From: a virus | Direction: 5' to 3' (one strand) | Virus record (IMG/VR): IMGVR_UViG_3300043410_001708 | Coordinates: 42,270-106,269 of that record | Length of the DNA: 64,000 bases | Part shown: positions 1 to 64,000 of the stretch, in pieces | How the letters are laid out: each line of letters opens with the position of its first letter | Numbering within the stretch: the first letter of the stretch is position 1 | Translations under genes and position numbers: made by a program | The notes under the pieces: model-generated | What the model was told of the DNA's origin: nothing | Seen by the model: only the letters and a program-made list of their open reading frames with translations | Databases searched by the model: none

Positions 1-1477
1 CTTTCTCATTTTCATATTCCTGTTGTGCTTGCAACATCATCTTTTTGAATTTCTTGCGGTCATCATACATTTCAACCATCATCTTAGGTAAGAAACCTTG
101 AATGTCTGTACGGAAGAATTGACCGTTGGGTGTAATTGTGGCACCTTCTAAACTTGAAATGTCAATTTGTCTTTTCAAGAGTTTATCAACAGTAACACCT
201 TGTGAAAGAATGTCACGCATTTCTTGTGTATAGTTTTCTGGTTCAATCAACGTTTCTGGTGAAATATTATATTGCATCATCAAGTGAGGATACAAACTGT
301 TCAAGTCAAACGATGCAACCCAATGATGTAGGCCAACCTGTGGTTCTTTAACGTATGCACCTTCAAACGCAGCATCTTTGTCTTGCACTTCTTTTGGTGG
401 AACAATAATGTCTTTACCGAGTAAATAGGAATATGTCAGAGAATCCCACATACGTGTCTGTGCAAATACATCTTCATAGTTACACTTGGTGTCATATGCA
501 AGAGTCAAAGCCAATTCAATCAACTTTAACTTATCTTCAAGTTTGATAATCAACGCAACGTCTTTAATGTTATATTCAATAAAGAGTTGGTAATTCAATT
601 TGTAAAGTTGGTGTAAGTTTTCATATTCATCGTATGAAATCTTACCTTCACCGAGTTCTACTTGTGCAATATTATCCAAACGATAAGATTCTTGTGACTT
701 GCCACCTGGCGCATACCATTTGTATAGTTCAATATAATCAAGTGATTCGATACCAACGAAACTATATGCAATCAACAATCGACCATTGATATTGGTTTTA
801 CGTTCACTGATATAATTCCATGGAGATAACATCTTGGCTTTATCTTCACCAAGAATCTTACGAAAACGATTGACAAGATATGGTATATCAAAGAACTTGG
901 TATTCCAACCAGTGATAACATCTGGATACATTCTTGACCATAATTCAATAAACTTACTGCAAAGACTGTATTCATCTTTACACTTAATATATGTTACTGT
1001 ATTCGGATTGTCATTACGAAAATCACCACAACCAAACACATAGGTGTGACCATTTAAAAATGTTAATGCGATAGCAGTGATTGGTTCATCGGCTTTGTAA
1101 GGATCAGGGAAACCATTTTCTGAACCAACCTCAATGTCAATAATTGCAATGCTGATTTTATCTTGTTCCCAATCAACCATTTCTGGATGTTGTTCAGCGA
1201 TAAATGCATATTCGAATCTAGTGTTTCCATAGATTTTTGGTGCACCAGGAAGACCATCATATTGTTTTACGAATTCTCTGGCTTCACGGATACCATCAAA
1301 TCGTTTTGGAATAAGGTCTAAACCATCAAGTGATTTATGTGTACCTTTCCCGTTACGGGCTGGCAGATATAGTTGTGGTTCATAATCAATCTTTAGTTTG
1401 ATTCGTTTACCGTCTTTGACACCACGGTAAAGAATTCTGCCACCTAGAGATTGTACATTTGTGTAAAAAGTTGACAT
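1..1477 (-). CDS. gp43: Family B DNA polymerase, T4 gp43-like (5' part; runs off window edge)
   Basis: Manual translation from ATG at 1477 gives MSTFYTNVQSLGGRILYRG..., exonuclease motif DIE, and polymerase motif ASFDLNSLYPHLMMQYNISPET. Absent from the ORF track because it is truncated. Confidence 0.95.
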   Translation of the reverse strand, partial: MSTFYTNVQSLGGRILYRGVKDGKRIKLKIDYEPQLYLPARNGKGTHKSLDGLDLIPKRFDGIREAREFVKQYDGLPGAPKIYGNTRFEYAFIAEQHPEMVDWEQDKISIAIIDIEVGSENGFPDPYKADEPITAIALTFLNGHTYVFGCGDFRNDNPNTVTYIKCKDEYSLCSKFIELWSRMYPDVITGWNTKFFDIPYLVNRFRKILGEDKAKMLSPWNYISERKTNINGRLLIAYSFVGIESLDYIELYKWYAPGGKSQESYRLDNIAQVELGEGKISYDEYENLHQLYKLNYQLFIEYNIKDVALIIKLEDKLKLIELALTLAYDTKCNYEDVFAQTRMWDSLTYSYLLGKDIIVPPKEVQDKDAAFEGAYVKEPQVGLHHWVASFDLNSLYPHLMMQYNISPETLIEPENYTQEMRDILSQGVTVDKLLKRQIDISSLEGATITPNGQFFRTDIQGFLPKMMVEMYDDRKKFKKMMLQAQQEYENEK

Positions 1478-1788
1478 TAACCTGTAATAATTTGTTGTTG
1501 ACCTGGAAGAATAATACCTACACCAAAAATTTGATTATAGTTATTGACAAAATCTTCTGCTGGAACATAGTAGTATACAATATGTTCAAGTTTCAAGGCA
1601 ATAGTAGAATCCTTTTTTTGTTCTGCATGAATTGGAAAAGGTGCAAAACCTACGTTTGGTTGGCCATCTTTACCACGAACAATTGCAATACCCAATGGGT
1701 TTTTAATTACCATTTCGTTGAAGTTTTCCGTTTCAATTTCACCAATGAGTTCTTCACCGGTTATCAATTTCATTGCATAAATTTTCAT
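1477..1788 (-). CDS. Conserved T4-like hypothetical protein (Sm-like fold candidate)
   Basis: KLITGEELIG N-terminus typical of small Sm-like proteins of T4-like phages; coupled to gp43 start. Confidence 0.6.
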   Translation of the reverse strand: MKIYAMKLITGEELIGEIETENFNEMVIKNPLGIAIVRGKDGQPNVGFAPFPIHAEQKKDSTIALKLEHIVYYYVPAEDFVNNYNQIFGVGIILPGQQQIITG

Positions 1789-1830
1789 AATAGTCGCATC
1801 CTAAATAAATATAGTTGATTTGGATCAAAC

Positions 1831-1859
1831 ATTATATCATTTTTTTAATATGTTGTCAA
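1831..1859 (-). promoter_or_regulatory. Sigma70 promoter for the Sm-like/gp43 unit
   Basis: TTGACA-17 nt-TATAAT on minus strand. Confidence 0.85.
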
Positions 1860-1878
1860 TAGATAAAAATGGTACAAA

Positions 1879-2709
1879 ATGGATCCGTTCACACTTTTTG
1901 CCTTGGCCAACGGTGCAGTTGCCGCTGTGAAAAAAGGTTGTCAGTTATACAAAGATATTAAAGGTGCCGCTGGGGATGTTAAAGCAGTCCTCAAGGATTT
2001 GGACGACCAGTTCCACAAAAAGTATGAAGGTAAACCTGTGCCGCCTGCTGCTGCAAAGCAGTTACAGGAAGAAAAGGCTCGCATTAAAGAATTAAACAAG
2101 CGTAGTGAAGAAAGCACTAATATTTATACAGAGATAGGTGATTATCTTGGTCAATACTATGACAATTATTATAAGTGTTTAGCGGTACTTGAACAAGAAG
2201 AAAAACGTAGTGCAACAGAAGTATATACCGGCGGTGATAGTTTAGCCAAGCGTGCATTACAACGTGTTCTTATGCGTAAACAACTAGAAGCCATGGGCAA
2301 AGAATTACGTGAATTGATGATATATCAATCACCACCCGAACTTGGTGCATTATATACTGATGTTGAACTTATGACCAAAGAGTTGGGTGCTCAACAAAAG
2401 ATTCTTATTGCTAAACAGATGGAAGAACAAGCCAAAAAAGCAAAACTAAGAGCACAAAAAATTGAACATTATAAGATGGAGTTTGGTATGATTGTTGCGT
2501 TTCTTATTTTGTTTATTTTCATGGGTTTATTTTGGACTTGGTTGTATTATGATTCGAAGGAAAGACATCCACAAATATGGAATGGAACTTATCAAGCTGA
2601 ATTGGAAAAACAAAAAAGATATCAGGCTCAAAAAATTATGGATGCAATCAAATACCTGGACGAACAAAATTACGAAAATAATAAGAGGTTAATAACAAAT
2701 CAAGAATGA
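1879..2709 (+). CDS. Hypothetical coiled-coil protein with one transmembrane segment
   Basis: 276 aa ORF; hydrophobic FGMIVAFLILFIFMGLFWTWLYY; first gene of a plus-strand operon. Confidence 0.75.
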   Translation: MDPFTLFALANGAVAAVKKGCQLYKDIKGAAGDVKAVLKDLDDQFHKKYEGKPVPPAAAKQLQEEKARIKELNKRSEESTNIYTEIGDYLGQYYDNYYKCLAVLEQEEKRSATEVYTGGDSLAKRALQRVLMRKQLEAMGKELRELMIYQSPPELGALYTDVELMTKELGAQQKILIAKQMEEQAKKAKLRAQKIEHYKMEFGMIVAFLILFIFMGLFWTWLYYDSKERHPQIWNGTYQAELEKQKRYQAQKIMDAIKYLDEQNYENNKRLITNQE

Positions 2710-2846
2710 AAAGAAATAGATACACATTTTTAGAATGGGTATTTGATGATTTAGGCCTTGCTAAATTTTTATTATTTTTTTATCTTTTTTTATTGTTATT
2801 GGCAACTGGTATATTGTCACTGGTTTGGTGGTACACTAAAAGATGA
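2706..2846 (+). CDS. Small membrane peptide (46 aa), not in ORF track
   Basis: MKRNRYTFLEWVFDDLGLAKFLLFFYLFLLLLATGILSLVWWYTKR; ATGA overlaps with both flanking genes. Confidence 0.7.
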   Translation: MKRNRYTFLEWVFDDLGLAKFLLFFYLFLLLLATGILSLVWWYTKR

Positions 2847-3124
2847 AAACCAGTTATCAAGCAGCACTCATAGTTGCTGGACTTATTCTTATGCCGGTGC
2901 TTATAGTCTTACTGGCAAATTATATAAACATAATTGTTATAATTATTACCTTTTCTTTAAGTTTTAGTTTGGTTGCATATTATTTGTATGTTGACATTAA
3001 AGAAGAATTGGATTGGACTCGTAGTGAAGATGAACGATTAACTTATGGATTTAAAGATAATCCTTACAAAATGAGGATGTATAAATTCTATAAAAATTAC
3101 TTCAACACACGCCATGAAAAATAA
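2843..3124 (+). CDS. Hypothetical membrane protein (two TM segments)
   Basis: Two hydrophobic helices then a charged tail; overlapping start/stop with neighbours. Confidence 0.65.
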   Translation: MKTSYQAALIVAGLILMPVLIVLLANYINIIVIIITFSLSFSLVAYYLYVDIKEELDWTRSEDERLTYGFKDNPYKMRMYKFYKNYFNTRHEK

Positions 3125-3392
3125 ACTATTGTTTACAGTTGTTACAACTGCGGCAACACTCGTTGTTACACATCCAACTATCAATATAAATTTGATGCCG
3201 GATGCTGTCATATATACAAAAAGCACTTTTGAAAGTTCTGATTATTGTAAATTGGAAAAAACTTTTACTGATCCAAGAGGATTACAAGTGTGTGAATATA
3301 AATGTCCATCAACAAGAGGTGGAAACAAAGTTATACATACGACTTCCATAAACAATGCTAGAGCATGTAAATCTAAGGTGGAGGCACCGTAA
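3114..3392 (+). CDS. Hypothetical exported Cys-containing protein
   Basis: Signal-like N-terminus and four Cys. Confidence 0.6.
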   Translation: MKNKLLFTVVTTAATLVVTHPTININLMPDAVIYTKSTFESSDYCKLEKTFTDPRGLQVCEYKCPSTRGGNKVIHTTSINNARACKSKVEAP

Positions 3393-3417
3393 TGTTTAAT
3401 CCCTACGGAGTATTCGA

Positions 3418-4191
3418 TTGTTACATAGAATTTTTATTATACTGTTATTTTTTACCCTACTTCTTGGCCAACAAACAGTCAAAGCAGAATTCTTTACCGC
3501 CAAATCCTGGCTTGTGTCGGATTTAAATGGCACTATAATAGATGGTGAAGATTATGATAAGGTTAGACCAATTGCTAGCATAACAAAATTGTTAACAGTT
3601 ATGGTTGTGATGGACACAAAACCTGACATGAATCAAATGTTGATGTTGACCACAAAAATACAAGATAAATTGCCAGCAAAAAATCAAAGTGTCAGTAGAG
3701 GAAATTTAGTACTGATGGCTATAGTACACAGTAGTAACAGAGCCGCATATACTCTGTGTGAGAATTATCCTGGTGGTATGCCCGCTTGTATTAAAGCAAT
3801 GAATGACAAGTTGAAAAAATTAAAAATGGAAAATTCCATTGTTTATGAACCAACAGGTTTAGATAAAAGAAACGTTAGCACTGCAAGAGAACTCATAACA
3901 TTAACAAAGGCAGCGGCTGAATATGAATCCATAGTTTATGCTAGCCGTAAGTCTGAAATAAAAATACAAGTAAAAAAGAAATGGTTTGTTTTTCGTAATA
4001 CAAACCCTATGATTGGTCATTACCAAAATATCGTAGTAAGTAAAACTGGATTTATAAATGAATCGGGTGGATGTATCACGTTGTTACTTGATACAAGTGT
4101 TGGTGATAGAATAGTTGTGGTTCTTGGCAGTAAGAACACTAAGACTAGAATTCCTGAAGCGGAATTTATATATGAGGTGTATAAAGATTAG
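3418..4191 (+). CDS. D-Ala-D-Ala carboxy/endopeptidase, peptidase S11 (PBP5/PBP7-like)
   Basis: Signal peptide plus the three PBP motifs SxxK (ASITKL), SxN (SSN) and KTG. Confidence 0.9.
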   Translation: MLHRIFIILLFFTLLLGQQTVKAEFFTAKSWLVSDLNGTIIDGEDYDKVRPIASITKLLTVMVVMDTKPDMNQMLMLTTKIQDKLPAKNQSVSRGNLVLMAIVHSSNRAAYTLCENYPGGMPACIKAMNDKLKKLKMENSIVYEPTGLDKRNVSTARELITLTKAAAEYESIVYASRKSEIKIQVKKKWFVFRNTNPMIGHYQNIVVSKTGFINESGGCITLLLDTSVGDRIVVVLGSKNTKTRIPEAEFIYEVYKD

Positions 4192-4264
4192 TGGTTGCGG
4201 GTCACGGAGTTGCACCGGAACTGAGGATTATGAGCCCACTGTGATACTATTTCACCAACCCGCT
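4192..4264 (-). tRNA. tRNA-Met(CAT), initiator-like
   Basis: Cloverleaf, loop CTCATAA, 1:72 mismatch, GGG in anticodon stem, encoded CCA; atypical T loop TGCAACT. Confidence 0.75.
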
Positions 4265-4451
4265 ATATTTCTTGTTTTTTCTGACGTTGAAGATTTTGTT
4301 CTAAAATTCTGTCAAATTCTTCTTGTTCAGCTTTAGCATCTTCTATTTCTTTTGGTGATGGTTTTCTAAAAATCTTGTCGTAGTTATTAGCAAATGTTTC
4401 CTGTGAAACACTAAATGGTCTTGGACTAGAACCTTTACCACCATCAGACAT
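4263..4451 (-). CDS. Small hypothetical protein (GGKGSxPRP N-terminus)
   Basis: 62 aa ORF directly after groES. Confidence 0.65.
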   Translation of the reverse strand: MSDGGKGSSPRPFSVSQETFANNYDKIFRKPSPKEIEDAKAEQEEFDRILEQNLQRQKKQEI

Positions 4452-4453
4452 AT

Positions 4454-4699
4454 TTATTCTCCGTAGATATAAGCAATATCTTCAATCTTCACTACAAAAT
4501 AATCTTGCACTGTTACAGCTTTACCCCAATCTGGTTGCACCACATCACCAATCTGTAACTCAGTAACATCTGGTCCAACTGCAAGTACTTTTGCTCTATC
4601 AGGTTCTTCGGAGTGTCTTAGGATGATTCCTGAAGCGGTCTGTTTAACATTCTCAAGCCGTTCAATCAATACTTTATCGTGCAAGGGTTTAATATTCAT
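4454..4699 (-). CDS. groES: Co-chaperonin GroES/Cpn10
   Basis: MNIKPLHDKVLIE...TASGIIL...VLAVGP; start moved to ATG 4699 behind GAGGA. Confidence 0.9.
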   Translation of the reverse strand: MNIKPLHDKVLIERLENVKQTASGIILRHSEEPDRAKVLAVGPDVTELQIGDVVQPDWGKAVTVQDYFVVKIEDIAYIYGE

Positions 4700-4712
4700 A
4701 ATGTCCTCAAAA

Positions 4713-4779
4713 TGGAGCGGTCTTCTGCTTTGCTCAGATAACACAAGGGGGTGCCTTGTATCGTACTATTACAAACCGC
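4713..4779 (-). ncRNA. Degenerate tRNA-Gly-like RNA
   Basis: Acceptor GCGGTTT/AGACCGC-T-CCA intact; reduced D arm, non-canonical anticodon and T loops. Confidence 0.55.
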
Positions 4780-4785
4780 ATTAAA

Positions 4786-4859
4786 TGGAGCGGGATATCA
4801 GAATCGAACTGATGACGAAAGATTGGAAATCTCTAGTTTTGCCATTAAACTAATCCCGC
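4786..4859 (-). tRNA. tRNA-Gly(TCC)
   Basis: Anticodon arm AGAGA-TTTCCAA-TCTTT, TTCGATT T loop, CCA. Confidence 0.92.
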
Positions 4860-4935
4860 ATATAACTATATATGCATCATTTTAAAACACACATAATGCA
4901 TTTTAAAATGAGGACTCTTGCGAGTCCCCATACCA

Positions 4936-6363
4936 TCACAATACTTTGTAACGGTCATCCATGATGGTTTTAAGCATCACAGATTCTGGTGTAAAGGTTT
5001 CTAAGTCACCCGCCAACAGTGGTTTTACGACTGCTGGTGAGAAACCAGATACCAATGCAGTACCAGAAGTGTCGAACTTTACTGGAGCGTTGCCGTATGC
5101 GGCATTCAAGTTCCAGAATACAACCTTTGGCAAAGTGTATCCTGCTTCTTTGTACTTACGTGCAATCATCTGCATAGCAGAGTCATCATGTCTAACGCAA
5201 GCGTTAAATTGCATGTCTGACAGAATCAATACCATCGCTGGCATTTCTTCTTGTGGCACGCCACCTTTTACTGCTACATCAAGGATTTTTGCAAATGCCT
5301 TGTGTAGGTCGGTAGACATACCCCAATCAGATTTAACCATTTGGTCAATCTTTTGATTGATGTTACCTTTCAAGTGCAACAATTCTGGATTGGTAGAGAA
5401 AGTTAGGAAGGTGTCCTTGAACTTGCCTTCATTCTTATCTGCCAAGTATAGTCCCAAAGAGACTGCTACTTCCAAACAGGTTAGACCTGATTTGGAACCA
5501 TAACCACCTGCAGCGCAGGTCATTGAACCAGAAACATCCACCAAAGGTAGAATGTTTGCATCGCCAACAAAGTTAGGCAAAGCCTCCCATTGTTTTTGCA
5601 CCAAGTCCAATTCGGTCTTGTCGAATTTCATGTAACCACCGATACGGCCTTTCAGCACATCGTATGGGAACACAGCACCTGCATTAACCTTAACTTCTGG
5701 ATTATCACCCTTAACCAACGAAGCAACATATGCTGCATAAGTTGGAGTGTTACGGTTAAAAGCCTTCTTGTAACGGGATGCCGCTACGGAAGGTACGTGT
5801 GAGAAATTGATGGAATCCCAGTCTTTCGCACACATTTGAGTTTCAACCACTTTGGTCATTTCAACCAAAGACTTACGGTAAAACTTTGGGGACATACCAA
5901 AGAACTGACGGATTTCAGCCGCTAGTTTACCTTGGCGAGGAGTCCACTTTGCAGCCAATCCATTCTTCGCACGAAGCGCATCACCCAACATAGTGAATGC
6001 TGCTGACTTCATAACATCAGAATCGAATACAAAAATGTCGTCCCAACGGCCCAATTCAGGAACCTTTGTCAACAATGCTTTTGCGGCTTCTACGTCATTC
6101 TTTTCCAAATAACGCAAGATAGTACGGAACGATTCACGTTCACCGGCACCACCACGAGCATCACGTAACCAAGCAGCAACACGCAAAGCGAGTTCACGGT
6201 TTTCTGCCATTGCAGCTGCGAAAGCAGGCACAATGTTTTTGCCACGGGAAGCACCTGCATTGTAGAACAAATCTACAACTGCATTAGCAGTGGACTTACG
6301 AGCCTTCATACCGTTTGCGGTACGGGCATCTTGATTAACAACGGCATCTACAAAAGTTGACAT
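4936..6363 (-). CDS. Ro60/TROVE-like helical domain + vWA protein (DUF2828-type)
   Basis: N-terminal DLF, RDARGGAGER, GRWDD, AKWTPR motifs; C-terminal vWA MIDAS DVSGSM...STD...ILSDMQF...FWNL. Confidence 0.8.
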   Translation of the reverse strand: MSTFVDAVVNQDARTANGMKARKSTANAVVDLFYNAGASRGKNIVPAFAAAMAENRELALRVAAWLRDARGGAGERESFRTILRYLEKNDVEAAKALLTKVPELGRWDDIFVFDSDVMKSAAFTMLGDALRAKNGLAAKWTPRQGKLAAEIRQFFGMSPKFYRKSLVEMTKVVETQMCAKDWDSINFSHVPSVAASRYKKAFNRNTPTYAAYVASLVKGDNPEVKVNAGAVFPYDVLKGRIGGYMKFDKTELDLVQKQWEALPNFVGDANILPLVDVSGSMTCAAGGYGSKSGLTCLEVAVSLGLYLADKNEGKFKDTFLTFSTNPELLHLKGNINQKIDQMVKSDWGMSTDLHKAFAKILDVAVKGGVPQEEMPAMVLILSDMQFNACVRHDDSAMQMIARKYKEAGYTLPKVVFWNLNAAYGNAPVKFDTSGTALVSGFSPAVVKPLLAGDLETFTPESVMLKTIMDDRYKVL

Positions 6364-6384
6364 AACTTACTCCTCATAAAAAAA

Positions 6385-6504
6385 CAACAGAATACATTTT
6401 TTAGCGCACTACCAATTGTGCTATTCACGCCGAAGCGTAAAACAGGATTCGAACCTGTAACCTCTCCGTTATAAGCGGAAAAATTGTTTGCTGTGAGTAT
6501 TCTA
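6385..6504 (-). ncRNA. Y-RNA-like element E1 carrying a circularly permuted tRNA-Ile(UAU)
   Basis: Terminal stem AGAATAC/GTATTCT, ACAGCAA motif; inside, in order: anticodon arm, T arm, acceptor closed by UUCG, D arm. Confidence 0.8.
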
Positions 6505-6508
6505 AAAA

Positions 6509-6664
6509 CAACAGGTTAGCTTTCTACTTTTTGTTTACAGTGAGAAATCGAAACTCACCTTCGTTAGGACCATTTCAATAAACACCTTCAAAGGTCGAAA
6601 CCTCCAGTGTTTACCATAGTTACCTAACAGTTCAGTATTATTGAATAATGCTGTAACTAACCTA
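6509..6664 (-). ncRNA. Y-RNA-like element E2
   Basis: Terminal stem AGGTTAG/CTAACCT, ACAGCA motif, TGTTG tail; multi-hairpin interior with T-arm-like GTGAG-TTTCGATTT-CTCAC. Confidence 0.7.
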
Positions 6665-6692
6665 AAACCTTTTCAATCTTTCAATACTGTGT

Positions 6693-6744
6693 ATTGTAAC
6701 ACAAAAATTTGTTGTAGTCAAGCAGTATGTTGTAAACATACCAC
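6693..6744 (-). promoter_or_regulatory. Sigma70 promoter with upstream palindromic site, driving E2-E1-Ro-like gene
   Basis: TTGACT-17-TACAAT; GTTGT-N6-ACCAC at 6729-6744, 7 bp from the -35. Confidence 0.75.
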
Positions 6745-6750
6745 AATATT

Positions 6751-6824
6751 TGGTGCCCCATGACAGAATCGAACTGCCGTACCCGGATTACAAAACCGGT
6801 GTAATACCATTATACTAATAGGGC
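6751..6824 (-). tRNA. tRNA-Thr(TGT)
   Basis: Anticodon loop TTTGTAA, cloverleaf, CCA. Confidence 0.92.
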
Positions 6825-6832
6825 AAAAAACT

Positions 6833-6907
6833 TGGAGCGGGTAGTGGGAATCGAACCCACAACTAAACCTTGGCAAGGTCTTGTGTTACCACTAGCACCA
6901 TACCCGC
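6833..6907 (-). tRNA. tRNA-Gly(GCC)
   Basis: AGACC-TTGCCAA-GGTTT, CCA. Confidence 0.93.
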
Positions 6908-6916
6908 ATCATGTGT

Positions 6917-6945
6917 ATTATATATGCTTTACAAACAATTGTCAA
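6917..6945 (-). promoter_or_regulatory. Sigma70 promoter for tRNA-Gly(GCC)/Thr(TGT)
   Basis: TTGACA-17-TATAAT. Confidence 0.85.
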
Positions 6946-6965
6946 GCACATTTTTAAAAAATATT

Positions 6966-7049
6966 TGGTACGAGTAACCGGAGTCGAACCGGTACGCACA
7001 AGGCGGCAGATTTTAAGTCTGCTGGGTCTACCAATTCCCCCATACTCGC
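6966..7049 (-). tRNA. tRNA-Leu(TAA)
   Basis: GCAGA-CTTAAAA-TCTGC, long variable arm, CCA. Confidence 0.93.
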
Positions 7050-7050
7050 A

Positions 7051-7635
7051 TCACATGGCAGGTCCGTTTCCATTACGGAAACCGACCTCACCACCTTCTT
7101 CTTTGATTCGTTTCATAACATCTTCAAAAAGAATAGGACGAAAATCTGTTTGTTCAACACAAACACAATGATAACGAACATCTGGTGTGTCCAGTTCTTG
7201 ACCTCCGTTCCATGTCATCATCACACGACCTGTATGAAGGTGACCGTGAATGTTTGTTCCGAAACGACCAAGACTGGCGGGATGAATTGGAATATGTGAA
7301 AGAATCATTCCGTTCATTACATGATACGCACGAAGTTCACGGAAGTGTATTCTATATTCATCATCACGGAAGATATCGTGGTTACCACGAATAAGAACTT
7401 TATCACCGTTAAGTCTATGCATAATGCTAAGTGCTTTACGATTGATTACAACATCACCAAGATGATATACTTTATCAGTTGGCTTTACTGTTTCGTTCCA
7501 ACGCTTAACCATTTCTTCATCCATTTCATTTGGATCGGTCCATGGTCTAATCTTTTCACCTGTTATGGAGTCGGTGAATCTACACACACCAGCGTGACCA
7601 AAGTGTGTGTCACTTACTAAAAATACTGATGGCAT
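7051..7635 (-). CDS. Calcineurin-like metallophosphoesterase
   Basis: SDTHFGH, HLGD, GNHD, HGHLH motifs; start moved to MPSVFLVSD behind AGGAG. Confidence 0.9.
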   Translation of the reverse strand: MPSVFLVSDTHFGHAGVCRFTDSITGEKIRPWTDPNEMDEEMVKRWNETVKPTDKVYHLGDVVINRKALSIMHRLNGDKVLIRGNHDIFRDDEYRIHFRELRAYHVMNGMILSHIPIHPASLGRFGTNIHGHLHTGRVMMTWNGGQELDTPDVRYHCVCVEQTDFRPILFEDVMKRIKEEGGEVGFRNGNGPAM

Positions 7636-7653
7636 AATAAACTCCTGAAAAAA

Positions 7654-7728
7654 TGGCCCGGCGTGAGGGAATCGAACCCCCATTCGCACTTTAGAAGAAT
7701 GCTGTCCTATCCATTGAACGAACGCCAG
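7654..7728 (-). tRNA. tRNA-Arg(TCT)
   Basis: Loop CTTCTAA, cloverleaf, CCA. Confidence 0.9.
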
Positions 7729-7733
7729 AAAAA

Positions 7734-8174
7734 TCATACTCGGATGTATTCGTAATTAACTGTTTCTTCATTTTCTCTAAAAACAATAGCGCCGTTCTTC
7801 AAGTGAAAACGCTTTGCCATTTCAGTTTTTGGAGATAATGTCACAAATCTTTTTATGTATGGCATATTATTTTCTATGTGTGATACTGCATCAAATATAA
7901 GTGTTCCACCAGCACCTGGTGCATAACTCCATATTGTATAAAATACCGCAATCTCTGGATCGTTTACCTTTTCAAACAATTCAGATTCTTTTGTCGGAAC
8001 ATTTGTCTGATAACTTACGCATGTGATTGCTAATACTTTACCATTTGTATCCCGAAGAACAAAAATATCTTTGTTATTACCTACTCTTTCCGTAGTTGGA
8101 ATGTTAGGCCTGACAGGATCTTCATCCAATAAATTAAAAAAACTATCTGTGATGGATTTTATAATATGTAACAT
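7734..8174 (-). CDS. Small GNAT-fold protein resembling the malonyl-CoA decarboxylase catalytic domain
   Basis: AVFYTIWS, FVTLSP and RFHLKNGA recall the MCD motifs AVFYSIS, FxTLSP and RFHLxNGA. Confidence 0.6.
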   Translation of the reverse strand: MLHIIKSITDSFFNLLDEDPVRPNIPTTERVGNNKDIFVLRDTNGKVLAITCVSYQTNVPTKESELFEKVNDPEIAVFYTIWSYAPGAGGTLIFDAVSHIENNMPYIKRFVTLSPKTEMAKRFHLKNGAIVFRENEETVNYEYIRV

Positions 8175-8190
8175 GATAACTTAAATATAA

Positions 8191-8267
8191 TGGTGCCCCA
8201 GAGGAGACTCGAACTCCTAAAATTTGGTTTCTAAGACCAACACGTATACCAATTCCGTCACCGGGGC
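8191..8267 (-). tRNA. tRNA-Leu(TAG), short variable loop
   Basis: TTGGT-CTTAGAA-ACCAA, 77 nt, A73, CCA. Confidence 0.88.
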
Positions 8268-8280
8268 AATAAATACTTAT

Positions 8281-8505
8281 ATGATACCTTACGAACAAAG
8301 ACAAACAGTAAAACCACTTTATGAGTTATTCTCAAATGAAACATATGTGCCTCATGCTTATTATTGTATTGAATCTGATTTTATCGAATCATATGTTACT
8401 GAGATAAAATCTTTTAATGATGATGAAATATATATTCAACCTGAAAAAGAGTTTGTCTTAACAACATTAAAACAAGTTGGTGCTCCTACTAAGAATCGAA
8501 CTTAG
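8281..8505 (+). CDS. Hypothetical acidic protein, antisense within the tRNA array
   Basis: ATG at 8281 preceded by late-promoter-like ATAAATA; fills the gap between two tRNAs, 3' end overlaps tRNA-Thr(GGT). Confidence 0.45.
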   Translation: MIPYEQRQTVKPLYELFSNETYVPHAYYCIESDFIESYVTEIKSFNDDEIYIQPEKEFVLTTLKQVGAPTKNRT

Positions 8506-8551
8506 GATACATCCTTACCATGGATGTGGTATGCCATTTACCTATAAGAGC
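8478..8551 (-). tRNA. tRNA-Thr(GGT)
   Basis: CATCC-ATGGTAA-GGATG, CCA. Confidence 0.9.
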
Positions 8552-8556
8552 ATGAT

Positions 8557-8631
8557 TGGTGGGTCGTCAGAGAATCAAACTCTGTTCTTCCGGTTAAGAG
8601 CCGGTTGCTTCATCACTTAAGCTTACAACCC
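8557..8631 (-). tRNA. tRNA-Lys(CTT)
   Basis: CCGG-CTCTTAA-CCGG, CCA. Confidence 0.88.
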
Positions 8632-8634
8632 ATA

Positions 8635-8711
8635 TGGTACCCAAGGTGGGATTCGAGCCCACATAATCTTGCTTTTGAGACAAGCACGTATACCAATTCC
8701 GTCACTTGGGT
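8635..8711 (-). tRNA. tRNA-Leu(CAA), short variable loop
   Basis: CTTGT-CTCAAAA-GCAAG, 77 nt, same D arm as Leu(TAG), CCA. Confidence 0.88.
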
Positions 8712-8716
8712 ATATA

Positions 8717-8818
8717 CAACAGGATAGTTTTTTTACAGTGGGAATTGAACCCACAAGGTTTGCTTAGAAGGCAAATTGCGAACCATTCGCATGTGAATTT
8801 TTTGCTGAACCTATCCTA
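8717..8818 (-). ncRNA. Y-RNA-like element E3 carrying a tRNA-Arg(UCU) mimic
   Basis: Stem AGGATAG/CTATCCT, TCAGCAA; D-like arm, TTTGC-CTTCTAA-GCAAA, GTGGG-TTCAATT-CCCAC; no CCA. Confidence 0.8.
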
Positions 8819-8823
8819 AAACT

Positions 8824-8899
8824 TGGTGCTGCCTAGTAGAATCGAACTACTTTCCGAGGTTCTTCAGACCCCTGCTATGACCACATCAGCTAAAGCAGC
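8824..8899 (-). tRNA. tRNA-Phe(GAA)
   Basis: GGGGT-CTGAAGA-ACCTC, CCA. Confidence 0.92.
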
Positions 8900-8907
8900 A
8901 TATTGAA

Positions 8908-9074
8908 TTTGTAAGTATTGGGACCTCCCTCATTTCCCAACATTTTACCGGTATTTTCTGTGAAGCGGCCGACCGGTTAGAGGTACGTAGTAATAGTTGA
9001 TACTTGGCATCGGCAAAGCACTATCCTCATTCTTGTATGCCTACAAAAACTTTCTCAACATCTACACTTACAAA
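8908..9074 (-). ncRNA. Structured inter-tRNA RNA (unknown)
   Basis: 9-bp closing stem TTTGTAAGT/ACTTACAAA with internal stems GGCAT/ATGCC, ACCGGT/ACCGGT, TTGGGA/TCCCAA. Confidence 0.5.
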
Positions 9075-9077
9075 ACT

Positions 9078-9152
9078 TGGTACCTTGTGACGGGATCGAA
9101 CCGCCGACCTTCTCCTTGTAAGGGAGACACTCTACCGCTGAGTTAACAAGGC
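9078..9152 (-). tRNA. tRNA-Val(TAC)
   Basis: TCTCC-CTTACAA-GGAGA, CCA. Confidence 0.93.
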
Positions 9153-9165
9153 ATAAAATTTACTT

Positions 9166-9240
9166 TGGGGAGATATATGAGAATCGAACTCATGATAACG
9201 GAATCACAACCCGTGGTTTTGCCACTAAACTAATATCTCC
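9166..9240 (-). tRNA. tRNA-His(GTG)
   Basis: Loop TTGTGAT, G-1:C73, CCA. Confidence 0.92.
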
Positions 9241-9288
9241 CCAAAGTAAACTTTGGAATTTTTAACCGTGTTTATTCACGGGGGTCTG

Positions 9289-9777
9289 TTAGACCTGCAA
9301 AGCTTCTTGTTCTGCCAAGATTCTTTTCAATCTGTCAGCACAAAAACTTGCAGCTGGTGCGTCTGGTTTAACCATAGGTGTCATGTTACATGTACCCTTG
9401 ATATAACCAATCGCTTGTTGTACAACACATGAACTTCCGTACAAGTCATCTTTGTTTAAGTCCAAATGAACTTCAACATGGAAATCTTCTAATACATCAG
9501 CCAAGTCTTGGAACAATTCTGAAACCTTATACACTTCGGTCATTAACCGCATTGCAGGTTTACTTTTCTTATGGTCATAATCCAACTCACGTTGAACGAA
9601 ACCAAAAATCTTACAACCATGGCGGCCATCAATATGAACTACGACAGCCAAAGCATAGTCTGCATACCATACACCGTTTACACGGATACGTTCTGAGTCA
9701 GCACCCAAATATACTTTCGTATCTGGTCCTTGACTTGCAAGGAATTGCTTAACTTCTTGTATGTCGAACTTTTTCAT
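9289..9777 (-). CDS. RNase H-like YkuK-family protein
   Basis: VYLGADS, LMTEV, EVHLDLN, AASFCAD acidic motifs; start moved to MKKFDIQ. Confidence 0.75.
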   Translation of the reverse strand: MKKFDIQEVKQFLASQGPDTKVYLGADSERIRVNGVWYADYALAVVVHIDGRHGCKIFGFVQRELDYDHKKSKPAMRLMTEVYKVSELFQDLADVLEDFHVEVHLDLNKDDLYGSSCVVQQAIGYIKGTCNMTPMVKPDAPAASFCADRLKRILAEQEALQV

Positions 9778-9807
9778 ATCAATCACCTTTCTTTTTTTTA
9801 CTAACAC

Positions 9808-9881
9808 TGGCATCCCGACAGGGACTCGAACCCCGACCAACAGTTTTGGAGACTGGTATGCTGCCATTACACTATCGAGAT
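9808..9881 (-). tRNA. tRNA-Trp(CCA)
   Basis: CAGT-CTCCAAA-ACTG, G73, CCA. Confidence 0.92.
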
Positions 9882-9887
9882 ATAATA

Positions 9888-9951
9888 CAACAGGATAGAT
9901 TTTACTTTTCAAGTTACAAGTTTGAAGTATTTTATTGCTGTTACTATCCTA
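9888..9951 (-). ncRNA. Y-RNA-like element E4 (minimal)
   Basis: Stem AGGATAG/CTATCCT, ACAGCAA, single hairpin with anticodon-like loop CTTGTAA. Confidence 0.75.
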
Positions 9952-9955
9952 AAAA

Positions 9956-10029
9956 TGGTCCTCAGAACAAGAATCGAACTTGTGATGGCCGGTTATCAGC
10001 CGACTGTTATACCATTTAACTATCCGAGG
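9956..10029 (-). tRNA. tRNA-Ile(GAT)
   Basis: GTCGG-CTGATAA-CCGGC, CCA. Confidence 0.92.
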
Positions 10030-10033
10030 AATA

Positions 10034-10109
10034 TGGAGGGTCTTGAGGGATTCAAACCCCCGACCAATTGCTTCGTAGGCAACTACTCTGTTCACTGAGC
10101 TAAAGACCC
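10034..10109 (-). tRNA. tRNA-Arg(ACG)
   Basis: GTTGC-CTACGAA-GCAAT, CCA. Confidence 0.92.
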
Positions 10110-10115
10110 ATAATC

Positions 10116-10190
10116 TGGTGGTTCAGGTGAGAATCGAACTCACACAAGGCACCGTATGAAGATGCTGCACTGCCACTATGCTACTGAACC
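10116..10190 (-). tRNA. tRNA-Met(CAT), elongator-like
   Basis: GCATC-TTCATAC-GGTGC, fully paired acceptor, CCA. Confidence 0.85.
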
Positions 10191-10195
10191 AAATT

Positions 10196-10270
10196 TGGTG
10201 GACCGAGGGGGAATCGAACCCCCAACTGTGACTTGCAAGGCCACTGTGTTCCCAATTATACCATCAGCCC
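10196..10270 (-). tRNA. tRNA-Ala(TGC)
   Basis: GTGGC-CTTGCAA-GTCAC, G3:U70, CCA. Confidence 0.93.
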
Positions 10271-10326
10271 AAATTTGTTGTTGACAATTTATCTCATTAT
10301 ACGCCGTCAACAAAGGCGAGTATTAC

Positions 10327-10400
10327 TGGTCTCGGTGGCAAGAATCGAACTTGCGCCACATGCTCCCAAAGCACGGATGATACCATTTCACCACACCGAG
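10327..10400 (-). tRNA. tRNA-Pro(TGG)
   Basis: CGTGC-TTTGGGA-GCATG, CCA. Confidence 0.92.
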
Positions 10401-10406
10401 AAAATA

Positions 10407-10470
10407 CAACAGGATCGTTTTTGTCGCTAGACATCCAAAAGTTAGCTTGTTTATTGCTGAACCGATCCTA
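10407..10470 (-). ncRNA. Y-RNA-like element E5 (minimal)
   Basis: Stem AGGATCG/CGATCCT, TCAGCAA, TGTTG tail, small internal hairpin GCTA...TAGC. Confidence 0.75.
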
Positions 10471-10474
10471 AAAC

Positions 10475-10549
10475 TGGCTCCACAGGCAGGGATCGAACCT
10501 ACGACCAATTGATTAACAGTCAACTGCACTACCGCTGTGCTACTGTGGA
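10475..10549 (-). tRNA. tRNA-Asn(GTT)
   Basis: GTTGA-CTGTTAA-TCAAT, CCA. Confidence 0.93.
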
Positions 10550-10556
10550 ATATATC

Positions 10557-10631
10557 TGGCGGTCCCAAGGGGTAACGATCCCCTTCTTTATGCGTGACAG
10601 GCATACGTGCGTCCATGAACACTTTGAGACC
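10557..10631 (-). tRNA. tRNA-Asp(GTC)
   Basis: TATGC-CTGTCAC-GCATA, atypical T loop ATCGTTA, CCA. Confidence 0.88.
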
Positions 10632-10635
10632 AAAT

Positions 10636-10827
10636 ATTAGTACAAGCTACTGATTTTCCACGTCAGCCCTTGATTGAGCGGTTTCTCTGTCCATCCCTTT
10701 TATCTGGTACCTGTGTGCAGAGGGATACTGCCTATCAGAGCCTGAGTATTTCTCTCGCTAACGGTTTTCTGCCACCGGATCTCTATCGTTAATCAAACGC
10801 TACTTTAACGAAAAGTAGTAACGAGAT
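10636..10827 (-). ncRNA. Structured inter-tRNA RNA (~190 nt, unknown)
   Basis: GC-richer spacer with nested stems CTACTTT/AAAGTAG, TTGATT/AATCAA, CTCTG/CAGAG, TATCCCT/AGGGATG, GCTGA/TCAGT. Confidence 0.55.
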
Positions 10828-10828
10828 T

Positions 10829-10915
10829 TGGTGGAGACGGTGTGAGTCGAACACACAATGCCCTGAGGGCGGCGGATTTACAGTCCACTGGGGTTACCAA
10901 TTTTCCTACATCTCC
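10829..10915 (-). tRNA. tRNA-Tyr(GTA)
   Basis: GTGGA-CTGTAAA-TCCGC, long variable arm, CCA. Confidence 0.93.
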
Positions 10916-10923
10916 AAATTTTT

Positions 10924-10998
10924 TGGTAGGGGCACAGAGAATCGAACTCTGATTATCTGGTTAAAAGCCAGGTACTTTCGCCGTTAAGTTATACCCCC
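10924..10998 (-). tRNA. tRNA-Lys(TTT)
   Basis: CTGG-CTTTTAA-CCAG, CCA. Confidence 0.92.
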
Positions 10999-11004
10999 AT
11001 AATT

Positions 11005-11132
11005 TACCATTTGTTTTGCTGACGCACTATATGCTATGCTTCAACGGAATAGCTGCAGCGTTACCGTTTATTAACATAGTTACTCAGCATTGAACGTTTC
11101 TGCTGTGGCTTACATCAGCAAAACAAATGGTA
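11005..11132 (-). ncRNA. Structured spacer closed by a perfect 18-bp stem
   Basis: TACCATTTGTTTTGCTGA (11005-11022) is the exact reverse complement of 11115-11132; two internal hairpins. Confidence 0.6.
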
Positions 11133-11202
11133 CACCTAAGGAGAATCGAACTCCTCTTTCCGCCTTGAAAGGGCAGCGTCCTAACCGATAGACGATAGGT
11201 GC
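11128..11202 (-). tRNA. tRNA-Glu(TTC)
   Basis: CTGCC-CTTTCAA-GGCGG, CCA. Confidence 0.92.
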
Positions 11203-11205
11203 AAA

Positions 11206-11231
11206 AAACTACAACAAATTTTTAAAGAACA
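11206..11231 (-). promoter_or_regulatory. boxA-containing 26-nt leader repeat, copy 2
   Basis: TGTTCTTTAAAAATTTGTTGTAGTTT, identical to 12075-12100; resembles rrn boxA TGCTCTTTAACA. Confidence 0.75.
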
Positions 11232-11259
11232 TTTGATTGATTTCTCAATTCATAGATGA

Positions 11260-11311
11260 AGTATAACACAACCATGAATCTCTGTCAACCAGTGTGTTGT
11301 ATTTCTACAAC
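11260..11311 (-). promoter_or_regulatory. Sigma70 promoter with upstream palindrome
   Basis: TTGACA-17-TATACT; GTTGT-N6-ACAAC at 11296-11311, 7 bp from the -35. Confidence 0.85.
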
Positions 11312-11316
11312 GTGTT

Positions 11317-11392
11317 TGGAGTAGGTGACAGGAATCGAACCTGCATACAAGTGGTTTGCAATCACTTCCCTAGCCTTTCGGGTCACACCTAC
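11317..11392 (-). tRNA. tRNA-Cys(GCA)
   Basis: Loop TTGCAAA, U73, CCA. Confidence 0.9.
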
Positions 11393-11628
11393 ACTAATTT
11401 TTTCCTTGAACTACGGTGTGTTTCATCACGCCGCATAGTCCAATCGTAAGAGTTACCATCTGGTAACTTCTTATCTTTAACTTCATCATATCCAAACTTA
11501 CCAACGAATTCCATTTCACCATTAGTGATTGTTACGAATTCGTTAACAGTCTTGGCAAAGAACATTGCACCTGACAATGTTTCATGTTTCCATTCTTTCA
11601 ATTTTGTTTTTACTATCCACATACTCAT
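11389..11628 (-). CDS. Hypothetical protein
   Basis: 79 aa ORF filling the gap between two tRNAs. Confidence 0.6.
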   Translation of the reverse strand: MSMWIVKTKLKEWKHETLSGAMFFAKTVNEFVTITNGEMEFVGKFGYDEVKDKKLPDGNSYDWTMRRDETHRSSRKKLV

Positions 11629-11636
11629 CTTTCATT

Positions 11637-11728
11637 TGGTACCAGCGGTGAGAATCGAACTCACTCAAGAACGCTAATCTGGCGCTAAAAGGTGTATAAG
11701 ACCTCTCTGACTACCAAGTCTCGCTGGC
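11637..11728 (-). tRNA. Non-canonical tRNA with TAT anticodon (Ile/AUA) and long variable arm
   Basis: Acceptor GCCAGCG/CGCTGGT-A-CCA, mini D arm GACT-TGGT-AGTC, loop CTTATAC, variable stem, normal T arm. Confidence 0.75.
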
Positions 11729-11730
11729 AT

Positions 11731-11820
11731 TGGTGGAGAGTCAGGGAGTCGAACCCTGTGACCTACTTTCGTAAATCTACGGATTAGCAATCCGCTGCAT
11801 TACCATCCTGCCCACTCTCC
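11731..11820 (-). tRNA. tRNA-Ser(GCT)
   Basis: GCGGA-TTGCTAA-TCCGT, long variable arm, CCA. Confidence 0.92.
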
Positions 11821-11826
11821 GAATTT

Positions 11827-11916
11827 TGGTGGAAGCGGTGAGATTCGAACTCACGGACCCTTTCGGATCGGCAGTTTTCAAGACTGCTGCAATAAACCGG
11901 ACTCTGCCACACTTCC
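11827..11916 (-). tRNA. tRNA-Ser(TGA)
   Basis: GCAGT-CTTGAAA-ACTGC, long variable arm, CCA. Confidence 0.92.
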
Positions 11917-11997
11917 ATATAGAAACACACTACTGGCTATACACTCAGCGTCCCAAGTGCTACCAGAATCTAACTGGCGTAATGTGTTTTTATATGG
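11915..11997 (-). ncRNA. Structured spacer closed by an 18/19-bp stem
   Basis: 11915-11933 pairs with 11979-11997; two internal hairpins form a three-way junction. Confidence 0.55.
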
Positions 11998-12070
11998 CAG
12001 GGGTTATCAGATTCGAACTGATGATGACGATTTCAAAGACCGTTGCCTTAGGCCACTAGGCGAAACCCCA
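11995..12070 (-). tRNA. tRNA-Gln(TTG)
   Basis: ACGGT-CTTTGAA-ATCGT, G73, CCA; first tRNA of the array. Confidence 0.9.
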
Positions 12071-12074
12071 ACAT

Positions 12075-12100
12075 AAACTACAACAAATTTTTAAAGAACA
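12075..12100 (-). promoter_or_regulatory. boxA-containing 26-nt leader repeat, copy 1
   Basis: TGTTCTTTAAAAATTTGTTGTAGTTT just downstream of a promoter and upstream of the first tRNA. Confidence 0.75.
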
Positions 12101-12107
12101 AGTGTGT

Positions 12108-12158
12108 ATTGTAACAGAACCAAAGGTCCTGGCAACTACACTGTTGTATTGAAACAAC
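12108..12158 (-). promoter_or_regulatory. Sigma70-like promoter with upstream palindrome
   Basis: TTGCCA-16-TACAAT with extended -10 TG; GTTGT-N6-ACAAC at 12143-12158, 7 bp from the -35. Confidence 0.7.
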
Positions 12159-12162
12159 AAAC

Positions 12163-12196
12163 AAAAAACCCTAGTAGATTTCTCTTACTAGGGTCT
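12163..12196 (-). terminator. Intrinsic terminator (attenuator 3:4 hairpin)
   Basis: ACCCTAGTA/TACTAGGGT 9-bp stem followed by TTTTTGTTTG. Confidence 0.85.
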
Positions 12197-12227
12197 TGTG
12201 TTTGGAGTCTTTTTTAGAACTTCTGTT

Positions 12228-12341
12228 TTAGTTCTCCATCTTCACACAAAACCCGGTTGCAATCGCCCATGAGCTATCAGCGCAATTAACTGTGCGATAC
12301 TCTGGTTGCAACGTAAAGGGTTTATGAGATATGAGAGACAC
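12228..12341 (-). CDS. Putative attenuator leader peptide (37 aa, all 20 amino acids)
   Basis: GTG start after AGAAAG; MSLISHKPFTLQPEYRTVNCADSSWAIATGFCVKMEN; lies between a promoter and a terminator with overlapping alternative stems. Confidence 0.7.
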   Translation of the reverse strand: MSLISHKPFTLQPEYRTVNCADSSWAIATGFCVKMEN

Positions 12342-12371
12342 TTTTTTCTTTCTAAAATTTAATATATGTGT

Positions 12372-12400
12372 ATTATATAGGAACTTTTTAACCTCGGCAA
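12372..12400 (-). promoter_or_regulatory. Sigma70 promoter of the leader/tRNA array
   Basis: TTGCCG-17-TATAAT. Confidence 0.8.
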
Positions 12401-12413
12401 GCGGTTTTTGAAA

Positions 12414-12947
12414 TTATTTTTTGAATCCTTGAAAAAATAATTCGGGAGTATCATTTGTTTCAAACTTATAAGAATGAAACATACTATCTATATCAAAGTT
12501 AGTACGAAAATCTTCTTCTGTAAGATTCTTGTAATATTCCCAACCTTTACCGACAGTCAGTGGACTATCTTCTGGTTTTGCATTTGATGTACCATGTTCA
12601 GGTGCACCAGTTGTCGGTACAGTAATGAAAACTAATCCGTCTTTTTTGGTCATGCGATACATGTTTTGAAATGTTTCAACCCAAAATGGATTGTGTTCAA
12701 AACAATTACATGAACCTGTTGTATCGTATGTGCCGTCTGAATGGTCAACTAATTGACCCTCGCAAACTAAATCAACACTAGGTCCTTCAGCAACATCAAC
12801 GCCAGTATAATCACAGTCTTTAAAATGACTTCTCATAGTACCATTGATATCTAAACTACCAACTTCTAAAACTTTTGCGTTATTGAAGTTTTGTGGAAAT
12901 TGTTTTGACAAATTTCTAACATATTCTTGTTGTGCTGGATGTGACAT
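12414..12947 (-). CDS. Class I SAM-dependent methyltransferase
   Basis: KVLEVGS motif I, YTGVD, CFEH. Confidence 0.85.
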   Translation of the reverse strand: MSHPAQQEYVRNLSKQFPQNFNNAKVLEVGSLDINGTMRSHFKDCDYTGVDVAEGPSVDLVCEGQLVDHSDGTYDTTGSCNCFEHNPFWVETFQNMYRMTKKDGLVFITVPTTGAPEHGTSNAKPEDSPLTVGKGWEYYKNLTEEDFRTNFDIDSMFHSYKFETNDTPELFFQGFKK

Positions 12948-12950
12948 AAT

Positions 12951-13457
12951 TTATTTCTTCCATAATATTGGTGACTCAATAATTGGTGCAGACGGGTTAA
13001 CAAAATCATCAAATGTTTCCCACAAATGTTCTGATATTGCAAACTTTGTAATCAATCCTGGTTCACGGCCATAGGCATCTATCTCCCATGGTTGAATCCA
13101 ATAATCAATTTTGTCTGGATCAATTCTCTTTCCTCTCCATCGGGTCAATTCATCGTTAGTTTCACCTTCAATGTATTGTTTCACATGAACCATTTCATGT
13201 GCCAATGTTTCTAAAATCTTCCTAGAACCAATATGTGGATGAATCTCTATCAAAAATTTTCGAGGTTGATTTCGTGTATTGTAATCTTCAATACTAGCAA
13301 AACCATATTCATCTATTTTGGTACTAAAAAGGATTTGTGTGGTGCAATTGTTTCTTATTCGTGTATTGGGTATCAATTCTTTAGCATAAAAATGGGCGGC
13401 TCTTTCAACAAAGGGCTTAAAATCTTTATCCGGACAGTTAACCACACGAATAATCAT
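12951..13457 (-). CDS. Zinc metallopeptidase-like protein
   Basis: LAHEMVHVKQ HExxH motif and downstream PWEIDA. Confidence 0.8.
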   Translation of the reverse strand: MIIRVVNCPDKDFKPFVERAAHFYAKELIPNTRIRNNCTTQILFSTKIDEYGFASIEDYNTRNQPRKFLIEIHPHIGSRKILETLAHEMVHVKQYIEGETNDELTRWRGKRIDPDKIDYWIQPWEIDAYGREPGLITKFAISEHLWETFDDFVNPSAPIIESPILWKK

Positions 13458-13500
13458 CCTAGTCTCCTAAGGGCAACATTACCCTTAGTTATTTAGATGA

Positions 13501-13953
13501 TTAGATTTTTTCTACTAAAACTTTTGCCTTTTGTAAAAACTTAATACCATCATCACTCCGATAAGAGTTCCGATATAGAATGTGGTTAATACCACTTTGG
13601 TATATAAGTTTGGCACAGTCCAAACATGGAGCATGGGTAATAAACATAGTAGCACCCATACCAGATTCGTTAGACTTAGCCAACTTGGCAATGGCGTTAG
13701 TTTCTGCATGTAATACCTCCGGGCGTGTAACTAAAATATCTTTCTTTTCTACAGGCTGGCATGTTTCAGGATCCATTACATACGGATGCGTTTCACAGTT
13801 ATTGTCCCAACCAGCCGGCATACCATTGTAGCCAATAGAAATAATCCTATCTTCTTTGACTACAATGGCACCTACATGAAGTCTACGTGCTGAGGATAAT
13901 TCTGCGAACACCTCAGCAGTTTTCATATACGCATCACGAAATTTTTGTTTCAC
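13501..13953 (-). CDS. cd: dCMP deaminase
   Basis: VGAIVV, GYNG, HAE and PCLDC motifs. Confidence 0.93.
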   Translation of the reverse strand: MKQKFRDAYMKTAEVFAELSSARRLHVGAIVVKEDRIISIGYNGMPAGWDNNCETHPYVMDPETCQPVEKKDILVTRPEVLHAETNAIAKLAKSNESGMGATMFITHAPCLDCAKLIYQSGINHILYRNSYRSDDGIKFLQKAKVLVEKI

Positions 13954-14084
13954 AGGACCTCGTAATCTTCTTTACCGCAGCCACATTCAGGACAAGTAAA
14001 GTCATCAGGTAATGTATTCCATGCACCCTCTGTTGCTTCATCATGTTCATGTCCACAAACTACACATACGTGTACTTCACTCAT
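13950..14084 (-). CDS. Rubredoxin (44 aa), not in ORF track
   Basis: MSEVHVCVVCGHEHDEATEGAWNTLPDDFTCPECGCGKEDYEVL with two CxxCG motifs. Confidence 0.92.
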   Translation of the reverse strand: MSEVHVCVVCGHEHDEATEGAWNTLPDDFTCPECGCGKEDYEVL

Positions 14085-14533
14085 TATAGTTCTCCTAATT
14101 TTTGTTGATATGCAGCTGCATGACGTTTTTCAATTTTGGATAATGCAGCAAAACGTTTTTCTGCCTTACGTAGGATATCAGAAAATTGTTCTGCGTGTAT
14201 TTTTGATTCTTCAATTTGATGGCGAGCTTCCAATGAGGCAGATAAATTGCCTTCTGTTTTTGCATCAATTTCAAATTGTGGATACATTGTAGTGAATTCG
14301 TATGTCTCACCTTCAATGGCTTTCTCCAAACATTCTTTAGTTGATGGTTTACCAATTAACAATTCCAAATGACCCCATGCATGAAGTAACTCTTGGTCTG
14401 CTGTATGTTCAAAGTGTTTTGCAACATCTTCAAAACCTTCTTCTCGAGCAATCTTCGCAAAGTAACGATATTTGATATGTGCTTGACTTTCTCCAGCCAA
14501 GGCACTCTCAAGGTTTTTAATTGTAATTGACAT
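14084..14533 (-). CDS. rbr: Rubrerythrin (short-chain, ferritin-like)
   Basis: NLESALAGES, QELLHA, GETYE, EESKIHA di-iron motifs; start moved to MSITIKN. Confidence 0.9.
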   Translation of the reverse strand: MSITIKNLESALAGESQAHIKYRYFAKIAREEGFEDVAKHFEHTADQELLHAWGHLELLIGKPSTKECLEKAIEGETYEFTTMYPQFEIDAKTEGNLSASLEARHQIEESKIHAEQFSDILRKAEKRFAALSKIEKRHAAAYQQKLGEL

Positions 14534-14551
14534 AATACTCCTTAATAAAAA

Positions 14552-14626
14552 TGGTGGGCCCACTAGGAATTGAACCTAGACTCAATGAATTATGAGTTCA
14601 CTGCTTTACCATTAAGCTATAGGCCC
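14552..14626 (-). tRNA. tRNA-Ile2(CAT), lysidine type
   Basis: GGGCCTA acceptor, GTGAA-CTCATAA-TTCAT, CCA. Confidence 0.8.
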
Positions 14627-14808
14627 TATTTGATATATTCTAACGAATCTTTTCTCATTAATTTAGGTGTTTCCCTAATACCAATGTTTTTAATTACGTA
14701 AACGAAAGTAACACCATCAATTTCTTTAGTCTCTGGTGAACAGACGTAGTAATTCTCCATCGTGGTTTTTACACGAACTTTTTTGATGTATTGTTTTTCA
14801 GTTTTCAT
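14626..14808 (-). CDS. Hypothetical protein
   Basis: Basic 60 aa ORF directly behind the TTGACA-17-TATAAT promoter at 14815-14843. Confidence 0.55.
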   Translation of the reverse strand: MKTEKQYIKKVRVKTTMENYYVCSPETKEIDGVTFVYVIKNIGIRETPKLMRKDSLEYIK

Positions 14809-14825
14809 AATACTATTATAAAGGT

Positions 14826-14853
14826 AAAAAAAGAGGTTGTCAAGCAACCTCTT
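14826..14853 (-). terminator. Intrinsic terminator after the hsp20 unit
   Basis: AAGAGGTTG/CAACCTCTT stem plus T run; overlaps the next promoter's -35. Confidence 0.75.
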
Positions 14854-14858
14854 TACTA

Positions 14859-14924
14859 TTACCGGAACTTTTCAGGATAATTTAGTCGTTCCCACTCCTC
14901 ATCGGAGACAGGCCACCAATTCAT
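14859..14924 (-). CDS. 21-aa peptide coupled to hsp20
   Basis: ATGA overlap with the hsp20 stop; MNWWPVSDEEWERLNYPEKFR. Confidence 0.45.
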   Translation of the reverse strand: MNWWPVSDEEWERLNYPEKFR

Positions 14925-15367
14925 TCTTTTTCCTTAATAGCAATTTTCTTAATGGCGTCTTGTGTTTTGACCATATTTTCTAGCCAAATTTTAAGCATAC
15001 CATTCATTAGTTCCGCATCTTTGATTTCTACTTTATCTGCGAGAGTAAAGGTACGTTCAAATGCACGGTTGGCAATGCCTTTGTACAGATAATCTTCAGA
15101 TTCATCATCTTTAGATGCAGCTTTAATTACAAGTTTGTTTCCTTCCAAAGTCATTTCAATATCAGACTTAGCAAAACCAGCAACAGCCATTTCAATGACG
15201 TACTTGTTTTCTTTTACCTGTTTGATGTTGTATGGAGGATAAGATACGGCTTTAGTTGCAGCCGTTGCAGCTTCACGCATAAGTTCCAATGTATCATTGA
15301 ATCCTACTGTGAATGGTTGAATTTTACCAAAATCAGAACCGAAAAAATCTTTCATAAGATTTGTCAT
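14921..15367 (-). CDS. hsp20: Small heat-shock protein Hsp20 (IbpA-like)
   Basis: YPPYNI, IEMAVAGF, YKGIANRAFERTF, NGML motifs. Confidence 0.95.
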   Translation of the reverse strand: MTNLMKDFFGSDFGKIQPFTVGFNDTLELMREAATAATKAVSYPPYNIKQVKENKYVIEMAVAGFAKSDIEMTLEGNKLVIKAASKDDESEDYLYKGIANRAFERTFTLADKVEIKDAELMNGMLKIWLENMVKTQDAIKKIAIKEKE

Positions 15368-15518
15368 GTGTTTCTCCTAAAAGCGAGATTAAAAAATTGA
15401 TACCCCGAAGGCGTATCGGTTGAGTTACTGGTTACGGGATCCAGTGTCACCCTATCGTTGTGACCGCTTTAAACGCTCCTAAGGTAGGTGGAGCACCTTC
15501 TTCCCATCCCTGGGAACT
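15368..15518 (-). promoter_or_regulatory. Structured hsp20 5' leader ending in a ROSE-like thermometer hairpin
   Basis: TCTCGCT-TTT-AGGAGA sequesters the SD with a bulged G (UCGCU); five upstream hairpins; promoter TTGACA-17-TATAAT at 15520-15548. Confidence 0.65.
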
Positions 15519-15544
15519 TATTATATCAGTATTTATACTAGTTG

Positions 15545-15952
15545 TCAAGAACCGTTCGGTTTTTTACCAATATTATACTTTGGTGTAAGTTGCCAGTCAT
15601 TCTTTTCCTTGTGTGACAATATTTTAATCTGTGACAAGAAAATAGGTGCTGGCACCTCAGTTTGTTTTTTGTTGACCAACTTTACTAAACCCCAATCTTC
15701 CAATAGGTTTGCAATAGCATTCCTACGTGATAGGTCATTTTCGGTAATGTCGGTTGGTTTACCATCTAAGGCAAATAGTTCTTTGAAATGTACCACATAG
15801 TATTGTCCACGTTTGTGGAGAATGTGGCAAGATTGGTATAATGTTTGGTCTTTCTTTGAGGCAACACCGATACGGGTCAGTGTTTCACGTACCTTTAGAA
15901 AATCATCTTTGTCATCCAATGTCACTTCAACTAAGTCTTTAATGTCTATCAT
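15545..15952 (-). CDS. regA: Translational repressor RegA
   Basis: DFLKVRETLTRIG, LYQSCHILHKRG.YY.VHFKELF. Confidence 0.97.
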   Translation of the reverse strand: MIDIKDLVEVTLDDKDDFLKVRETLTRIGVASKKDQTLYQSCHILHKRGQYYVVHFKELFALDGKPTDITENDLSRRNAIANLLEDWGLVKLVNKKQTEVPAPIFLSQIKILSHKEKNDWQLTPKYNIGKKPNGS

Positions 15953-16328
15953 TATTCTTCACTCCGCCTGTATCTATTTTTGTTTTTATATCAGCGATTT
16001 GTTCATCGGTGAGGATACGTAGGGCTTCTTTAGCCTTGGAGTTTGAATACCCAAAATAGGTTTTCACACATTCAATATCCTTCTCAGAATCAGCTTTTTG
16101 CCATGGAACGAATTTACGTTTCATAGGCCTGATACTATTTAGAAGATACTGGTATTGCATGTCCTTATCGATTCCAGGCCACAGGTTCATGTCATTGGCG
16201 TACAAGACACAATCTAAATGGTTGGACAACGACCTATTGATTAGGAAAGGTGCATAATCTTTGAAGTCCAATTCACCATCCGGCACCTTCTTTCTCAGGA
16301 TGTAATCGGCATAATCGAACGGACTCAT
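15939..16328 (-). CDS. gp62: Clamp loader small subunit
   Basis: Y.PFLINRSLS motif; position between gp44 and regA. Confidence 0.92.
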   Translation of the reverse strand: MSPFDYADYILRKKVPDGELDFKDYAPFLINRSLSNHLDCVLYANDMNLWPGIDKDMQYQYLLNSIRPMKRKFVPWQKADSEKDIECVKTYFGYSNSKAKEALRILTDEQIADIKTKIDTGGVKNNDRH

Positions 16329-17257
16329 TTGAATTCACATTCGACCATAATTTCTGTCAGACAGGCAATCAAATTGATTTCATGGTCTGCAACAAAGGCT
16401 GATTGATACTGATACTTGGCCAAGATTAACACCATTTGTGGTACAGAATTTGGTTTCAACTTTTCATACAGACCATCATAGATGTTTCTAAAGATTCTGG
16501 TGATATCATTGTCAAGGTTGTTTGTAACCCATTTACGACAAGAAGCAAAGTCCTTGTTCATAAGTGAAGTCACCAACTCATTTAGTTGCACATCGGAAAC
16601 TGATGCAAGAATACCTTTGTCAATTGTGCCGCTAACACTATAACGCTGAAGCTCGTTAAGAACACGGCGATTATCAGGAAAATGTTTCGTGATAACGGCA
16701 GCAACCACTTGCTTATCATATGTAACTCCTTCTTGTTCAAGAATCCACTCAACACGTTTGAAGAAGGCAGCTGCCATCTTTTGTTTACTGCCATTGATTT
16801 TGAAGTCAACAACGGTACAACGGGAATGAATTGGGTCAATGATTCTGTTCTTAAAGTTACATGTGAAGATGAAAGAACAGTTGGATGCAAACTCCTCAAT
16901 CGCACCACGCATGGCAGGTTGAGTTGAATTTGGATTTAGATAGTCTGCTTCATCAATGATAACGACCTTGCGTCCACCAGACAAGGACATTGACGATGCA
17001 TAGTTTTTGATTTTGTTCCGTAGAACATCGATACCCGATTCGTCTGAACCGTTAATCATAATGTAATCACAACCGACTTCTTCACAGAGAGCCTTTGCAA
17101 TTGTAGTTTTACCAACACCAGCAGAACCAGACAACAAGAGGTTGGGAATCTCTTTGCGGTTTACATATTCCTGAAATGTTGCTTTGATACCATCAGGAAG
17201 AATACAATCTTCGATGGTTTTAGGACGGTACTTCTCCACCCATAAAATGTGTGACAT
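16325..17257 (-). CDS. gp44: Clamp loader AAA+ subunit
   Basis: LWVEKYRP, GVGKTT, IIDEAD, SRC. Confidence 0.97.
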   Translation of the reverse strand: MSHILWVEKYRPKTIEDCILPDGIKATFQEYVNRKEIPNLLLSGSAGVGKTTIAKALCEEVGCDYIMINGSDESGIDVLRNKIKNYASSMSLSGGRKVVIIDEADYLNPNSTQPAMRGAIEEFASNCSFIFTCNFKNRIIDPIHSRCTVVDFKINGSKQKMAAAFFKRVEWILEQEGVTYDKQVVAAVITKHFPDNRRVLNELQRYSVSGTIDKGILASVSDVQLNELVTSLMNKDFASCRKWVTNNLDNDITRIFRNIYDGLYEKLKPNSVPQMVLILAKYQYQSAFVADHEINLIACLTEIMVECEFK

Positions 17258-17277
17258 TCAAATTCTCCATAATATAA

Positions 17278-17613
17278 TTAAATTTCGTCATGCCATTTAA
17301 AGCCAAGCAGTAACTTAGCAAAAAATCTTATGACTGCATTTGGCTTAGTGGGTCTATACACAAACACCTTGTGTGTGATTTCCCATTTGCCAACATACTT
17401 TTCACTGGGTTTTATAACAAACTCGGATGTTGGTGGTTGTGTCCATGCAAATGAACCTGTGCCACCATTACTAATCAAGTAATTGCCACTGGTAACAGTA
17501 CTCCATTGTCTCTTTCGCCACTCAGCAATCCATTGTTCACTTGGAGTAAAATCCAAGTCTAAAGTTTTTTGCTCAGTCAATGGAAAGAAAAATTCAATTT
17601 CAAGTTGTTGCAT
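17278..17613 (-). CDS. Hypothetical protein
   Basis: ORF in operon context. Confidence 0.6.
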   Translation of the reverse strand: MQQLEIEFFFPLTEQKTLDLDFTPSEQWIAEWRKRQWSTVTSGNYLISNGGTGSFAWTQPPTSEFVIKPSEKYVGKWEITHKVFVYRPTKPNAVIRFFAKLLLGFKWHDEI

Positions 17614-17800
17614 TTGGAAATGGCCAGTTCAATTCTTGTTTGATTTCTTCGATACGATTTTGTAACACAGAAATTGCTGTGTTAAAATGTCCAGTACCTT
17701 CTTCATTCGGATTGAATCTAGTTTTTAGAACCTGAATTTCTTTTTCCAAAACAGCAACATATTGTTCTCTATCAAACCATGTTCGTATTTCACCCATCAT
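17600..17800 (-). CDS. Hypothetical protein
   Basis: ORF with overlapping start/stop. Confidence 0.6.
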   Translation of the reverse strand: MMGEIRTWFDREQYVAVLEKEIQVLKTRFNPNEEGTGHFNTAISVLQNRIEEIKQELNWPFPNATT

Positions 17801-18072
17801 TTCACCTCATTCATACTTTCAAATAAAGCTTCAAACTCTTTTGACTCAGCAACCTCAGTCTGAAATGAATTTTTAAATTGTGTCTTTGCCATCCGTTTAA
17901 CAATCTTTTTAGGGATTTTTAATTCATCATTCGTAATGTCCACAATATCTTTAATAGCATCATTGTTGGCTTGATTTCTCTGCATATGCAACACAATCTC
18001 GTCAACATAACCTTTTAGTTTTTTTAATTGGTCTTCATCAAAAGAACCAAATAGTGTATTTACTTTAGTCAT
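17797..18072 (-). CDS. T4 DsbA-like dsDNA-binding protein
   Basis: Size and IKDIV...ELKIPKK...MAK...F pattern. Confidence 0.65.
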   Translation of the reverse strand: MTKVNTLFGSFDEDQLKKLKGYVDEIVLHMQRNQANNDAIKDIVDITNDELKIPKKIVKRMAKTQFKNSFQTEVAESKEFEALFESMNEVK

Positions 18073-18260
18073 TATGTCATCATCCCAACAACTTCAAAAT
18101 CAGTTTCTTCAACAATAATATTACCATTGATTAAATTGATTGCCGTTTTACCGTTTTGTTCACCATCTGAAATTGTGAATACTGCCACAATATGTCTTGG
18201 GTTAACTGCAATTTTGTTTGACGATCCAATTTCTGTAATCCATATCATATTATTCTCCAA
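18072..18260 (-). CDS. Hypothetical small beta protein
   Basis: IAVNPRHIV...T.I.L..G..IVEE pattern. Confidence 0.55.
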   Translation of the reverse strand: MENNMIWITEIGSSNKIAVNPRHIVAVFTISDGEQNGKTAINLINGNIIVEETDFEVVGMMT

Positions 18261-18927
18261 AACTTAAATCGGATTCTTTTGCTTCGATGGCGATCCAGTA
18301 TTCCATATCTTCTTTGGTGTTCTTGAAGTATGACAAACCTTTAGATGAAATTTGTACTTCATAAGAACCGGAAATCATTTTGAAGTTTTCTGTCAAAAAC
18401 AATGCCTTAAACTTCTTGCCGTTGCCATCAGCAATCTCTGTTGAATCTGTATGTGCTGAATTGTCTTTTGCATCACAGGTTGTGATAGAAATCTTTTCAC
18501 CATCAGACATGATGGCAATGTTAGGTGATTGTAGAATGCTTGCAGTCTTTAGGATAGAAGCAAGTTCTTCTTCTTTCAATGTGAAAGATACATCGACAGA
18601 AGGCAAGGTCAACTCTTTATCTGGTGGAGTTACAATCATGCTTTTTGCAGTCTTGCGATAGTTTAGTTTTTTACGACCAACTTTGAAGATAACGTGTTTG
18701 TCATCAAAATCAATTTCACCATCTTTGTACAATGATTGTACAGATAGAAACTGGTTCAAGTCATAGATGCAGAAATCCTGTGGGAAATCATCTTTAACTC
18801 CGGCTTTTGCCAGTACAGTCTTTGTTGCGGAAATAGTTGTCAATTTCTTACCAGTCTTAAACTCAATGCCAGGATTTATGTTGGCAAAGTTTTTAAGAAC
18901 CGTTAAGGTCTCATTAGATAATTTCAT
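18250..18927 (-). CDS. gp45: Sliding clamp
   Basis: MKLSNETLTVLKNFANIN, FCIYDLNQFLS, YWIAIE. Confidence 0.96.
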   Translation of the reverse strand: MKLSNETLTVLKNFANINPGIEFKTGKKLTTISATKTVLAKAGVKDDFPQDFCIYDLNQFLSVQSLYKDGEIDFDDKHVIFKVGRKKLNYRKTAKSMIVTPPDKELTLPSVDVSFTLKEEELASILKTASILQSPNIAIMSDGEKISITTCDAKDNSAHTDSTEIADGNGKKFKALFLTENFKMISGSYEVQISSKGLSYFKNTKEDMEYWIAIEAKESDLSFGE

Positions 18928-19589
18928 TACGATACTCCTTGTTTCAATTCACTCATTATACCTGGACCATAAGAGGTTGTCAAGCATTTAATCAATTTGT
19001 TCTTTAAGTCTTCCAAAGAACCTTGGTTGTCAATGTTGTGGTCAACATAACCACCAATCCATCGCCATTCAGATTCGTGTACACCGGATTGTTTCAGCAT
19101 AAATTCTTCTGCTTTCCAGTCACCACGATTAGCTTTGGCTGCAATCTCATACCAATGTGGTGTTGTACCACGTTCTATTTCTATGAGAATACCTTTATTA
19201 CCATGAACAAATTCAATTTCATTTTGAAAACGAACATCGGTTATAACATAATTTTGATTTGGATTATTTTGTATATAATTCTTTAATTTGATGATCCAAA
19301 AGTCTGAATGAAAAACATCACGTCCAACTTCTGTACCCATTAATTGTAATGCAAGTCTTGGTGTAAACTCACGTCCAAATTCTTCTGACCAAAACTTATC
19401 TGGTTGTTCACGCCACTGCCTAGATTGTTCTGTGTCACCTTCCAATAAATGTCGTGGCCAACCAAACATTTCTGCGGCAACATCTTTAACACCTTTAGCA
19501 AAACTGACAGGAGTAAAACCAAGGTCTTTAAGAATGTCACCGGCAGTACCTTTACCTGAACCAATGAATCCAAGTAAACCAACAATCAT
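18927..19589 (-). CDS. gp1: dNMP kinase
   Basis: GFIGSGKGT, PRLALQLMGTE, ITDVRF.NE, HESE. Confidence 0.92.
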   Translation of the reverse strand: MIVGLLGFIGSGKGTAGDILKDLGFTPVSFAKGVKDVAAEMFGWPRHLLEGDTEQSRQWREQPDKFWSEEFGREFTPRLALQLMGTEVGRDVFHSDFWIIKLKNYIQNNPNQNYVITDVRFQNEIEFVHGNKGILIEIERGTTPHWYEIAAKANRGDWKAEEFMLKQSGVHESEWRWIGGYVDHNIDNQGSLEDLKNKLIKCLTTSYGPGIMSELKQGVS

Positions 19590-20407
19590 TACATTTCTCC
19601 AACATAATTTGCTACAGCTGGCATATCACCTTTGAAGTGATAAGTACCAATGTGGTCTGTTCGCATCCAAGGACACAACCAAATTGAACCACCAATTTTA
19701 CGCCACAACTGACAGAACATATAATCTTCTGACAAATAACGGTCAGAACCACCGCCTGTAGGCGAATCAACAGTGTCAATCAATGTGTCAAAGAAAGCAT
19801 GAATATAACGTGTGCCATCAAAGTGTGCTTGGCCAACATGGTCAGGTTTGTAACGAAGATGTGGAAATGCTTGTGCAAATTTAGGAAACACTTCACGTTT
19901 AACCATCATAAAACCAGTACCAATTTCCAACACTTCAAGTGGATCGGCAACGCTGAACTTATCTGTGCCTCTAACTGGATTGAAAACATAATCACCAGTA
20001 ACTTTCTCTAAATCACCAGCTTGCATATCTGGATTTTTCTCTAGAGCTTTCTTAACTGAGGACCATTTGATGGCTTTCTTAGGATAAGGGCCGCCGATAA
20101 CATCTTTATCTAAGGCCAATAAAGCAATAACATCTTGTGGATTGAAGTGAATATCAGCATCAATAAACAACATGTGTGTGCAATCAGAACGATGCAAGAA
20201 TTCATCAACAAGATAATTTCTAGCACGGGTAATCAAAGATTCATTGAAAAGAAATGAGAATTTCACTTGAACACCATACTGCATACAGATGGCTTGTAAA
20301 TCGAGACATGCTTTAGCATAGAGTCCATGATTCATACCACCATACATTGGTGTTGCAACGAAAATGCTTTTCTTTGCTAATTCTTCTTTTTTAATTGAAA
20401 TTTCCAT
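19589..20407 (-). CDS. GT-A-fold glycosyltransferase-like protein
   Basis: ATPMYGG, ESLITRARN, FIDADI (DxD), GTGFM, LSEDY.FC. Confidence 0.75.
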   Translation of the reverse strand: MEISIKKEELAKKSIFVATPMYGGMNHGLYAKACLDLQAICMQYGVQVKFSFLFNESLITRARNYLVDEFLHRSDCTHMLFIDADIHFNPQDVIALLALDKDVIGGPYPKKAIKWSSVKKALEKNPDMQAGDLEKVTGDYVFNPVRGTDKFSVADPLEVLEIGTGFMMVKREVFPKFAQAFPHLRYKPDHVGQAHFDGTRYIHAFFDTLIDTVDSPTGGGSDRYLSEDYMFCQLWRKIGGSIWLCPWMRTDHIGTYHFKGDMPAVANYVGEM

Positions 20408-20462
20408 TTTCTCTCCAAAAATAAAAATGGGGATCCGGTGAACGGACCCCCAAATTGCTTAA

Positions 20463-20732
20463 TTAAGCGCTGAAGCTGTAGCCAGCTTTAAGTGCGGTAC
20501 GAACCATTGCTTTAGTTGGTGTACCCAAACGGTATACAGATACCTTAGAACCATCACCACGGGTCTTGGTGTTAGTGTAGATGACATGGCCTTCTTGGCG
20601 CAATTCATCAATACGAGCGGCAACATTTTGGATGCCGAAACGAGCACGAGCCTGTGCGGTTGAAAGGGTGTTGTAGCCTTCAGACTTGCTCAAATATTTG
20701 AGAATCTTTTCTTTGGCGGATAGTTTAGTCAT
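20463..20732 (-). CDS. Winged helix-turn-helix DNA-binding protein
   Basis: KILKYL...QARARFGIQNVAARIDELRQEG...YRL; own promoter (20789-20817) and terminator (~20423-20452). Confidence 0.75.
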   Translation of the reverse strand: MTKLSAKEKILKYLSKSEGYNTLSTAQARARFGIQNVAARIDELRQEGHVIYTNTKTRGDGSKVSVYRLGTPTKAMVRTALKAGYSFSA

Positions 20733-20838
20733 AATAATCTCCTAATGACAAAGTTAAAACAAAAGTCTTGCGTTTTGCAAGTATTCACATTATACTATTA
20801 CTTAGTGTGTGTGTCAAGTATATTGGCGGTATACTTTT

Positions 20839-22104
20839 TTATCTGCCAACTTGCGGCAAATACTTAGCCTTGGTTTCTTCCCAAGACAGGTATATCAAGT
20901 CATCATAAAACAATGATTCATAAGATACATTATTCTTTTTCTTCAACATTGATATACGACCCTTGGCATATTTGGTTTTCCAAATTTGCGTCAAGGTTTC
21001 TTCACTGGTATCAAATGATTTGACCAGTTGTTCATCACCAATTTCTTTCCTAAGATACTCATTGGTGTTGTTATAGAGAGGTGAGAAATAGATGCCTCTC
21101 TGATGTTCGGTACGGATAAGTTCTTTTGGAATACCTAACTTACCATACGCAAAATTTAATGTACGATTTTTGTGGTCACGTTTAAGTGGAAGTCCTTTTT
21201 GATTCTTGGCTTCCCACCACTCAAAATATTTACGTGTATGATTCTCTTTTACCCAATCATAAATCATTGTTCTGGTTTTTCTGGACGGTTCAAAAGCAAC
21301 AGAACCACTAGAGAAACCCATTTTGTTCCAATGTTCAAGACCATCATACTGAGATAGACCATTGGACTTAGTATTACCATAAAGAGAAGTAGTTGTAACT
21401 CCAACAAGAACATCACCATATTGTTTTTTCCAATCATTCTGTACAGTATCGGCAAGACACAATAGTGCCAACAATTTTCCACCCATGTAATTGAAACCAA
21501 GTGGTTGTAATGGAACAATTGTGGAACCGATTGCAGTATGATTAATCATACCTTGTTGTGTCTTAACATCTCTAGGCCAACCGATGGCCGTGTCTCTTGG
21601 AGTCAAGTCCAAGAAGTCGGATGATATACAGATAACACCAAGATATTTGTCTGTAACTTCATCAACCACAGTGTAATAAAGATTGCGGCCAATGTTTGAA
21701 TTGTTTTTCATTGTGGAAGAAAATGTACGTACAGTATTCCACGTTTCTGCCAAAGGTCCGTTAGATAAAACCAACTTTGGTTTTAGTTTTTCATAATCAT
21801 CTGGACCTTCTGGCATCCAAAAATTCTTCTTTACTTTTTCAACCAGTTTCTTTTGTGTAACATCTACCAATTGTACTTCTTCTTCAAAAAGTGTACTGAT
21901 GGTTCTGGTTGGATATTTCTCATGGACCTCTAACCACTTTTGATATAAGGTATACTCACGCACATCCATTTGTGATGCATACGTGAGGTCCTTAATCAAT
22001 ATCTCTTTCAATTGCTCGGTATCAATATGTTCAAAACGTTCAGGATCATTTAGTACCTGCCATTTCTCCCACTGAGCATCAACATAATCTATAGGTGTGG
22101 CCAT
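20839..22104 (-). CDS. DUF4338/DruA-like protein
   Basis: GRNL, LGVICISSD...RD..IGW, GGKLLALL, TTTSLYG..SQY motifs. Confidence 0.65.
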   Translation of the reverse strand: MATPIDYVDAQWEKWQVLNDPERFEHIDTEQLKEILIKDLTYASQMDVREYTLYQKWLEVHEKYPTRTISTLFEEEVQLVDVTQKKLVEKVKKNFWMPEGPDDYEKLKPKLVLSNGPLAETWNTVRTFSSTMKNNSNIGRNLYYTVVDEVTDKYLGVICISSDFLDLTPRDTAIGWPRDVKTQQGMINHTAIGSTIVPLQPLGFNYMGGKLLALLCLADTVQNDWKKQYGDVLVGVTTTSLYGNTKSNGLSQYDGLEHWNKMGFSSGSVAFEPSRKTRTMIYDWVKENHTRKYFEWWEAKNQKGLPLKRDHKNRTLNFAYGKLGIPKELIRTEHQRGIYFSPLYNNTNEYLRKEIGDEQLVKSFDTSEETLTQIWKTKYAKGRISMLKKKNNVSYESLFYDDLIYLSWEETKAKYLPQVGR

Positions 22105-22709
22105 TATTTTTTATTCAAAAGTTTATTCATCTTTTTAGGATTGAAATATTTGCGTCTAATTTTATCCAATCTCTTTAAACCAAATTGTAACGCAAGCGGT
22201 TTTACACGACTAGTATACACTATCCCGTTCATATGGTCAAGCTCATGAAGAAAACATCTTGCAGATATGCCACTAAAAGTTTTGGTACGTTTCTCACCTG
22301 TGAAATCCTGATACTCAACTTCCACATGTTCTGGTCTGGTGATACGAAGATTTAGGAAAGGGAATGAAAGGCATCCTTCTTCCATGTGTTTCTCACCACT
22401 TGATGAAATGATTTTCGGATTAAAGTATGCCACATATTCTTCACCGGCACCCATAACAAAAACACGGTACTCAAAACCACATTGATTAGCAGATAGTCCA
22501 ATACCGTTATGTTTTCTGCAAGTTTCTACCAATGTTGATGCGAAACTATTTGGATTGATTGGTGCATTTTCAAAATCAAACTCCGGTAGGACTTTGTAAA
22601 GTGCTGGATGGTCTGGCGGTACCAAGTCAAACGTTTCAACCTTTTCGGCTGTCGGTGCAACCTTAATGGTTTCTTCTGTGTTATATAAGACAATATCTTC
22701 TGTATTCAT
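22104..22709 (-). CDS. def: Peptide deformylase
   Basis: GIGLSANQ, EGCLS, HELDH. Confidence 0.95.
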   Translation of the reverse strand: MNTEDIVLYNTEETIKVAPTAEKVETFDLVPPDHPALYKVLPEFDFENAPINPNSFASTLVETCRKHNGIGLSANQCGFEYRVFVMGAGEEYVAYFNPKIISSSGEKHMEEGCLSFPFLNLRITRPEHVEVEYQDFTGEKRTKTFSGISARCFLHELDHMNGIVYTSRVKPLALQFGLKRLDKIRRKYFNPKKMNKLLNKK

Positions 22710-22720
22710 TTTGCAATCCT

Positions 22721-22859
22721 TTAAAATTTATAAAAATTATCTCTCTCAATAGCTGCTTTTTTGTAAGCTTCATGTGCTTCTTCTGGTTAAATTTCCTGTT
22801 TTTTCACAGTAATCAAACATCTCTTTTAATTCCAATTGTGTTATGTGTGCAATTGTCAT
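22721..22859 (-). pseudogene. Internally deleted HNH-AP2 homing endonuclease remnant
   Basis: MTIAHITQLELKEMFDYCEKTGNL fused out of frame to PEEAHEAYKKAA; bracketed by a 15-bp direct repeat. Confidence 0.6.
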
Positions 22860-24574
22860 TTTGCAATCCTACTGAAATTATTCTTTTTCTCGAACTTAAT
22901 CACGCTCCTAAATTTATCGAACAGTTGGTCGCCTTTATGTGAGATAACAAATACATTTGTATCTGCTCCCATTTCATGTATCAACTTCAGAAATTCTTCA
23001 GTGCCTACTGTATCAAGGCTAGAATCAAATACCTCATCAAGTATCAACAAATTTGTATTGGTACTATTCTTTAGTTTGGCAATTTGTCGCCAAGTAAACA
23101 ATAATGCCAAATCAATACGCATCTTTTCACCTTCTGAAAAATTAGCATAAGAGAAATCATCACGGTGTCTACTCTTAATTGTTTCTTCAAAATTTTCATT
23201 GATGTTAAAGTTAACAAAAAAGTCCATTGCTTTTAGGTACTTGTTAATCAACTTGTTCATTATTGGCAAGTATTGTTTGATAATACGTGTCTTAATGCCT
23301 CCATCTTTCAACAAAGTACCTGCAAATTCATGGTAATGTTTTTCTATCAAAGTTGATTCATAAGCTTTACGATATTCTTCTAATGCAGCATTCAGTTCAG
23401 TTAATTTTTGGTCACTGCCTTCCGTATTAGATTGTTTCTTAGTCAGTTCATCAATCTCAATATTCAACTTAGAAATGTAGTTGTTTATTGCTGATATGGT
23501 AGAAGTATGTTTAATAACTTCACCATGATGTTGACTGATATGTGAAAGTATATCCGTTATTGATTTTATTTCAGTAGTTACTTTGTTTAACTCCTGTTCA
23601 ATCTCAACCAGTCCAGTTTTTTGTGTAGAGATTTTCTCTGTTTTTTCTTGTACTTGAGAATTTTTCCACTCAGGTGTGATAGATTGTTTGCAAGTTGGGC
23701 AATCGTGGTTGTTTTCATAGAAGTCAATCTCCTTTTGATTTCGGTCAATATTAGTTTGTACTTTACCTTTGATTTGAAACAGACTCTTGGATTTTTTATC
23801 CAGTTTCTCTTTCTTATCACCAACCTTATTCTGTAATACCGCAATGTGTTTATTAATCAACTGAATATCACTTTGCAATGTACTCATTTGTGTTTTTGAT
23901 TTTTCTATTTCTTCCTGTTTGCGTTTTATTTCTGCATCGTGGTTCTTTTTATGTTCCTCGATGTTTTGTTTTTGTAGTGTTATCTTTTCTTCTGTCAAAG
24001 AAATGGCATACTTGGATTTATTTAAGTCATCTTTAATTGCCGAGTTCTTTTCTTTAATGACGTTGTTCATTGAGGAAAAGATTTGAATGTCTAGTAGGTC
24101 TTCAATGATTGCCCTACGGTCAGCAGCCGATAACTGCATGAATGGAACAAAGGATGCTGAACCAAGAATGACAACCTGCGTGAAGGACTTGTAATTTAGT
24201 TTGAGAATATTATTCTCTAGTATCTCTTGATAGTCTTTTGCAGCTGCATCTTGGTTCAGCAATACATCATTCAAATAAATTTCAAATACGTTTGGTTTAA
24301 TACCACGAATGACCTTATATTTCTTTTGGCCAATGTTGAAATGTACTTCAACGACTGCCTCTTTACCATTGACAGAGTTGAGTAATTGTGGTTTGTTTAT
24401 CTTACGAAATGGTTTACCAAATAAACCAAAACACAATGCATCCAAAATTGTGGACTTGCCTGCACCATTATGGCCAATAATCAATGTGTTATTGGACTTG
24501 GTAAAATCAATCTCAGTAAAGTGTGCTCCAGTGGATAGAAAGTTCTTCCACTTAATCTTTTGGAATAAAATCAT
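22856..24574 (-). CDS. gp46: Rad50/SbcC-like recombination ATPase
   Basis: KNFLSTG, GHNGAGKST, CPTC zinc hook, FSEGEK, ILDEVFD. Confidence 0.97.
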   Translation of the reverse strand: MILFQKIKWKNFLSTGAHFTEIDFTKSNNTLIIGHNGAGKSTILDALCFGLFGKPFRKINKPQLLNSVNGKEAVVEVHFNIGQKKYKVIRGIKPNVFEIYLNDVLLNQDAAAKDYQEILENNILKLNYKSFTQVVILGSASFVPFMQLSAADRRAIIEDLLDIQIFSSMNNVIKEKNSAIKDDLNKSKYAISLTEEKITLQKQNIEEHKKNHDAEIKRKQEEIEKSKTQMSTLQSDIQLINKHIAVLQNKVGDKKEKLDKKSKSLFQIKGKVQTNIDRNQKEIDFYENNHDCPTCKQSITPEWKNSQVQEKTEKISTQKTGLVEIEQELNKVTTEIKSITDILSHISQHHGEVIKHTSTISAINNYISKLNIEIDELTKKQSNTEGSDQKLTELNAALEEYRKAYESTLIEKHYHEFAGTLLKDGGIKTRIIKQYLPIMNKLINKYLKAMDFFVNFNINENFEETIKSRHRDDFSYANFSEGEKMRIDLALLFTWRQIAKLKNSTNTNLLILDEVFDSSLDTVGTEEFLKLIHEMGADTNVFVISHKGDQLFDKFRSVIKFEKKNNFSRIAK

Positions 24575-25638
24575 GCTTGTTCAGTATTCAATGCCTCTAC
24601 GTAGAGTTCTTTCAATAATGTTTTTAACCGGTCGTTGTCAATACTTTCTTCCGTAATGCCATCAACATACTTGTTTAATATAGTGAGTGTATCTTCTGCT
24701 TCATCAATTACATCCTCACCGTCTTCCAACTCTGTAATATCTTCTGCAATACTAATGTCCGCAGGGTTTACATTATACAGGTTATTCATGAACTTGTCAA
24801 ACAAATATGGGTTGTTTTTATTAATTACAACCACTTTAACATAGGTGTTTGTGTATGGCTTTAAATCTTTGCCATCAATTTCTTTGATAGATTGTTCTTT
24901 GTCATCGTAAATAATACGATGGAACATTTTATTTGGATTCTCTATGAATTCCAGTTGGTGAGTATCCAGGTCAAACAGATGAAAACCCCGGCTGTCATTA
25001 TAATCTTGCCAAGTAAGTTCGTACGGATTGCCCAAATAGTAGATATCATCACTAGAAGATTTGTGATGGTAATGACCACTAAAAGTGTGACTAAACTTCC
25101 TAAAAATAGCACGATCCAACCCTCCTTCAGATGGCATGCCACGATACATGGCAAAGCCTGCAATTTCAAAATGACCCATACAAAACTTTGCATCGGTCTC
25201 CTTTAATGTCTTTAAAGAATCTTCATAATTATCTGGACATATCCAAGGCATCATACAAATCTTATGTGGTCCAACATATATTTCGGTTGGATGGTCAATA
25301 ACATTTAATGATATACCATATTCACCAAGAAGTAAATCGGCTGAATTAATATCATTGGTGTTCTTAAAGTAAGTGTCGTGGTTGCCTGCCAGCATATGCA
25401 CTTGAATACCCATTTCAAACAATGGTTCAAAGAACATTTGTTTGGCACGTTTCAATGAGAAGAAGTTGATGTACTTTCTACGGTCAAATGTATCACCAAG
25501 AATGAGTACGGTATCAATCTTTTCTTTCACCAATGTTGGAAAGAAAGTCTCTTTATAAAACTTCTCAAAGAAATCCAAAAACAATGTTGAATCGTTTCTG
25601 GCACCAAAATGTTGGTCAGTAATTATCGCAACTTTCAT
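24571..25638 (-). CDS. gp47: Mre11/SbcD-like recombination nuclease
   Basis: TDQHFG, LGDTFD, GNHD, GHFE, SGHYH. Confidence 0.97.
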   Translation of the reverse strand: MKVAIITDQHFGARNDSTLFLDFFEKFYKETFFPTLVKEKIDTVLILGDTFDRRKYINFFSLKRAKQMFFEPLFEMGIQVHMLAGNHDTYFKNTNDINSADLLLGEYGISLNVIDHPTEIYVGPHKICMMPWICPDNYEDSLKTLKETDAKFCMGHFEIAGFAMYRGMPSEGGLDRAIFRKFSHTFSGHYHHKSSSDDIYYLGNPYELTWQDYNDSRGFHLFDLDTHQLEFIENPNKMFHRIIYDDKEQSIKEIDGKDLKPYTNTYVKVVVINKNNPYLFDKFMNNLYNVNPADISIAEDITELEDGEDVIDEAEDTLTILNKYVDGITEESIDNDRLKTLLKELYVEALNTEQA

Positions 25639-26075
25639 ACTATATTTTTCATCATCTTTTCTGCTTCCGCATCCACTACTCTTTGCCTCAACTCTGTTGT
25701 TGAAAAAGTGTGTTCACGTTTGTTAAAGTAAAATTTTATACCTTTACTGATACACTCTTGCCTACCCGTAAAAGTTTTGTTTTCATACTCATCACCTAGG
25801 ATTCTAACATTAATTGCATAAGAAAGCAATATGTCCAACAGGTCTTTTTCCGTGGCATAAACCACAATTTCATCCACATATTTGCAGGCTTGTAGTTGTA
25901 CATACCTTTCAAAGATGCTTTGAACTGGCCTGTTTTTTTCTTTAGGTCTATCTATGGTAGGGTCGGTTTGTAATCCAACTATAAGATAATCACACTGTTG
26001 TTTGGCTTCTTTAAGCATTATAATATGTCCAGCATGAAACAAATCAAAAGTGGAACAAGTAAATCCAATTTTCAT
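25635..26075 (-). CDS. Cytidylyltransferase (TagD-like)
   Basis: STFDLFHAGH (HxGH), IVGLQTD, FSTTELR; start moved to MKIGFTC. Confidence 0.88.
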   Translation of the reverse strand: MKIGFTCSTFDLFHAGHIIMLKEAKQQCDYLIVGLQTDPTIDRPKEKNRPVQSIFERYVQLQACKYVDEIVVYATEKDLLDILLSYAINVRILGDEYENKTFTGRQECISKGIKFYFNKREHTFSTTELRQRVVDAEAEKMMKNIV

Positions 26076-26079
26076 TATA

Positions 26080-26625
26080 TCACTCCTCAATAAATTTTTC
26101 AAGCCCTTTTGGTTTCTTTGCAGCGTCTTTGCCAGCCTTCTTAGTCTTTCTGGCATCTTCATATGTTTCAATGAACTCTGCAATATTCTCATATAGTTCG
26201 AATTGTTTTGTGGTACCATCTTCCGATTCTAACATTTCAAATTCATCCAGAATACCATACATCTCTGTTGCTTTGTACTTAACGTATAGTTGTTTCTTTT
26301 CTTTTTGTATTCGGCGTAGGAATGCAAAATAGATGACTTGAGTGAAATAGGCAAATGGATTGTTAGACTTAGATGGGTCAAAGTTCTCAAAGTACATCAA
26401 ACAATTTTCGATACCATCAGAAATCATTTCGTCACGGTAAGTATAATTGATGAAGTTTGGTTTATGAGATAGTCCTTCGGCAATTTTCATAAAACATTCA
26501 CCAATGTAATTTGGAATGTTTGGTTTTGGTTTGCCAGCCGCTTCGGCTTCTACGCATCTAGCCTTGTAATCGACAAGTGCCTTTAGGAAATCTTGATTGT
26601 TTATATAATGTTTTTGTTTACTCAT
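26080..26625 (-). CDS. gp55: Late-transcription sigma factor
   Basis: HYINN..F, KIAEGLS.KPNF.NY, NPFAYFTQ..YFAFLRRIQKEKKQ. Confidence 0.97.
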   Translation of the reverse strand: MSKQKHYINNQDFLKALVDYKARCVEAEAAGKPKPNIPNYIGECFMKIAEGLSHKPNFINYTYRDEMISDGIENCLMYFENFDPSKSNNPFAYFTQVIYFAFLRRIQKEKKQLYVKYKATEMYGILDEFEMLESEDGTTKQFELYENIAEFIETYEDARKTKKAGKDAAKKPKGLEKFIEE

Positions 26626-26647
26626 TCAAATGTACCATAAAAAGTTG

Positions 26648-26676
26648 TTGACAAAGGGCTTGACATGTGATATAGT
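26648..26676 (+). promoter_or_regulatory. Sigma70 promoter oriented antisense to the uvsW unit
   Basis: TTGACA-17-TATAGT with extended -10 TG on the plus strand. Confidence 0.6.
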
Positions 26677-26697
26677 TCACGGTGTCCCCCTATGATA

Positions 26698-27048
26698 TTA
26701 ATGTAATAAGGATTTACCAATTTCCTTTTCTTCGAAAGCAGCTAGTACCTCATCATTGAGTTCCACTTCTCTTTCTTTTCTCTCAGAGTCTTTTAACCGA
26801 ATTACTGACGAAATATAATATTCTTCAAAATCTTCGGACGGATCCATTGTACATAAAACATTTTCGGTTCCAATCTCAACAGATTCACCTTTCATTACGG
26901 CCATTGGTAACCAGTACTGTAGTACCAGATTTATGCCCCTGAGTTCAAACAACATGGGATTGTCAATCACCAGTTTGTTATTCTTTTCAAAAATGCAGTC
27001 ACAGATTATATCTAGACCATCTTTAAAACGTAAAATTTTAACTGCCAT
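26698..27048 (-). CDS. Conserved T4-like hypothetical protein (Sm-like candidate)
   Basis: KILRFKDGLDII N-terminus; usual position between uvsW and gp55. Confidence 0.6.
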   Translation of the reverse strand: MAVKILRFKDGLDIICDCIFEKNNKLVIDNPMLFELRGINLVLQYWLPMAVMKGESVEIGTENVLCTMDPSEDFEEYYISSVIRLKDSERKEREVELNDEVLAAFEEKEIGKSLLH

Positions 27049-28525
27049 TTTTTAGTCCTATATTGTAAATCTTAAAAGAGAACTGTTCTTCATTATATAT
27101 CTTCACTCTTTCAACGAAATGTTGCAGAGTAAAGTTTGTGTGTTTTTTGATTCTAAGGTCATCTGCAATATCATAAAGTGTTGCAATCTCTTTATTATCC
27201 GACTGTCTCAGTCCACGACCAATAGATTGTAAGTTTCTCACCCTCGATTTTGATGGTGATGTGAATATGATATTGTGTAAGTTCTTGATGTTGATACCGG
27301 TACTTGTTGTACCAAACGAAGCCACAAATATGGCGTTGTTCGATAACTCCATAAGTCTACGTATTTCTTCTCTAACATCCGTTTCAACACCACCGTCAAC
27401 AAAGAATACATTTCGACCGACTGCCTTTTCTCTAATCATTTCATAAAGTAATTTGCCATGTTTTTTCATTTGAAACAATACCAATGTATTCTTGTCTAAA
27501 CTTACAGCCAAGTTACGAATAAAACGATTTCGATTTTCAGACTCAATTAGAAATTTCAATTCATCAGGATAAGATTTATCTTTCATTTCTTGACAAATCT
27601 CCTCAGAGTGTTTCAATACCAAACACTTGATGTTAAATGGAGATAATTGTTTCTTGTCAATCAATTCTTTGGTGGTGATAACCTTTTTAGTTGGTCCAAA
27701 CAAACCTTCTAGTACCAATTTGTGTGTTTTAGTTCCATCCAAAGTTCCAGTAAGACCAATTCGGTACTTGGCATTTACACAAGCCGTCAATATAGATGTT
27801 AACGATTGTGCTTTGAATAGGTGTGCTTCGTCACCAATCACATAATCAAATTGGTGGAAGTATTCTGCGGGCAATTTGTAGAGAGATTGCCAAGTAGAGA
27901 TTGTAAGTTTTTTGTCAGTTACTTTATCTTTACCTTGATAGATTCTATGTACATTACCTTCAACATCAAAACCATTTTCACTTGAATAATCTTGGAAGTC
28001 TGTGTACAACTGTTCTACCAATGATGTTGTTGGTACAATAATTAAACCTTTCAGTTCTTGATAATCCAATAATTGTCTAAACAATAAGTATATGATAAGT
28101 GATTTACCTGATGCTGTTGGTGACAATAATAAGGTTCTACGTTTTTGGATTGCTTCAATAAACGCATTTTGTTGGTGTTCTCTGACACCGATTGGTTTAC
28201 TATTTGAATGTAGATTCAAAGTATCAAAGAATTTGTGTGCGTGATACACAGAATATTCATCTTCAATCAAATTATGTGAATATGCATACTCACGTTCATC
28301 ACAAAACTCCGTAAGATACGGAACTAGTCCAAGATATAGTTGACTGGTTTGTAGATTGAATAGACGAATCTTACCATCCCAAATGCGATTCCGATAGGCT
28401 GGAACGAATTGATAACCAGGTACAAAGAACGTGAAGTATTCTGATAGTTCCCTTGCAACGTGGCGTTCACAGACCACTTTACCGTACACCTCATTTACTT
28501 TTGCTATTGTAATGTGTTCAGACAT
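27038..28525 (-). CDS. uvsW: SF2 helicase UvsW
   Basis: WDGKIRL, SPTASGKS, DEAH, QSIGRGLR. Confidence 0.96.
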   Translation of the reverse strand: MSEHITIAKVNEVYGKVVCERHVARELSEYFTFFVPGYQFVPAYRNRIWDGKIRLFNLQTSQLYLGLVPYLTEFCDEREYAYSHNLIEDEYSVYHAHKFFDTLNLHSNSKPIGVREHQQNAFIEAIQKRRTLLLSPTASGKSLIIYLLFRQLLDYQELKGLIIVPTTSLVEQLYTDFQDYSSENGFDVEGNVHRIYQGKDKVTDKKLTISTWQSLYKLPAEYFHQFDYVIGDEAHLFKAQSLTSILTACVNAKYRIGLTGTLDGTKTHKLVLEGLFGPTKKVITTKELIDKKQLSPFNIKCLVLKHSEEICQEMKDKSYPDELKFLIESENRNRFIRNLAVSLDKNTLVLFQMKKHGKLLYEMIREKAVGRNVFFVDGGVETDVREEIRRLMELSNNAIFVASFGTTSTGINIKNLHNIIFTSPSKSRVRNLQSIGRGLRQSDNKEIATLYDIADDLRIKKHTNFTLQHFVERVKIYNEEQFSFKIYNIGLKNGS

Positions 28526-28730
28526 AATGATATCTCAAAGCATAGTATAATGCCAAACATGCAAAATAAAAGACGACATAATATAAAGCCCTAGTTCTCC
28601 ACATGGTTGCAGCAAAGAACATGCCAACCATAAAAGAGAATAGGTTTATTGCCTCAAACGATATTGTGAAGAAATTACTTGACATATTTTTCCTTTTTTT
28701 TATTAAAATGCCTATCGGCAATTTCTTCAA
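28518..28730 (-). CDS. Small membrane protein (true start probably MSSNFF at 28685)
   Basis: Two hydrophobic segments. Confidence 0.5.
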   Translation of the reverse strand: MKKLPIGILIKKRKNMSSNFFTISFEAINLFSFMVGMFFAATMWRTRALYYVVFYFACLALYYALRYHYV

Positions 28731-28881
28731 TTACTATGGTTAATATAGGTCTATATTGTTTATCAACCCAATGTTTAGCTGCCCAATCCAAATATTCATC
28801 AGGCACATCTTTTAGATAAAACCCTTTATATTTACCAAATGGCAACGGTGTATGTTTTCTGGATACGTGGTCTTTCTTCAT
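28675..28881 (-). CDS. Small PFGKYKG-motif protein (DUF3820-like)
   Basis: LPFGKYKG..LKDVPDEYLDW. Confidence 0.7.
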   Translation of the reverse strand: MKKDHVSRKHTPLPFGKYKGFYLKDVPDEYLDWAAKHWVDKQYRPILTIVIEEIADRHFNKKKEKYVK

Positions 28882-28882
28882 G

Positions 28883-29317
28883 TTACTGTCCGTTTACAAA
28901 TTTTTCCCATGAGATAAAGTCTCTTAACTGCCACGTTCTTTGTTTAAGTTCTGCCATCACCGATTCTATTACGGAGATAACTTCTTCGTGGTAGACCTTC
29001 TTTTCAAGTAATTTGATAAGGTCTTTGTCTGCTTCTAGGTAAGTATTGATATCCGATTTGAGTGCAAACTGGAATGGTTCCCATCCGTATTGTTCCAATT
29101 CTTCTTCGGACATTTTGCCAGTAAAGTATTCCCACTTTACTTTACGCATACGTAGATAATCAAAGTGTGCTTTCTTTGATGCAATCTTATGTTTAGTAAG
29201 GATGCCAAGATACTTACTATGATATTTGGGAATGTTTAATAGTTCTTTAGATGGTTCAGTTTGGTCAATAACCGCATCCGATTCCCACATTTTTAAAACT
29301 TGTTCAAGTGTTTCCAT
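28883..29317 (-). CDS. uvsY: Recombination mediator UvsY
   Basis: W..D..ID, IPKYHSKYL, KWEYFTGK, R.WQL...I.W.KF..G. Confidence 0.93.
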   Translation of the reverse strand: METLEQVLKMWESDAVIDQTEPSKELLNIPKYHSKYLGILTKHKIASKKAHFDYLRMRKVKWEYFTGKMSEEELEQYGWEPFQFALKSDINTYLEADKDLIKLLEKKVYHEEVISVIESVMAELKQRTWQLRDFISWEKFVNGQ

Positions 29318-29423
29318 ATCTATTCATCTATCTATTCAAATAACAAAATCTCTTTAGAAATCAACAACTTAATGTCATTTTATCTATTCAAAACATTATA
29401 ACACAAAATGATTACACTGTCAA
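29317..29423 (-). promoter_or_regulatory. uvsY promoter region with IHF consensus and three direct repeats
   Basis: TTGACA-17-TATAAT (29395-29423); AATCAACAACTTA (29359-29371); TATCTATTCA three times. Confidence 0.65.
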
Positions 29424-29924
29424 GTATGTGTATGACTGATATCTAAATGTTGCCGTTGCGGTCATTATTGTGTCCGCAGATTGTGTGGTATCAAATCTAA
29501 TATCACTAATACTCAAAGGAAAAACATTTAGATATTGTATTCTTAATATTGGATTATTCAGTCCGCTTAGAATCGTTAAAGTGGCATCTGAAAAATGTTT
29601 GTTTGTTTGCAATTCTTTACTGCCGTCACGTTTTTCAAAACCATCGGGGTCTGCCATGGTAAGAAACCAATCATATATGTTTTTCCATCCCTGCAATTCT
29701 TCATCTAATATGAATTCTACAGTCAATGGATCATAACTCAATTTTGTACCAGGCGAGTACATATCCAAAAATGGCGTTGCTCTATTCACTTCACCCAATG
29801 TAACACCAGGAAGATTAACTGTTTGACAGAAATATTGAGTTGTTCTGATTCTATCAAACGTTAATAGAAACTTGGTAGGTTGAAGTAAATTGGTATTTTG
29901 TGGTGTTCTGGTTATTGCAGACAT
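29412..29924 (-). CDS. gp3: Tail tube terminator/sheath stabiliser
   Basis: N.LQPTKF, YFCQTVNLPG, DATLTIL, FP.SIS; located after gp23. Confidence 0.8.
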   Translation of the reverse strand: MSAITRTPQNTNLLQPTKFLLTFDRIRTTQYFCQTVNLPGVTLGEVNRATPFLDMYSPGTKLSYDPLTVEFILDEELQGWKNIYDWFLTMADPDGFEKRDGSKELQTNKHFSDATLTILSGLNNPILRIQYLNVFPLSISDIRFDTTQSADTIMTATATFRYQSYTYLTV

Positions 29925-29953
29925 TTTATCTCCTCTACTACTATTTAGGAGCC

Positions 29954-29982
29954 AAAAAAAAGACCACCCGAAGGTGGTCTTT
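29954..29982 (-). terminator. Intrinsic terminator after gp23
   Basis: AAGACCACC-TTCG-GGTGGTCTT plus T run. Confidence 0.9.
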
Positions 29983-30010
29983 AAGTATCACTCTATGGTG
30001 ACTTTTTATC

Positions 30011-31357
30011 TTACATCAAGTTTTTAACTTGGAAGATACGGTAGTACACGTTAGTACGTGGGTTCAATGCACCGTTGCCAGATGCAAGACCGTTTGCGAA
30101 TGGGTTTGCAACCATGCCGTAACGAGTCTTGAAACCAATTTTTGGTTGGAATGTGAACTGGTCAACTGCACGAACCATTTGTAGAGGAACGTATGGGCAG
30201 TAGAATAGACCAGCGTCATAAGGAGAAGAACCCTTATAACCAACAGTAACCAATTCTTGGTTAGAAGTGTAACCACCGAAATATGGATCGATGTAAACTT
30301 TGATACGACCATGCAACATACCAGCAAATGTATTGCCTGTATCGTCAACTTGTAGGTCAGCAGATAGAGCTGGTGTGTATTGTAGAACACCGGCCATTGC
30401 CATAGCAGAAGCAACGTCAGATGATACAATCATCACGTTACCTTTACCTCTACGAGTTTGTTTTGCAATAACGTTAGCATCACGTTCAATTTGGAAAATC
30501 AAACCTTTGAAACGTTCAACTGACCAACGACCGTTAGAATCTGTGTCCAAGTCAAATGCACCAGCAGTTGTAGTACCATATTGAGCACCTGCAACAGCAG
30601 TTGTATAGATTGTACGGATAACTTCACGGTTAATTTCAGACAAAATTTCTGTAGAAAGAATGTTTGACAACTCTGTTTCTGCGTCCAAGCCATGAATTGC
30701 CTTCAAGTCTTGTGCAAGTTCTAGAGAGTATTCTGCCTTCAACGCACGGCTTTGAGCAGTAACTGTAACCTTTTCGATAGAGAAAGCCATTTGTTTGAAA
30801 GGACTATCTGTATCAGCACCCAATGCTTCAGCAGTTGCTGTAGTCATTGCGATACCAGTTGTATAGTGGTTAGCAGTCAAGTCTGCAACAGGGCTTGTAC
30901 GGATGTCAGTTGCGTTGTTACCACGGAAACCGTATGGGTTAGACGTAGACAATGCACCAGAGAATTCTGTATTTGCTTCGTTGAAGAATGCTTCGTTTGT
31001 GTTACCTGGACCACCTGATTGTGTGTCGTAACGAGCACGCATTGCGAAGATAAGACCTGTAGGTCCTGTCATTGGCTGAACGCCTGCAACGTCATAAGCA
31101 ATCAAGTTTGGCAATGCACGGCGAACCAAGCTAATCAAGATTGGGTCGTAGTTAGAAATGCCAGAACCTGTAACGTTTGTTGGTGCAGCAGAAACAGCAG
31201 TTTCATTCAACTGTTGTGCAGCAGCGGCCATTTCACGTTGTTGGTTTTCCAAAACAAGTGCTGTAACAGCTTTCTTGTATGGATCTTTGATGGACTCTAG
31301 GCCTTCGTGTTCAAGCACTGGCGCCCATTTCTTTTGTAGTTCTTCGGTTAGATACAT
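30011..31357 (-). CDS. gp23: Major capsid protein
   Basis: KWAPVL, GVQPMTGPTGLIFAMR, SRALKAEYSLELAQDLKAIHG, FQPKIGFKTRYG. Confidence 0.99.
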   Translation of the reverse strand: MYLTEELQKKWAPVLEHEGLESIKDPYKKAVTALVLENQQREMAAAAQQLNETAVSAAPTNVTGSGISNYDPILISLVRRALPNLIAYDVAGVQPMTGPTGLIFAMRARYDTQSGGPGNTNEAFFNEANTEFSGALSTSNPYGFRGNNATDIRTSPVADLTANHYTTGIAMTTATAEALGADTDSPFKQMAFSIEKVTVTAQSRALKAEYSLELAQDLKAIHGLDAETELSNILSTEILSEINREVIRTIYTTAVAGAQYGTTTAGAFDLDTDSNGRWSVERFKGLIFQIERDANVIAKQTRRGKGNVMIVSSDVASAMAMAGVLQYTPALSADLQVDDTGNTFAGMLHGRIKVYIDPYFGGYTSNQELVTVGYKGSSPYDAGLFYCPYVPLQMVRAVDQFTFQPKIGFKTRYGMVANPFANGLASGNGALNPRTNVYYRIFQVKNLM

Positions 31358-31398
31358 TAGTTTTCTCCTTGTTAGTATCTTTTATTGGTAAATTTTAT

Positions 31399-32661
31399 TT
31401 ATTTAACCAATGATTTAGAGATAATTTGTGCGTACTGAGCGATTGCAGGATCAATAGCTGCCGATGGCGCTTTTTCATCCTCAATTTCTACAGCTTCGTT
31501 AAGAGCAGAACTAACTGGTGCTTTAACTGATTGTTGGAAGTATGAATCTACCAATGTTTCTAGTTTGCGACCGAATTCTTCTTCAGTAGTAAACTCAACG
31601 CTCTCTGCGAGTGATTTAAGTTTTTCTACTTGTGTCTGCGTCAGGCCTTCACATACTGCATGTATAGCCTCGTTCTTTTTAAATTCGTTAATTTGTTTCT
31701 TCATTTCAACGTTACGTGAAATTTCTTCGTTGATAGAAGATTCCAATTCTTCAACCTTTGTTGTCAATTCTTCTACAACATCCACTTTTTCTTCTGGAAT
31801 TTCAATGTAGTGTTCTTCGAATAGACCTTTTAGACCACGAATGAAATCTTCAACGATTTCAGAACGTAGGCCTGCTTCGATTGCCAATTGGTTTTCTTTG
31901 AACCATTCTTCAGCCATATAGTTGATGTAGTCATCCAACTTCTTAGCCAAATCTTCTTTAACTGCTTCAACAGCAACTTCGAATTCTTCGTACAATGCTT
32001 CTTCAACTTCTTCCATAATGGACTGTGAACGAGCAATAACGGCAGATTCAAAAATTGTGGTAGCTTTTGATTTGAATTCTTCTGAAAGTTCTTCACCTGA
32101 AAGCAATGCACCTACGTCTTGGTCCATTTGTTCTTTCATTTTTTGTTTCTTCATCATAGCCTTAATCATTGCTTTGTCTTCGGCTGCGTCTTCATGGCCT
32201 TCGCCTTTTTCTTCAGCAACAACTTCATCTTCAACTTCAACTTCTTCTGGTACTGCATGGAATGTTGCACCAGGATTTGATTGCATTGTTTGTGTTGCTA
32301 ATTTAGCTTTGATGCGGTCACGGATTGCAGAATAGTCTGTTGCATTTGCTTGAACAGCTTTGTGTTCAGAACCTTGTGAGTCGGCAGGACCAGTTAGTTT
32401 GCCGCCAGGTTGTGAACCAACTGGTGGTGTTGCGCCTGGTGGTGTAGCTGTTGGAACACCTTTGGTGTAATCGCCTTCATCATCGTCTTGTTTCTTAACT
32501 TCACCTGCAACCTCACCAACATCTTTCATGCCATAAGCAACAGATGTAGGTAGTTTAGATGGACCATCTTTGTGACCACGAGCTACAGAAGCTTCAAAAT
32601 TTTCTTTTGCACCTTCTGTTAGAATTGCTTTAGCGGCGTCTGTCAGATTAAATTTTCCCAT
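31399..32661 (-). CDS. gp22: Prohead core scaffold
   Basis: LSEEFK.KATTIFE, W..EN..AIE.GLRSE, GLK.LF.EHYI.IPEEK. Confidence 0.93.
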   Translation of the reverse strand: MGKFNLTDAAKAILTEGAKENFEASVARGHKDGPSKLPTSVAYGMKDVGEVAGEVKKQDDDEGDYTKGVPTATPPGATPPVGSQPGGKLTGPADSQGSEHKAVQANATDYSAIRDRIKAKLATQTMQSNPGATFHAVPEEVEVEDEVVAEEKGEGHEDAAEDKAMIKAMMKKQKMKEQMDQDVGALLSGEELSEEFKSKATTIFESAVIARSQSIMEEVEEALYEEFEVAVEAVKEDLAKKLDDYINYMAEEWFKENQLAIEAGLRSEIVEDFIRGLKGLFEEHYIEIPEEKVDVVEELTTKVEELESSINEEISRNVEMKKQINEFKKNEAIHAVCEGLTQTQVEKLKSLAESVEFTTEEEFGRKLETLVDSYFQQSVKAPVSSALNEAVEIEDEKAPSAAIDPAIAQYAQIISKSLVK

Positions 32662-32698
32662 TTTGAGAATCTCCTTGATTTATATTGGATATTTATAT

Positions 32699-33343
32699 TT
32701 AAAGTTTTTTAAGGAAGTTTTCAAAGATTTTTAAGCTTACTGCTTCAATATCTTTACTTGATGCTTGTTTGATTTCTTGTTTAGCAACATCGTAATGTTG
32801 TTCTGTCCAGATACCATTAACCAACATCCATTCCTTACCTTCCATAATACCTTGCACAAAAGCACCAGGTGCAGAAGGATCTGCTACAATATCTGCCGCT
32901 GTGGCCAGATGAAAGTCTCCTTGAACGACATTGATGCCGTTTTCCATTTTAAGAGAACCCATGCCTCTGGATGACACACCAAGTTGTGCGCCACCTTCGA
33001 TAAGATTTCTTGCAATGTTACCCATAGGGGTTTCAAGAATTTTTGCTTTGCCTATCCAAGCATTTCCTTCTTGACGTAGACCAACAATTAGGTGTGATAC
33101 ACGGTCAAGATTAATGGATGGGGTGTCTGGATGTCCCAGTTCACCAAAGGCACGATTTTTAGAAATGTATTCTTCACTGTAACGATTAACTTCATTACGC
33201 ATGGTTTCTTCTTTGTACATGCGTTTGTTTTTGTTAACAGCTTCTGCAACTAGAAACGGACCTTCAATGTAGAGAGTTTTCTTTCCATCTTTTTCTTCCG
33301 TTAAGTATTGTACCGATTCGGTAAGTTCTCTGATAAGTTTCAT
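32699..33343 (-). CDS. gp21: Prohead protease
   Basis: GELGHP, LGVSSRGMGS, DIVADPSAP. Confidence 0.97.
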   Translation of the reverse strand: MKLIRELTESVQYLTEEKDGKKTLYIEGPFLVAEAVNKNKRMYKEETMRNEVNRYSEEYISKNRAFGELGHPDTPSINLDRVSHLIVGLRQEGNAWIGKAKILETPMGNIARNLIEGGAQLGVSSRGMGSLKMENGINVVQGDFHLATAADIVADPSAPGAFVQGIMEGKEWMLVNGIWTEQHYDVAKQEIKQASSKDIEAVSLKIFENFLKKL

Positions 33344-33353
33344 TATTGATACC

Positions 33354-33881
33354 TTATGGTTTCATGGCATATTGGCCATAGTTGAATGCTGCAGGGTCAT
33401 TGAATTGGCCTCTTTGATAATGTGCATTATCTTTGCGAAACTCAGCAACAATTGTATAACTGTCATTTGCAACCATACCTCTTGTTGTTACTAGAATGTC
33501 TCCTAAACAACCTGCTGTACCTTTTGCATTATTTGGAATTGTTACCCAGTTGCTATGTCCATCATATTCTCCATTACCATTTAAGAACATTAATGGTACT
33601 GGTGTATCAGCGTGCCAATACAACTCAACATCGCCTGTACAACCACAGTCATACCACAAACGATGTAAGCTTAAACCATAATATGAAAGTGGGGTATTTG
33701 CGGCACCACCTTGAGTGTTTGCAACCAAATATCCGTTAGTTGCAATTGCACCATACAAACTATTTGCTACAATACGTGTGTGATTATTTTCTTGACCTGT
33801 ACCGTCAAATTTACCTGTCAATTTAATAACAACATGTTCTGTTGTATCTTTTATTATTTGGTCGGTATATGAATTTGCCAT
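33354..33881 (-). CDS. Hypothetical (probably virion) protein
   Basis: 175 aa ORF within the head module behind a TATAAATA late promoter. Confidence 0.7.
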   Translation of the reverse strand: MANSYTDQIIKDTTEHVVIKLTGKFDGTGQENNHTRIVANSLYGAIATNGYLVANTQGGAANTPLSYYGLSLHRLWYDCGCTGDVELYWHADTPVPLMFLNGNGEYDGHSNWVTIPNNAKGTAGCLGDILVTTRGMVANDSYTIVAEFRKDNAHYQRGQFNDPAAFNYGQYAMKP

Positions 33882-33927
33882 TTGTAATCCCTGTTATGTT
33901 TGAATAATATTTATACCAGTGTCAAAA

Positions 33928-34125
33928 TTATTCAGCGTCTGCTGCATATACAACTTCATCTTCAGCAGTTGCGCCATTTGGATTCATTAATTGTTTTGCA
34001 ACTTCTACTTTGTGAGTTTCGATATGTGCCATGACTCTATCATGTAAAGCAGAATATAATGCATTACGCATTTCATTTGCGTTGTCAGTTTCTGCGTAAT
34101 CTATAATTTCTCTTGCTTTGTCCAT
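33928..34125 (-). CDS. Small acidic prohead core protein (gp67-like position)
   Basis: Size, acidity and position after the portal. Confidence 0.6.
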   Translation of the reverse strand: MDKAREIIDYAETDNANEMRNALYSALHDRVMAHIETHKVEVAKQLMNPNGATAEDEVVYAADAE

Positions 34126-34138
34126 TGTTATCTCCTAA

Positions 34139-35884
34139 TTATAAAATGCGTTTCAATCTGGTAAATGTGTTTTCAACTTCTTCTAAGCTGAGGTCGCCTT
34201 TAACGGATTTTGAACCACCGGAACTTTTTTCTTTTGGTTTACTATTTGATGATGAATCACCACCAGAACTGGAACCACCAGTTGCATCAGGTTGAGGCAT
34301 TAACTCTGCCTGTTGTACCATTTGGTCTGTTTGAACTTGTCCTAACATCTGTTGTTGTGCAACATCATTTGTTACCGAAACTGGCAATCCAAGACCCATT
34401 TCTTTTTCTTTTTCAATCTCTGCATCCATTTCTTTAATCTCATCATCAGTTAGACGCAACACATTTTGTTGAATCCATTTTTGAGAGAAATAACGACCAG
34501 TATATGGATCAACTGATTGAAGTAAAGTTAAACGTTGTGAAATTAATTCCGCTTCTTTTAATTCGGAAAAATTATTATCTTTGATGAAGTCATAATGAAT
34601 GTTTTCTTTGAACAATTCCCATTCTTCATCCGTACAGATACCTTTTAATACACACTGTACACGCAATGCTTGATTGAAAACATCAGAGAATTTGTTTCTC
34701 AATCTATCAACAAACTTAGAGAATTTCAATTCATCTCTAGTAATTTCTGATGAACGACCAAGTGAGAATCCTTGATTAGGTTCCAATCTAGAAATTGGTA
34801 CACATAATGCACCATATAGTTTCTTTTGGAAGTATTTAACGTCTTCCAACTCACCTAGGTTTTGTCCACCTGGTAGTGTAGTAATCTCTGTGCCTTTGCC
34901 ACCTTCTCTACGTGGTAACCAAAAGTCTTCCATCATTGACATAAATTTACGGTCATCACGTACTTCACCTGTGTTTGCATCATAGACAAGTTTGTTTTTA
35001 TACTTGACCATGATATCACGTAAGTATTGTTCCGCTTTTAATTTTGGTAAATTACCAACGTCAATATAGAAAATACGGCGTTCAGGTGCTCTTGAAATAC
35101 GGTAGATAACAGTTGCATCTTCAATCATACGCAACTGATTTAGAGGTTTAATTGCCTTGTGTAGGTAACTTAGAACCACCGCACGGCGAGAATCCATAAG
35201 ACCTGATACCACCGAAATAATAGAATCTGTAGTAATACGAACACCAACAGGACCAAAATTGGATGCACTGCCACTAACAACCTTGTCGTTGTAGATATAA
35301 TATTCATTGACTGGCTGCATAATATCTGCACCAGTTCTTTCGTCTTTTTGTTTCTTCATTTCACGAACCTTACGTAATCTACGTGGGTCTATGTAACGAA
35401 GTTCTTTGATGCCTTCTTGTGGATTTTCACGGTCAATAATAATGTGATAGTACATTCTGCCATCAACATAATATCGGCGGAAAATATCTTGTGCCATTTT
35501 TTGATAACTCAACATACGTAATACCGTGTTGAATTCTTCTTTAATGGCTTTTTTGATTTTGTCTGTAACTTTTAAATCATCTAAAATGATTTGTGTTATT
35601 TTACCATCATCGTCTTGCACAATGGCTTCATTAACTATGTCATCTATCGCAGATTCTATTTCAGGTTGCATTGCCATTTCACGGTAACGAGAAATAAGTT
35701 CTACCTCATTCTTTGCAGTACCGTCAAGGTCAACATATGTGCCGTAGTATGCGGCAGATGTAATAGTTAATGCCCCATCGTCTTGCGTTGGTGGTGCAAA
35801 TGATTGTTGGACGGCTGCGTCTTCCTCATCCTTTTGGCGAGAAATTGTAAATCCGAACAATGAAAATTTATTTGTGTTTGCCAT
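34139..35884 (-). CDS. gp20: Portal protein
   Basis: YRISRAPERRIFYIDVGNLPK, EDFWLPRREGGKGTEITTLPGG. Confidence 0.98.
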   Translation of the reverse strand: MANTNKFSLFGFTISRQKDEEDAAVQQSFAPPTQDDGALTITSAAYYGTYVDLDGTAKNEVELISRYREMAMQPEIESAIDDIVNEAIVQDDDGKITQIILDDLKVTDKIKKAIKEEFNTVLRMLSYQKMAQDIFRRYYVDGRMYYHIIIDRENPQEGIKELRYIDPRRLRKVREMKKQKDERTGADIMQPVNEYYIYNDKVVSGSASNFGPVGVRITTDSIISVVSGLMDSRRAVVLSYLHKAIKPLNQLRMIEDATVIYRISRAPERRIFYIDVGNLPKLKAEQYLRDIMVKYKNKLVYDANTGEVRDDRKFMSMMEDFWLPRREGGKGTEITTLPGGQNLGELEDVKYFQKKLYGALCVPISRLEPNQGFSLGRSSEITRDELKFSKFVDRLRNKFSDVFNQALRVQCVLKGICTDEEWELFKENIHYDFIKDNNFSELKEAELISQRLTLLQSVDPYTGRYFSQKWIQQNVLRLTDDEIKEMDAEIEKEKEMGLGLPVSVTNDVAQQQMLGQVQTDQMVQQAELMPQPDATGGSSSGGDSSSNSKPKEKSSGGSKSVKGDLSLEEVENTFTRLKRIL

Positions 35885-35946
35885 ATTTGTGTGTAATTAT
35901 AAAATCAAAAAAAACATGGGAGACCCTATTGGGCCTCCCGCATATA

Positions 35947-36489
35947 TCAGGTAGTTGTATTTGTTTCCCAGAATTGGTAAGCAAAAGTACAAGTATATTC
36001 CTCAATTGCGTCATTTGAACCCCAATCTAAATCGATTGGAGACAAGTCTAATGGGAACATACCAACGAATTTATATTTCTTCAATTCGTTACCAGTTTTT
36101 CCATATTGAATTACGCTTGCATCAACAGAATATGAGTTAATATTTTGAGCAGCTGTGCTTCTAATGTTACCTGCATGACTATTGATTGAGTTCATCCAAT
36201 TTTCTAAAGAATTTCTAACGACAAAATCTTCATCGTTAATAATTGTTAATGTCCAGTCTGCGAAAGTTCTGTTACCAGCAAATTTCATTTCACGACCAAA
36301 ATAATATACTGGAACTGTACCAATTGATGAACCTGGTAGTTGAGCTGTTTTAGCCATAAAACTGATTTTTTGGCCAGCAGCTGTAGCGTTTGATACTAAT
36401 GTTGGAAATATTAAAGAGACAGAGAATAGATTAGGACGTGCGCCGTCTCCAATCATATTAGCTCTGAATTCTGCTACATTAAATGCCAT
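35947..36489 (-). CDS. gp19: Tail tube protein
   Basis: GARPNLF, GR..KFAG.RTF.DW..TIINDEDF. Confidence 0.96.
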   Translation of the reverse strand: MAFNVAEFRANMIGDGARPNLFSVSLIFPTLVSNATAAGQKISFMAKTAQLPGSSIGTVPVYYFGREMKFAGNRTFADWTLTIINDEDFVVRNSLENWMNSINSHAGNIRSTAAQNINSYSVDASVIQYGKTGNELKKYKFVGMFPLDLSPIDLDWGSNDAIEEYTCTFAYQFWETNTTT

Positions 36490-36516
36490 TGTTTTCTCCT
36501 ATTATCGTTTTATTTA

Positions 36517-38208
36517 TTAAGCTGCACCAACGATTGTCACAAAATCAACACCAGTTCCAATAGCAACAAAATTCAATTGAATGTAGTTGACTGAACGAGC
36601 AGGCTTGATGTAAATATCACCAACAAATTGGTTACTGTCAACAACTTGTTGTGTATTATTTGTTGAATCACATACAACTTTAAAATCTGTGATACCACGG
36701 CGACCTTGAATATCACGTAAGAAAGGAGTTACAAGTGCAACAAATTGTGCTCTTGTGAATTCATCATTCAATTCAAACATTGAATACTTAGCTGCTTGTG
36801 CAATTGATTTTTCAAGTGTGATAAACAATCTACGAACATTGATTCTATCAAATGCAGAAGGTTTGTCCAACAAAGTTTTGTCACCAAATAATACGGTGCC
36901 TTGACCAGGGAAAGAAACAACTGGATTAACACCAAGTTTATATAGTGAATCACGGTATGGTTTAGTTGGATTCCATGACAACTTGATACAATTCTTAATT
37001 GCACCACGATTGAAACCTGCTGGTGAGAACCATGGGTCACGAATGTTGTCTGTGTATACACATAGACCAGCAATATCACCGTTCAATGGGATCCAACGGT
37101 ATGTATTGTTGTATTTGTCAAATTGATATTTCCAACCAGAATCAGCAACAACATAAGAAGATGTTCTGCTTAGCGATGATAACCAGTTTTCGATGTTGGT
37201 TGATTCACTACCACCTTGACTAACAACGTCTGCTCTTCTTGGAGAAATAAATGCAACACAATCTGCTCTACCAATTGCAATATTATCAATTACACTTTGT
37301 TGAACTGTAACACTGTGGTTAGCAGTCAACACCAATGAAATATCAATACCTTCTTTATTTGCAAACAAATCATAAGAGGTAACAATATCACCATCGGCTG
37401 GTGTTGCAGACACACCATTGCCTAGAGACCTTGTTATGTTTGTTGTTGGTCTTGCAAAAGTTCTACCTGCTGCAGGTTCATCCCAAGTTGTATTTGTTGT
37501 TGAATAATCAATTGGATCCATTGAGTAAATATACTTGGAATTATTAAAAATTACTTGTTTATAATAATTTGTAACACCATTGATTGTTGCATCTGAAGCA
37601 GCAGAAACAAAACCAAATGTTTCCAAAACTGTTCCAGCTGAACCAGTAAATAAACCATTTTCGTCAATAACAACAATGTGCATTTCGTCATCGGCTCCAG
37701 CAACAGAATCTGCATAATCAGATGTTTTTGGTGCTGATGTAAAATAGTTTTTGTATGCCCATGTAGAGAATGTTGATGTATTCGCACAAACAGAAACTGC
37801 TAAAGAATTTCCTAAAGTACCAGCGTATCTTGCTGCCCAAGGACCATAAGAATTCGAATTGCCTTGTCTAAGGTAAGTAGCTTCATAAACGTCTTCGTTT
37901 TTAATTGATACTGAATCACCTGTACCATCAACTGCGTTTCTTGCGGCTGAACCAACAGCTCTAACAACACTTAAGTTGTTTCCGTATGACAAAAAGTTTG
38001 CACAAGTGAAAAAAGATTCTGCTGTACTAGAATCTGGTTTACCGAATGTGTTGATAAGGGATATTTCACTATCGATTATTTTTATTTTATCTGCTGGACC
38101 CCATTGAAATGTTCCAGCAAATGCACCGGCCGTTGTTTGTAGTGCTGGTACAACTGTTGTTGCATCCACTTCAGCTACATTTACGCCTGGAGAGATTTGA
38201 AATGCCAT
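36517..38208 (-). CDS. gp18: Tail sheath protein
   Basis: SPGV...EVD, FQWGP, PWFSPAG.NRG, FDRINVRRLF, IKPARS.NYI.LNF. Confidence 0.98.
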   Translation of the reverse strand: MAFQISPGVNVAEVDATTVVPALQTTAGAFAGTFQWGPADKIKIIDSEISLINTFGKPDSSTAESFFTCANFLSYGNNLSVVRAVGSAARNAVDGTGDSVSIKNEDVYEATYLRQGNSNSYGPWAARYAGTLGNSLAVSVCANTSTFSTWAYKNYFTSAPKTSDYADSVAGADDEMHIVVIDENGLFTGSAGTVLETFGFVSAASDATINGVTNYYKQVIFNNSKYIYSMDPIDYSTTNTTWDEPAAGRTFARPTTNITRSLGNGVSATPADGDIVTSYDLFANKEGIDISLVLTANHSVTVQQSVIDNIAIGRADCVAFISPRRADVVSQGGSESTNIENWLSSLSRTSSYVVADSGWKYQFDKYNNTYRWIPLNGDIAGLCVYTDNIRDPWFSPAGFNRGAIKNCIKLSWNPTKPYRDSLYKLGVNPVVSFPGQGTVLFGDKTLLDKPSAFDRINVRRLFITLEKSIAQAAKYSMFELNDEFTRAQFVALVTPFLRDIQGRRGITDFKVVCDSTNNTQQVVDSNQFVGDIYIKPARSVNYIQLNFVAIGTGVDFVTIVGAA

Positions 38209-38275
38209 TTTATTCTCCTTGAATTATTATGTTCTTTTGGCAAAATACCATAAGAGTATTTATGAAAGGCTGGTT

Positions 38276-39964
38276 TTATAACCTTTCCAATCTGTTTCTC
38301 ATAAACTTCGCATACGTTTCTCCACCGTCTGCAAGTTCCCACAAATCACCACCCATAATTTCAAAATCGTGTTCCAAGCCGTCCTCAATGATTGGTGCTG
38401 GCAGAACGTCATCATCCATTTGGTTCATATTTTCTAATTGAATCTGTTTACGTATGTCATGGTTAACAATTTCTTTAAAATATTGTTGAGTTGTTACCCA
38501 TGAAAACATAACCAAAGACATAACCATATCATCATTTGCACCTTCTTCCGCACTAAAAGAGTTCTTTTGCTGAATAAAAGTGGTCAATTCCGAATAAGTA
38601 TCAAAATCTTGAATTTGTAATTTGTCACCTTCAATTAAAGTTTTTAGGTTTGAACACCCAATTGCCTTAACTTGTGGCGACATTTTCAGTCCCATTTGAA
38701 CACCACGGGCAAAACCAGCCGATAATTGCTGTGGTTTCTTATTACCTGTATATATTTTCCACAAGTTTTCATATTCAAAATCTGCATGTAATGAGTCGGC
38801 CACCTGTGGATTGTTATTAATTTCTACCAAAACATATGCATCATTATAATACCTGGCTGTATTGTAGATGACTGTTGGGAAAAGAATTGGTGTAATTGAC
38901 GAACTCTTATATGTTGCCACTTGTTTATATGGTGTCTGAGAGATATCAATTACAGAGAATGCTGAACTGTCAAGGTTTTTACCCTCCGAAACGTCAACCG
39001 TAATTGCATATAGGTGGTCCGATTTAGAATCATTCACACCTTCTTTAACCGGATGTTCATATATCTTCAACAAGTCGTGGTTTGCAATCGGGTCAATGTA
39101 TACCAGTTGTTGTAATTTGTAACCAGAAATTAGTGTGTTAGAGGAACCTAAAAACTCTGTTTCAAATTCTTGTGCAAACTGTCGTTCAGAAGTATTTCGA
39201 ATCGTTTCTTCTTTCCATTTTTCATCACGACCTGGTACATGTGACCAATGAATTTCAAAACTTACATAATTATTTTTCTTATTGATTGAGTCCATCCACA
39301 ACTTGTAGAATAGATTCATACCGTTTGGTGTAGACACAATAATAATCTTTGTCTTTTTACCTGATGAAATTACAGGGTAAACAGAGTTAAAGAATTCTTC
39401 CGCAATATTGTTTGGAACGAAAGCAAATTCATCCAAGAATACGATATTGAAAGAACCTCCACGAATTGCAGAACTTGATGTGGATGCTGCAACAATCTTA
39501 GAACCGTTCTCCAATTCAACGTTACCTTTGTTCCAGGTGACAATACCTTGTTGTAACCACATAGGTAAGTTTTCGTATGCGAGTTGGTACTTAGATAAAA
39601 TATCTCTTGCAAGAGAACCTTTGTTGGCCAAAACAGCACAATTCTGGCTGTCTGTAAAGATGGTTGCCCATAACATATAGGCAACTGTAGTGGTTGTTTT
39701 ACCAACCTGTCGAGGACATTTAGTGATAACGAAACGATTGTCCTTGAAAAGTTTCAACATCTTTTCTTGGAATGGCCACATCTTAAAGTTGATTAGACCT
39801 TCGTCAACGTTAACAATCTTTACATAATTCTTTGCAAAATAAACAGGGTCTTTGGCACACTTGATGTATTCATCAATCTGTTCTTGTGTGTATTCTACCT
39901 TGACGCCTGCCTTTTTAAGTAACGGATTGTCACGATAGGCTTCGCCGGTTCTTAAATCACTCAT
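38276..39964 (-). CDS. gp17: Terminase large subunit
   Basis: RQVGKT, FLDEFAF, STPNG, DVSEG, NDDMVM. Confidence 0.98.
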   Translation of the reverse strand: MSDLRTGEAYRDNPLLKKAGVKVEYTQEQIDEYIKCAKDPVYFAKNYVKIVNVDEGLINFKMWPFQEKMLKLFKDNRFVITKCPRQVGKTTTTVAYMLWATIFTDSQNCAVLANKGSLARDILSKYQLAYENLPMWLQQGIVTWNKGNVELENGSKIVAASTSSSAIRGGSFNIVFLDEFAFVPNNIAEEFFNSVYPVISSGKKTKIIIVSTPNGMNLFYKLWMDSINKKNNYVSFEIHWSHVPGRDEKWKEETIRNTSERQFAQEFETEFLGSSNTLISGYKLQQLVYIDPIANHDLLKIYEHPVKEGVNDSKSDHLYAITVDVSEGKNLDSSAFSVIDISQTPYKQVATYKSSSITPILFPTVIYNTARYYNDAYVLVEINNNPQVADSLHADFEYENLWKIYTGNKKPQQLSAGFARGVQMGLKMSPQVKAIGCSNLKTLIEGDKLQIQDFDTYSELTTFIQQKNSFSAEEGANDDMVMSLVMFSWVTTQQYFKEIVNHDIRKQIQLENMNQMDDDVLPAPIIEDGLEHDFEIMGGDLWELADGGETYAKFMRNRLERL

Positions 39965-40374
39965 TCTTTACCTTTGAGTAATTTATTTAATTCTGCGGTT
40001 GAACCAACAAAAATGGCTTTGTCAATCTTGGTATCACCATCTTTAGGTTTACCGTCCATTGTACGCATTTGTTTTTGTACTGCAAGAAGTTCTTTGTTTG
40101 CATCAACCACATTCTTTAACAGTGTACCATAAACTTCAAATGCCCTAGGATGTTGACCTGCTTTGGCAATTTGTAGTATTTCTTCCATGGCTTCTTTGCC
40201 TTGGTCAATTAGGTCTTGCAGATTATCTTTTGTTTGTTGATATGCGTCATTCAAATCATTTTTTAAATCTGGCCCATCTTCTGATGGCGCAACCACCGGT
40301 ACTAAAGGTTTAACCTCCTGTTCTACCGGTGTTACATCAAATAATTTTTCCATGTTTTTGTCAAATGTACTCAT
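39961..40374 (-). CDS. gp16: Terminase small subunit
   Basis: HPRAFEV, IFVGSTAEL. Confidence 0.93.
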   Translation of the reverse strand: MSTFDKNMEKLFDVTPVEQEVKPLVPVVAPSEDGPDLKNDLNDAYQQTKDNLQDLIDQGKEAMEEILQIAKAGQHPRAFEVYGTLLKNVVDANKELLAVQKQMRTMDGKPKDGDTKIDKAIFVGSTAELNKLLKGKE

Positions 40375-40388
40375 AGTTTTTATTTATT

Positions 40389-42353
40389 TTAGTCAAATAC
40401 ACTGTGTGGAAGATTCCAACATCCGTTTGTAAATATTAAAGTCAAAACAGCAAATGCTTGATTTCCTCTAAATGGTAACCACCAAGATGCCTGACCTTCA
40501 TATATGTAACCATTACCATCAGACCAACGTGCATTTGCAATTGTCATGCTTGTATATTCATTACCAGCAAAAGGACTAGATGGAACAATATACATGATTT
40601 GACCTTCAACACCATCAGATAAATGATATTGATTCGGTCCGTTACTACTTTGTGGTGTCAATTTATTAACAGAGACAGTTAAATCTAATTCAAATGGATC
40701 AGTTTCATTCCATTCTGCACTAGCTGTTCTGGTGGTTATTGAACCAACATTTGCAACACCTTTGCCACTAAATTCTATAGCCAAATCTGAACCAGAAGAA
40801 GGTATCACTACAGTACCGTTGGAATTAAAATTCCAATTTTGTGTAAACACATTTAACGTCTGTTCATTTTCAGGACTTGGGTTTTGATATAAAACAACAT
40901 TCATTGTGTATGCATAATTGGTATTTTCTGCAATCGTTAATGTTGTATTGCCTGAACCAACTGTTGAACTTGTTGAAGTTCTGGCTTCTGGTACAGTAAC
41001 ATATGTAAAATCACCCCATGATGTTGATTCTGCACCAAAATAAGTGCCAGACAAATTACCATCTATAGGCAATTGAAATACTGTTGTAATTGCTGCATTG
41101 CTTTGTGGAAAACTATAACCTGTTCCAACAATAAAATTGCCTCTAATATCTATTTCATGTGGTGTTGGTGTTGATGAGCCAGCACCAAGAATTTGAAGTG
41201 CATTGGCCCATGCAATAGAACCATCATCCGCATCTATCTTATAAACACAGAAACCATTTTGTTCATTTGATACTTGACCGTGGCCCATTGCATATAGATA
41301 ACCATTACTATATTTTATGGTTACTATTTCTGGATTATTTCCAACACCAAGAATTTCTTTTTCCCAAACTAATGAATTATCTGGTTCAAATTTGTAAATG
41401 TTTGTGCTTGTTGCTGCATACCAATTGTTTGATGAATCATAACTCAAAGAAACTATTGTATCATCATTATCATTTACTTTGTTTGACCACTGATAAACAC
41501 CTTCTGTATCAAACTTATGCACAAAACCATTATCAGAACCAACGTAAATACCACCTCTATTTGGCAACGCAATCACTGCCTCTGCATTTGGAATGTCTGC
41601 ATTAAAATGTGTGAAATATAATTCACCAGTTATATCTAAACCTGTGATTAAGTTGTGACCGCCAACATAGTAAGGAAATTCTTCATCATCAACAACAATA
41701 CCGTATGAATCAACTGAATCTGAAACTAATGTGCTCCATACATTTTGACCAAGATAATTAAATTTTGTAACAAGTGTTGAATTGTCATCTGGTATATTTG
41801 TCAATAAATACACGTTGTTATTTGCATCAACAGCAACACCAGCAGAATAACTATCCAATAAAACACTATCCACATTTGCGGCTGGTACCGATTTTCTCCA
41901 GTAAATATTTCCGTATGGATCAAATTTAATAAGGGTTGATTGTACCAAATTTGTGACGGTATTTGGTGTTGTCATTGAAACTAAAATGTTATTTTCACTA
42001 TCATAAGCAACACCACTTGGCCATGAATAACCATTTTGTGAAAGTGTTTCACCAAATAACATACCCCATGCTTTACGACTATAATGGTCATTAGCAATTT
42101 GTACTTCCGTATTGCTATACATTATAGTTTTATCAAACAAAATGTTACCTAATGATGCAGTGTTTGCTTTGTTAAAGGCATTTTGTGCTAGATTTTGGTT
42201 GGTTTCATAATAAGTATTAGATGTATTAGCATTGTTTGAGACTGCGGTATACAGCTCGGTGAAATTACTATTTGTTTTGATAAAGGCGCCTCTTAACGTA
42301 TCGCCTTTACCATCGTTTGCTCTAATACCAATATTGATAGTTTGTTTAGACAT
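40389..42353 (-). CDS. Virion protein with gp9/gp10-like N-terminus and beta-propeller-like repeats
   Basis: INIG..ANDG.GD.LR.AF.K.N.NF.ELY N-terminus; repeated KF(D/N)..G...W blades. Confidence 0.7.
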   Translation of the reverse strand: MSKQTINIGIRANDGKGDTLRGAFIKTNSNFTELYTAVSNNANTSNTYYETNQNLAQNAFNKANTASLGNILFDKTIMYSNTEVQIANDHYSRKAWGMLFGETLSQNGYSWPSGVAYDSENNILVSMTTPNTVTNLVQSTLIKFDPYGNIYWRKSVPAANVDSVLLDSYSAGVAVDANNNVYLLTNIPDDNSTLVTKFNYLGQNVWSTLVSDSVDSYGIVVDDEEFPYYVGGHNLITGLDITGELYFTHFNADIPNAEAVIALPNRGGIYVGSDNGFVHKFDTEGVYQWSNKVNDNDDTIVSLSYDSSNNWYAATSTNIYKFEPDNSLVWEKEILGVGNNPEIVTIKYSNGYLYAMGHGQVSNEQNGFCVYKIDADDGSIAWANALQILGAGSSTPTPHEIDIRGNFIVGTGYSFPQSNAAITTVFQLPIDGNLSGTYFGAESTSWGDFTYVTVPEARTSTSSTVGSGNTTLTIAENTNYAYTMNVVLYQNPSPENEQTLNVFTQNWNFNSNGTVVIPSSGSDLAIEFSGKGVANVGSITTRTASAEWNETDPFELDLTVSVNKLTPQSSNGPNQYHLSDGVEGQIMYIVPSSPFAGNEYTSMTIANARWSDGNGYIYEGQASWWLPFRGNQAFAVLTLIFTNGCWNLPHSVFD

Positions 42354-42373
42354 TTATTTCTCTCATTTGAAGT

Positions 42374-43393
42374 TTATTGGTTTGCTGCCTTGTTAATTGT
42401 CAAGACTTCATTTAATGTGTTATCAGCCATGGCTTCAACTTTATCAACAGTCATAAAGTCGATATCTGTAGAAACTCTACCAACAGAATCAACTTCAACA
42501 AATTTCAATGGGTTCAAGTTATAAGAAGTGAAGTTATAATTTGCTAAAGTATTAACACCGTATATAGGTTTATCGGACACAAAGTTTCCTGTTAGTTGTT
42601 TTAATCTTAGAATGTTGTCTGTGAATTGGACAACAATACCTGTTGCTGTTGTATCATCTGATGTATATCCCTGATATACCGTTTCACCAACTTTATAGGT
42701 ACCAAATCCGGAATCTAAATTCAAATAAAATTCGACAATATCTGTGTCTGTTATCAAATTGTAAACAGAAACAAATGCACGATTGATAACACCAGTTTCG
42801 GTTGTTTTTCCAAAAACAAAACCTTTGACTGTAAAATTCAAAGTCCAGATTATCATTCTGGTTTCTTTTTCTCTACCACCTTCATATGTTATTTCATGTG
42901 AAGTTGAATTTAAAATAACAGGTATTTCTTTAATGATACCCATTTCAGGAATTAAATTTAATTTAATTGTATAATCTGGTGTAAAATATGGTAATATGTG
43001 CTCAATGATTTGTGTACCATCTTCGATGTTTCTTACATAAATGTATAAATTGAAATCAAAATTGTATGGTACAGGATTATATTGTGCAATAACTCCAGTT
43101 GCTACATTTGTTCCTGCAAAATTTTTGATATTTGTATTTTGTTTTCTGCTAGAATCATATGTCAATCCTGCCATTTCAAATGACATTCTTGGTAAAGTTG
43201 TTTGAACTTTTTTATCTAAATTCAAATCTTCTTCTAAACGCATAACATATCGTTCTTTGCTTGCATATGCAATAGGAACAATAAATCTTTCAGATTCAGT
43301 ATTGTCTGGTTTGAATCGATATAGTGTTATGTTGTCAAAAAGATTGCCAAATCCAACAACTAATTTTCTGATGACACGGTTATATGTTGACAT
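42374..43393 (-). CDS. gp15: Tail terminator/sheath stabiliser
   Basis: FGNLF, VPIAY..KE, LPRMSFE, EQI/EHILPYF.P. Confidence 0.93.
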   Translation of the reverse strand: MSTYNRVIRKLVVGFGNLFDNITLYRFKPDNTESERFIVPIAYASKERYVMRLEEDLNLDKKVQTTLPRMSFEMAGLTYDSSRKQNTNIKNFAGTNVATGVIAQYNPVPYNFDFNLYIYVRNIEDGTQIIEHILPYFTPDYTIKLNLIPEMGIIKEIPVILNSTSHEITYEGGREKETRMIIWTLNFTVKGFVFGKTTETGVINRAFVSVYNLITDTDIVEFYLNLDSGFGTYKVGETVYQGYTSDDTTATGIVVQFTDNILRLKQLTGNFVSDKPIYGVNTLANYNFTSYNLNPLKFVEVDSVGRVSTDIDFMTVDKVEAMADNTLNEVLTINKAANQ

Positions 43394-44274
43394 TATATTT
43401 TTCCAAACGGATTAATTTCTGTAAAATCTATAATATTATCAGCCGAGTCGGACAAATATTCATTGTCATAAGCTTCATTCATGGTACTATCTTTTAATGG
43501 AATGTAAGATGACAAATAATAAGATGCATTACTTGTTGCACCAATGATTGCAACATTGTCCACAAATTCACCAGCAACATTTGTTACTTTCAATATGTCG
43601 TCAACTGTATTCCAAGATTGTACCATTGCAACGACAGTAGCATTTGCTTCTGTACCATCAGGTGATTGAAATACAATTTCTCTGGCTTCATATGTTCCTG
43701 TACCAATACCTGTGTTCAAATCAATTGTATAACTTGATTGAATCATTACATCATCAATATCTTCCACACCAGTATCGATAACTTCTTGTGAGTACTTGAA
43801 TTTCTCTAGTTCCAATTCATAGAAATAAGGAATCTTTCTACCCAACATAAAGAAGTCTTTGGTCTGGTTTGTGAATTTAATCTCAAACAATTCACCAGTA
43901 CCATTTAAGAATGGCACATAGACCAAATCACCTTCTCTTGGTCTATTGAATTTATCTTGTGGTACTCTTTGTGAGAAAGAACGTTTCGACAAAATGATGT
44001 TGACATTATTTTTAATCTCAAGTCCAAACTTTGAGAAGAATTCTCTTTCACCACCATACTCCATTGAACTGGATAGGTAAAATTCAATTGGAAATGCTGA
44101 ACTGAATTTCTTAATTGGATCTTCACCGTAAAGAATGTCTCTATCTTCTTCGTTTTCAATAGGTAAATAATAGGCATCAAAGCCCATAATCTTAATTGAT
44201 TCAACAATTAAGTCCTCAATTACTCTCTGCTCAGCAAGAGAGTTATAATTGTTGAAGTAGACACTGGTTGCCAT
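43393..44274 (-). CDS. gp14: Neck protein
   Basis: ESIKIMG.D.YYLP, SKFGL, RPREGDL, DFTE.NPFG. Confidence 0.93.
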   Translation of the reverse strand: MATSVYFNNYNSLAEQRVIEDLIVESIKIMGFDAYYLPIENEEDRDILYGEDPIKKFSSAFPIEFYLSSSMEYGGEREFFSKFGLEIKNNVNIILSKRSFSQRVPQDKFNRPREGDLVYVPFLNGTGELFEIKFTNQTKDFFMLGRKIPYFYELELEKFKYSQEVIDTGVEDIDDVMIQSSYTIDLNTGIGTGTYEAREIVFQSPDGTEANATVVAMVQSWNTVDDILKVTNVAGEFVDNVAIIGATSNASYYLSSYIPLKDSTMNEAYDNEYLSDSADNIIDFTEINPFGKI

Positions 44275-44275
44275 A

Positions 44276-45052
44276 TTAGTTCATAAACATTTCTAGTGGT
44301 GCACCGTACTTGTCACCGATTTCTGCGTGAAGTGCATCAATTTCTTCTTTTGCTTCGGCATAAATTTTATCACCATTCAACATAACACCACCAGGTAATT
44401 GAATGCCACTAAACTTTTTAAGGTTGTTGCCCCAAGAACGTTTAATAAGTGCTGTCGCATATTCTTTTAACCAACGGTCATTCCAAGCCTGTGTATAAAC
44501 ATCCGGATCAATCACCGCATAACATTCTGCAATAACTGTTGTACCAACTGGTGCTTCGCTGTGACCCCAAGCCCAATCAATATACAGTCTTTGCATGTGT
44601 CTTTGGAATCTAATAGGCACTTCACCAGAGAATAATTGTTCCAACATACGCAAATGTTGTAATGTCATGGTATAATTGATGTATGATGCAGATGTAAAAT
44701 CATACAATTCATTTAAACGTAGTTGATATCTCAAATCAAACATATTGACTTGAGATTGTGAATCAGAAATAGGAAATATTCTGGTAATACCAGCAATTTG
44801 TAATGCGTTGTTTGATGAATCTACTGCTTCTGATAGGTCCAAATATCTATTATCAACGTCCGTTTGGTCTAATTTTTTGATGTAATATACTTTTTGTAGG
44901 CCATCAAAATGATAATCTTGCCAGTATTGTAGTGCATCATCAATACGGTCTTCTACCTGGTCGTCATCAACGTTGATTTCGATTACTGGAAATCCTAGTC
45001 TACGCAGGCAATATTCTTTGAATGCCGTTCTTGTTGTGATTGTTTGCGCCAT
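44276..45052 (-). CDS. gp13: Neck protein
   Basis: YCLRRLG.PVIEINV..DQ..DRID, WLK.YATALIK..WG.NL.KF. Confidence 0.95.
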   Translation of the reverse strand: MAQTITTRTAFKEYCLRRLGFPVIEINVDDDQVEDRIDDALQYWQDYHFDGLQKVYYIKKLDQTDVDNRYLDLSEAVDSSNNALQIAGITRIFPISDSQSQVNMFDLRYQLRLNELYDFTSASYINYTMTLQHLRMLEQLFSGEVPIRFQRHMQRLYIDWAWGHSEAPVGTTVIAECYAVIDPDVYTQAWNDRWLKEYATALIKRSWGNNLKKFSGIQLPGGVMLNGDKIYAEAKEEIDALHAEIGDKYGAPLEMFMN

Positions 45053-45073
45053 TATATCCCCCTATAGGGATAT

Positions 45074-45487
45074 TTATGCTTCTGATTCCGTTGGCTCTAC
45101 GTATTCTACCCAAGAAAGTGTTTCTTCATTCCAGGTCCAGTAACCTTCTAATGGATATGGTACTGGTGGTATCAAATCGTGATTAATTTCATCTACTGTC
45201 CATGATGGATAAGGATTTGATGCAATCAAAGCATCTATCATTTCCTTTCTTTTTTCGTCTGAAATTTTATTGACAGTCCATACATCATAACAAATACCAT
45301 CAATTATTTTATATTCGGGTCCTTCAACCACTTCATCCCATTTAATAACTGGTTGTTCCACACGAACAAACTTACAATAATCTGGTGAATTGTCTAAGTC
45401 TATTTCAGGATAAACCATTTTCAAATTTGATTCAAACAAAGGATGATTTTTTGGTTCACCATTTTCAAGTTGTATGTATAAATTCAT
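45074..45487 (-). CDS. Hypothetical tail-fibre-associated protein
   Basis: PYPSW...PPVPYP...W.W.EETLSW motif. Confidence 0.6.
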   Translation of the reverse strand: MNLYIQLENGEPKNHPLFESNLKMVYPEIDLDNSPDYCKFVRVEQPVIKWDEVVEGPEYKIIDGICYDVWTVNKISDEKRKEMIDALIASNPYPSWTVDEINHDLIPPVPYPLEGYWTWNEETLSWVEYVEPTESEA

Positions 45488-45504
45488 TTCATTAACTCCT
45501 CAAA

Positions 45505-47574
45505 TTAAACATCTACAGTTGGTCCAGGATAAGTTGCTCTACCCCATGTAATTCTAACTGCACCAGGACCACCATTGCTTCTTCCTGCTGTATATGATCC
45601 TGCACCGCCACCACCGCCACCATAAGTTCCTCCTGTGCCGGTTGAGTTTGGTGCTGAACCATCTGTACCACCGCTGCCGCCAAAACCTTGAGCAGTAACT
45701 GTTGGACCAGCCGTATTAGTGAAGTTGTCTATATTTGGATCTTTACCCCAACCAAAAAGACCAACGCCGCCGCCACCTGCACCAACACCTAAAGCGGTTG
45801 CACCACTATTTGCACCACTCGCACCTGATCCTGGAAAAGCAGTTAAACCACCAGTTGCGGGATAGGCTCCGTTTGCCGCACTACCGCTTGTGTTCGATGC
45901 ATTTGCCCCGTTACCACCATAACCTGCAGCACCGCCGCCACCTTGGCCTCGACCGGTAGTTGCAGTTGTTCCTTGGCCACCTGTTCCACCACTATATGAT
46001 GCGCTTCCTAAATTTGTACCAGGAACACTTGCGGTTCCACCAGAACTTGCTGAAGCTGCTGTACCACTATTTGTTCCGCCTGTGGCGCTCATCAATAGTT
46101 GTGTGCCTGTTATTGTTATTGGACTGGTTATTGAACCTACTGTTTGAGAGGTACCGACCGTGTATGTTCCAACTTTACCATATTCACCTGTTTGAAATGC
46201 ATTTATAGTTGTTGAAGTTACGCCAGAACCAGTTATAGTTAGTCCTGTTGTTATTCGTCCTGAAGTAACTTCTGTTATATGTAAACTAGTTCCTGAAATG
46301 AATCCTTTGAAAGAAACATTTCGTGTTATGCTACTAGTTCCACCGTTTGTCCATAAGTTTACACCTGTTGAAGCGCCAGCAGCACCCGCCACTACAGTAA
46401 ATGTTTCACCGGGAACACATTCAAATCCTGCCCAACACAATCCTGCTCCGCCACCTCCAGTTTTTCCTGTTGTTGAATTGCTTTGTAAACCTGGTCCACC
46501 GCCACCAATACAGACTGCGGAAAAGTTATATATTCCGGCCGGCACAACCCATGAATAAGAACCTGCTGTTGTATAGCTTTGTTGACTTGTAGCTACTGAG
46601 GTATCGGTTGTATCAACGTTACCTGCTCCATATGAAGGAAATTGTCTACCGTCTCCCCATATTATTCTTACGCATCCTCTTGCACCAAATCCAGCAGCAG
46701 TGCCTGGGTTACCACTGCAACCACCTCCACCACCTCCACCAAATAGTCCTCCATGACATCCATTACCTCCAGCAGCCCATTGATTGGGTATGCGAACTAG
46801 AATAGACAAATAAGAAGCGGATGGTAAACCACTAGAACCACCAACACCAGATTGCCTAGCCCCTGTTGCTGCTGTGCTGTTGCTACCTTGGCCCCAAGGT
46901 CCTGTTCCTCCTCCGCCGCCGCTAGGACCGCTAATTGATCCTACACCTCCGCTACCTCCACCAGTTGTTTCTGCTGTACTTGTGCCTGTGTTGTTGACTC
47001 CATTTGATCCTAAGTTGGAACCACCATTACCATATCCACCTGCTCCACCGCCACCACTACTTCTTTCACTTGATGTAGCTGAGGTTGTTGTAGAAAAACC
47101 TCCAAAACCAACATCGGCCGAAAATCGTCCAACAATATTATACCAAGAATTTGTAGTAACACCCCAACTGTAGGTGCCATTTTTACCACTGGTTGCACTG
47201 ACACCAATGACTCCGCCACCACCGCCTGGAGCACTTAACATTCTTACACCATTTTGTAAAATATATGATTCTCCACCAGCACCACCAGTTTGACCTGTAG
47301 CTTGGCCGCCGGAACCTCCACCGCCAACCACAATTGTTAGTATTTCTCCAGGTGTAACAGACATGACGTTACCATAAATTAAATCGCCACCAGAACCACC
47401 CGTTGATGGTGCTGTTGTAGAAGATGCGCCGCCGCCACCGCCGCCAATACAAACTGCTGAAATTGCAAAAACACCTCTAGGTACTATCCAAGAAAATGAT
47501 CCGGAATTAGAAGTCCATTCTGCTTGACCGGGTGGTGCTTTGTACTTATCAGCTTTAATTAAACTAATAGACAT
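45505..47574 (-). CDS. Glycine-rich virion protein with two repeated domains
   Basis: Two copies of SW.VP.G....SAVCIGGGG...PGE..T.V.G and G.VRI.WG ends. Confidence 0.75.
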   Translation of the reverse strand: MSISLIKADKYKAPPGQAEWTSNSGSFSWIVPRGVFAISAVCIGGGGGGASSTTAPSTGGSGGDLIYGNVMSVTPGEILTIVVGGGGSGGQATGQTGGAGGESYILQNGVRMLSAPGGGGGVIGVSATSGKNGTYSWGVTTNSWYNIVGRFSADVGFGGFSTTTSATSSERSSGGGGAGGYGNGGSNLGSNGVNNTGTSTAETTGGGSGGVGSISGPSGGGGGTGPWGQGSNSTAATGARQSGVGGSSGLPSASYLSILVRIPNQWAAGGNGCHGGLFGGGGGGGCSGNPGTAAGFGARGCVRIIWGDGRQFPSYGAGNVDTTDTSVATSQQSYTTAGSYSWVVPAGIYNFSAVCIGGGGPGLQSNSTTGKTGGGGAGLCWAGFECVPGETFTVVAGAAGASTGVNLWTNGGTSSITRNVSFKGFISGTSLHITEVTSGRITTGLTITGSGVTSTTINAFQTGEYGKVGTYTVGTSQTVGSITSPITITGTQLLMSATGGTNSGTAASASSGGTASVPGTNLGSASYSGGTGGQGTTATTGRGQGGGGAAGYGGNGANASNTSGSAANGAYPATGGLTAFPGSGASGANSGATALGVGAGGGGVGLFGWGKDPNIDNFTNTAGPTVTAQGFGGSGGTDGSAPNSTGTGGTYGGGGGGAGSYTAGRSNGGPGAVRITWGRATYPGPTVDV

Positions 47575-47576
47575 AA

Positions 47577-49502
47577 TTAATCATTATAATAAAAAACAAC
47601 TTTCAATCCTTTTGCACCAGTACCAGCAGAAAGAATATCAACGGTGATTTCAGCATCATCAGATACCGCTGTTGTTACTAATGTTGTTGCTGTTACAGCA
47701 GTTGTGCTGGTTTTTTCTGTTGCATCTATTGTTAATTTATTTGTACCAAGAATTGTTGTACCTGACAATTTTATATCAACGTTAACTAAACCTGATGTTG
47801 ATGCAACATTGAGTGTTGCTCTTGGTATAGAAGTTAATGTCAATGCAGAAGGTGCTCTGAATGATGCTCTAGCGGAACCAACTGTTAAATTTGTTGATTC
47901 ATCAACAACAGAAAGAATCAACATCTCAGAATTTGCTTTTGAGAATGCTGCGTTAGCTTGTGCTCTTGCCCATGTATCTGTACCACCACCAGAACCTGCG
48001 TTGGCTGTGTATTGTGTGGTACCATCAGCAAATGTTAATCCGTTGGCGGTTGAACCCGTTATCCTTATCATACCTGAATAAACGTTACCAACAACACCCA
48101 AACCACCAGTAATTTGTACAGCACCACTTGTGTTTGAAACAGCAGTGTTTGCACTTGTTACTACCAAATTTCCTGTTATTACAGTATTACCTGTAACTGT
48201 TCCACCAACGTTTGCACTTAAAGAATTATTTGCTCTGGTGTAGGCCGCATTTGCTTGTACAAAAGCCGCATTTGATTGTGCTCTAGCAAATGTATCCGGT
48301 ACGTTGGCTGTGTATTGTGTGGTACCATCAGCAAATGTTAATCCATTCGCAGTTGAACCGGTTATTACAATTAAACCTGAATATAAATTACCAACAACAC
48401 CTAAACCACCAGTAATTGTCAATGCACCGCTTGTATTTGATATGGCCGTGGTTGTATTTGTAACCACCAAGTTGCCGGTAATTACTGTATTGCCTGTTAT
48501 GGTACCACCAGATTTTGGTAATGCATTGTTGGCTGTAGTAAAAGCACCATTGGCAAATGATGCTGCTGAGTTGGCAGTTAGAAAGGCACCATTAGCAAAA
48601 CTTGCTGCTGAATTTGCTGTAGAATAAGCTGCGTTGGAATTATTTCTTACCCAAGAATCGGTAGCATTATTAGCAGTATTGTAGGCCGCATTGGCTCTAT
48701 CGAAAGCACCGTTTGCAGTATCTCTAGCCCACGAATCGGATACTGAACCTCCACCACTATTTGCGGTATTGTATGCTGCATTAGCACGGTCAAAAGCTGA
48801 ATTGGCAAAATTTTGAGCTAATGTGATATTTGTATTTTGCGTTAAGTCAACACCTTGAATAGTTATGGTATTAGACGATGCACTATTGGCCATCAAAAAA
48901 GCACCATTAGCAAAATCAGCTGCTGAGTTGGCTGTTATAAAGGCACTATTAGCAAATGATTGTGCTGATGCAATATTAGTGTTCTGTGTCGAATCAACAC
49001 CTTGAGTAACTACTGTATTTGATGAAGCACTATTAGCCACCAAGAAGGCGCCATTGGCAAATAAACCTGCTGAGTTTGCAGTATCATAAGCATTATTGGC
49101 CTGTGTTCTTACCCATGAATCGGTAGCATTATTAGCGGTATTATAAGCCGCATTAGCTCTATCAAAAGCACCATTTGCAAATAAACCTGCTGAGTTTGCA
49201 GTGTCATAGGCATTGTTTGCTTGTGTTCTTACCCATGAATCGGTAGCATTATTAGCTGTGTTGTATGCTGCATTTGCTCTATCAAAAGCACCGTTAGCAA
49301 AAGAGGCTGCTGAATTTGCAGTAATGAATGCTGCATTAGATGTATCTCTAGCCCATGAGTCTGCACCGCCACCAGTATTTGCTTGTGAAAAAGCAGCATT
49401 AGCCTGTGCAAACGCAGCATTAGCCTTTGCGTATGCAGAAGGTACCAAAGAAGAAAAATCTTTAGTTGAATCTAGTCTTGATGGAGGTACTTGTGTTGAC
49501 AT
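47577..49502 (-). CDS. Fibre protein with AN(G/A/S)AF..AN repeats
   Basis: Heptad-like Ala/Asn repeats and GAL...GG.GV.GN modules. Confidence 0.75.
   Translation of the reverse strand: MSTQVPPSRLDSTKDFSSLVPSAYAKANAAFAQANAAFSQANTGGGADSWARDTSNAAFITANSAASFANGAFDRANAAYNTANNATDSWVRTQANNAYDTANSAGLFANGAFDRANAAYNTANNATDSWVRTQANNAYDTANSAGLFANGAFLVANSASSNTVVTQGVDSTQNTNIASAQSFANSAFITANSAADFANGAFLMANSASSNTITIQGVDLTQNTNITLAQNFANSAFDRANAAYNTANSGGGSVSDSWARDTANGAFDRANAAYNTANNATDSWVRNNSNAAYSTANSAASFANGAFLTANSAASFANGAFTTANNALPKSGGTITGNTVITGNLVVTNTTTAISNTSGALTITGGLGVVGNLYSGLIVITGSTANGLTFADGTTQYTANVPDTFARAQSNAAFVQANAAYTRANNSLSANVGGTVTGNTVITGNLVVTSANTAVSNTSGAVQITGGLGVVGNVYSGMIRITGSTANGLTFADGTTQYTANAGSGGGTDTWARAQANAAFSKANSEMLILSVVDESTNLTVGSARASFRAPSALTLTSIPRATLNVASTSGLVNVDIKLSGTTILGTNKLTIDATEKTSTTAVTATTLVTTAVSDDAEITVDILSAGTGAKGLKVVFYYND
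49051..49290. repeat. 120-bp tandem coding repeat (two copies)
   Basis: Two adjacent units encoding the same 40 aa with many synonymous differences. Confidence 0.85.
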
Positions 49503-49525
49503 TAATTATAGCCTTTTTATACTAT

Positions 49526-52500
49526 TTATTTGATATCATATGGCGTTGTCGGTACACTTATGGTTCTCGCATATCCGTTTGTCACTCTTAAATCTGCAAT
49601 GTAACCAATAATTCCATAACCGGCAGTTTGATTATCTTTTGAACCGCCTGCGTAAATTGAACCACTTGTGATATTACCTACTTGTACGCCAGAAACAGTA
49701 GCAGTTCCTCCAGCATTACCATTGACATAGAATGTCACAGTTGAACCACTACGTACCCAAGCAACATGTGTCCATTGATTATGAGTTATTGTTGTTGTTC
49801 CGTAATAACTTGTGCCGTTATAATATTCCATTCTGTAAGAACCTGACACGGGACTTGCTAAAGGTGATAATTTGAACACCATTGGATTAGCTGTACCACC
49901 AGCCTGTCTACTATCCCAAATACCCCAATGTGTCACAGTTGCATCCGATGGATACACCCAACATTCAAATGTAAAATCTCCACTAAATTTTACAAGACTT
50001 GGTTGTGGTCTTATACCAAGGTAGTCACCTTTTGCTGGAAAATATGCAGAGGTAAATCTTGATGTATTATTGGCTGCAAAAGGTTGTATTGTAGAAATTC
50101 TTGCATCGCCCGCTTTAGTAATAGTAAATGCGTTGGTCGACTTGTCAACAAAACTATTTGATTGGCAGGTCAATAGACTGGTGCCAGAAATTGCTGTGAG
50201 TGGTGAAGTTGGTGGAGTTGTATTTGCAGTGTATAATGCGGTGCCTTTTAATAATCTATAGTTACTCATGTATCCAGTAAAAAATTCACTATTATTATGT
50301 GCTGCCATACCAATTGTAACAGTGGCCGTTGCAGGAGAAATACTACTAGAATCAGTAAATGTACTACCAAGTCTATTGCCATTTACATAAAATGTACAAG
50401 TAGATCCATTTCTAACTAATGCAATATGATTCCAAGCATTTTGTGTAAGCCCGGTTGTTGTGATTAAACGTTGTGTACCATTAGTATAAATTTCAATACC
50501 AGTAGTTGCTGCGGATCTAATCAATAATCCTGTTAAATAGGTACCAATGTTCAAAATATTATTAGTATTAATTGAACCTAGTGCAGTTGGATATATCCAA
50601 GTTTCGAATGTATAATCTCCAGTTCCTAGTTGAAAAGCAGTATTTGAAGCAACGGTTAAATAATCCCCAGTACCATCAAAGTAACCACTGTATGTATCAT
50701 AGTATGGAGAATTATTGGCCACTGCTACAGCAGTGTTTCCATTTTCAATGTTATTGATTCTTGTTACATCTGTTATAGGTGATCCACCTAATGTGCTACC
50801 TAACAATAGTGTGGTATTTGCTATTGAAGTTAATGTTTTAGTTGGTGGTGTAAAACTTGTATTTGAACTATAAAGTGCTGTACCATTAAGTACTCTAACA
50901 CTATTCATATATCCAGTAAAATAATCGTTTGGTGTATTATTATAATATCCAACTCTTGGTGCTGATTGCATTATGGATGATGTGTAACTTGTAAATACCA
51001 CATCAACCACACCATTTAAAAATACTCTAAGTGTATTACTTGCATCTCTAGTTACTGCAACGTGATTCCATTGATATGGTACTATTGTTGTTGCTCCAGT
51101 AATATTACCTGCTGTTCCGTGTGATACTGTTAGTTTATTAGCGGTAGATATGTTAATGGTCCATCTGTTGGCATCAGATGTTGTATATTGAGAGTAAAAT
51201 ATTTGTGCAGTTGCACCGTTAATTTTTGTAGTATAAAACCATGCTTCAAATGTAAATTGACCTGTAGCTGATATTGGTATACCAGAAACACTTAAAAAAT
51301 CCGCAGTAGTGGTACCACCAAAATATATACTGCTTCCAAATGTGTTTGCTGAATAATCCGAAACAGCGCTTGGATTTGTTATTGTGAATGAACTAAAAGG
51401 ACTAAATTTTGAAATGGCAGAATCGCCATTTCTAGTAATTGTAAGTGCATTATTTGAGTTGTCTATGAATTGATTTGATTGACAAGTCAATAATACTGTG
51501 TTAGCCACTGCTGTAAGTGGTGTAATAGAAGGTGTTGTATTTGATGTATATAATCCAGTACCATTAGTAATACGTAAATTTGAAATAAACATATTTTGTG
51601 GCGAAAGGCCTGCATAATCTGCTGCTATACCCAAATTTGTACCTGAAGCTGCTGCCAAAGTAACACTAATTGAGGCTGAGGTATTTAATACTCCATTAAT
51701 ATATAATGATAATGTGTTACCGGATCTAACTGCGGCCACATGAGTCCAAGTATTAAGTGCATATGCATTTGAACTACTAGTAAGATTAGTAGTGGAACCT
51801 GCGCCCGTACCATAATAACGAAAAACAATACTAAATGTTCCGCCGACACCACCTCTCAACGACCATGATGAATTTGAACTTGAGGGTAAACTTTCTCTAT
51901 AGATACCAACAATTGGGCTAAGAGTCAATTCAGCTATAGGATATATCCAGCATTCAACTGTGAAATCATTGGAACCAAAAAGAAATTGATTAAATGGTAC
52001 AGTTAAATAATCTCCAGTACCATCAAAGTAATTACTCCATGAAGTGCCAAATGGTGTGAATGATCCTGTACTTGGAATTCCGTTTTTTGTAATTATGTTA
52101 TTAAAGTTACTTTCATCAATAAATGATTTTGTATTTGAAGAAAGGGATGTTTGTGTTGTCAACAACACTGTATTGGCCACAGGTGTCAATGGTGACCAAG
52201 AAGGAACAAAAGCAGATGTATATAATGCGGTGCCTTTTGTTATACGAACATTAGAAATGTAACCAGTAAGATAGTTTGCTCCAGGATTGTTTGCTCCAAT
52301 TGTCAATGGTCTTGTATTATTACCCATTGTAACGGTGATAGCGGTCGGCCCAACAACTAAAGCACCATTTAAATAAATTGATAAATTGTTTCCATTGCGA
52401 ACCATAGCAACATGGTTCCATGTATTAAGTGATGCTACTGCTGTTGAAATAAAGTTTTGGTTTCCTGTTGAACTTGTTGCAGGACTTAATACTCCTTGAA

Positions 52501-55072
52501 TAGTTCCGGTTGTAGTAAGAGCTAAAGAATATTGCGGTTGTACAGTGCCACTACTTCCGTCTTTTTGTATGAGACATGGTGAACTGGCAAAAGATGAGGT
52601 ATAAAACCAACATTCAACTGTCCAGTTAGGTGCACCTGTTGCCAAATCAACTGCGGGAGTATTATTAATATTTAAATAATCACCGGTACCATCAAAGTAT
52701 GCTGAGCCTTCATTCCCAATTAAAGTAACTGTTGATGTGTTTGCAAAAGGTCCGTTTCTTGTTGGTCTTGCATCACCATTAACTGTGATTGCAAATGCAT
52801 TGTTTGAGTTATCAATTACTGTATTTGCTTGACAAGTTAATAAACTGGTGTTTGCTATTACCGATAATGGACTAGTTGGTGGTGTGAATGCTTCTGTATA
52901 GACTGAAGTGTCTTTAACAATTCTAAAATTACTTAAATATCCAGTAAAACCAAAAGTCGATTGACCTCCAATTTCTAATGTTTTATTTTCACTAACAATA
53001 TTAGAACTTGTACCACTACCCAATACAGCACCATTTTTATACAAAACAAAACTTGTTCCTGTTTTCACTAATGCAAGGTGGTACCACTGATTTAATGAGA
53101 AATTATGTGTTACATTTATGATATCTCCTGATACCTGTGACGAGCGCAATATAATCGTTCCATCGCCCCAAAGATACAAATATGGATTGTAAGTACCAAA
53201 ATTATATAAATTGTCATTAGTGCCGGCGCCTGGTAATCCGGTAAAATAATACCAACCTTCTACTGTAAAATTGGTTGTTCCCATGTTAAAAGCTGTATTG
53301 CTAGTTAATGACAAATAATCTCCAGTGCCATCAAAATACATACTGTAATTATTTGCAGCAGGCACAGTGATTGTTGTTGGTGCGCCATCAAATGGAACAA
53401 ATGGACTAACTGTTACATCACCGTTCTTTGTGATTGTAAAGTTATTATTTGAATTGTCAATTAATCTATTTGATTGACATGTCAACAAAGATGTGTTGGC
53501 TACATATGTTAACGGTCCTGTTGGTGGAGTTGTATTTGCGGTGTATAGTGCAGTGCCTTTAAGAATACGAACATTAGAAATGTATCCTAACCAATCATTT
53601 GTTGTTGATCCAACTTGTCTGCCAATTGTTGGAGTACCATTACTTACATTTACATCAGAATTGGTGGCAGTGGCATCAATTATACCGTTAATGAACAATC
53701 TTGCTGATGTACCAGAGCGAGTAAGTGCAACATGAGTCCATTGATTTAATGGTATTGTTGCATTACTGGTGATCCAAGTGGAAGTTGAATTAAAAGCTGC
53801 TAATTTATTATTAGTAAGTGTATAGATTAACACATTCAAATCTTGATTGCCACGTAAATCAACAATTGCTCTTTGTGTTCCTGAATCTGTTTTGTATATC
53901 CATGCTTCGATAGTGTAGTCTGCACTAATAGCAAATGCTGAGTTAGCAGAAAAACTTAAATAATCCCCAGTACCATCAAAATAATTACTATAATACCCTT
54001 CTTCAAAAGGATTAAATTTACTTGACTTTGCATCTGCAATAACTGAGATTTGACTATTAATTGGACTTGAATCTGTATTAAAAGTGACTCCGTTTGGTAT
54101 TGTGTTTGCACTCAAAAGTAATGATGTATATTCCCAAAATAAATCACCAGCAAGATTGATAGACCAATTCAAATATAATGTTGCACTTCTACTTGTTGTG
54201 TTTGCAGTTGCGGTTATAATTGATGTGTTGCTGCCAAGAACTGTTGCTGTACCAGAAATTATACCTGTAGAAGTATTCATTGACAGACCAGTTGGCAATC
54301 CACTTGTTGTATAAAGTACACCATAACCGGCCGCAGAAGTTGCAACAGTTGTTACATTTGATATGGGTATATCTTGTGTTATATTATATGTTGTGTTGTT
54401 TGCTGGTGATGAAAAAGAAACAACATCCGTATTTACTGTAAGTGAAAAAGAACGAACTGAATCTTGATTTTCCGCATCAGATGCTTGTATTGTAAATGAA
54501 TATGTTGTACTTGATCCATCAACTGGTGCGGTACCTGAAATTGTACCACCAGAACTCAATGTTGCACCTGATGGTAATGATCCTGAGTATAAAGAATATG
54601 TAATTGGTGCATCACCTGTTGCAACAACCGATGTGTTAATTGCAGTTGTTTCATATACAGAACCTAATGAACCAGCTGATGTGGTGAATGTTGGTAGGCC
54701 AGAATATACCAAACCTGGAACAAGAATGCCAGTACCACCATTTACATTAGTTACAAAAATGGTGTAACTACCAGAACCTAATGCAGGAGAACTAAAGGCC
54801 AAACGACTGGAATCTAGGAATGTTACTACACCTATTGTGTTAGTTCCAACTATAACGGTTGCGCCAGGTGCAAAACCGGACCCATACAGGACGATAGTTT
54901 GATTACCTGATGTGTCAGCCGCAGTATCATTTGTTTCGTTGTAAGAACCATCGGTAATTGCAAAACGAGAAACAGTTGGAACAAGGTATTGTTGTTGGTT
55001 AAAATGTTCACCAACTGTAAGAATACCTGTCGTGTCTTTTGCTCTTTTGCCTCTAACACCGGCATTAAACAT
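49526..55072 (-). CDS. Large adhesin-like virion protein: Ig-like domains plus ~7 LamG/ConA lectin repeats
   Basis: Repeated YFDGTGDYL...FT(V/I)E.W...W.HVA.VR...Y.NG...GYISN.R...LLTCQSN. Confidence 0.88.
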   Translation of the reverse strand: MFNAGVRGKRAKDTTGILTVGEHFNQQQYLVPTVSRFAITDGSYNETNDTAADTSGNQTIVLYGSGFAPGATVIVGTNTIGVVTFLDSSRLAFSSPALGSGSYTIFVTNVNGGTGILVPGLVYSGLPTFTTSAGSLGSVYETTAINTSVVATGDAPITYSLYSGSLPSGATLSSGGTISGTAPVDGSSTTYSFTIQASDAENQDSVRSFSLTVNTDVVSFSSPANNTTYNITQDIPISNVTTVATSAAGYGVLYTTSGLPTGLSMNTSTGIISGTATVLGSNTSIITATANTTSRSATLYLNWSINLAGDLFWEYTSLLLSANTIPNGVTFNTDSSPINSQISVIADAKSSKFNPFEEGYYSNYFDGTGDYLSFSANSAFAISADYTIEAWIYKTDSGTQRAIVDLRGNQDLNVLIYTLTNNKLAAFNSTSTWITSNATIPLNQWTHVALTRSGTSARLFINGIIDATATNSDVNVSNGTPTIGRQVGSTTNDWLGYISNVRILKGTALYTANTTPPTGPLTYVANTSLLTCQSNRLIDNSNNNFTITKNGDVTVSPFVPFDGAPTTITVPAANNYSMYFDGTGDYLSLTSNTAFNMGTTNFTVEGWYYFTGLPGAGTNDNLYNFGTYNPYLYLWGDGTIILRSSQVSGDIINVTHNFSLNQWYHLALVKTGTSFVLYKNGAVLGSGTSSNIVSENKTLEIGGQSTFGFTGYLSNFRIVKDTSVYTEAFTPPTSPLSVIANTSLLTCQANTVIDNSNNAFAITVNGDARPTRNGPFANTSTVTLIGNEGSAYFDGTGDYLNINNTPAVDLATGAPNWTVECWFYTSSFASSPCLIQKDGSSGTVQPQYSLALTTTGTIQGVLSPATSSTGNQNFISTAVASLNTWNHVAMVRNGNNLSIYLNGALVVGPTAITVTMGNNTRPLTIGANNPGANYLTGYISNVRITKGTALYTSAFVPSWSPLTPVANTVLLTTQTSLSSNTKSFIDESNFNNIITKNGIPSTGSFTPFGTSWSNYFDGTGDYLTVPFNQFLFGSNDFTVECWIYPIAELTLSPIVGIYRESLPSSSNSSWSLRGGVGGTFSIVFRYYGTGAGSTTNLTSSSNAYALNTWTHVAAVRSGNTLSLYINGVLNTSASISVTLAAASGTNLGIAADYAGLSPQNMFISNLRITNGTGLYTSNTTPSITPLTAVANTVLLTCQSNQFIDNSNNALTITRNGDSAISKFSPFSSFTITNPSAVSDYSANTFGSSIYFGGTTTADFLSVSGIPISATGQFTFEAWFYTTKINGATAQIFYSQYTTSDANRWTINISTANKLTVSHGTAGNITGATTIVPYQWNHVAVTRDASNTLRVFLNGVVDVVFTSYTSSIMQSAPRVGYYNNTPNDYFTGYMNSVRVLNGTALYSSNTSFTPPTKTLTSIANTTLLLGSTLGGSPITDVTRINNIENGNTAVAVANNSPYYDTYSGYFDGTGDYLTVASNTAFQLGTGDYTFETWIYPTALGSINTNNILNIGTYLTGLLIRSAATTGIEIYTNGTQRLITTTGLTQNAWNHIALVRNGSTCTFYVNGNRLGSTFTDSSSISPATATVTIGMAAHNNSEFFTGYMSNYRLLKGTALYTANTTPPTSPLTAISGTSLLTCQSNSFVDKSTNAFTITKAGDARISTIQPFAANNTSRFTSAYFPAKGDYLGIRPQPSLVKFSGDFTFECWVYPSDATVTHWGIWDSRQAGGTANPMVFKLSPLASPVSGSYRMEYYNGTSYYGTTTITHNQWTHVAWVRSGSTVTFYVNGNAGGTATVSGVQVGNITSGSIYAGGSKDNQTAGYGIIGYIADLRVTNGYARTISVPTTPYDIK

Positions 55073-55431
55073 TAACTAATCTCCTCAAACGAACATACTG
55101 CTTGTAGTGTACTGTTATTGCTTGCTGTCAATCGTAAAGCATCTCCCTCCATCAAATAAATGGAAAGTGTTTTGTCGATGGCTGTAAAAGATGTATCCGC
55201 AGCTACAGAAACTGTGCTAACGATTTTATATGCCGTTGTATTTCTATACAAATCAACTGTTATATCTTGTGCATTTGTCGCATGTATATTGGAAATAATT
55301 AACGAATTGATTTTTAATATTTTACCACTAGAAGAAGGATTGGTTGCAATCGCTGCAGCTGATGTTGTCACTGCTTGAACTTGTGTATTTCCGTTAATTG
55401 TTGTTAGTGCTGCTATGTTTGGGTTTGCCAT
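55072..55431 (-). CDS. Conserved small tail-associated protein
   Basis: MANPNI N-terminus, KINSL...N, IYL.EGD, S(F/Y)EEIS. Confidence 0.65.
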   Translation of the reverse strand: MANPNIAALTTINGNTQVQAVTTSAAAIATNPSSSGKILKINSLIISNIHATNAQDITVDLYRNTTAYKIVSTVSVAADTSFTAIDKTLSIYLMEGDALRLTASNNSTLQAVCSFEEIS

Positions 55432-55440
55432 TTTAAATCC

Positions 55441-58437
55441 TTAGAATCCGAAAACAATTGACATTGCAATTGCTTTTGATAATGATGTTCCACCAGTATT
55501 TGCTTGATTAAATGCTGCATTGGCTTGAATGAATGCTGCATTTGCGGTGTCTCTAGCATATGTATCCGAGCCAGAAGCACCCACATAAGAATTTCCAGAT
55601 AATGTGGTTACTTCAACATTTGCACCATTCTCAAATGTTGTATCAAAATATATTACATTGCCTGTTATTGTATAAGTATCTCTGAGTTGAACGATACCAT
55701 CAACAACTGCTGTTACAAAATCTTCACTTAATGGTGTTACACTTAAATCGAATGTTGATGTTGAACCATTGGCTACAAATTTATTTGTTTGAATAGTTAA
55801 TACACTATTATTTCCGCTGACCGTATTTGCAGCTGCGTAAGCTGCATTGGCTCTATCAAAGGCTGCGTTAGCAAAACTTGCTCCTGAATTGGCTTTAGAA
55901 TAAGCTGCATTAGAATTTTCTCTTACCCAAGAATCTGTTGCAGTATTTGCTGCTGAGTAAGCCGCATTAGCTCTATCAAAAGCACCGTTTGCAAAACTGG
56001 CTGTTGTATTTTGTGAATCGTATGATGCGTTTGCTGTTACAAATGCACCATTAGCAAATGATGCACCACTATTTGCAGTTACAAAGGCACCATTAGCAAA
56101 ACTTGCTGCTGAATTTGCTTTGTCATATGCATTGTTTACATATGGCAACAAATCAATATTCTTAATTGTTATTATAGTTGATTTTAAATTTGCATTGAGT
56201 GTTGCAAGTTTAAAAGAACCGTCATTAATATCAATATTATTATTTGCACCAACTTCTGGTGTATATTCTTCAAAGAGTTGCCATTCTTTGGTGCCAGCGT
56301 CACGTATCAAACCAGTGTGTGCATTGGTGCCGTTATTATAGTGTGCAGCAAAACCAATATCAAGTACATCACCTGAATAATTTCCAGTACCTAAAATAAA
56401 CAAAGTATCATTTGCAACAATTTGTGTTGCACTGGTACTAAATGTATTTCCTGTAACAGAAAGATTGCCTGTGATATTAACATCACCAGAGATTGTACCA
56501 CCAGTTGAACTGAATTTTGAATTAGCTGTTGTAAAAGCACCATTAGCAAAATCTGCTGCTGAATTTGCTTTATCGAATGCTGCAGCCGAAGATATGCTTG
56601 CAGCATTAGCGGTGTATTGAACACTGCCGTCTGCAAATGTAATGCCGTTATTACCAGTTCCTGATATCTTTAAAGTGCCGCCAACTGTTACGTTACCGCC
56701 AACACCAACTCCACCAGTAACAACGATTGCACCGGTTGTAGTTGTTGTTGAACTGGATGTGTTTGTAAAATATGTTGGTTGTGTAAACGTTACGATACCG
56801 GTGTTATATACATTTCCTGATGTGTTTTGATTACCAACTTGAAAATCACCATCAACTGTAAATACACCACCAACCCATACATTTCCTTTAAATGCTGCAC
56901 CGCCCGCCACAGTTAAAGCACCAGTAGAATTAGATATTGTTGGTGTGGTGTTTTGTATTACTATTTGACCGGCATATATGTTGCCTTTACTACCAATACC
57001 ACCAGTAACAACAATTGCACCTGTTGTATTTGATGTTGCTGCCGCAACATTTGTGAAACTTACTGGTTGTGTAAATGTAACAATACCATTATTAATTACA
57101 TTACCACTTGTTGTTTGGTTGCCTACGGAAAAGTCACCATCAACCGTAAATACACCACTAACCCATGTATTACCTTTGATGGCAACACCACCATCAACAA
57201 TTAAAGCACCTGTTGAGTTTGATGTTGTTGGCCTTGTATTTTGAATAATCATTGTCGCCGTTGTGGACAATGTTAGGTTACCAGTTACTGTACCACCTGC
57301 TTTTGGTAATGCATTATTAGCAGTTACGAATGCTGCGTTTGCTTGACCTCTAGCCCAAGAATCTGTTGCAGCACCTGCAGCATTTGCCGTATATTGTGTT
57401 GTACCATCTGCAAATGTAATACCGTTAGCAGTTGAACCAGTTACTCTAATTGCACCAGTATAAACATTTCCCTTAATACCTGCACCACCAGTAACAACAA
57501 TTGCACCAGTGGAATTGGATATTGCAGCTGTATTTGATGTAAATTCTGTGGGTTGTGTAAATGTTACAAAACCTGAATGTAAAACATTACCTGTACTGGT
57601 TTGATTACCTACAGAGAAATCACCGTCAACTGTAAATATACCACTAACCCATGTATTACCTTTGATGGCAACACCACCATCAACAATTAAAGCACCAGTA
57701 GAATTTGATACAGTCGCTTGAGTGTTCTGTATAAGCATCGATGCCGTGGTAGACAATGTTACATTGCCTGTTACTGTACCGCCTGTTTTTGGTAATGCGT
57801 TATTTGCGGTAGTAAAAGCACCATTGGCAAATGAACCTGCCGAATTCGCAGTATCATAAGCATTATTGGCCTGTATTCTTACCCATGAGTCTGTAGCTGT
57901 GTTGGCAGCATTATATGCCGCATTAGCTCTATCGAAAGCTCCATTGGCAAATGTTGCACTAGAATTGGCTGTAACAAAAGCACCATTAGCAAATGAACCT
58001 GCTGAATTTGCCTTGTCGTAGGCATTATTGGCTTGAGTTCTTACCCAAGGATCACCACCAGTGTTGGCCATGTCATAGGCTGCATTGGCGTGACTATATG
58101 CACCATTGGCTCTATCAAATGCATATTGCGGATCACTTCCACCTGCAAGCGCCGCATTGATTGTGATTGTTTTTGTAGTTGTATTTGTGCTGATAGTTAC
58201 ATTATTACCAGCAACAAAAGACAATGTGTCTGAACTACTTCCCGCAAATATTAGGGAGTTGTTTGAGTTGATTGTGTCAAACGAATATTGGTTGTTGATG
58301 TACGATGTACCACCAAGACTGTTTTTATAATACAGTTTACCATCGGCGTAGTTAAGAGCAACCTCACCAAATGCAAGACCTGATGGTGTGTTTCCTGTTA
58401 CGCCTGATTTTTTTAACTGTATTGCTGTGTTTGACAT
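55441..58437 (-). CDS. Long fibre protein with Mtd-N-like N-terminus
   Basis: IQLKKS...G..P..L..GE.A.NY.DG.L; ANGAF repeats; four TGA(L/I).V.GG modules; ends KAIAMSIVFG. Confidence 0.75.
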   Translation of the reverse strand: MSNTAIQLKKSGVTGNTPSGLAFGEVALNYADGKLYYKNSLGGTSYINNQYSFDTINSNNSLIFAGSSSDTLSFVAGNNVTISTNTTTKTITINAALAGGSDPQYAFDRANGAYSHANAAYDMANTGGDPWVRTQANNAYDKANSAGSFANGAFVTANSSATFANGAFDRANAAYNAANTATDSWVRIQANNAYDTANSAGSFANGAFTTANNALPKTGGTVTGNVTLSTTASMLIQNTQATVSNSTGALIVDGGVAIKGNTWVSGIFTVDGDFSVGNQTSTGNVLHSGFVTFTQPTEFTSNTAAISNSTGAIVVTGGAGIKGNVYTGAIRVTGSTANGITFADGTTQYTANAAGAATDSWARGQANAAFVTANNALPKAGGTVTGNLTLSTTATMIIQNTRPTTSNSTGALIVDGGVAIKGNTWVSGVFTVDGDFSVGNQTTSGNVINNGIVTFTQPVSFTNVAAATSNTTGAIVVTGGIGSKGNIYAGQIVIQNTTPTISNSTGALTVAGGAAFKGNVWVGGVFTVDGDFQVGNQNTSGNVYNTGIVTFTQPTYFTNTSSSTTTTTGAIVVTGGVGVGGNVTVGGTLKISGTGNNGITFADGSVQYTANAASISSAAAFDKANSAADFANGAFTTANSKFSSTGGTISGDVNITGNLSVTGNTFSTSATQIVANDTLFILGTGNYSGDVLDIGFAAHYNNGTNAHTGLIRDAGTKEWQLFEEYTPEVGANNNIDINDGSFKLATLNANLKSTIITIKNIDLLPYVNNAYDKANSAASFANGAFVTANSGASFANGAFVTANASYDSQNTTASFANGAFDRANAAYSAANTATDSWVRENSNAAYSKANSGASFANAAFDRANAAYAAANTVSGNNSVLTIQTNKFVANGSTSTFDLSVTPLSEDFVTAVVDGIVQLRDTYTITGNVIYFDTTFENGANVEVTTLSGNSYVGASGSDTYARDTANAAFIQANAAFNQANTGGTSLSKAIAMSIVFGF

Positions 58438-58441
58438 TTAC

Positions 58442-59131
58442 TTAAAACGTTCCGCCATCTTTGATTGGGCCATTAGTACCAATTAAACCTGTTATAGTTG
58501 TTGGTACCACTTCTTTATTTAGCTCATCAATTTTTTTTCGTTTGGCAGGAGGTAGTTGTAAGTATTCAATTTTTTCAATCAATTCGGAAATCTGATTATT
58601 CAGATTGCTCTTTTCAGTTTCGTGTTTTTGAATCAACAGTTTAACATTCTTTTCATTTTCTTCATTAATACCACTAATCTTTCCATTAGTTTCGGCATTA
58701 ATAGAGTTGATTCTATTTTCAAGTTCTGTACGAACCTTATTAGTTTCTTCTCTAGCTCTAATTAATTCACTCTTAAATGTTTCCACATGAGTGGCTTGAT
58801 TCTTAACACTATCATAGTCACGAAACTTTGTGGTCAATTCTTCATAATCTTGTTTTTGTTTTGCAACAAGATTTTCAGATTCAGCCAACTTATTTTTCAA
58901 ATCTTGTATGGCATTATTTTCATTTGTTATATTGGTTTGTTTTAAATTTTGAATTGTTTCTTGTAATTCACTATTTAATTTTACCAATGCATCAATTTTT
59001 TCAGTTTGTTCTTTTACAACCTCATCAGTTATTTTAGCATTCGCTTGCATTGAGACATTCCGGATAACACAATCTGTCATTGTGCTGGTCAATGTCTCAA
59101 TGTAATAATTTAAATACTTCTCATTTCCCAT
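58442..59131 (-). CDS. Coiled-coil hypothetical protein
   Basis: E/K/N-rich heptads; ends DGGTF. Confidence 0.65.
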   Translation of the reverse strand: MGNEKYLNYYIETLTSTMTDCVIRNVSMQANAKITDEVVKEQTEKIDALVKLNSELQETIQNLKQTNITNENNAIQDLKNKLAESENLVAKQKQDYEELTTKFRDYDSVKNQATHVETFKSELIRAREETNKVRTELENRINSINAETNGKISGINEENEKNVKLLIQKHETEKSNLNNQISELIEKIEYLQLPPAKRKKIDELNKEVVPTTITGLIGTNGPIKDGGTF

Positions 59132-59175
59132 TTCAAACTCCTATCATAAAAAATCTATTACATTATATAGTCAGC

Positions 59176-61086
59176 TTAGAATTGTCCTCCATCTATTGCT
59201 GATGACCATACTGGTACACCAGCATCAGTTGTTGTAAGAATCTGATTAGACCATGTTTGGTCGGATGTGCCTGCTGCAGCAGTAACTGACAATGCACCTG
59301 TTCCGTTGCCGTATACGATACCTTTTGTGGTGAATGTAGAAGCACCTGTACCGCCTTGTGCAACAGTCAATCCAGAAATGTCTTCCGCAGTTGCTGCACT
59401 TACACGACCATATGCATCAACAGTCAACGATGTGATTGTCTTAGCTGCACCTAGTGTACCAGTCAATGAGTAAGTAACGTTTGCAAGTGTAGAAATTGCA
59501 CCTGTACCATTACCAATTAACAAACCACCAGTGCTTAATGTAGAAGCACCAGTACCACCTTGTGATACTGTTAGACCAGAAATGTCTGTTGCTGTTGCGG
59601 CTGTTACACGACCCCAATCATCTACAGTCAATGATGTGATTGTTTTTGCGGCACCTAATGTACCTGTTAATGAGTAACCAGCATTTGCAAGTTGTACAAG
59701 AGCACCACTGCCATTACCAATAACAATTTGACCAGCAGTGAATGAACTTGCACCAGTACCGCCTTGGCCAACTGTTAGTCCAGAAATTGCTTGGAATGTT
59801 GCAGCAGTGAATCTACCGTATGCGTCAACTGTTACAGAAGTAATGGTATTGTTTTGTGTACCAGAACCTGTTGCAGTGAATGTTGTATTAGCAAGTTCTT
59901 TTAATGAGTTTGTGCCATCACCAACAAGGATAGAACCAGCAGTGAATGAACTTGCGCCAGTACCACCGTTGGATACTGTCAAGTCATCAGTTAAAGTTAA
60001 TGACTTAAGGTCTGCACTACCGGCAACTTTTAATGTACCAACTTCTAATACTGTTGTATTTGCCCATGCAGCAACCAAATTAGATTTCAAGTTTGCTTGA
60101 CGGAAACTTCCAGATGCAACGTTGATAACGTTACCTGTTGGTTCTGTGTCATAATTGTCAAACAAATAGAAGTAACCATCACCAGCATGACGCATCAAAC
60201 CAGCATGTCTTGCAGAACCATCATTATAGTGACCGTAGAAACCGATATCAACTGCATCGGACGTATTGTTTGCACCAAGTGCAATCATTGAGTCTTCTAC
60301 TGACAAGGTAGTTACATCATATTTTGTAACTGCACCTAAAACAGCAAGGTTACCGCTGATGGTAATATTACCATCAATAGTTTGGTCTAGTGAAGCGGTG
60401 TTTGCACGAACAACTGTCGTGTCTACATCAATTGTAATTGTGTTATTTGTAACTGTTGAAGTTAAACCTGCGCCACCAGCAACTGTTAGTGTGTCAGATG
60501 CAAGGTTAACTGTATCTGTACCAGAATCACCAGCAACGTTCAATGCAGTAGAAATTGTTGATGAATTGGCAATGGTCATAACACGACCGTTTGCAGCAAC
60601 TTGAATAATAGGTATTACTGTTGTACCACCGTATGTGCCAGCAGATAGACCAGCAACTGTGTTAAGTGATGCACTTAATGTTGCATTTGCAGTACCATTA
60701 AACAACTGTGCGGATGCAGTGATATCACCACCAGTAACATCAATATATCTGTCTGTCTCAAATTGTGTTGCAGAGTTCGCATTACCTGTGAAACCACTTT
60801 CATCAATCGTGAAAGCCCCAATTGTAACGCCACGGGAAGTGATATGACCAACAGCAATATTACCAGCAGCATCACGTTTAACTAATGTGCTTACTGTATT
60901 TGATGCGGTTGCAGAATCAATCTGCGAGGTGTAATATTGACCACCAACATTAACAACACCGTTACCGTCAGGTGATCCAATGAAGATAGTATTAGATTGA
61001 TATGAATATGCCAGCTCACCTGATTGCAGGCTTACTGGTACACCTGTGGTCAGGGAACGTTTTATTCTTAGTGCTGTATTGGCCAT
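59176..61086 (-). CDS. Fibre protein with Mtd-N-like N-terminus and GGTGA repeats
   Basis: LRIKRS...P..L..GELAYS; L.V..GGTGAS and TVD.YGR repeats; ends DGGQF. Confidence 0.75.
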   Translation of the reverse strand: MANTALRIKRSLTTGVPVSLQSGELAYSYQSNTIFIGSPDGNGVVNVGGQYYTSQIDSATASNTVSTLVKRDAAGNIAVGHITSRGVTIGAFTIDESGFTGNANSATQFETDRYIDVTGGDITASAQLFNGTANATLSASLNTVAGLSAGTYGGTTVIPIIQVAANGRVMTIANSSTISTALNVAGDSGTDTVNLASDTLTVAGGAGLTSTVTNNTITIDVDTTVVRANTASLDQTIDGNITISGNLAVLGAVTKYDVTTLSVEDSMIALGANNTSDAVDIGFYGHYNDGSARHAGLMRHAGDGYFYLFDNYDTEPTGNVINVASGSFRQANLKSNLVAAWANTTVLEVGTLKVAGSADLKSLTLTDDLTVSNGGTGASSFTAGSILVGDGTNSLKELANTTFTATGSGTQNNTITSVTVDAYGRFTAATFQAISGLTVGQGGTGASSFTAGQIVIGNGSGALVQLANAGYSLTGTLGAAKTITSLTVDDWGRVTAATATDISGLTVSQGGTGASTLSTGGLLIGNGTGAISTLANVTYSLTGTLGAAKTITSLTVDAYGRVSAATAEDISGLTVAQGGTGASTFTTKGIVYGNGTGALSVTAAAGTSDQTWSNQILTTTDAGVPVWSSAIDGGQF

Positions 61087-61134
61087 TATTATTATCCTTG
61101 TTGTTGGTTGGACTTAAATCCTATTATCTATTTA

Positions 61135-61344
61135 TTAAAAACTGCCACCGTCAAAACTCAAATCTGACGCAGGACCTGGAACACTTTCAATGTAACCCAA
61201 ACCACCTATGGGTATTACGTGATTTGTAGTATTTCCAATGAAAAGTGTGTTAGAAAGAAAAGAGTATGCTAATTCTCCGTCTGCTAGTGATTCTGGTGCC
61301 GTGTTTGCATACGAACGGAGTATCTGTATTGTGGTATTTGCCAT
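61135..61344 (-). CDS. Stand-alone Mtd-N-like mini protein
   Basis: IQILRS....P..L..GELAYS....LFIG; ends DGGSF. Confidence 0.7.
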   Translation of the reverse strand: MANTTIQILRSYANTAPESLADGELAYSFLSNTLFIGNTTNHVIPIGGLGYIESVPGPASDLSFDGGSF

Positions 61345-61878
61345 TTAAAAGAACCCCGCATCCGCACCCTGGAAAGCCAAATAAGTTATTGAGTTTGCTA
61401 CTGCGGCTTGAATTGCTTCCTCAGAAATTACACCACCGACTGTTTGTACGGGTGTAAAACCACCAACAGGTGATACAACAATTGCAATCGGATCAGGATT
61501 GTTTGCTGTTGGTGCAGCTGCAAATGAAATTGCACCTGTTGTTGCTTCAGATTTAATAACTGTTCCATCCAAGTCAATTGTATTACCACTTAGATACAGA
61601 CTTCGGAATTTTTTAGTTCTGGAACCAAGGTCGTATGTTCTTGATTCGGTAGGTATCAAACTACCATGTACTGGAGTATCAGTACCAAGGCCTTTAGCAG
61701 AAAAAGTTTTGGTTTGTGAATTGTATACGATTACATCACCAGTGTTTGCACCAACCAAACTAAGGTCGGTCAAACTTCTGAGTGTTTTGGTGCCATAAGA
61801 AAGTGTTTGTACTTTCGTTTTCTGGCCTTCAACTCTAACTCTTACTGTTGCTGGTTGTCTAACGGTTACCGTTGGCAT
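61345..61878 (-). CDS. Hypothetical virion protein
   Basis: L..L.D, YDLGS....FRSLYLSG.TI motifs; ends DAGFF. Confidence 0.65.
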   Translation of the reverse strand: MPTVTVRQPATVRVRVEGQKTKVQTLSYGTKTLRSLTDLSLVGANTGDVIVYNSQTKTFSAKGLGTDTPVHGSLIPTESRTYDLGSRTKKFRSLYLSGNTIDLDGTVIKSEATTGAISFAAAPTANNPDPIAIVVSPVGGFTPVQTVGGVISEEAIQAAVANSITYLAFQGADAGFF

Positions 61879-61887
61879 GTTAATCCT

Positions 61888-62229
61888 TTAAAATACTGTA
61901 ACTTGAGGTAAAACGTTCACAACTCCTTCTAAAACCCGTATAACTGTATTCGAAGAATCTTTGATGAGCACATCATATACATAACGACCAGCTGGAATAT
62001 TTGCTGTATTTGCGTATGGTAGAGATAGTAGTATGATACCTTCTGTCGGATCGTTGACTTCTACCACAAAATTTGCGGTTGTACTACTAGAATAATATGA
62101 TTTTTTCATGGCAGCTTTTATTTGGCTACCAGTTAAAACGAAAGGTGAACCATCGGCCTGGTCCAAAGAGATGGACGTACTGAAATTTGAACCTTGTTCT
62201 AAAAATAATTCTTGGTAACCAGCTGGCAT
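61888..62229 (-). CDS. Conserved T4-like fibre/baseplate adaptor-like protein
   Basis: L..EQG..F, ..KSYYS, GRYVYDV, RVLEG.V.V.P.VT. Confidence 0.65.
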   Translation of the reverse strand: MPAGYQELFLEQGSNFSTSISLDQADGSPFVLTGSQIKAAMKKSYYSSSTTANFVVEVNDPTEGIILLSLPYANTANIPAGRYVYDVLIKDSSNTVIRVLEGVVNVLPQVTVF

Positions 62230-62334
62230 TCTTTAACCCCTTTTGGAGGTATTTATACTGAAAATAAATTCGCTTTTTACATTCTTGGACCTGTTGGAGA
62301 AATTTCTGGAGCCGGAATGCAAAAAAGTGAAATT

Positions 62335-62625
62335 TTATGGTTTTGGATATTTTTCTTTAACTGCTTTACAATCAGCAATATACTTATCTACTGCCGCTTG
62401 GTCACCTTTGACGATTGCGTCCACATAGTCGAAGATGGGAGGATATTCTGCAAATCGTTTCTGAGCATAAGTTAGACTATTGAATTGTGATTGAGCCATG
62501 GCAATTCTTAGTTGTTCAGCCTCTTCGTCTGTGATAGCAACATAATCTGCTGGAATAATATGGTCTTGGCTGCCGTCTGATTCGTAGGCATAAATTTCGT
62601 TGTTTGGACTTTTATAATGTTTCAT
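62335..62625 (-). CDS. Tail fibre assembly-like protein
   Basis: Y...R..EYP......DA and VK.KYPKP motifs; follows a fibre gene. Confidence 0.65.
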   Translation of the reverse strand: MKHYKSPNNEIYAYESDGSQDHIIPADYVAITDEEAEQLRIAMAQSQFNSLTYAQKRFAEYPPIFDYVDAIVKGDQAAVDKYIADCKAVKEKYPKP

Positions 62626-62634
62626 TTTTTTTCC

Positions 62635-63876
62635 TTAGGATCTCAATTCATACCAAGTTATTGTGGGACCACCAGATGCTGTAACTTTGTAAGTTGATCC
62701 TGGTTGAACAATAGCACTCACTGTTGCAGCAACCGCACCATATTGAAAACTTGACCAACCTGCGGTAGATACATTTATCCCATCAACCGATAATTGTATC
62801 GACTGATTGACCGTAAAATTTCCATAAACATTTACCATGCGGGGTTTAGTATCTGTATTTATATAAGTAGTGCCTGCTACTCTTGTCCCATCCGTTGTTG
62901 ACATTAATCTCCAAGTTTGACCCATACCAACAGCAGGTACTGTATATGATGTGTAATATCCTATATCGTTGATAAATGAACTAATATAAGTTGGAATCGT
63001 TGGTATTGTTGGCTTATTTAAAATTTGTGAAGCGCCACTAGTAGCATTCCAATCAGCATTTACTTGACCAGGTATAGAAGGTTTGTTAGACAAATCATTA
63101 TATGAACCAGATGTTGCAACAGCAGCTAAACCAGAAACTGCACCTGCAGCAATTCCAATTGCTACGTTGGATGCGCCCGTAACCCTACCTTTTGCGTCCA
63201 CAATAACTCTAGGAACATTACTTGCAGAACCATATGTTGTTGCTACCACACCAGAATCGGCCAATCTACCAACAGCTAACAAACCAGAACTAATATTACC
63301 TGCATTTGTGGTATCTGTTGTTGCCGATGCGGCTAGTCCTGATACTGCACCGGATGAAATTGCAATTGCAACATTCGAAGCACCAGTGACTCTACCTTTT
63401 GCATCAACAGTAACTTGACTCACACTTGAAGCAGTACCATATGTTGTAGCAGTTACACCAGAATCGGCCAATCTAGCTGCATTTAATGTACCTGAACTGA
63501 TATTAGTTGCACTTGTTGTGTCTGTAGTTGCTGATGCAGCAAAGGTTGGATAACCGGTAATCTGTGCAGTTGTGATTTGTATTGGTGTATTGGAAATAGA
63601 TTTAACTCTACCTTTTGCATCTGTGACAATTGCAATAGAAGTATTTGTATTACCGTTATAAGCACTAGCAGTCAAACTAGATTGTGCTGGCAACCTTGCA
63701 TCTGCCAAAGTACCACTAGTTAATTGACTTGTATCAATATTGATTACGTTATTTCCTGCACCAATAACTCTACCTTGTGCATCAATAATTACCGATGGAG
63801 AAATCGAGGCGCCACCATAAGAGCCTGCTGTTACAGCTGTATTTGCCAGTACTGACGGCGTTATCTTTGTTGTCAT
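62635..63876 (-). CDS. Tail fibre protein
   Basis: Four VDA(K/Q)GRV repeats, VATSGSYNDL.NKP, C-terminal GMGQTW...Y.N...KP...W.ELR tip. Confidence 0.8.
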   Translation of the reverse strand: MTTKITPSVLANTAVTAGSYGGASISPSVIIDAQGRVIGAGNNVINIDTSQLTSGTLADARLPAQSSLTASAYNGNTNTSIAIVTDAKGRVKSISNTPIQITTAQITGYPTFAASATTDTTSATNISSGTLNAARLADSGVTATTYGTASSVSQVTVDAKGRVTGASNVAIAISSGAVSGLAASATTDTTNAGNISSGLLAVGRLADSGVVATTYGSASNVPRVIVDAKGRVTGASNVAIGIAAGAVSGLAAVATSGSYNDLSNKPSIPGQVNADWNATSGASQILNKPTIPTIPTYISSFINDIGYYTSYTVPAVGMGQTWRLMSTTDGTRVAGTTYINTDTKPRMVNVYGNFTVNQSIQLSVDGINVSTAGWSSFQYGAVAATVSAIVQPGSTYKVTASGGPTITWYELRS

Positions 63877-64000
63877 TTAATTTGTCCCTTTAATGTTTCC
63901 ATTTCAGCTTTCAACTCTTTAATTTGTTGTTCGGATTCCAAAAGTCGTTGTGCAAGTTTTATACAAGATACCAACGCTGCATTTCCATATGCAACGGACA
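63873..64000 (-). CDS. 3' end of a fibre gene (intramolecular chaperone/S74-like coiled coil)
   Basis: SVAYGNAALVSCIKLAQR...LK* with ATGA overlap; truncated by the window. Confidence 0.6.
   Translation of the reverse strand, partial: SVAYGNAALVSCIKLAQRLLESEQQIKELKAEMETLKGQIK

What the first reader, a model, noticed from the sequence alone, without database searches (positions are those of the whole stretch)
4192..14626. Integrated translation-rescue island: sensor, full tRNA set, tRNA mimics and RNA-end enzymes
Seen: ~30 CCA-encoding tRNAs for all 20 amino acids, interleaved with a Ro-like protein, a calcineurin-like phosphoesterase (7051-7635), a YkuK RNase H-like protein (9289-9777) and a GNAT-like protein, behind the putative attenuator. 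Established: bacterial Rsr/Y RNA loci usually travel with the RtcB ligase, and T4 repairs PrrC-cut tRNA with Pnk/Rnl1. No RNA ligase is visible in this window. Inference: the island detects tRNA loss, replaces tRNAs, and diverts or cleans up damage. The phosphoesterase might heal 2',3'-cyclic phosphate ends.
Basis: inference. Interest (0 to 1): 0.75.

Follow-up and report, generated by a model that had tools for sequence, protein, structure and literature searches.

The report
Phage tRNA array with add-on modules
This is the tRNA gene cluster of a large freshwater T4-like phage, holding several separate tRNA-related add-ons (a likely translation-sensing switch, a Ro60-shaped protein with its own small RNAs, a nuclease) rather than one proven rescue-and-repair machine.

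Summary
There are 29 tRNA genes for all 20 amino acids, all on the minus strand and all with an encoded CCA. Between them lie a Ro60-fold DUF2828 protein, an intact metallophosphoesterase, a YkuK nuclease and a GNAT-fold protein.

Three modules are really tied to tRNA arrays:
- A 37-codon leader that uses all 20 amino acids and has terminator/antiterminator pairings kept in relatives.
- The Ro60-like protein with five "handle" RNAs (stem, three bases, CAGCAA) carrying anticodon-arm or tRNA-like bodies. The same pairing recurs in Felix O1, a Synechococcus phage (BUCT-ZZ01), a Pseudomonas phage and a mycobacteriophage.
- YkuK, which sits between tRNA genes in unrelated phages.

The repair half fails. 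No RtcB, Rnl1, Rnl2 or CCA-adding enzyme, and no clear polynucleotide kinase, is found in this contig or in three relatives at least 95% complete. The phosphoesterase is generic. The GNAT protein resembles malonyl-CoA decarboxylase and is missing from the closest relative.

The parts shuffle, occur without each other, and have several promoters, with unrelated genes among them. It is a mix-and-match kit.

This scan has already found the handle-RNA pairing, the 20-amino-acid leader and the YkuK link on other DNA, and reached the same reading.

The parts
12372..12400 (-). Sigma-70-type promoter of the leader transcript (TTGCCG, 17 bases, TATAAT)
   Evidence: The layout promoter, ORF, terminator is conserved in relatives.
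12228..12341 (-). Leader ORF of 37 codons with a GTG start that contains all 20 amino acids. Its last codons (GGG UUU UGU GUG) can pair with the 5' arm of the terminator.
   Evidence: Relatives keep 18-20 different amino acids in 33-42 codons. The antiterminator duplex is present in 12 of 12 variants.
12160..12200 (-). Intrinsic terminator of the leader: a stem on ACCCUAGUAG followed by a run of U
12108..12135 (-). Second promoter, between the terminator and tRNA-Gln (TTGCCA, 16 bases, TACAAT, with TG). It weakens the gating in this phage. It is absent in relatives L066 and L067.
12078..12099 (-). 22-base leader GTTCTTTAAAAATTTGTTGTAG, which resembles boxA. A second exact copy lies at 11209-11230. 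Each copy follows a promoter and precedes a tRNA.
   Evidence: 2 exact copies against 0 expected. The likeness to boxA is from my own knowledge.
4786..12070 (-). Main tRNA block: 27 ARAGORN tRNAs plus tRNA-Lys(CUU) at 8557-8631. All have an encoded CCA.
14552..14626 (-). Outlying tRNA-Met(CAU) with its own promoter at 14815-14843
11637..11728 (-). Unusual 92-base tRNA with anticodon UAU and a long extra arm whose loop reads CAGAUUA
   Evidence: It is conserved with compensatory changes in 40 related loci.
6693..6721 (-). Promoter of the unit E1, E2, DUF2828
6509..6663 (-). Handle RNA E1: stem AGGUUAG/CUAACCU, CAGCA, and a long body with a hairpin on GUGAGUUUCGAUUUCUCAC
6385..6503 (-). Handle RNA E2. 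Its body is a rearranged tRNA like YrlA: an anticodon-like hairpin (UAU), a T arm, a closed acceptor stem and a D arm.
   Evidence: (YrlA 36.5 bits against a gathering score of 69)
8717..8817 (-). Handle RNA E3. Its body is a cloverleaf without an acceptor stem, with an Arg UCU anticodon arm.
9888..9950 (-). Handle RNA E4. Its body is one hairpin with loop CUUGUAA, like the anticodon loop of tRNA-Thr(UGU). It lies between tRNA-Ile and tRNA-Trp.
   Evidence: 66.8 bits
10407..10469 (-). Handle RNA E5, with a hairpin body. It lies between tRNA-Asn and tRNA-Pro.
   Evidence: 70.8 bits
4936..6363 (-). Ro60-fold protein (DUF2828 + DUF7788, PHROG 850): a helical-repeat ring plus a vWA domain with an intact metal-binding site (D276, S278, S280, T351, D383)
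9289..9777 (-). YkuK/DUF458 RNase H-like nuclease, set between tRNA-Trp and tRNA-His. The acidic residues D27, E81, D106 and D148 are conserved.
7051..7635 (-). Small metallophosphoesterase (phrog_547) with all five motifs intact. Its substrate is unknown.
7734..8174 (-). GNAT-fold protein closest to the catalytic domain of malonyl-CoA decarboxylase. It is a variable accessory gene.
4195..4264 (-). tRNA-like element with anticodon CAU, an odd T loop and a 3' end that reads AACCA
12414..14563 (-). Genes in the stretch that show no RNA link: SAM methyltransferase 12414-12947, HExxH protein 12951-13457, dCMP deaminase 13501-13953, a rubredoxin-like ORF, and rubrerythrin 14084-14563. Cpn10 at 4454-4744 belongs in the same group.

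Best explanation
The stretch is the tRNA region of a roughly 165-kb freshwater T4-like myovirus. It is a mix-and-match kit of separable modules, each tied to tRNAs, and not one integrated rescue-and-repair system.

(1) tRNA supply. A complete set of tRNAs with encoded CCA is transcribed from several sigma-70-type promoters, two of them followed by a boxA-like leader. It supplies tRNAs independently of the host. That this is its function is inferred from published work on phage tRNAs.

(2) A sensing switch. At the head of the main block, a 37-codon leader holding all 20 amino acids overlaps an antiterminator/terminator switch. Slow decoding of any codon should leave the last codons of the ORF free to pair with the 5' arm of the terminator, so that transcription runs on into the tRNAs. 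The architecture and its conservation are shown. The response itself is inferred. In this phage a second promoter behind the terminator weakens the gate.

(3) A Ro60-like particle. A Ro60-fold DUF2828 protein is made next to five RNAs, some of them scattered between tRNAs. They share one handle (a 7-bp covarying stem, three bases, CAGCAA, then GUUG at the 3' end) and carry anticodon-arm or tRNA-like bodies. They are probably cut out of the tRNA precursors by the tRNA-processing enzymes and bound by the protein. The co-occurrence is shown. Binding and purpose are inferred.

(4) YkuK. This RNase H-like nuclease is co-transcribed with the tRNAs and most likely acts on tRNA or handle-RNA precursors. 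This is inferred from where it sits.

(5) The rest. The phosphoesterase, the GNAT/malonyl-CoA-decarboxylase-like protein, Cpn10, the methyltransferase, the HExxH protein, dCMP deaminase and rubrerythrin are accessory genes of a variable region with no demonstrated RNA role. No heal-and-seal RNA repair is encoded.
For: Array and proteins.

Ro60 fold. Intact metal-binding site.

Handle RNAs:
- There are 5 perfect copies in the contig, all inside the array.
- In 80 relatives there are 145 strict matches on the strand of the gene against 2 on the other strand, and one copy sits just upstream of the gene in nearly every locus.
- The 5' motif alone occurs 234 times on that strand against 16 on the other. 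134 of the 234 have a perfect partner, against 0 of the 16. Stem positions 3-7 show 2 to 5 pair types, almost all Watson-Crick.
- 45 of 141 copies have a tRNA within 15 bases on both sides.
- The same handle lies beside DUF2828 in Synechococcus phage BUCT-ZZ01, Felix O1, Pseudomonas phage Milchi and mycobacteriophage Rumpelstiltskin. It is absent from the two sampled arrays whose phages lack the gene, RpAliso and X1.

Leader: the fold has z = -5.8. The ORF and the all-20 make-up are kept in five diverged groups, against an expected frequency of 0.05-0.5%. The antiterminator duplex is present in 12 of 12 variants, and in 8 of them no shuffle out of 300 does as well. L066 and L067 have no promoter after the terminator.

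YkuK: it sits inside tRNA arrays in RpAliso, X1, Milchi, S13 and BUCT-ZZ01 and next to DUF2828 in nt-1. In relatives it has a tRNA within 150 bases in 34 of 36 loci. Its catalytic residues are conserved.

Modularity: the gene order is shuffled. There are several strong promoters.

No ligase or CCA-adding enzyme.

RNA-library contigs from four studies cover DUF2828 and the handle RNAs but not 12403-13485.
Against: - No binding, processing or regulation has been measured.
- The recurrence of several parts in one place in distant phages could still reflect a shared pathway. S13, for example, has a tRNA array, DUF2828, a phosphoesterase, YkuK and a CCA-adding enzyme within 16 kb.
- Homologues of the phosphoesterase lie near an RNA ligase in JG004 and near a polynucleotide kinase in a T5-like phage. 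An RNA-end role that uses a host ligase is therefore not excluded.
- The contig is only 63% complete. The absence of a ligase rests on relatives and on Pfam models, and the Rnl1 model had no positive control.
- Most of the comparisons are among T4-like phages, which share ancestry.
Confidence: 0.7

Rival explanations
1. This is the integrated rescue island that the first reader proposed. The leader senses tRNA loss and raises transcription of one regulon. That regulon replaces tRNAs, diverts attackers with tRNA mimics, and heals cut RNA ends with the phosphoesterase so that a host ligase such as RtcB can reseal them.
For: - The parts recur together in distant phages.
- YkuK, the GNAT-like gene and the phosphoesterase have no strong promoter of their own and lie inside tRNA transcription units.
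- Homologues of the phosphoesterase lie near an RNA ligase or a polynucleotide kinase in JG004 and in a T5-like phage.
- Published comparative work places TROVE proteins, tRNAs and calcineurin-like phosphatases among phage RNA-repair kits (PMC7824862).
Against: - No ligase or CCA-adding enzyme, and no clear kinase, in three near-complete relatives.
- The phosphoesterase matches only a hypothetical Aquifex protein, plus PdeM well below its cut-off.
- The GNAT-like protein is closest to malonyl-CoA decarboxylase and is absent from the nearest relative.
- DUF2828 and its RNAs have their own promoter, and a further promoter sits behind the attenuator.
- The parts also occur apart from each other.
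Confidence: 0.12
2. The array serves only to match the phage's codon usage. The protein genes among the tRNAs are unrelated accessory genes that collect in a variable region, and the small-RNA family is selfish or is a set of decaying tRNA remnants.
For: - Clearly unrelated genes sit in the stretch.
- The gene order is very fluid among relatives.
- Homing-endonuclease genes are common in such arrays in other phages.
Against: - The handle is conserved, with covariation, beside DUF2828 in phages of Proteobacteria, Cyanobacteria and Actinobacteria, and it is absent from arrays whose phages lack the gene.
- YkuK lies between tRNAs in unrelated lineages.
- The structure and the amino-acid completeness of the leader are conserved.
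Confidence: 0.08
3. The Ro60-like protein and its RNAs work as in bacteria (Ro60, Y RNA and the exonuclease PNPase). The RNA tethers the ring to a host exonuclease or to YkuK, which then degrades misfolded or damaged structured RNA such as faulty phage tRNA precursors. This would be quality control, not a decoy.
For: - The Ro60 fold.
- A Thermus phage Ro60 forms a complex with its Y-like RNAs and host PNPase (PMC12135203).
- DUF2828 and YkuK are adjacent in nt-1-type Vibrio phages.
- One handle RNA resembles YrlA.
Against: - YkuK occurs without DUF2828.
- The handle differs from the known Ro-binding helix, and the match to the YrlA model is below threshold.
- The many bodies that consist of an anticodon arm alone are not explained by a tethering role.
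Confidence: 0.1

Closest known systems
Ro60/Rsr with Y RNAs: bacterial and mycobacteriophage YrlA (Rfam RF02553; Chen et al. 2014, PMC4201824) and Thermus phage phiLo Ro60 with Yrl1/Yrl2 (PMC12135203)
   Same: A ring of helical repeats plus a vWA domain with a metal-binding site. Small RNA genes lie on the same strand next to the gene. Each RNA is closed by a stem between its 5' and 3' ends, with a conserved motif beside the stem and a variable body. One body is a rearranged tRNA like YrlA.
   Different: The sequence falls in DUF2828/DUF7788 and not in the Pfam TROVE family. It is 13-17% identical to solved Ro60 proteins. The handle (CAGCAA after a 3-base spacer) is not the known Ro-binding helix. 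The RNAs are many, are scattered among tRNA genes, and often carry only an anticodon-arm look-alike. No RtcB accompanies them.
Leader-peptide transcription attenuators: trpL, hisL, leuL and, closest in breadth, the whiB7 upstream ORF of mycobacteria (PMC10274678)
   Same: A short translated ORF whose 3' end competes with a terminator through an alternative hairpin. The M. smegmatis whiB7 upstream ORF holds 19 of 20 amino acids and responds to shortage of many of them.
   Different: This one gates tRNA genes, not biosynthetic or resistance genes. It has no run of one regulatory codon. Completeness for all 20 amino acids is kept across diverged relatives. In this phage a second promoter follows the terminator.
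Phage 'tRNA provisioning plus RNA repair' kits (Iyer et al. 2021, PMC7824862; T4 Pnk/Rnl1 against PrrC)
   Same: A large tRNA set is combined with RNA-related accessory genes, including a TROVE-like protein and a calcineurin-like phosphoesterase.
   Different: The sealing half is missing: there is no Rnl1, Rnl2, RtcB or CCA-adding enzyme, and no clear kinase.
YkuK/DUF458 (PF04308), an uncharacterised RNase H-like family (Majorek et al. 2014, PMC3985635)
   Same: A clear family member with the catalytic acidic residues present.
   Different: Nothing I could find is published on its role. Here, and in unrelated phages, it is a single gene set between tRNA genes.

Membership tests
Ro60/Rsr (TROVE + vWA) proteins | A ring of helical repeats followed by a vWA domain with a metal-binding site (DxSxS...T...D) | tested here: met
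   AlphaFold model with pLDDT 88.6. The 12 best PDB matches are all Ro60, Rsr or the phiLo TROVE protein, full length, TM 0.41-0.59. D276, S278 and S280 are invariant, as are T351 and D383.
Ro60/Rsr (TROVE + vWA) proteins | Sequence membership in the Pfam TROVE family, or significant similarity to solved Ro60 proteins | tested here: not met
   Pfam gives only DUF2828 and DUF7788. The single sequence finds nothing in the PDB. The profile reaches Ro60 only at E 0.2-0.5.
Ro60/Rsr (TROVE + vWA) proteins | Binds Y RNA and misfolded RNA; tethers PNPase | not testable with these tools
   This needs pull-down or gel-shift experiments.
YrlA Y RNAs (Rfam RF02553) | A score at or above the gathering score (69 bits), with a T arm, a closed acceptor stem, a D arm and a basal stem | tested here: not met
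   E2 scores 36.5 bits with the arms well aligned. E1 and E3-E5 do not match.
DUF2828-associated handle RNAs (no published family found; seen earlier in this scan) | A covarying closing stem, a 3-base spacer, CAGCAA, on the strand of a DUF2828 gene and near it | tested here: met
Leader-peptide transcription attenuators | A short ORF with a start codon and ribosome-binding site behind a promoter, followed by an intrinsic terminator | tested here: met
Leader-peptide transcription attenuators | Mutually exclusive pairings 1:2, 2:3 and 3:4, with segment 2 inside the end of the ORF | tested here: met
   The 2:3 duplex is present in 12 of 12 variants, with compensating changes (for example in L017 and L019).
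Leader-peptide transcription attenuators | Read-through rises when decoding of the leader stalls | not testable with these tools
   This needs reporter fusions.
Heal-and-seal RNA repair (T4 Pnk + Rnl1/Rnl2, or RtcB/RtcA) | An RNA ligase is encoded | tested here: not met
   PF01139, PF09414 and PF09511 are absent from the contig and from G001-G003, which are 95-100% complete. The Rnl1 model had no positive control.
Heal-and-seal RNA repair (T4 Pnk + Rnl1/Rnl2, or RtcB/RtcA) | A 5' kinase and an end-healing phosphatase related to known ones | tested here: not met
   There are only weak generic P-loop matches. The phosphoesterase shows no significant similarity to lambda phosphatase or Pnkp.
Calcineurin-like metallophosphoesterases (PF00149) | The five metal-binding motifs: DxH, GD, GNHD/E, H, GHxH | tested here: met
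   D9/H11, G60-D61, G83-N84-H85-D86, H114 and G131-H132-x-H134. Pfam 24.1 bits against a cut-off of 21.5.
YkuK/DUF458 (PF04308) | A family match above the cut-off, with conserved acidic residues of the RNase H type | tested here: met
   51.7 bits against 25. D27, E81, D106 and D148 are at least 95% conserved in 43 sequences.
GNAT superfamily | The GNAT fold | tested here: met
   Model with pLDDT 94.8. The best matches are the catalytic domains of malonyl-CoA decarboxylases (TM 0.68-0.84), followed by acetyltransferases.

The most novel reading that the evidence does not exclude
The modules form one counter-defence circuit against anticodon nucleases. When host nucleases deplete tRNAs, ribosomes stall on the all-20 leader and read-through rises. 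The same transcripts then deliver both replacement tRNAs and Ro60-like particles whose handle RNAs display look-alike anticodon arms. Across this lineage the displayed anticodons are mostly Thr UGU, Arg UCU and Lys UUU. Lys UUU, Thr UGU and Asn GUU are the tRNAs cut by the PARIS nuclease AriB. The particles would soak up or trap the nuclease.
Probability: 0.15. Interest if true: 0.85.

Novelty: new variant of a known kind. Interest (0 to 1): 0.55.

Why it matters
Phage tRNA arrays are now seen as weapons against host enzymes that cut tRNAs, but what the genes scattered among the tRNAs do is largely unknown. This locus shows which of them are truly tied to tRNAs (a Ro60-shaped protein with its own RNA family, the orphan nuclease YkuK, and a leader that samples all 20 amino acids) and which are bystanders. 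It also shows that the attractive story of one integrated sense, replace and repair machine is not supported: no ligase is encoded. The three real modules give testable roles to a very large protein family of unknown function (about 6,000 clusters at 50% identity) and to an uncharacterised nuclease family. Felix O1, which can be grown and manipulated, carries the same protein-RNA pair.

Tried and rejected
- A DNA search of the phage collection found only short tRNA-level matches, so no close cultured relative is known.
- The Rfam YrlA model run over ten reference phages gave only matches below threshold, mostly to ordinary or paired tRNAs. The control genomes also gave matches below the cut-off, so the result was not used.
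- The models of anti-phage defence proteins matched none of the island's proteins. The NCBI family models gave only a far-below-cut-off PdeM match for the phosphoesterase.
- The paper search for DUF2828 returned only plant and tardigrade papers. The key comparative paper on RNA repair (PMC5062991) is not held.
- The first motif search, CACAGCAAACAA with three mismatches, gave only noise.
- I considered pairing of CAGC with the 3' GUUG as a pseudoknot and rejected it on geometry. Both motifs are invariant, so covariation cannot decide.
- Depth of metatranscriptome contigs cannot rank genes. I use it only to say that RNA-library contigs cover DUF2828 and the handle RNAs, while 12403-13485 has almost none.
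- I did not run a complex prediction for DUF2828 with YkuK. I do not claim that they bind, and any link would probably run through RNA.

Full report
**Context.** The window is bases 42270-106269 of a 106,269-base IMG/VR virus contig, which CheckV rates 63% complete. Its large genes are a portal, a tail sheath, a terminase, a baseplate connector, an SbcC-like nuclease and a helicase, so it is a T4-like myovirus. Relatives assemble to 162-167 kb, and the sequence recurs in freshwater metagenomes from 14 studies. No cultured phage is close at the DNA level.

**The observation.** ARAGORN finds 28 tRNAs at 4786-14626, all on the minus strand. Rfam adds tRNA-Lys(CUU) at 8557-8631. The 29 tRNAs cover all 20 amino acids, and each ends in an encoded CCA.

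- 4936-6363 is DUF2828 + DUF7788 (PHROG 850, 'RNA-binding protein').
- 7051-7635 is a metallophosphoesterase (phrog_547).
- 9289-9777 is YkuK/PF04308.
- 7734-8174 gives a weak match to malonyl-CoA decarboxylase.

The stretch also holds Cpn10, a SAM methyltransferase, an HExxH protein, dCMP deaminase and rubrerythrin with a rubredoxin-like ORF. None of these has an evident RNA link.

**The Ro-like protein.** By sequence it does not reach the TROVE family or any solved structure. A model built on 57 diverse homologues (pLDDT 88.6) matches Ro60, Rsr and the Thermus phage phiLo TROVE protein as its 12 best PDB hits, over the full length. The metal-binding residues of the vWA domain are invariant. 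The family is very large: 6,033 clusters at 50% identity and 701 phage records.

**The tRNA mimics.** Five elements in the array share one design: a 7-bp stem that differs between copies but always pairs, three bases, CAGCA(A), a variable body, the 3' strand of the stem, then GUUG.

- In 80 related loci the strict pattern occurs 145 times on the strand of DUF2828 and twice on the other strand. One copy sits just upstream of the gene in almost every locus.
- The 5' motif alone occurs 234 times on that strand against 16 on the other. 134 of the 234 have a perfect partner, against 0 of the 16. Stem positions 3-7 show two to five pair types, nearly all Watson-Crick.
- 45 of 141 copies have a tRNA within 15 bases on both sides, so they are probably released by the tRNA-processing enzymes.
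- The bodies are modular. Some are hairpins with seven-base loops that read like anticodon loops (Thr UGU 13, Arg UCU 10, Lys UUU 4 and others). Some are cloverleaves without an acceptor stem. Some are rearranged tRNAs like YrlA. One class carries a conserved UUUCGAUU hairpin.
- E2 matches the Rfam YrlA model at 36.5 bits, below the gathering score of 69.

The same handle stands beside DUF2828 in Synechococcus phage BUCT-ZZ01, in Felix O1 (two copies between tRNAs just after the gene) and in mycobacteriophage Rumpelstiltskin (three copies after the gene). A covariance model built from the short class also finds three copies between tRNAs in Pseudomonas phage Milchi. It finds none in the sampled tRNA arrays of RpAliso and X1, two phages that lack DUF2828. 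I found no paper or Rfam family for this RNA family. Earlier reports of this scan describe it on many other genomes.

**The sensor.** A promoter at 12372-12400 is followed by a 37-codon ORF (12341-12228) that holds all 20 amino acids, then by a terminator. The transcript folds far better than shuffled versions (z = -5.8).

The last codons of the ORF can pair either with codons 6-8 or with the 5' arm of the terminator. This is the classical arrangement of pairings 1:2, 2:3 and 3:4. The 2:3 duplex is present in all 12 leader variants that I recovered, with compensating changes, and in 8 of them none of 300 shuffles does as well.

Five diverged groups of relatives keep 18-20 different amino acids in 33-42 codons. 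In this phage's own proteins, a stretch of that length holds all 20 in only 0.05-0.5% of cases.

In this window a second promoter (12108-12135) lies between the terminator and tRNA-Gln, so the gate can only add to a basal level of transcription. In L066 and L067 there is no such promoter. The nearest precedent in breadth is the whiB7 upstream ORF. Earlier reports of this scan reached the same reading in relatives.

**YkuK.** Homologues occur in 77 phage records. YkuK lies inside the tRNA array in Ruegeria phage RpAliso (next to a peptidyl-tRNA hydrolase), in Xanthomonas phage X1, in Milchi, in S13 and in BUCT-ZZ01. It lies directly after DUF2828 in nt-1-type Vibrio phages. RpAliso and X1 have no DUF2828. 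In the relatives, a tRNA lies within 150 bases of YkuK in 34 of 36 loci, and on both sides in 26. For dCMP deaminase the figure is 2 of 15. The RNase H-type acidic residues are conserved. YkuK is therefore tied to tRNA arrays as such, not to the Ro-like protein.

**The repair claim.** RtcB, Rnl1, Rnl2 and CCA-adding enzyme models find nothing in the contig. They also find nothing in three relatives that are 95-100% complete. Only weak generic P-loop matches appear. The Rnl1 model had no positive control.

The phosphoesterase has all its catalytic motifs. Its only significant match among solved structures is a hypothetical Aquifex protein, and its best NCBI family is PdeM, far below the cut-off. 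Its homologues occur in 2,146 phage records. In JG004 one lies about 1 kb from an RNA ligase, and in a T5-like phage one lies 3 kb from a polynucleotide kinase. An RNA-end role is thus possible in general, but here it has no partner.

The GNAT-like protein folds most like the catalytic domain of malonyl-CoA decarboxylase. It belongs to a virus-only family. It is absent from the relative whose DUF2828 protein is 99% identical.

**Integration.** All tRNAs and all island genes share one strand. YkuK, the GNAT-like gene and the phosphoesterase lack strong promoters of their own. Against integration:
- There are at least seven strong promoters, including one just for E1, E2 and DUF2828.
- The gene order is shuffled among relatives.
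- DUF2828 heads the array in Felix O1 but lies far from any tRNA in Rumpelstiltskin.
- YkuK occurs without DUF2828.

The best reading is a kit of separable modules. Published comparative work already describes phage kits of tRNA supply plus RNA repair that include TROVE proteins. That is why I class this as a new variant of a known kind.

**Expression.** Contigs from four metatranscriptomes of four studies cover DUF2828, the handle-RNA region and several spacers. In the same runs, 12403-13485 has almost none. This argues for RNA rather than carried-over DNA, but contig depth cannot rank genes.

**The decoy idea.** The anticodons displayed most often in the lineage (Thr UGU, Arg UCU, Lys UUU) overlap with the targets of known anticodon nucleases. 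[quoted passage not shown] This is a resemblance, not a test.

Noticed in passing
window 11637-11728 (-): A 92-base tRNA with anticodon UAU (Ile, codon AUA), an encoded CCA and a long extra arm. The 7-base loop of that arm (CAGAUUA or CAGAUAA) reads like an anticodon loop carrying GAU, the usual tRNA-Ile anticodon. It is conserved with compensatory changes in 40 of 80 related loci. The extra arm may offer the isoleucyl-tRNA synthetase a second recognition site.
   Followed up: partly
window 12078-12099 and 11209-11230 (-): Two exact copies of the 22-base sequence GTTCTTTAAAAATTTGTTGTAG. Each lies just after a promoter and just before a tRNA, and relatives keep it. It resembles the boxA antitermination element of rRNA operons (from my own knowledge).
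   Followed up: partly
window 10999-11127, 10632-10828, 8900-9077, 11917-11994 (-): Four long spacers between tRNAs that are neither tRNAs, handle RNAs nor ORFs. The first is closed by a 13-bp stem (UUUGUUUUGCUGA with UCAGCAAAACAAA). RNA-library contigs show high depth over 10598-10958. They may be further small RNAs, like the species 1 and 2 RNAs of T4.
   Followed up: no
window 12951-13457 (-): A 168-residue protein (phrog_10499, function unknown) with an HExxH motif (HEMVH). It may be a small zinc peptidase.
   Followed up: no
window 4454-4744 (-); L095 13004-13252; L001 about 8385-8573: A GroES/Cpn10 gene lies at the edge of this tRNA array. One also lies inside the tRNA array of Xanthomonas phage X1, and one just upstream of DUF2828 in Synechococcus phage BUCT-ZZ01.
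   Followed up: partly
L084 10704-10946 (Cronobacter phage S13): Directly after the DUF2828 gene of S13, the record annotates a 121-base 'tRNA-Ser' and a 113-base 'tRNA-OTHER'. Each is a tRNA interrupted by a similar insert of about 40 bases (…ACGCAAACUGA…UUUGUAUUCAGCA…). They may be a different kind of partner RNA.
   Followed up: no
phage records (CBB, 7t3, pEa_SNUABM_12): Several jumbo-phage records label their DUF2828 homologue 'structural protein', presumably from virion proteomics. If that is right, the Ro60-like protein may be packaged and injected.
   Followed up: no
window 6388-6502 (-): A weak Rfam match to Dictyostelium Class I RNA (15.3 bits, E 5.3). Earlier reports of this scan noted that the conserved motif of those RNAs resembles this handle (CAGCAA).
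   Followed up: no
window 13950-14563 (-): A rubrerythrin gene followed by a short rubredoxin-like ORF (CxxC…CPxCG). The start of rubrerythrin overlaps tRNA-Met by 12 bases, so the real start is probably further downstream.
   Followed up: no

What the first reader, a model, noticed from the sequence alone, without database searches (positions are those of the whole stretch)
4936..10470. Ro60/TROVE-like protein with a dispersed family of five covarying Y-like RNAs inside the tRNA array
Seen: five minus-strand elements share one frame. E1 TAGAATAC-TC-ACAGCAA...GTATTCTG-TTG (6385-6504); E2 TAGGTTAG-TT-ACAGCAT...CTAACCTG-TTG (6509-6664); E3 TAGGATAG-GT-TCAGCAA...CTATCCTG-TTG (8717-8818); E4 TAGGATAG-TA-ACAGCAA...CTATCCTG-TTG (9888-9951); E5 TAGGATCG-GT-TCAGCAA...CGATCCTG-TTG (10407-10470). 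Four stem positions change with exact compensation, CAGCA and TGTTG are invariant (and can pair with one G:U), and the interiors are unrelated. E1 and E2 sit in tandem between a promoter and the Ro-like gene; E3-E5 sit between tRNAs and would be released by tRNA processing. Established: bacterial Ro60 (Rsr) binds a terminal stem of Y RNAs, and YrlA RNAs carry a tRNA-like module. Inference: this is a phage RNP system with a constant protein-binding handle and swappable tRNA-mimic cargo. The handle differs from the canonical Y-RNA GNCGA motif.
Basis: partly seen in the sequence, partly recalled or inferred. Interest (0 to 1): 0.9.

Follow-up and report, generated by a model that had tools for sequence, protein, structure and literature searches.

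The report
Phage Ro60-like protein's partner RNAs
This phage encodes a ring-shaped Ro60-like RNA-binding protein and five small RNAs that share one conserved "handle" but carry different tRNA-like bodies. The same protein-RNA pairing recurs in very different phages and bacteria, which gives a large protein family of unknown function a likely RNA partner.

Summary
Five minus-strand elements (E1-E5) share a 7-bp covarying closing stem, a 3-nt linker, CAGCAA, and a G after the 3' strand. There are no other copies in the window or in the 106-kb virus record.

The adjacent 475-aa protein (Pfam DUF2828 + DUF7788) folds as a full-length Ro60: Z 21.3 to Xenopus Ro60, and all top PDB matches are Ro60s.

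The handle travels with this gene, always on the gene's strand and usually just upstream. I found it in:
- about 80 close IMG/VR relatives;
- cyanophage, Aeromonas, Vibrio, Listeria, FelixO1-like and mycobacteriophage genomes;
- 63 of 80 bacterial or archaeal MAG contigs.

T4-like and T5-like tRNA arrays without the gene lack it.

Mid-size members score below threshold on Rfam YrlA. Short members often carry anticodon-stem-loop mimics.

Best reading (0.7): these are Y-RNA-like partners of a divergent Ro60 paralogue, with a constant handle and swappable tRNA-mimic cargo. Binding is inferred, not shown.

I found the family neither in Rfam 15 nor in the papers searched. It has the same build as the dictyostelid Class I RNAs.

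This scan has noted the same family before, on other DNA from at least 154 genomes.

The parts
4936..6363 (-). Gene for a 475-aa protein, Pfam DUF2828 (PF11443) + DUF7788 (PF25043). It has a Ro60-type fold: a helical-repeat ring plus a vWA domain with an intact MIDAS motif.
   Evidence: Pfam E 1e-20 and 7e-47. PHROG 850 'RNA-binding protein'. AF2 pLDDT 87.7. Top 12 Foldseek hits are all Ro60. VIA Z 21.3, rmsd 3.8 A over 406 residues to 2i91. D276, S278, S280, T351 and D383 are invariant.
6385..6504 (-). E1: handle RNA with a YrlA-like permuted tRNA body (anticodon-like hairpin CUUAUAA, T arm, closed acceptor-like stem, D arm). It ends 21 nt before the start codon.
   Evidence: fold z -3.7; YrlA 36.5 bits, positions 1-114 of 114, gathering score 69.
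6509..6664 (-). E2: handle RNA (CAGCAU variant) of a conserved long structured subclass.
   Evidence: fold z -3.6; 12 relatives, 36 pairs, 18 with changes on both sides.
6693..6721 (-). Sigma-70-like promoter (TTGACT, 17 nt, TG-TACAAT) upstream of E2, E1 and the gene.
   Evidence: 10 of 12 matches, extended -10. This is a pattern match only.
4901..4929 (-). Terminator-like hairpin after the stop codon: 8-bp stem, GCAA loop, then AUUUU.
   Evidence: Read from the sequence. The scan did not flag it because the T run is short.
8717..8818 (-). E3: handle RNA enclosing a D arm, an anticodon arm (CUUCUAA, UCU) and a T arm, with no acceptor stem or CCA. It lies between tRNA-Phe and tRNA-Leu.
   Evidence: tRNA model 35.8 bits at 8730-8798; ARAGORN does not call it; R1 37.9 bits.
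9888..9951 (-). E4: 64-nt handle RNA with an anticodon-arm-like hairpin (loop CUUGUAA), between tRNA-Ile and tRNA-Trp.
   Evidence: R1 63.4 bits, E 8e-13.
10407..10470 (-). E5: 64-nt handle RNA with a different conserved hairpin cargo, between tRNA-Asn and tRNA-Pro.
   Evidence: R1 56.7 bits, E 3e-11.

Best explanation
E1-E5 are small non-coding RNAs of one family. Each is closed by a 7-bp helix formed by its two ends, followed on the 5' side by three bases and the single-stranded motif CAGCAA, and on the 3' side by G(U). This handle is most likely the binding site for the neighbouring DUF2828/DUF7788 protein, a divergent paralogue of the Ro60 ring protein, so the RNAs would act as its Y RNAs. 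The body enclosed by the handle varies: a YrlA-like permuted tRNA (E1), a tRNA cloverleaf without an acceptor stem (E3), anticodon-arm-like or other hairpins (E4, E5), and a long structured module (E2). E2 and E1 are transcribed with the gene from their own promoter. E3-E5 would be cut out of the tRNA-array transcript when the flanking tRNAs are processed. By analogy with Ro60/Y RNA particles, the handle would hold the protein while the tRNA-like cargo engages tRNA-binding factors, either as a tether or gate for RNA decay or repair enzymes, or as a decoy for host tRNA-targeting nucleases. Shown here: the RNA family, its covariation, the protein's fold and the genomic coupling. Inferred: binding, processing and cargo function.
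For: Fold: Z 21.3 to Ro60 over 406 residues. The Thermus phage Ro60 also matches, and the next unrelated hits cover only the vWA domain at Z about 10.

RNA-level selection: 96% of 251 5' half-sites have their own complementary 7-mer plus G downstream, against 17% when stems are swapped, with 41 distinct stems. Six of 7 pairs show changes on both sides. Some pairs are G-U.

Strand and position: AG-type elements are 276:0 on the gene's strand, with 278 upstream and 10 downstream. About 79 oriented loci have one ending less than 150 nt before the start codon.

Specificity: 672 hits against 40 in reversed-sequence controls. CAGCAA scores 406 against 4.

Coupling that does not depend on how loci were picked: in a scan for the 5' half alone, 83 of 119 loci hold full elements. 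Of these, 35 hold the gene in the locus and 20 of 47 others hold it elsewhere in the contig. All 3 complete records have it. None of the 36 chance matches has the gene.

Breadth: cyanophage, Listeria, Aeromonas and Vibrio phages; FelixO1-like phage and mycobacteriophage; 63 of 80 MAG loci.

Negative controls: T4-like and T5-like tRNA arrays without the gene have none.

Kinship to Y RNAs: YrlA model hits of 36.5, 41.6, 35.1 and 32.4 bits fall on mid-size members in four clades, and the model's outer stem aligns with the handle stem.

Literature: relatives of this protein were noted to resemble Ro60/Rsr (by predicted structure for Bas63 gp130, by HHpred for CKA15_055) and were suspected of having nearby Y RNAs (PMC11482910, PMC12282133). 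A canonical phage Ro60 binds upstream Y-like RNAs (PMC12135203).
Against: No binding or expression data exist for this phage. The protein does not match Pfam TROVE, and the RNAs lack the GNCGAA/CGAA motif that canonical Ro60 proteins are thought to read, so the recognition mode cannot be transferred from known structures. No member reaches the YrlA gathering score. Elements in the gene's leader could also serve in cis. In dictyostelids, RNAs of the same build are reported to bind an RRM protein (PMC7919456), so a different reader of the handle is possible. The covariation alignment A2 was selected for pairing, so only searches are non-circular.
Confidence: 0.7

Rival explanations
1. The handle is read by another factor, such as a host or phage RNA-processing enzyme, an RRM-type protein as reported for dictyostelid Class I RNAs, or the DUF458/RNase H-like protein. 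The DUF2828 protein would share a pathway with these RNAs without binding the handle itself.
For: Class I RNAs of the same build bind Rnp1A/CIBP (PMC7919456). A DUF458 gene sits in this array and next to the DUF2828 gene in Vibrio phage phi-ST2. The handle lacks the canonical Ro60-binding motif.
Against: DUF2828 is the only gene found beside the handle in all clades examined. DUF458 is not annotated in the Listeria, FelixO1-like or mycobacteriophage loci. The Ro60 fold is a dedicated binder of stem-closed small RNAs.
Confidence: 0.15
2. The elements act mainly in cis. They would be leader structures through which the protein represses or stabilises its own mRNA, and the dispersed copies would only titrate it.
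For: An element ends less than 150 nt before the start codon in nearly every oriented locus, at a median of 29 nt for the nearest quartile. E1 ends 21 nt before the ATG.
Against: E3-E5 lie 2.4-4 kb away inside a tRNA array, flanked by tRNAs. In FelixO1-like phages and mycobacteriophage Douge the elements lie downstream of the gene. The conserved tRNA-like and anticodon-arm cargo is not needed for an operator.
Confidence: 0.1
3. The elements are decayed tRNA genes, processing spacers of the tRNA array, or DNA-level repeats, with no link to the protein.
For: They occupy tRNA-like slots in the array, and two carry tRNA-derived parts.
Against: The conserved handle is not a tRNA feature. It occurs next to DUF2828 genes in loci without tRNA arrays and is absent from T4-like and T5-like arrays. 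The strand bias is 276:0, and the G-U pairs and compensatory changes point to an RNA helix.
Confidence: 0.04

Closest known systems
Ro60 (Rsr, TROVE + vWA) with Y RNAs, especially bacterial and mycobacteriophage YrlA (Rfam RF02553; Chen et al. 2014, PMC4201824) and Thermus phage phiLo Ro60 with Yrl1/Yrl2 (PMC12135203)
   Same: The protein has the full-length Ro60 fold with a MIDAS vWA domain. The RNAs are closed by a helix of their 5' and 3' ends, with a conserved motif beside the 5' strand. They are encoded on the same strand within 4 kb of the gene. Their bodies are tRNA-like (E1 has the T arm, closed acceptor stem and D arm in the YrlA order). Several RNAs occur per gene.
   Different: The protein belongs to other Pfam families (DUF2828/DUF7788, with no TROVE match). 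The motif is N3-CAGCAA after a 7-bp stem rather than GNCGAAN0-1G. There is no second helix or bulge. No member reaches the YrlA gathering score. Many members are about 60 nt long and carry only an anticodon-arm-like hairpin. Copies are dispersed inside a tRNA array.
Class I RNAs of dictyostelid social amoebae (Rfam RF01414; PMC7919456; pattern GTTGRCCTTACAGCAA...GTCAACTG in PMC5054030)
   Same: These are RNAs of about 60 nt with a short covarying stem joining the ends. A conserved unpaired motif ending in CAGCAA sits next to the 5' strand. The 3' end is CUGU (here CCUGU), the interior is variable, and there are many copies per genome.
   Different: They are eukaryotic, with a DUSE promoter. 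The stem is described as 6 bp with a 4-nt spacer before CAGCAA. The reported binder is an RRM protein. The Rfam model gives only 15.3 bits on E1 and nothing on E4 or E5. I did not test whether dictyostelids encode a DUF2828 protein.
Bas63 gp130 and Listeria phage CKA15_055 (relatives of this protein)
   Same: CKA15_055 is a tblastn homologue of this protein (H32; 33% identity). Bas63 gp130 was not compared here; FelixO1-like phages matched at about 39-40%. Both were noted in the literature as Ro60-like and as sitting next to tRNA genes. Gp130 is reported to counter the Ppl defence system (PMC11482910). CKA15_055 was detected in purified virions (PMC12282133).
   Different: Those papers only guessed that nearby tRNA-like or abundant transcripts might be Y RNAs. 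No shared RNA motif was defined. Here three handle elements lie between a promoter and CKA15_055, and four lie in the tRNA array of a FelixO1-like phage.

Membership tests
Ro60 / TROVE protein family | Ring of helical repeats followed by a vWA domain, over the full length | tested here: met
   Foldseek top 12 hits are all Ro60, E 5e-10 to 3e-7. VIA Z 21.3, rmsd 3.8 A, 406 residues aligned.
Ro60 / TROVE protein family | Sequence match to the Pfam TROVE domain | tested here: not met
   Only PF11443 and PF25043 match at E <= 0.01. phmmer against PDB finds nothing. A family profile reaches Ro60 chains only at E 0.04-0.5, and only at the MIDAS segment.
Ro60 / TROVE protein family | MIDAS motif DxSxS...T...D in the vWA domain | tested here: met
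   D276, S278, S280, T351 and D383 are invariant in 48 diverse homologues.
Ro60 / TROVE protein family | Binds Y RNA on the outer surface and single-stranded RNA in the central hole | not testable with these tools
   No protein-RNA modelling or assay is available.
YrlA (Rfam RF02553) | Score at or above the gathering score (69 bits) | tested here: not met
   E1 scores 36.5 bits. E2, E4 and E5 have no hit. Relatives score 32-42 bits.
YrlA (Rfam RF02553) | tRNA-like domain with T arm, closed acceptor-like stem and D arm inside a terminal stem | tested here: met
   Met for E1 only (alignment). E3 has the ordinary cloverleaf order. E2, E4 and E5 lack the domain.
YrlA (Rfam RF02553) | GNCGAAN0-1G motif near the 5' end (PMC4201824) | tested here: not met
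   The conserved motif is CAGCAA, 3 nt after the stem.
YrlA (Rfam RF02553) | Encoded within 4 kb of the Ro60 gene on the same strand | tested here: met
   E1 lies 21 nt and E5 about 4.0 kb from the start codon. All are on the minus strand.
Dictyostelid Class I RNA (Rfam RF01414) | Short covarying stem joining the ends, adjacent conserved motif with C6, C9, A10, A11, and 3' end CUGU | tested here: met
   Compared with PMC7919456 and PMC5054030. Here the build is a 7-bp stem, N3, CAGCAA, then ...CCUGU.
Dictyostelid Class I RNA (Rfam RF01414) | Score at or above the gathering score (41.5 bits) | tested here: not met
   15.3 bits on E1. No hit at E <= 10 on E4 or E5.
tRNA | Cloverleaf with a 7-bp acceptor stem and a 3' discriminator/CCA end | tested here: not met
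   E3 passes the Rfam tRNA score (35.8 bits), but ARAGORN does not call it. Its acceptor stem is replaced by A-rich strands and the handle.

The most novel reading that the evidence does not exclude
One Ro60-fold protein carries a panel of interchangeable tRNA-part mimics (anticodon arms of Thr, Arg, Lys, Ile, Asn and Tyr type, and whole tRNA-like bodies). These would serve as decoys or sensors against host tRNA-targeting defences, or would steer tRNA repair and decay during infection. The same ancient protein-handle pairing may also underlie the unexplained Class I RNAs of social amoebae.
Probability: 0.2. Interest if true: 0.9.

Novelty: new variant of a known kind. Interest (0 to 1): 0.78.

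Why it matters
DUF2828/DUF7788 is a very large family: more than 6,000 cluster representatives match at E <= 0.001, and 701 sequenced phages carry it, including FelixO1-like, P100/A511-like and cluster L mycobacteriophages. It has no established function. One member is reported to counter a bacterial defence system.

A defined, conserved RNA partner motif turns the guess 'maybe there are Y RNAs nearby' into a testable RNP. It gives exact mutants for binding assays and exact coordinates for RNA sequencing, in phages that grow on laboratory strains.

It also extends the Ro60/Y RNA principle to a second protein lineage with a different recognition motif. It adds minimal anticodon-arm cargos, and it offers a candidate relative for the dictyostelid Class I RNAs.

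Tried and rejected
1. CAGCA:UGUUG pairing. In relatives the 3' tail reads GUUG, GUUA, GUUU, GUAA or GGU, and CAGCAA changes to CCGCAA or CUGCAA without compensation. With the closing stem formed, no spacer would remain between the two 3' strands, so the pairing is also sterically unlikely (my inference).

2. Rfam. No family reaches its gathering score on any element. At E <= 10 there is nothing on E2, E4 or E5.

3. Sequence searches of the protein against PDB and NCBIfam gave nothing.

4. DNA similarity of the region to sequenced phages gave only tRNA-sized matches.

5. RtcB and two RNA ligase families were not found in the 106-kb record. The record is only 63% complete, and the Rnl1 search rang in no control genome, so this says little.

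6. The covariance model R1, built from short members, recovers E3-E5 well. It recovers E1 and E2 only as partial hits (25, 15.5 and 10.9 bits), so my pattern descriptor was the more useful tool.

7. The three abundant transcripts of Listeria phage CKA15 might have served as expression evidence. However, the main one (CKA15_059-061) matches ROOL RNA, not the handle. I could not tell from the text whether the handle cluster is one of the other regions.

8. The protein atlas added only the same Pfam families.

9. The paper on Class I RNA pull-downs (Avesson 2011) is not in the library.

10. Complex prediction was not used, because it does not take RNA.


Full report
**The observation.** Reading 4800-10600 on the minus strand shows the five elements exactly as described.
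- A degenerate 5' pattern gives five exact hits, all on the minus strand, against 0.62 expected from shuffles.
- Each element has seven Watson-Crick pairs between its ends, plus a U-G pair outside them. Positions 3, 4, 6 and 7 of the stem differ among the five copies with exact compensation.
- E3 lies between tRNA-Phe and tRNA-Leu, E4 between tRNA-Ile and tRNA-Trp, and E5 between tRNA-Asn and tRNA-Pro. Each is 5-6 nt from its neighbours.
- E2 and E1 lie in tandem between a TTGACT-17-TACAAT site with an extended -10 (6721-6693) and the start codon at 6363. A hairpin with a short U run follows the stop codon.
- The 106-kb virus record holds only these five. A covariance model of the family finds no sixth copy in the window.

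**The protein.**
- The 475-aa product matches Pfam DUF7788 (E 7e-47) and DUF2828 (E 1e-20), and PHROG 850 'RNA-binding protein'. It does not match TROVE.
- Sequence search of PDB finds nothing. A profile of 48 diverse homologues touches Ro60 chains only at the DxSxS segment, at E 0.04-0.5.
- An AlphaFold2 model from that alignment is confident (pLDDT 87.7, pTM 0.87).
- The twelve best Foldseek matches are all Ro60 proteins: Xenopus, human, Deinococcus Rsr and Thermus phage phiLo (E 5e-10 to 3e-7).
- VIA-align gives Z 21.3, rmsd 3.8 A over 406 residues to Xenopus Ro60, and Z 16-17 to the phage Ro60. The best unrelated chains cover only the vWA domain at Z about 10.
- The MIDAS residues are invariant.
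- So the protein is Ro60-like by fold. By sequence it belongs to a separate family.

**The family is large.**
- 6,033 cluster representatives match at E <= 0.001.
- 701 sequenced phages carry it, annotated variously as 'hypothetical', 'RNA-binding', 'vWFA' or 'Ro-like RNA binding protein'.

**The RNA family in close relatives.**
- In 80 IMG/VR loci encoding relatives of 68-99% identity, a strict search found the same frame in 67 loci, always on the gene's strand and always with a 3-nt linker.
- The 112 unique copies give this consensus: UUU, AG(G/A)NNNN, NNN, CAGCAA, an A-rich interior end, the complementary strand ending in (C/U)CU, then GUUG.
- Lengths cluster near 60, 100, 120 and 155 nt.

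**Tests that do not assume pairing.**
- Of 251 sites of the form AG-N8-CAGCAA on the gene strand, 240 (96%) have their own complementary 7-mer plus G within 330 nt. With stems swapped between sites the figure is 17%. There are 41 distinct stems.
- On an alignment of 75 short members from many clades, six of the seven pairs show changes on both sides. That alignment was selected for pairing, so I rely and on the controls below.

**A general descriptor and its controls.**
- Relatives showed that the 3' tail and the second base of the motif vary. I therefore used this descriptor: 7-bp stem, 3 nt, C(A/C/U)GCAA, 20-300 nt, complementary strand, G.
- Over 2.06 Mb of fetched loci it gives 672 hits, against 40 in reversed, uncomplemented sequence.
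- Shifting the linker length, or dropping the G requirement, shows that linker 3 and the following G are real preferences. CAGCAA dominates at 406 hits against 4 in the control.
- In the 86 loci oriented by the gene, AG-type elements are 276 on the gene's strand and none opposite. 278 lie upstream, 10 downstream and one inside the gene.
- About 79 of those oriented loci have an element ending less than 150 nt before the start codon.

**Coupling to the gene.**
- A scan of IMG/VR for the 5' half alone returned 119 stretches. This scan is unbiased with respect to the gene.
- 83 of them hold full elements, and 35 of these have the gene within the fetched locus. All 129 elements in those 35 loci are on the gene's strand.
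- The other 36 stretches are chance matches. None of them has the gene.
- Of 47 further records with elements, 20 have the gene elsewhere on the contig, including all three records that are at least 90% complete. The rest are 3-62% fragments.

**Spread across distant phages.** The handle also lies beside distant homologues (30-48% identity).

| Phage | Elements found | Position |
|---|---|---|
| Synechococcus phage BUCT-ZZ01 | four | two just upstream of the gene |
| Listeria phage cka15 | three | between a promoter and CKA15_055 |
| Aeromonas phage LAh_8 | seven or eight | upstream |
| Vibrio phage phi-ST2 | one | next to tRNA genes |
| Shigella phage Sf14 (FelixO1-like) | four | in the tRNA array downstream of the gene |
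| Mycobacterium phage Douge | three | downstream of the gene |

- The Sf14 region is conserved in 236 phage records.
- Stem sequences differ by clade (AGGAU.., AGACC.., UGGAC.., AAGAC..). The 7-bp length, the 3-nt linker and CAGCAA stay the same.
- In one-genome-per-species prokaryote contigs, 63 of 80 loci with a DUF2828 homologue carry the handle on the gene's strand. There are 144 hits against 20 on the other strand, and 20 in reversed controls. The contigs include Akkermansia, Lachnospiraceae, Chloroflexota, Treponema and one archaeal MAG.
- Two phages with large tRNA arrays but no DUF2828 gene (one T4-like, one T5-like) have no CAGCAA element in 40 kb around their arrays.

**Relation to Y RNAs.**
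- E1 aligns to all 114 positions of Rfam YrlA at 36.5 bits (gathering score 69), with T arm, closed acceptor-like stem and D arm in the YrlA order.
- Mid-size members in an Akkermansia MAG score 41.6 and 35.1 bits, and one in phage Douge scores 32.4 bits.
- In those alignments the outer stem of YrlA falls on the handle stem. The region of the GNCGAA motif falls on the linker and CAGCAA.
- So the build matches YrlA, but the motif differs and the second helix is missing.
- E3 passes the Rfam tRNA score but has no acceptor stem.
- E2 belongs to a subclass whose long interior hairpin covaries (18 of 36 pairs).

**The cargo of short members.**
- Half of the 112 close relatives contain a hairpin with a 7-nt loop of the anticodon-loop or T-loop form, against 7% of shuffled interiors.
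- The commonest loops are CUUGUAA, CUUCUAA, CUUUUAA and CUUAUAA.
- These counts include related sequences. They show a tendency, not independent events.

**What is not supported.**
- CAGCA does not covary with the 3' tail.
- The two would also be awkward to pair once the closing stem is formed.
- I read CAGCAA as an unpaired recognition motif, as reported for the equivalent motif of Class I RNAs (PMC7919456).

**Literature.**
- YrlA RNAs next to TROVE-type Ro60 genes are known in 254 bacteria and 22 phages (PMC4201824).
- A Thermus phage Ro60 binds two upstream Y-like RNAs and host PNPase (PMC12135203).
- For the DUF2828 type, two papers noted Ro60 similarity and guessed at nearby Y RNAs. Bas63 gp130 is reported to counter Ppl (PMC11482910). 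CKA15_055 is reported in purified virions (PMC12282133). Neither paper defined an RNA motif.
- 'DUF2828' occurs in only five papers of the library, none about RNA.

**Class I RNAs.**
Dictyostelid Class I RNAs have a short covarying terminal stem, an adjacent 11-nt motif and a CUGU end (PMC7919456).
- The D. discoideum search pattern is GTTGRCCTTACAGCAA...GTCAACTG (PMC5054030). This is the same build with a spacer one base longer.
- The Rfam Class I model gives only 15.3 bits on E1 and nothing on E4 or E5.
- I did not test whether dictyostelids have a DUF2828 gene.

**Verdict.**
- The elements are real, structured, strand-specific RNAs tied to a Ro60-fold protein across much of the phage world.
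- The most likely mechanism is a Y-RNA-like particle with a constant handle and variable tRNA-mimic cargo.
- Binding, processing and the role of the cargo remain inferences.
- This scan has noted the same family before, on other DNA from at least 154 genomes. I reached the descriptor independently and then found that it agrees.

Noticed in passing
L083:4470-5021 (Listeria phage cka15, OR088597.1): The region annotated as small ORFs CKA15_059-061 matches Rfam ROOL RNA end to end at 90.1 bits (gathering score 99.1, E 7e-17). The published study reports these as by far the most abundant phage transcripts. They are therefore probably a ROOL RNA, not ORFs or Y RNAs.
   Followed up: partly
window 8560-8631 and 4195-4264, minus strand: Rfam's tRNA model finds two further tRNA-like genes that ARAGORN did not list (49.7 and 33.4 bits).
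   Followed up: no
window 8900-9077, minus strand: A spacer of about 180 nt between tRNA-Phe and tRNA-Val has no ORF of note, no handle and no Rfam match. It may be another non-coding RNA.
   Followed up: no
window 9289-9777, minus strand; L085:7487-8011: A DUF458 / RNase H-like gene (PF04308, PHROG 11311) sits inside the tRNA array here and directly follows the DUF2828 gene in Vibrio phage phi-ST2. It may belong to the same pathway.
   Followed up: no
G033:C1:30214-32564 and G043:C1:114278-116793 (IMG/VR records behind L189 and L210): The DUF2828 gene is in two pieces (residues about 7-139 and 134-474), about 1 kb apart on one strand. This suggests an intron or an inserted element.
   Followed up: no
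window 11637-11728, minus strand: ARAGORN calls a 92-nt tRNA-Ile(UAU) here. Rfam places it nearest the tRNA-Sec model, below threshold (32.6 bits). This is an unusually long tRNA-like gene.
   Followed up: no
window 7051-7737 and 7734-8174, minus strand: A metallophosphoesterase (PHROG 547) and a small protein with a weak malonyl-CoA decarboxylase C-terminal match are embedded in the tRNA array. A metallophosphoesterase also lies near the Ro-like gene in mycobacteriophage Douge (L086:1226-2233).
   Followed up: no

What the first reader, a model, noticed from the sequence alone, without database searches (positions are those of the whole stretch)
6385..6504. Circularly permuted tRNA-Ile(UAU) with UUCG-sealed acceptor stem
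Seen: inside E1 the order is anticodon arm TTCCG-CTTATAA-CGGAG, variable AGGTT, T arm ACAGG-TTCGAAT-CCTGT, acceptor 3' strand TTTACGC, TTCG loop, acceptor 5' strand GCGTGAA, TA, D arm GCAC-AATTGGTA-GTGC. This is a whole tRNA opened between the D and anticodon arms with its ends joined by a cUUCGg tetraloop, so it cannot be aminoacylated. Established: YrlA RNAs also have a loop-closed acceptor with T and D arms, but there the anticodon stem is replaced by the Ro-binding part. Inference: keeping a canonical anticodon loop suggests a non-chargeable decoy or substrate mimic for anticodon-directed enzymes. The U run after the element, just before the RBS, may also allow autoregulation of the Ro-like gene.
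Basis: partly seen in the sequence, partly recalled or inferred. Interest (0 to 1): 0.82.

Follow-up and report, generated by a model that had tools for sequence, protein, structure and literature searches.

The report
Inside-out tRNA mimic, Ro60-like partner
Just in front of its Ro60-shaped protein gene, a freshwater T4-like phage encodes a small RNA that is a complete tRNA in re-ordered form (amino-acid end sealed, chain opened between the D and anticodon arms) mounted on a conserved "handle". It belongs to a large family of Y-RNA-like RNAs, not found in the papers or Rfam searched, that display tRNA parts and are probably mimics or decoys rather than working tRNAs.

Summary
Rejoined in tRNA order, it is called tRNA-Ile(UAU) by ARAGORN, while 0 of 1000 shuffles and the native order are not called.

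All five helices covary in relatives, and the 15:48 Levitt pair covaries too. Twenty-two of 26 relatives keep an anticodon-type hairpin (at least 4 of 5 stem pairs, 7-nt loop), and 20 of those 22 have U33.

The element is not a stand-alone oddity. It is one cargo type of a modular RNA family with a common handle: a 7-bp closing stem, N3-CAGCAA, an A-rich tract and a GUUG tail. I found about 170 distinct members in relatives of this phage and five in this window. A family member lies just upstream of a DUF2828/DUF7788 gene in 77 of 79 related loci, and that protein's model matches Ro60 structures end to end.

It is therefore best read as a Y-RNA-like partner RNA, a new variant of the YrlA theme that keeps a true anticodon arm. 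The cUUCGg seal is not conserved. "Cannot be aminoacylated" is overstated, because M. smegmatis YrlA is opened by RNase P. The decoy function is plausible but untested. This scan has already noted the same handle family in at least 14 other genomes.

The parts
6497..6503 (-). Handle: 5' strand of the 7-bp closing stem (AGAAUAC), preceded by U-rich leader 6504-6505
   Evidence: Pairs with 6389-6395. 100% paired in 26 relatives, and 4 of 7 pairs change on both sides. Family consensus.
6488..6496 (-). Handle: 3-nt spacer (6496-6494) plus unpaired CAGCAA box (6493-6488)
   Evidence: CAGCA was a selection criterion of the scan, so its invariance is built in. The sixth base, not selected for, is A in 149 of 166 members. 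The spacer is 3 nt in 162 of 166. The box occupies the place of the GNCGAA Ro-binding motif of YrlA.
6481..6487 (-). 5' linker from handle to tRNA body
   Evidence: Variable in sequence and length among relatives.
6464..6480 (-). Anticodon arm: 5-bp stem, 7-nt loop CUUAUAA (anticodon UAU at 6473-6471)
   Evidence: All 5 pairs change on both sides in relatives. Among the 22 of 26 relatives with an anticodon-type hairpin, the loop keeps C32 (19), U33 (20), A37 (22) and A38 (22).
6459..6463 (-). Class-I variable loop AGGUU (positions 44-48)
   Evidence: The last base covaries with D-loop base 15: A:U in 17, U:A in 5, G:C in 1, other in 3.
6442..6458 (-). T arm with UUCGAAU loop
   Evidence: 100% paired, and 3 of 5 pairs change on both sides. 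Matches the T arm of the Rfam YrlA and tRNA models.
6424..6441 (-). 7-bp acceptor stem sealed by UUCG (loop 6434-6431)
   Evidence: All 7 pairs change on both sides in 26 relatives. The sealing loop is variable, 3-14 nt.
6405..6423 (-). U8 A9, D arm (4 bp, loop AAUUGGUA), G26
   Evidence: 100% paired. A14, G18 and G19 are present.
6385..6404 (-). Handle: A-rich 3' linker (6404-6396), closing-stem 3' strand (6395-6389), GUUG tail (6388-6385)
   Evidence: Family consensus: A-rich tract, stem, G-U-U-(G/A), then U-rich.
6361..6384 (-). U7 run, Shine-Dalgarno GAGGAG (6375-6370) and start codon of the Ro60-like gene
   Evidence: Read directly. The last family element ends 11-38 nt before the start codon in 68 of 77 loci.
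4936..6363 (-). Partner gene: 475-aa DUF2828/DUF7788 protein with Ro60 fold
   Evidence: Pfam. PHROG 850 'RNA-binding protein'. AF2 model pLDDT 69.8. The top 12 Foldseek PDB hits are all Ro60/Rsr/TROVE, full length, with best TM 0.52 to Thermus phage phiLo Ro60.
6509..6665 (-). Second family member in tandem (151-nt cargo), preceded by a promoter-like site at 6721-6693
   Evidence: Same handle. R1 hit at 26.7 bits. Promoter scan.

Best explanation
The element is a non-coding, Y-RNA-like partner RNA of the phage's Ro60-fold protein, which is encoded immediately downstream. It has two modules.

(1) A conserved handle: a 7-bp closing stem, an unpaired N3-CAGCAA on the 5' side, an A-rich tract on the 3' side and a GUUG(U)n tail. 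By analogy with the Ro60-binding stem and GNCGAA motif of YrlA, this is inferred to be the docking site for the Ro-like ring.

(2) A cargo that is a complete class-I tRNA body in circularly permuted order. The chain enters at position 27 and leaves after position 26, and the acceptor end is closed by a short loop. The handle therefore projects from the hinge of the L, leaving both the elbow and the anticodon loop exposed.

Shown: the fold, its conservation and covariation, family membership, and the tight genomic coupling to the Ro60-fold gene. Inferred: the RNP presents a tRNA look-alike, anticodon loop included, to proteins that read tRNAs. The most likely role is as a tether or competitive decoy for anticodon-loop-directed enzymes such as host anticodon nucleases or modification enzymes, as part of a panel of such RNAs with different 'anticodons'. 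The handle's position against the ribosome-binding site may also let the protein limit its own translation. The permuted order most likely arose by a phase shift in a tandem array of handle-bearing tRNA-like genes.
For: Fold: ARAGORN calls the re-permuted window element, and all 26 re-permuted relatives, as tRNAs. Controls are negative. Covariation is seen in all five helices, and the Levitt 15:48 pair covaries.

Family: about 170 distinct members share the handle in L001-L080, and five lie in this window.

Partner: 77 of 79 loci with a homologous gene have a member just upstream. The protein model matches Ro60 structures end to end. Rfam YrlA aligns over its full length at E 2.4e-6.

Anticodon mimicry across the family: 76 of 167 cargos hold a 5-bp/7-nt hairpin with U33 and R37, against 9.9 +/- 3.0 in shuffles. 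Among 55 distinct hairpins there are 24 different triplets. A34 occurs in only 4 of 55 although A makes up 37% of the cargo. C32 occurs in 36 and A38 in 44. In one subfamily of 9, the stem, C32, U33, A37, A38 and the T and D arms are constant while the triplet takes 6 values.

Origin: Cronobacter phage S13 carries the same module as an internal hairpin in CCA-ended tRNA-like genes. Two sealing loops (S13 unit 3 and L111) begin with NCCA.

Expression (weak): contigs from metatranscriptome libraries of separate studies cover the element, and one bridges it to the ORF.
Against: No binding, expression-end or function data exist. The RNA-library evidence is contigs only and could include DNA.

The handle lacks the YrlA GNCGAA motif, and the Rfam score is below gathering (36.5 against 69). 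The protein has no sequence-level TROVE match, so 'Ro-like binding' rests on fold and synteny. The protein model is of moderate confidence (pLDDT 69.8).

A free-varying triplet could mean absence of constraint rather than a decoy panel. Some relatives replace the 7-nt loop with 4-6 nt loops (L037, L113, L120:2095), so the anticodon loop is not indispensable. No anticodon nuclease or host is known for this phage.
Confidence: 0.6

Rival explanations
1. The RNP is the same, but the tRNA body is only a very stable, nuclease-resistant cap, as Chen et al. proposed for YrlA. On this reading the anticodon arm is inherited baggage from the tRNA gene it came from and has no anticodon-directed role.
For: Chen 2014 offers this reading for YrlA. 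Triplets 34-36 vary freely. Some relatives have 4-6 nt loops in that hairpin. The elements lie inside tRNA arrays, where tRNA fragments are the obvious raw material.
Against: C32, U33, A37, A38 and the 5-bp/7-nt geometry are kept across very different stems and cargo types, including short members that carry nothing but this hairpin. A34 avoidance mirrors real tRNAs. The element is not a recent copy of any of the phage's own tRNAs: at most 52 identical positions, against a background 95th percentile of 53.
Confidence: 0.2
2. It is a precursor that RNase P opens at the sealed acceptor. Trimming and CCA addition would then give a two-piece, possibly chargeable, tRNA-Ile(UAU)-like molecule held together by the handle.
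For: M. smegmatis YrlA, the one with a 7-bp sealed acceptor, is cut by RNase P in vitro and in vivo and gains CCA. This element has a 7-bp acceptor with G1:C72. Phage S13 has open, CCA-ended versions carrying the same module.
Against: The seal here is a 4-nt UUCG loop with no CCA and no single-stranded leader. The family includes many members with no acceptor at all. No CCA-adding enzyme was found in the 106-kb record, although the record is incomplete. The phage already has a full tRNA set.
Confidence: 0.1
3. Its main role is cis-acting, as a structured leader or processing signal of the Ro-like mRNA. It would act through translational autoregulation by the protein binding next to the ribosome-binding site, or as a punctuation site that separates the mRNA from the tRNA array.
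For: The handle ends 11-38 nt before the start codon in 68 of 77 loci, and the Shine-Dalgarno sequence sometimes starts directly after the stem. There is no room for a promoter between the element and the ORF. A contig from an RNA library bridges the ORF and the element.
Against: Identical handles occur far from the gene among the tRNAs (8717-8819, 9888-9952, 10407-10471). In phage S13 they lie downstream of the gene. A cis role therefore cannot explain the family, although it is compatible as a second function.
Confidence: 0.08
4. It is a non-functional recombination scar or pseudo-tRNA produced by rearrangement in the tRNA array.
For: It lies in a region of tandem tRNA genes, and the NCCA fossils in some sealing loops show that rearrangement happened.
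Against: The element persists, with compensatory changes in every helix, in phages whose partner proteins are only 68-99% identical.
Confidence: 0.02

Closest known systems
YrlA-type bacterial and phage Y RNAs with Ro60/Rsr (Rfam RF02553; Chen et al. 2014, PMC4201824)
   Same: Small RNA encoded next to a Ro60-fold gene. It has a protein-binding closing stem with a conserved unpaired 5' motif. The T arm and D arm carry tRNA-invariant bases and flank a loop-sealed acceptor-like stem. The Levitt pair covaries. Tandem Y RNAs are processed from one transcript.
   Different: In YrlA the Ro-binding stem takes the place of the anticodon stem. Here a separate, canonical anticodon arm plus a 5-nt variable loop is kept, and the handle leaves at position 26/27, giving a five-way junction. 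The motif is CAGCAA, not GNCGAA. The partner is DUF2828/DUF7788, not Pfam TROVE. The Rfam score of 36.5 is below the gathering score of 69.
Mycobacterium smegmatis YrlA (Chen et al. 2014)
   Same: A 7-bp sealed 'acceptor' in a Y RNA encoded 5' of the Ro60 gene.
   Different: That RNA is shown to be cut by RNase P and CCA-added. Nothing is known here, and the loop is a tight UUCG.
Deinococcus radiodurans Yrn1
   Same: A Y RNA that can be drawn with an 'anticodon arm' of 5 bp.
   Different: Its loop has 6 nt, it has no V arm and its D arm is doubtful. Here the loop has the full 7-nt Y32-U33-NNN-A37-A38 pattern.
Thermus phage phiLo Ro60 with Yrl1/Yrl2 (PMC12135203; PDB 9KOP, 9L5Y)
   Same: A phage-encoded Ro60-fold protein, the best structural match to this one (TM 0.52), with two Y-like RNAs upstream of its gene.
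   Different: The phiLo RNAs have a CGAA bulge and are described as stem-bulge-stem RNAs. No tRNA cargo is reported for them.
Circularly permuted tRNA genes of red and green algae and two-piece (permuted) tmRNA genes (from my own knowledge, not checked here)
   Same: The 3' half of a tRNA-like fold is encoded upstream of the 5' half, and origin by tandem duplication is the usual model.
   Different: Those genes are matured into working tRNA or tmRNA with free acceptor ends. Here the acceptor is sealed, the ends are held by a protein-binding handle, and sister RNAs carry only fragments of tRNA.

Membership tests
YrlA (Rfam RF02553) | Score at or above the Rfam gathering threshold (69 bits) | tested here: not met
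   36.5 bits, E 2.4e-6, full model length 1-114. No hit in the gathering-threshold scan.
YrlA (Chen et al. 2014) | Encoded adjacent to a Ro60 (TROVE) orthologue | tested here: inconclusive
   The adjacent gene has the Ro60 fold by Foldseek. It matches Pfam DUF2828/DUF7788, not TROVE, and has no sequence hit to Ro60 chains in the PDB.
YrlA (Chen et al. 2014) | GNCGAAN0-1G motif near the 5' end | tested here: not met
   No CGAA in 6505-6481. CAGCAA occupies the analogous unpaired 5' position.
YrlA (Chen et al. 2014) | T and D arms with tRNA-invariant bases flanking a sealed acceptor-like stem, with tertiary pairs possible | tested here: met
YrlA (Chen et al. 2014) | The protein-binding stem stands in for the anticodon stem | tested here: not met
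   A separate 5-bp/7-nt anticodon arm followed by a 5-nt variable loop is present and covaries. The handle joins at position 26/27.
tRNA (RF00005 / ARAGORN) | Cloverleaf in standard 5'-3' order with free acceptor ends | tested here: not met
   Not called in native order. Rfam tRNA gives only a partial 24.2-bit match, below the 29-bit threshold.
tRNA (RF00005 / ARAGORN) | All four arms, 7-nt anticodon loop, variable loop and conserved tertiary bases once the order is restored | tested here: met
   tRNA-Ile(tat) is called with 0-3 nt linkers. All 26 relatives are called. 0 of 1000 shuffles are called.
Permuted tRNA genes that mature into working tRNAs | Processing to a tRNA with free 5' end and 3' CCA, followed by aminoacylation | not testable with these tools
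   Only contigs of RNA libraries were available, with no read ends. There is no CCA in the sealing loop.
CAGCAA-handle Y-like RNAs of DUF2828 phages (family defined in this scan, not in the literature searched) | 7-bp covarying closing stem, 3-nt spacer, CAGCAA, A-rich 3' tract, GUUG tail, located near a DUF2828 gene or in its tRNA array | tested here: met

The most novel reading that the evidence does not exclude
Phages with a Ro60-like (DUF2828) protein deploy a programmable panel of handle-borne anticodon-loop mimics, ranging from bare anticodon hairpins to whole inside-out tRNAs like this one. As Ro-like RNPs, these would soak up or misdirect host tRNA-targeting immunity (anticodon nucleases and related effectors). 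This would be an RNA-decoy counter-defence that complements the phage's own tRNA array.
Probability: 0.25. Interest if true: 0.85.

Novelty: new variant of a known kind. Interest (0 to 1): 0.62.

Why it matters
Ro60/Y-RNA particles are conserved from bacteria to humans, yet the role of the tRNA-like part of bacterial Y RNAs is still open.

This element and its family show that the cargo on a Ro-type handle can be swapped. It can be an anticodon hairpin alone, a tRNA without its acceptor, a YrlA-like body, or a whole tRNA opened at position 26 or at the variable loop. Anticodon-loop architecture is what is most often kept, which points experiments at anticodon-directed partners.

The finding also links an uncharacterised Pfam family (DUF2828/DUF7788), abundant in freshwater phages and present in metatranscriptome libraries, to Ro60 biology.

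Finally, it explains odd 'tRNA-OTHER' or over-long 'tRNA-Ser' annotations in cultured phages such as Cronobacter phage S13, which offers a laboratory system for testing.

Tried and rejected
Known RNA families: apart from the sub-threshold YrlA match, nothing in Rfam fits the element or its short sisters.

Sequence searches of the protein against PDB chains, both as a single sequence and as a 22-sequence profile, gave no Ro60 hit. Only the fold search did.

Pairings suggested by the single-sequence MFE are not kept in relatives, and the second would destroy the variable loop and Levitt pair, so both were dropped. These were AGC of the CAGCAA box with GCU after the D arm, and extension of the anticodon stem into the U-run and variable loop.

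A CAGC:GUUG pseudoknot between the box and the 3' tail has no compensatory support. CCGC variants keep GUUG, and members ending in CCUGAA keep CAGCAA.

Recent copying from one of the phage's 28 tRNAs is not supported, since similarity is at background level.

RtcB, Rnl2-type and Rnl1-type RNA ligases and the CCA-adding enzyme were not found in the 106-kb record. The record is about 63% complete, and the Rnl1 control rang nowhere, so this says little.

The first broad DNA pattern scan of viral contigs was too loose. Most loci were chance hits, and only about 15 carried true members after CM filtering.

Ochrobactrum phage vB_OspM_OC (locus L201) gave no R1 hit near its Ro-like gene. T4 rnaC/rnaD gave no handle hit.

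Metatranscriptome runs were available only as contigs. They show presence in RNA libraries, not ends, strand or level.

Literature searches for DUF2828, for permuted tRNA in phages, and for anticodon-nuclease decoys found no description of this family.

Full report
**1. What is there**

The element lies on the minus strand. Read 5' to 3' from 6505 to 6385 it runs as follows:
- a UU leader
- a 7-nt stem strand
- a 3-nt spacer
- the box CAGCAA
- a 7-nt linker
- a 5-bp hairpin with the 7-nt loop CUUAUAA
- five bases, AGGUU
- a T arm with loop UUCGAAU
- a 7-bp stem closed by UUCG
- UA
- a 4-bp D arm with loop AAUUGGUA
- G
- an A-rich linker
- the complementary 7-nt stem strand
- GUUG

A run of seven U follows, then GAGGAG and the ATG of a 475-codon ORF (6363-4936). 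In native order neither ARAGORN nor the Rfam tRNA model calls a tRNA here.

**2. Is it a tRNA turned inside out, and is that more than chance?**

I rejoined the two halves in tRNA order inside a script: acceptor 5' strand through the D arm, then a 0-3 nt linker, then the anticodon arm through the acceptor 3' strand.
- ARAGORN called a full cloverleaf, tRNA-Ile(tat), with every linker length.
- None of 1000 dinucleotide shuffles of the same letters was called.
- Of the 72 circular rotations, only those within a few bases of the canonical start were called.
- The native order was not called.
- The single-sequence fold recovers the same hairpins (-35.8 kcal/mol, z = -2.9).

**3. Relatives**

The downstream protein has 243 relatives in IMG/VR contigs. 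The best 80 loci (68-99% identity) were fetched. A family member lies just upstream of the gene in 77 of 79 usable loci.

A covariance model built from 14 full-length relatives found 26 distinct elements with the same five-helix layout, at 84-136 bits.

| Alignment | Cells paired | Shuffled | Pairs (of 28) changed on both sides | Slid registers |
|---|---|---|---|---|
| Plain MAFFT, 14 sequences | 97.7% | 72.3% (0 of 500 reach it) | 19 | 29-52% |
| Model-fitted, 26 sequences | 96.5% | 65.0% | 22 | 33-50% |

In the MAFFT alignment all five pairs of the anticodon stem change on both sides. In the model-fitted alignment every helix shows compensatory change.

The base before the T stem (position 48) covaries with the second D-loop base (position 15): A:U 17 times, U:A 5, G:C 1, and 3 exceptions. 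This is the Levitt pair. It fixes the five bases after the hairpin as a class-I variable loop, and therefore fixes the hairpin as the anticodon arm rather than a YrlA-type 'V' arm.

All 26 relatives, once re-permuted, are called tRNAs by ARAGORN.
- 22 have an anticodon-type hairpin (at least 4 of 5 stem pairs, 7-nt loop).
- Among those 22, loop counts are C32 19, U33 20, A37 22 and A38 22.
- Three relatives (L037, L113, L120:2095) have 4-6 nt loops instead.

**4.

- **The seal is not conserved.** The cUUCGg seal is found only here and in L005. Relatives use UUCAU, ACUA, AGU, UUGGUC and others, from 3 to 14 nt.
- **"Cannot be aminoacylated" goes too far.** Chen et al. (2014) showed that M. smegmatis YrlA, the YrlA with a 7-bp sealed acceptor, is cleaved by RNase P in vitro and in vivo and acquires CCA. 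This element also has a 7-bp acceptor, so opening is untested rather than excluded.
- **It is not a recent copy of a phage tRNA.** The best match among the phage's 28 tRNAs has 52 identical positions, within the background (mean 39, 95th percentile 53).

**5. The larger picture: a modular family on a common handle**

A scan for the closing stem plus box found about 250 elements. Of these, 204 are distinct sequences, and 167 pass the stricter handle filter in L001-L080 and this window. Five lie in this window:
- 6385-6505
- 6509-6665
- 8717-8819
- 9888-9952
- 10407-10471

These were confirmed on the whole 106-kb record.

The handle consensus is a U-rich leader, a 7-bp stem (positions 4, 6 and 7 covary), a 3-nt spacer in 162 of 166 members, CAGCAA, the cargo, an A-rich tract, the stem's second strand, and G-U-U-(G/A) followed by U-rich sequence.

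Cargos differ widely:
- a bare 5-bp/7-nt hairpin (50-62 nt elements)
- D-like hairpin + anticodon arm + T arm, with the handle replacing the acceptor (8717-8819)
- T + sealed acceptor + D with a YrlA-like layout (e.g. L014, L070)
- the full permuted tRNA opened at 26/27 (this element)
- a full tRNA opened at the variable region (L045:2548, L140:2835, L148:10526)
- larger folds

**6. Anticodon-loop mimicry is the commonest shared trait of the cargos**

- Of 167 distinct elements, 76 contain a perfect 5-bp/7-nt hairpin with U at loop position 2 and a purine at position 6 (T loops excluded). Composition-matched shuffles give 9.9 +/- 3.0, with a maximum of 19.
- Among 55 distinct such hairpins there are 24 different triplets.
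- Position 34 is A in only 4 of 55, although A makes up 37% of cargo bases, and one of those four is ACG. C32 occurs in 36 and A38 in 44.
- U34 with U36 occurs 17 times against 3.6 expected.
- In one subfamily of nine permuted tRNAs, the anticodon stem, C32, U33, A37, A38 and the T and D arms are constant. The triplet takes six values and the acceptor stem changes by compensatory substitutions.

This shows selection for anticodon-loop architecture. Whether the triplets are under diversifying selection or are merely unconstrained cannot be decided from these data.

**7. The partner protein**

- The ORF matches Pfam DUF7788 (6.6e-47) and DUF2828 (1.3e-20), with no TROVE hit, and PHROG 850 'RNA-binding protein'.
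- Sequence searches against PDB chains found no Ro60.
- An AlphaFold2 model from 22 homologues has pLDDT 69.8 and shows a helical repeat region followed by an alpha/beta domain.
- The model's 12 best Foldseek matches are all Ro60/Rsr/TROVE chains, aligned over about 500 columns (E 3e-6 to 9e-4). The best TM-score is 0.52, to Thermus phage phiLo Ro60. The next matches are vWA/MIDAS domains.
- The depositors of Ochrobactrum phage vB_OspM_OC reached the same annotation by HHpred.

The phiLo protein binds two Y-like RNAs encoded upstream of its gene (PMC12135203). Chen et al. reported YrlA-like RNAs beside Ro60 in over 250 bacteria and phages. Iyer et al. regard TROVE proteins in jumbo phages as RNA-repair platforms with a tRNA-like partner.

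**8. Context and expression**

- The record is a T4-like myovirus from freshwater metagenomes. It carries clamp loader, gp46-like nuclease, portal, sheath and baseplate genes, and is 63% complete.
- The element sits at the 3' end of a 28-gene tRNA array.
- Scattered through that array, besides the four other handle RNAs, are a calcineurin-like phosphoesterase and an RNase H-like (PF04308) protein. A GroES-like gene lies just downstream of the Ro-like gene, and a SAM-dependent methyltransferase lies beside the array.
- A promoter-like site (TTGACT-17-TACAAT, 6721-6693) precedes the tandem pair E2-E1. There is no room for a promoter between E1 and the ORF.
- The last family element ends 11-38 nt before the start codon in 68 of 77 loci (median 23). 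Protein binding to the handle could therefore occlude the ribosome-binding site. That is an inference.
- Contigs from metatranscriptome libraries of separate studies cover the element (6378-6682 and 6445-6592). One spans 4931-6401, joining the ORF to the 3' part of the element. These are contigs, so they show neither ends nor strand, and DNA carry-over cannot be excluded.

**9. Origin**

In the cultured Cronobacter phage S13, just downstream of its DUF2828 gene and behind a sigma-70-like promoter, lie two tandem genes annotated 'tRNA-Ser' (121 nt) and 'tRNA-OTHER' (113 nt).
- Both have open 7-bp acceptor stems with NCCA ends.
- Both carry the same module as an internal hairpin followed by AUU-CAGCA.
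- In one the module sits between G26 and an anticodon arm with loop AUUCCAA. This is the unpermuted form of the present element.
- In the other it sits inside the anticodon loop.
- A third unit is permuted, and its sealing loop begins ACCA. The sealing loop of L111 begins GCCA.

These fossils fit the classical route to circular permutation: a tandem array read in a shifted phase.

**10. Mechanism, with odds**

| Reading | Probability |
|---|---|
| Y-RNA-like partner of the Ro60-fold protein, displaying a tRNA mimic | about 0.85 |
| The display serves to tether or decoy proteins that read the anticodon loop or the tRNA body | about 0.6 overall (0.25 for the specific anti-defence decoy-panel version) |
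| tRNA fold only as a stable cap | 0.2 |
| RNase P-opened two-piece tRNA | 0.1 |
| Mainly a cis leader | 0.08 |
| Recombination scar | 0.02 |

**11. Novelty**

I found no paper on DUF2828 in this context and none on this handle, and no Rfam family fits. The principle, a tRNA-mimicking Y RNA beside a phage Ro60, is known (Chen 2014). What is new:
- the retained canonical anticodon arm with the break at 26/27
- the CAGCAA handle
- the DUF2828 partner
- the interchangeable tRNA-part cargos

I therefore class it as a new variant of a known kind.

Earlier notes of this scan describe the same handle family in this genome and in at least 14 others. They agree with what I found independently here.

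Noticed in passing
window 8717-8819 (-): A family member whose cargo is an unpermuted tRNA-like body: a D-like hairpin, an anticodon arm with loop CUUCUAA, and a T arm. The handle replaces the acceptor stem. Rfam scores it as tRNA (35.8 bits at 8730-8798) but ARAGORN does not call it, so it could be mis-annotated as a tRNA.
   Followed up: partly
window 6509-6665 (-): A 151-nt family member in tandem with the finding. It has several hairpins, including a T-loop-like UUUCGAUUU hairpin. This cargo type recurs in many loci (e.g. L001:2698, L042:285) and is unexplained.
   Followed up: no
window 9888-9952 (-) and 10407-10471 (-): Two short family members between tRNA genes. The first carries a hairpin whose 9-nt loop contains CUUGUAA. 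The cargo hairpin of the second is weak.
   Followed up: partly
L200 (Cronobacter phage S13, NC_028773) about 2324-2760 (-): The genes annotated 'tRNA-Ser' (121 nt) and 'tRNA-OTHER' (113 nt) are CCA-ended tRNA-like genes carrying the CAGCA module as an internal hairpin. A third unit is permuted and has a sealing loop that begins ACCA. This is a cultured system in which the family could be tested.
   Followed up: partly
L045:2548-2672, L052:965-1089, L140:2835-2958, L148:10526-10645(-): A second permutation topology: hairpin, T arm, sealed acceptor, D arm, then the anticodon arm last. The handle therefore leaves at the variable-loop position instead of at 26/27.
   Followed up: partly
window 11637-11728 (-): The gene ARAGORN calls tRNA-Ile(tat) is 92 nt long with a long extra arm and loop CUUAUAC. 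That is unusual for an Ile tRNA, and the Rfam gathering scan did not list it.
   Followed up: no
window 6917-6945 (-): A perfect sigma-70 consensus promoter (TTGACA-17-TATAAT) lies between tRNA-Leu(taa) and tRNA-Gly(gcc), inside the tRNA array.
   Followed up: no
window 4936-6363: In four freshwater metatranscriptome libraries, contig word depth over the Ro-like ORF is tens to hundreds of times that of the flanks (up to about 10,000 against 6-60). Strain mixtures and contig-level depth make this only a hint of high expression.
   Followed up: no
L202 (phage T4) 5054-5172 (-): T4 species 2 RNA (rnaD) contains a short hairpin followed by ACAGCAG near its CCA end, faintly reminiscent of the internal handle. 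The family model gave no hit, so this may be coincidence.
   Followed up: partly
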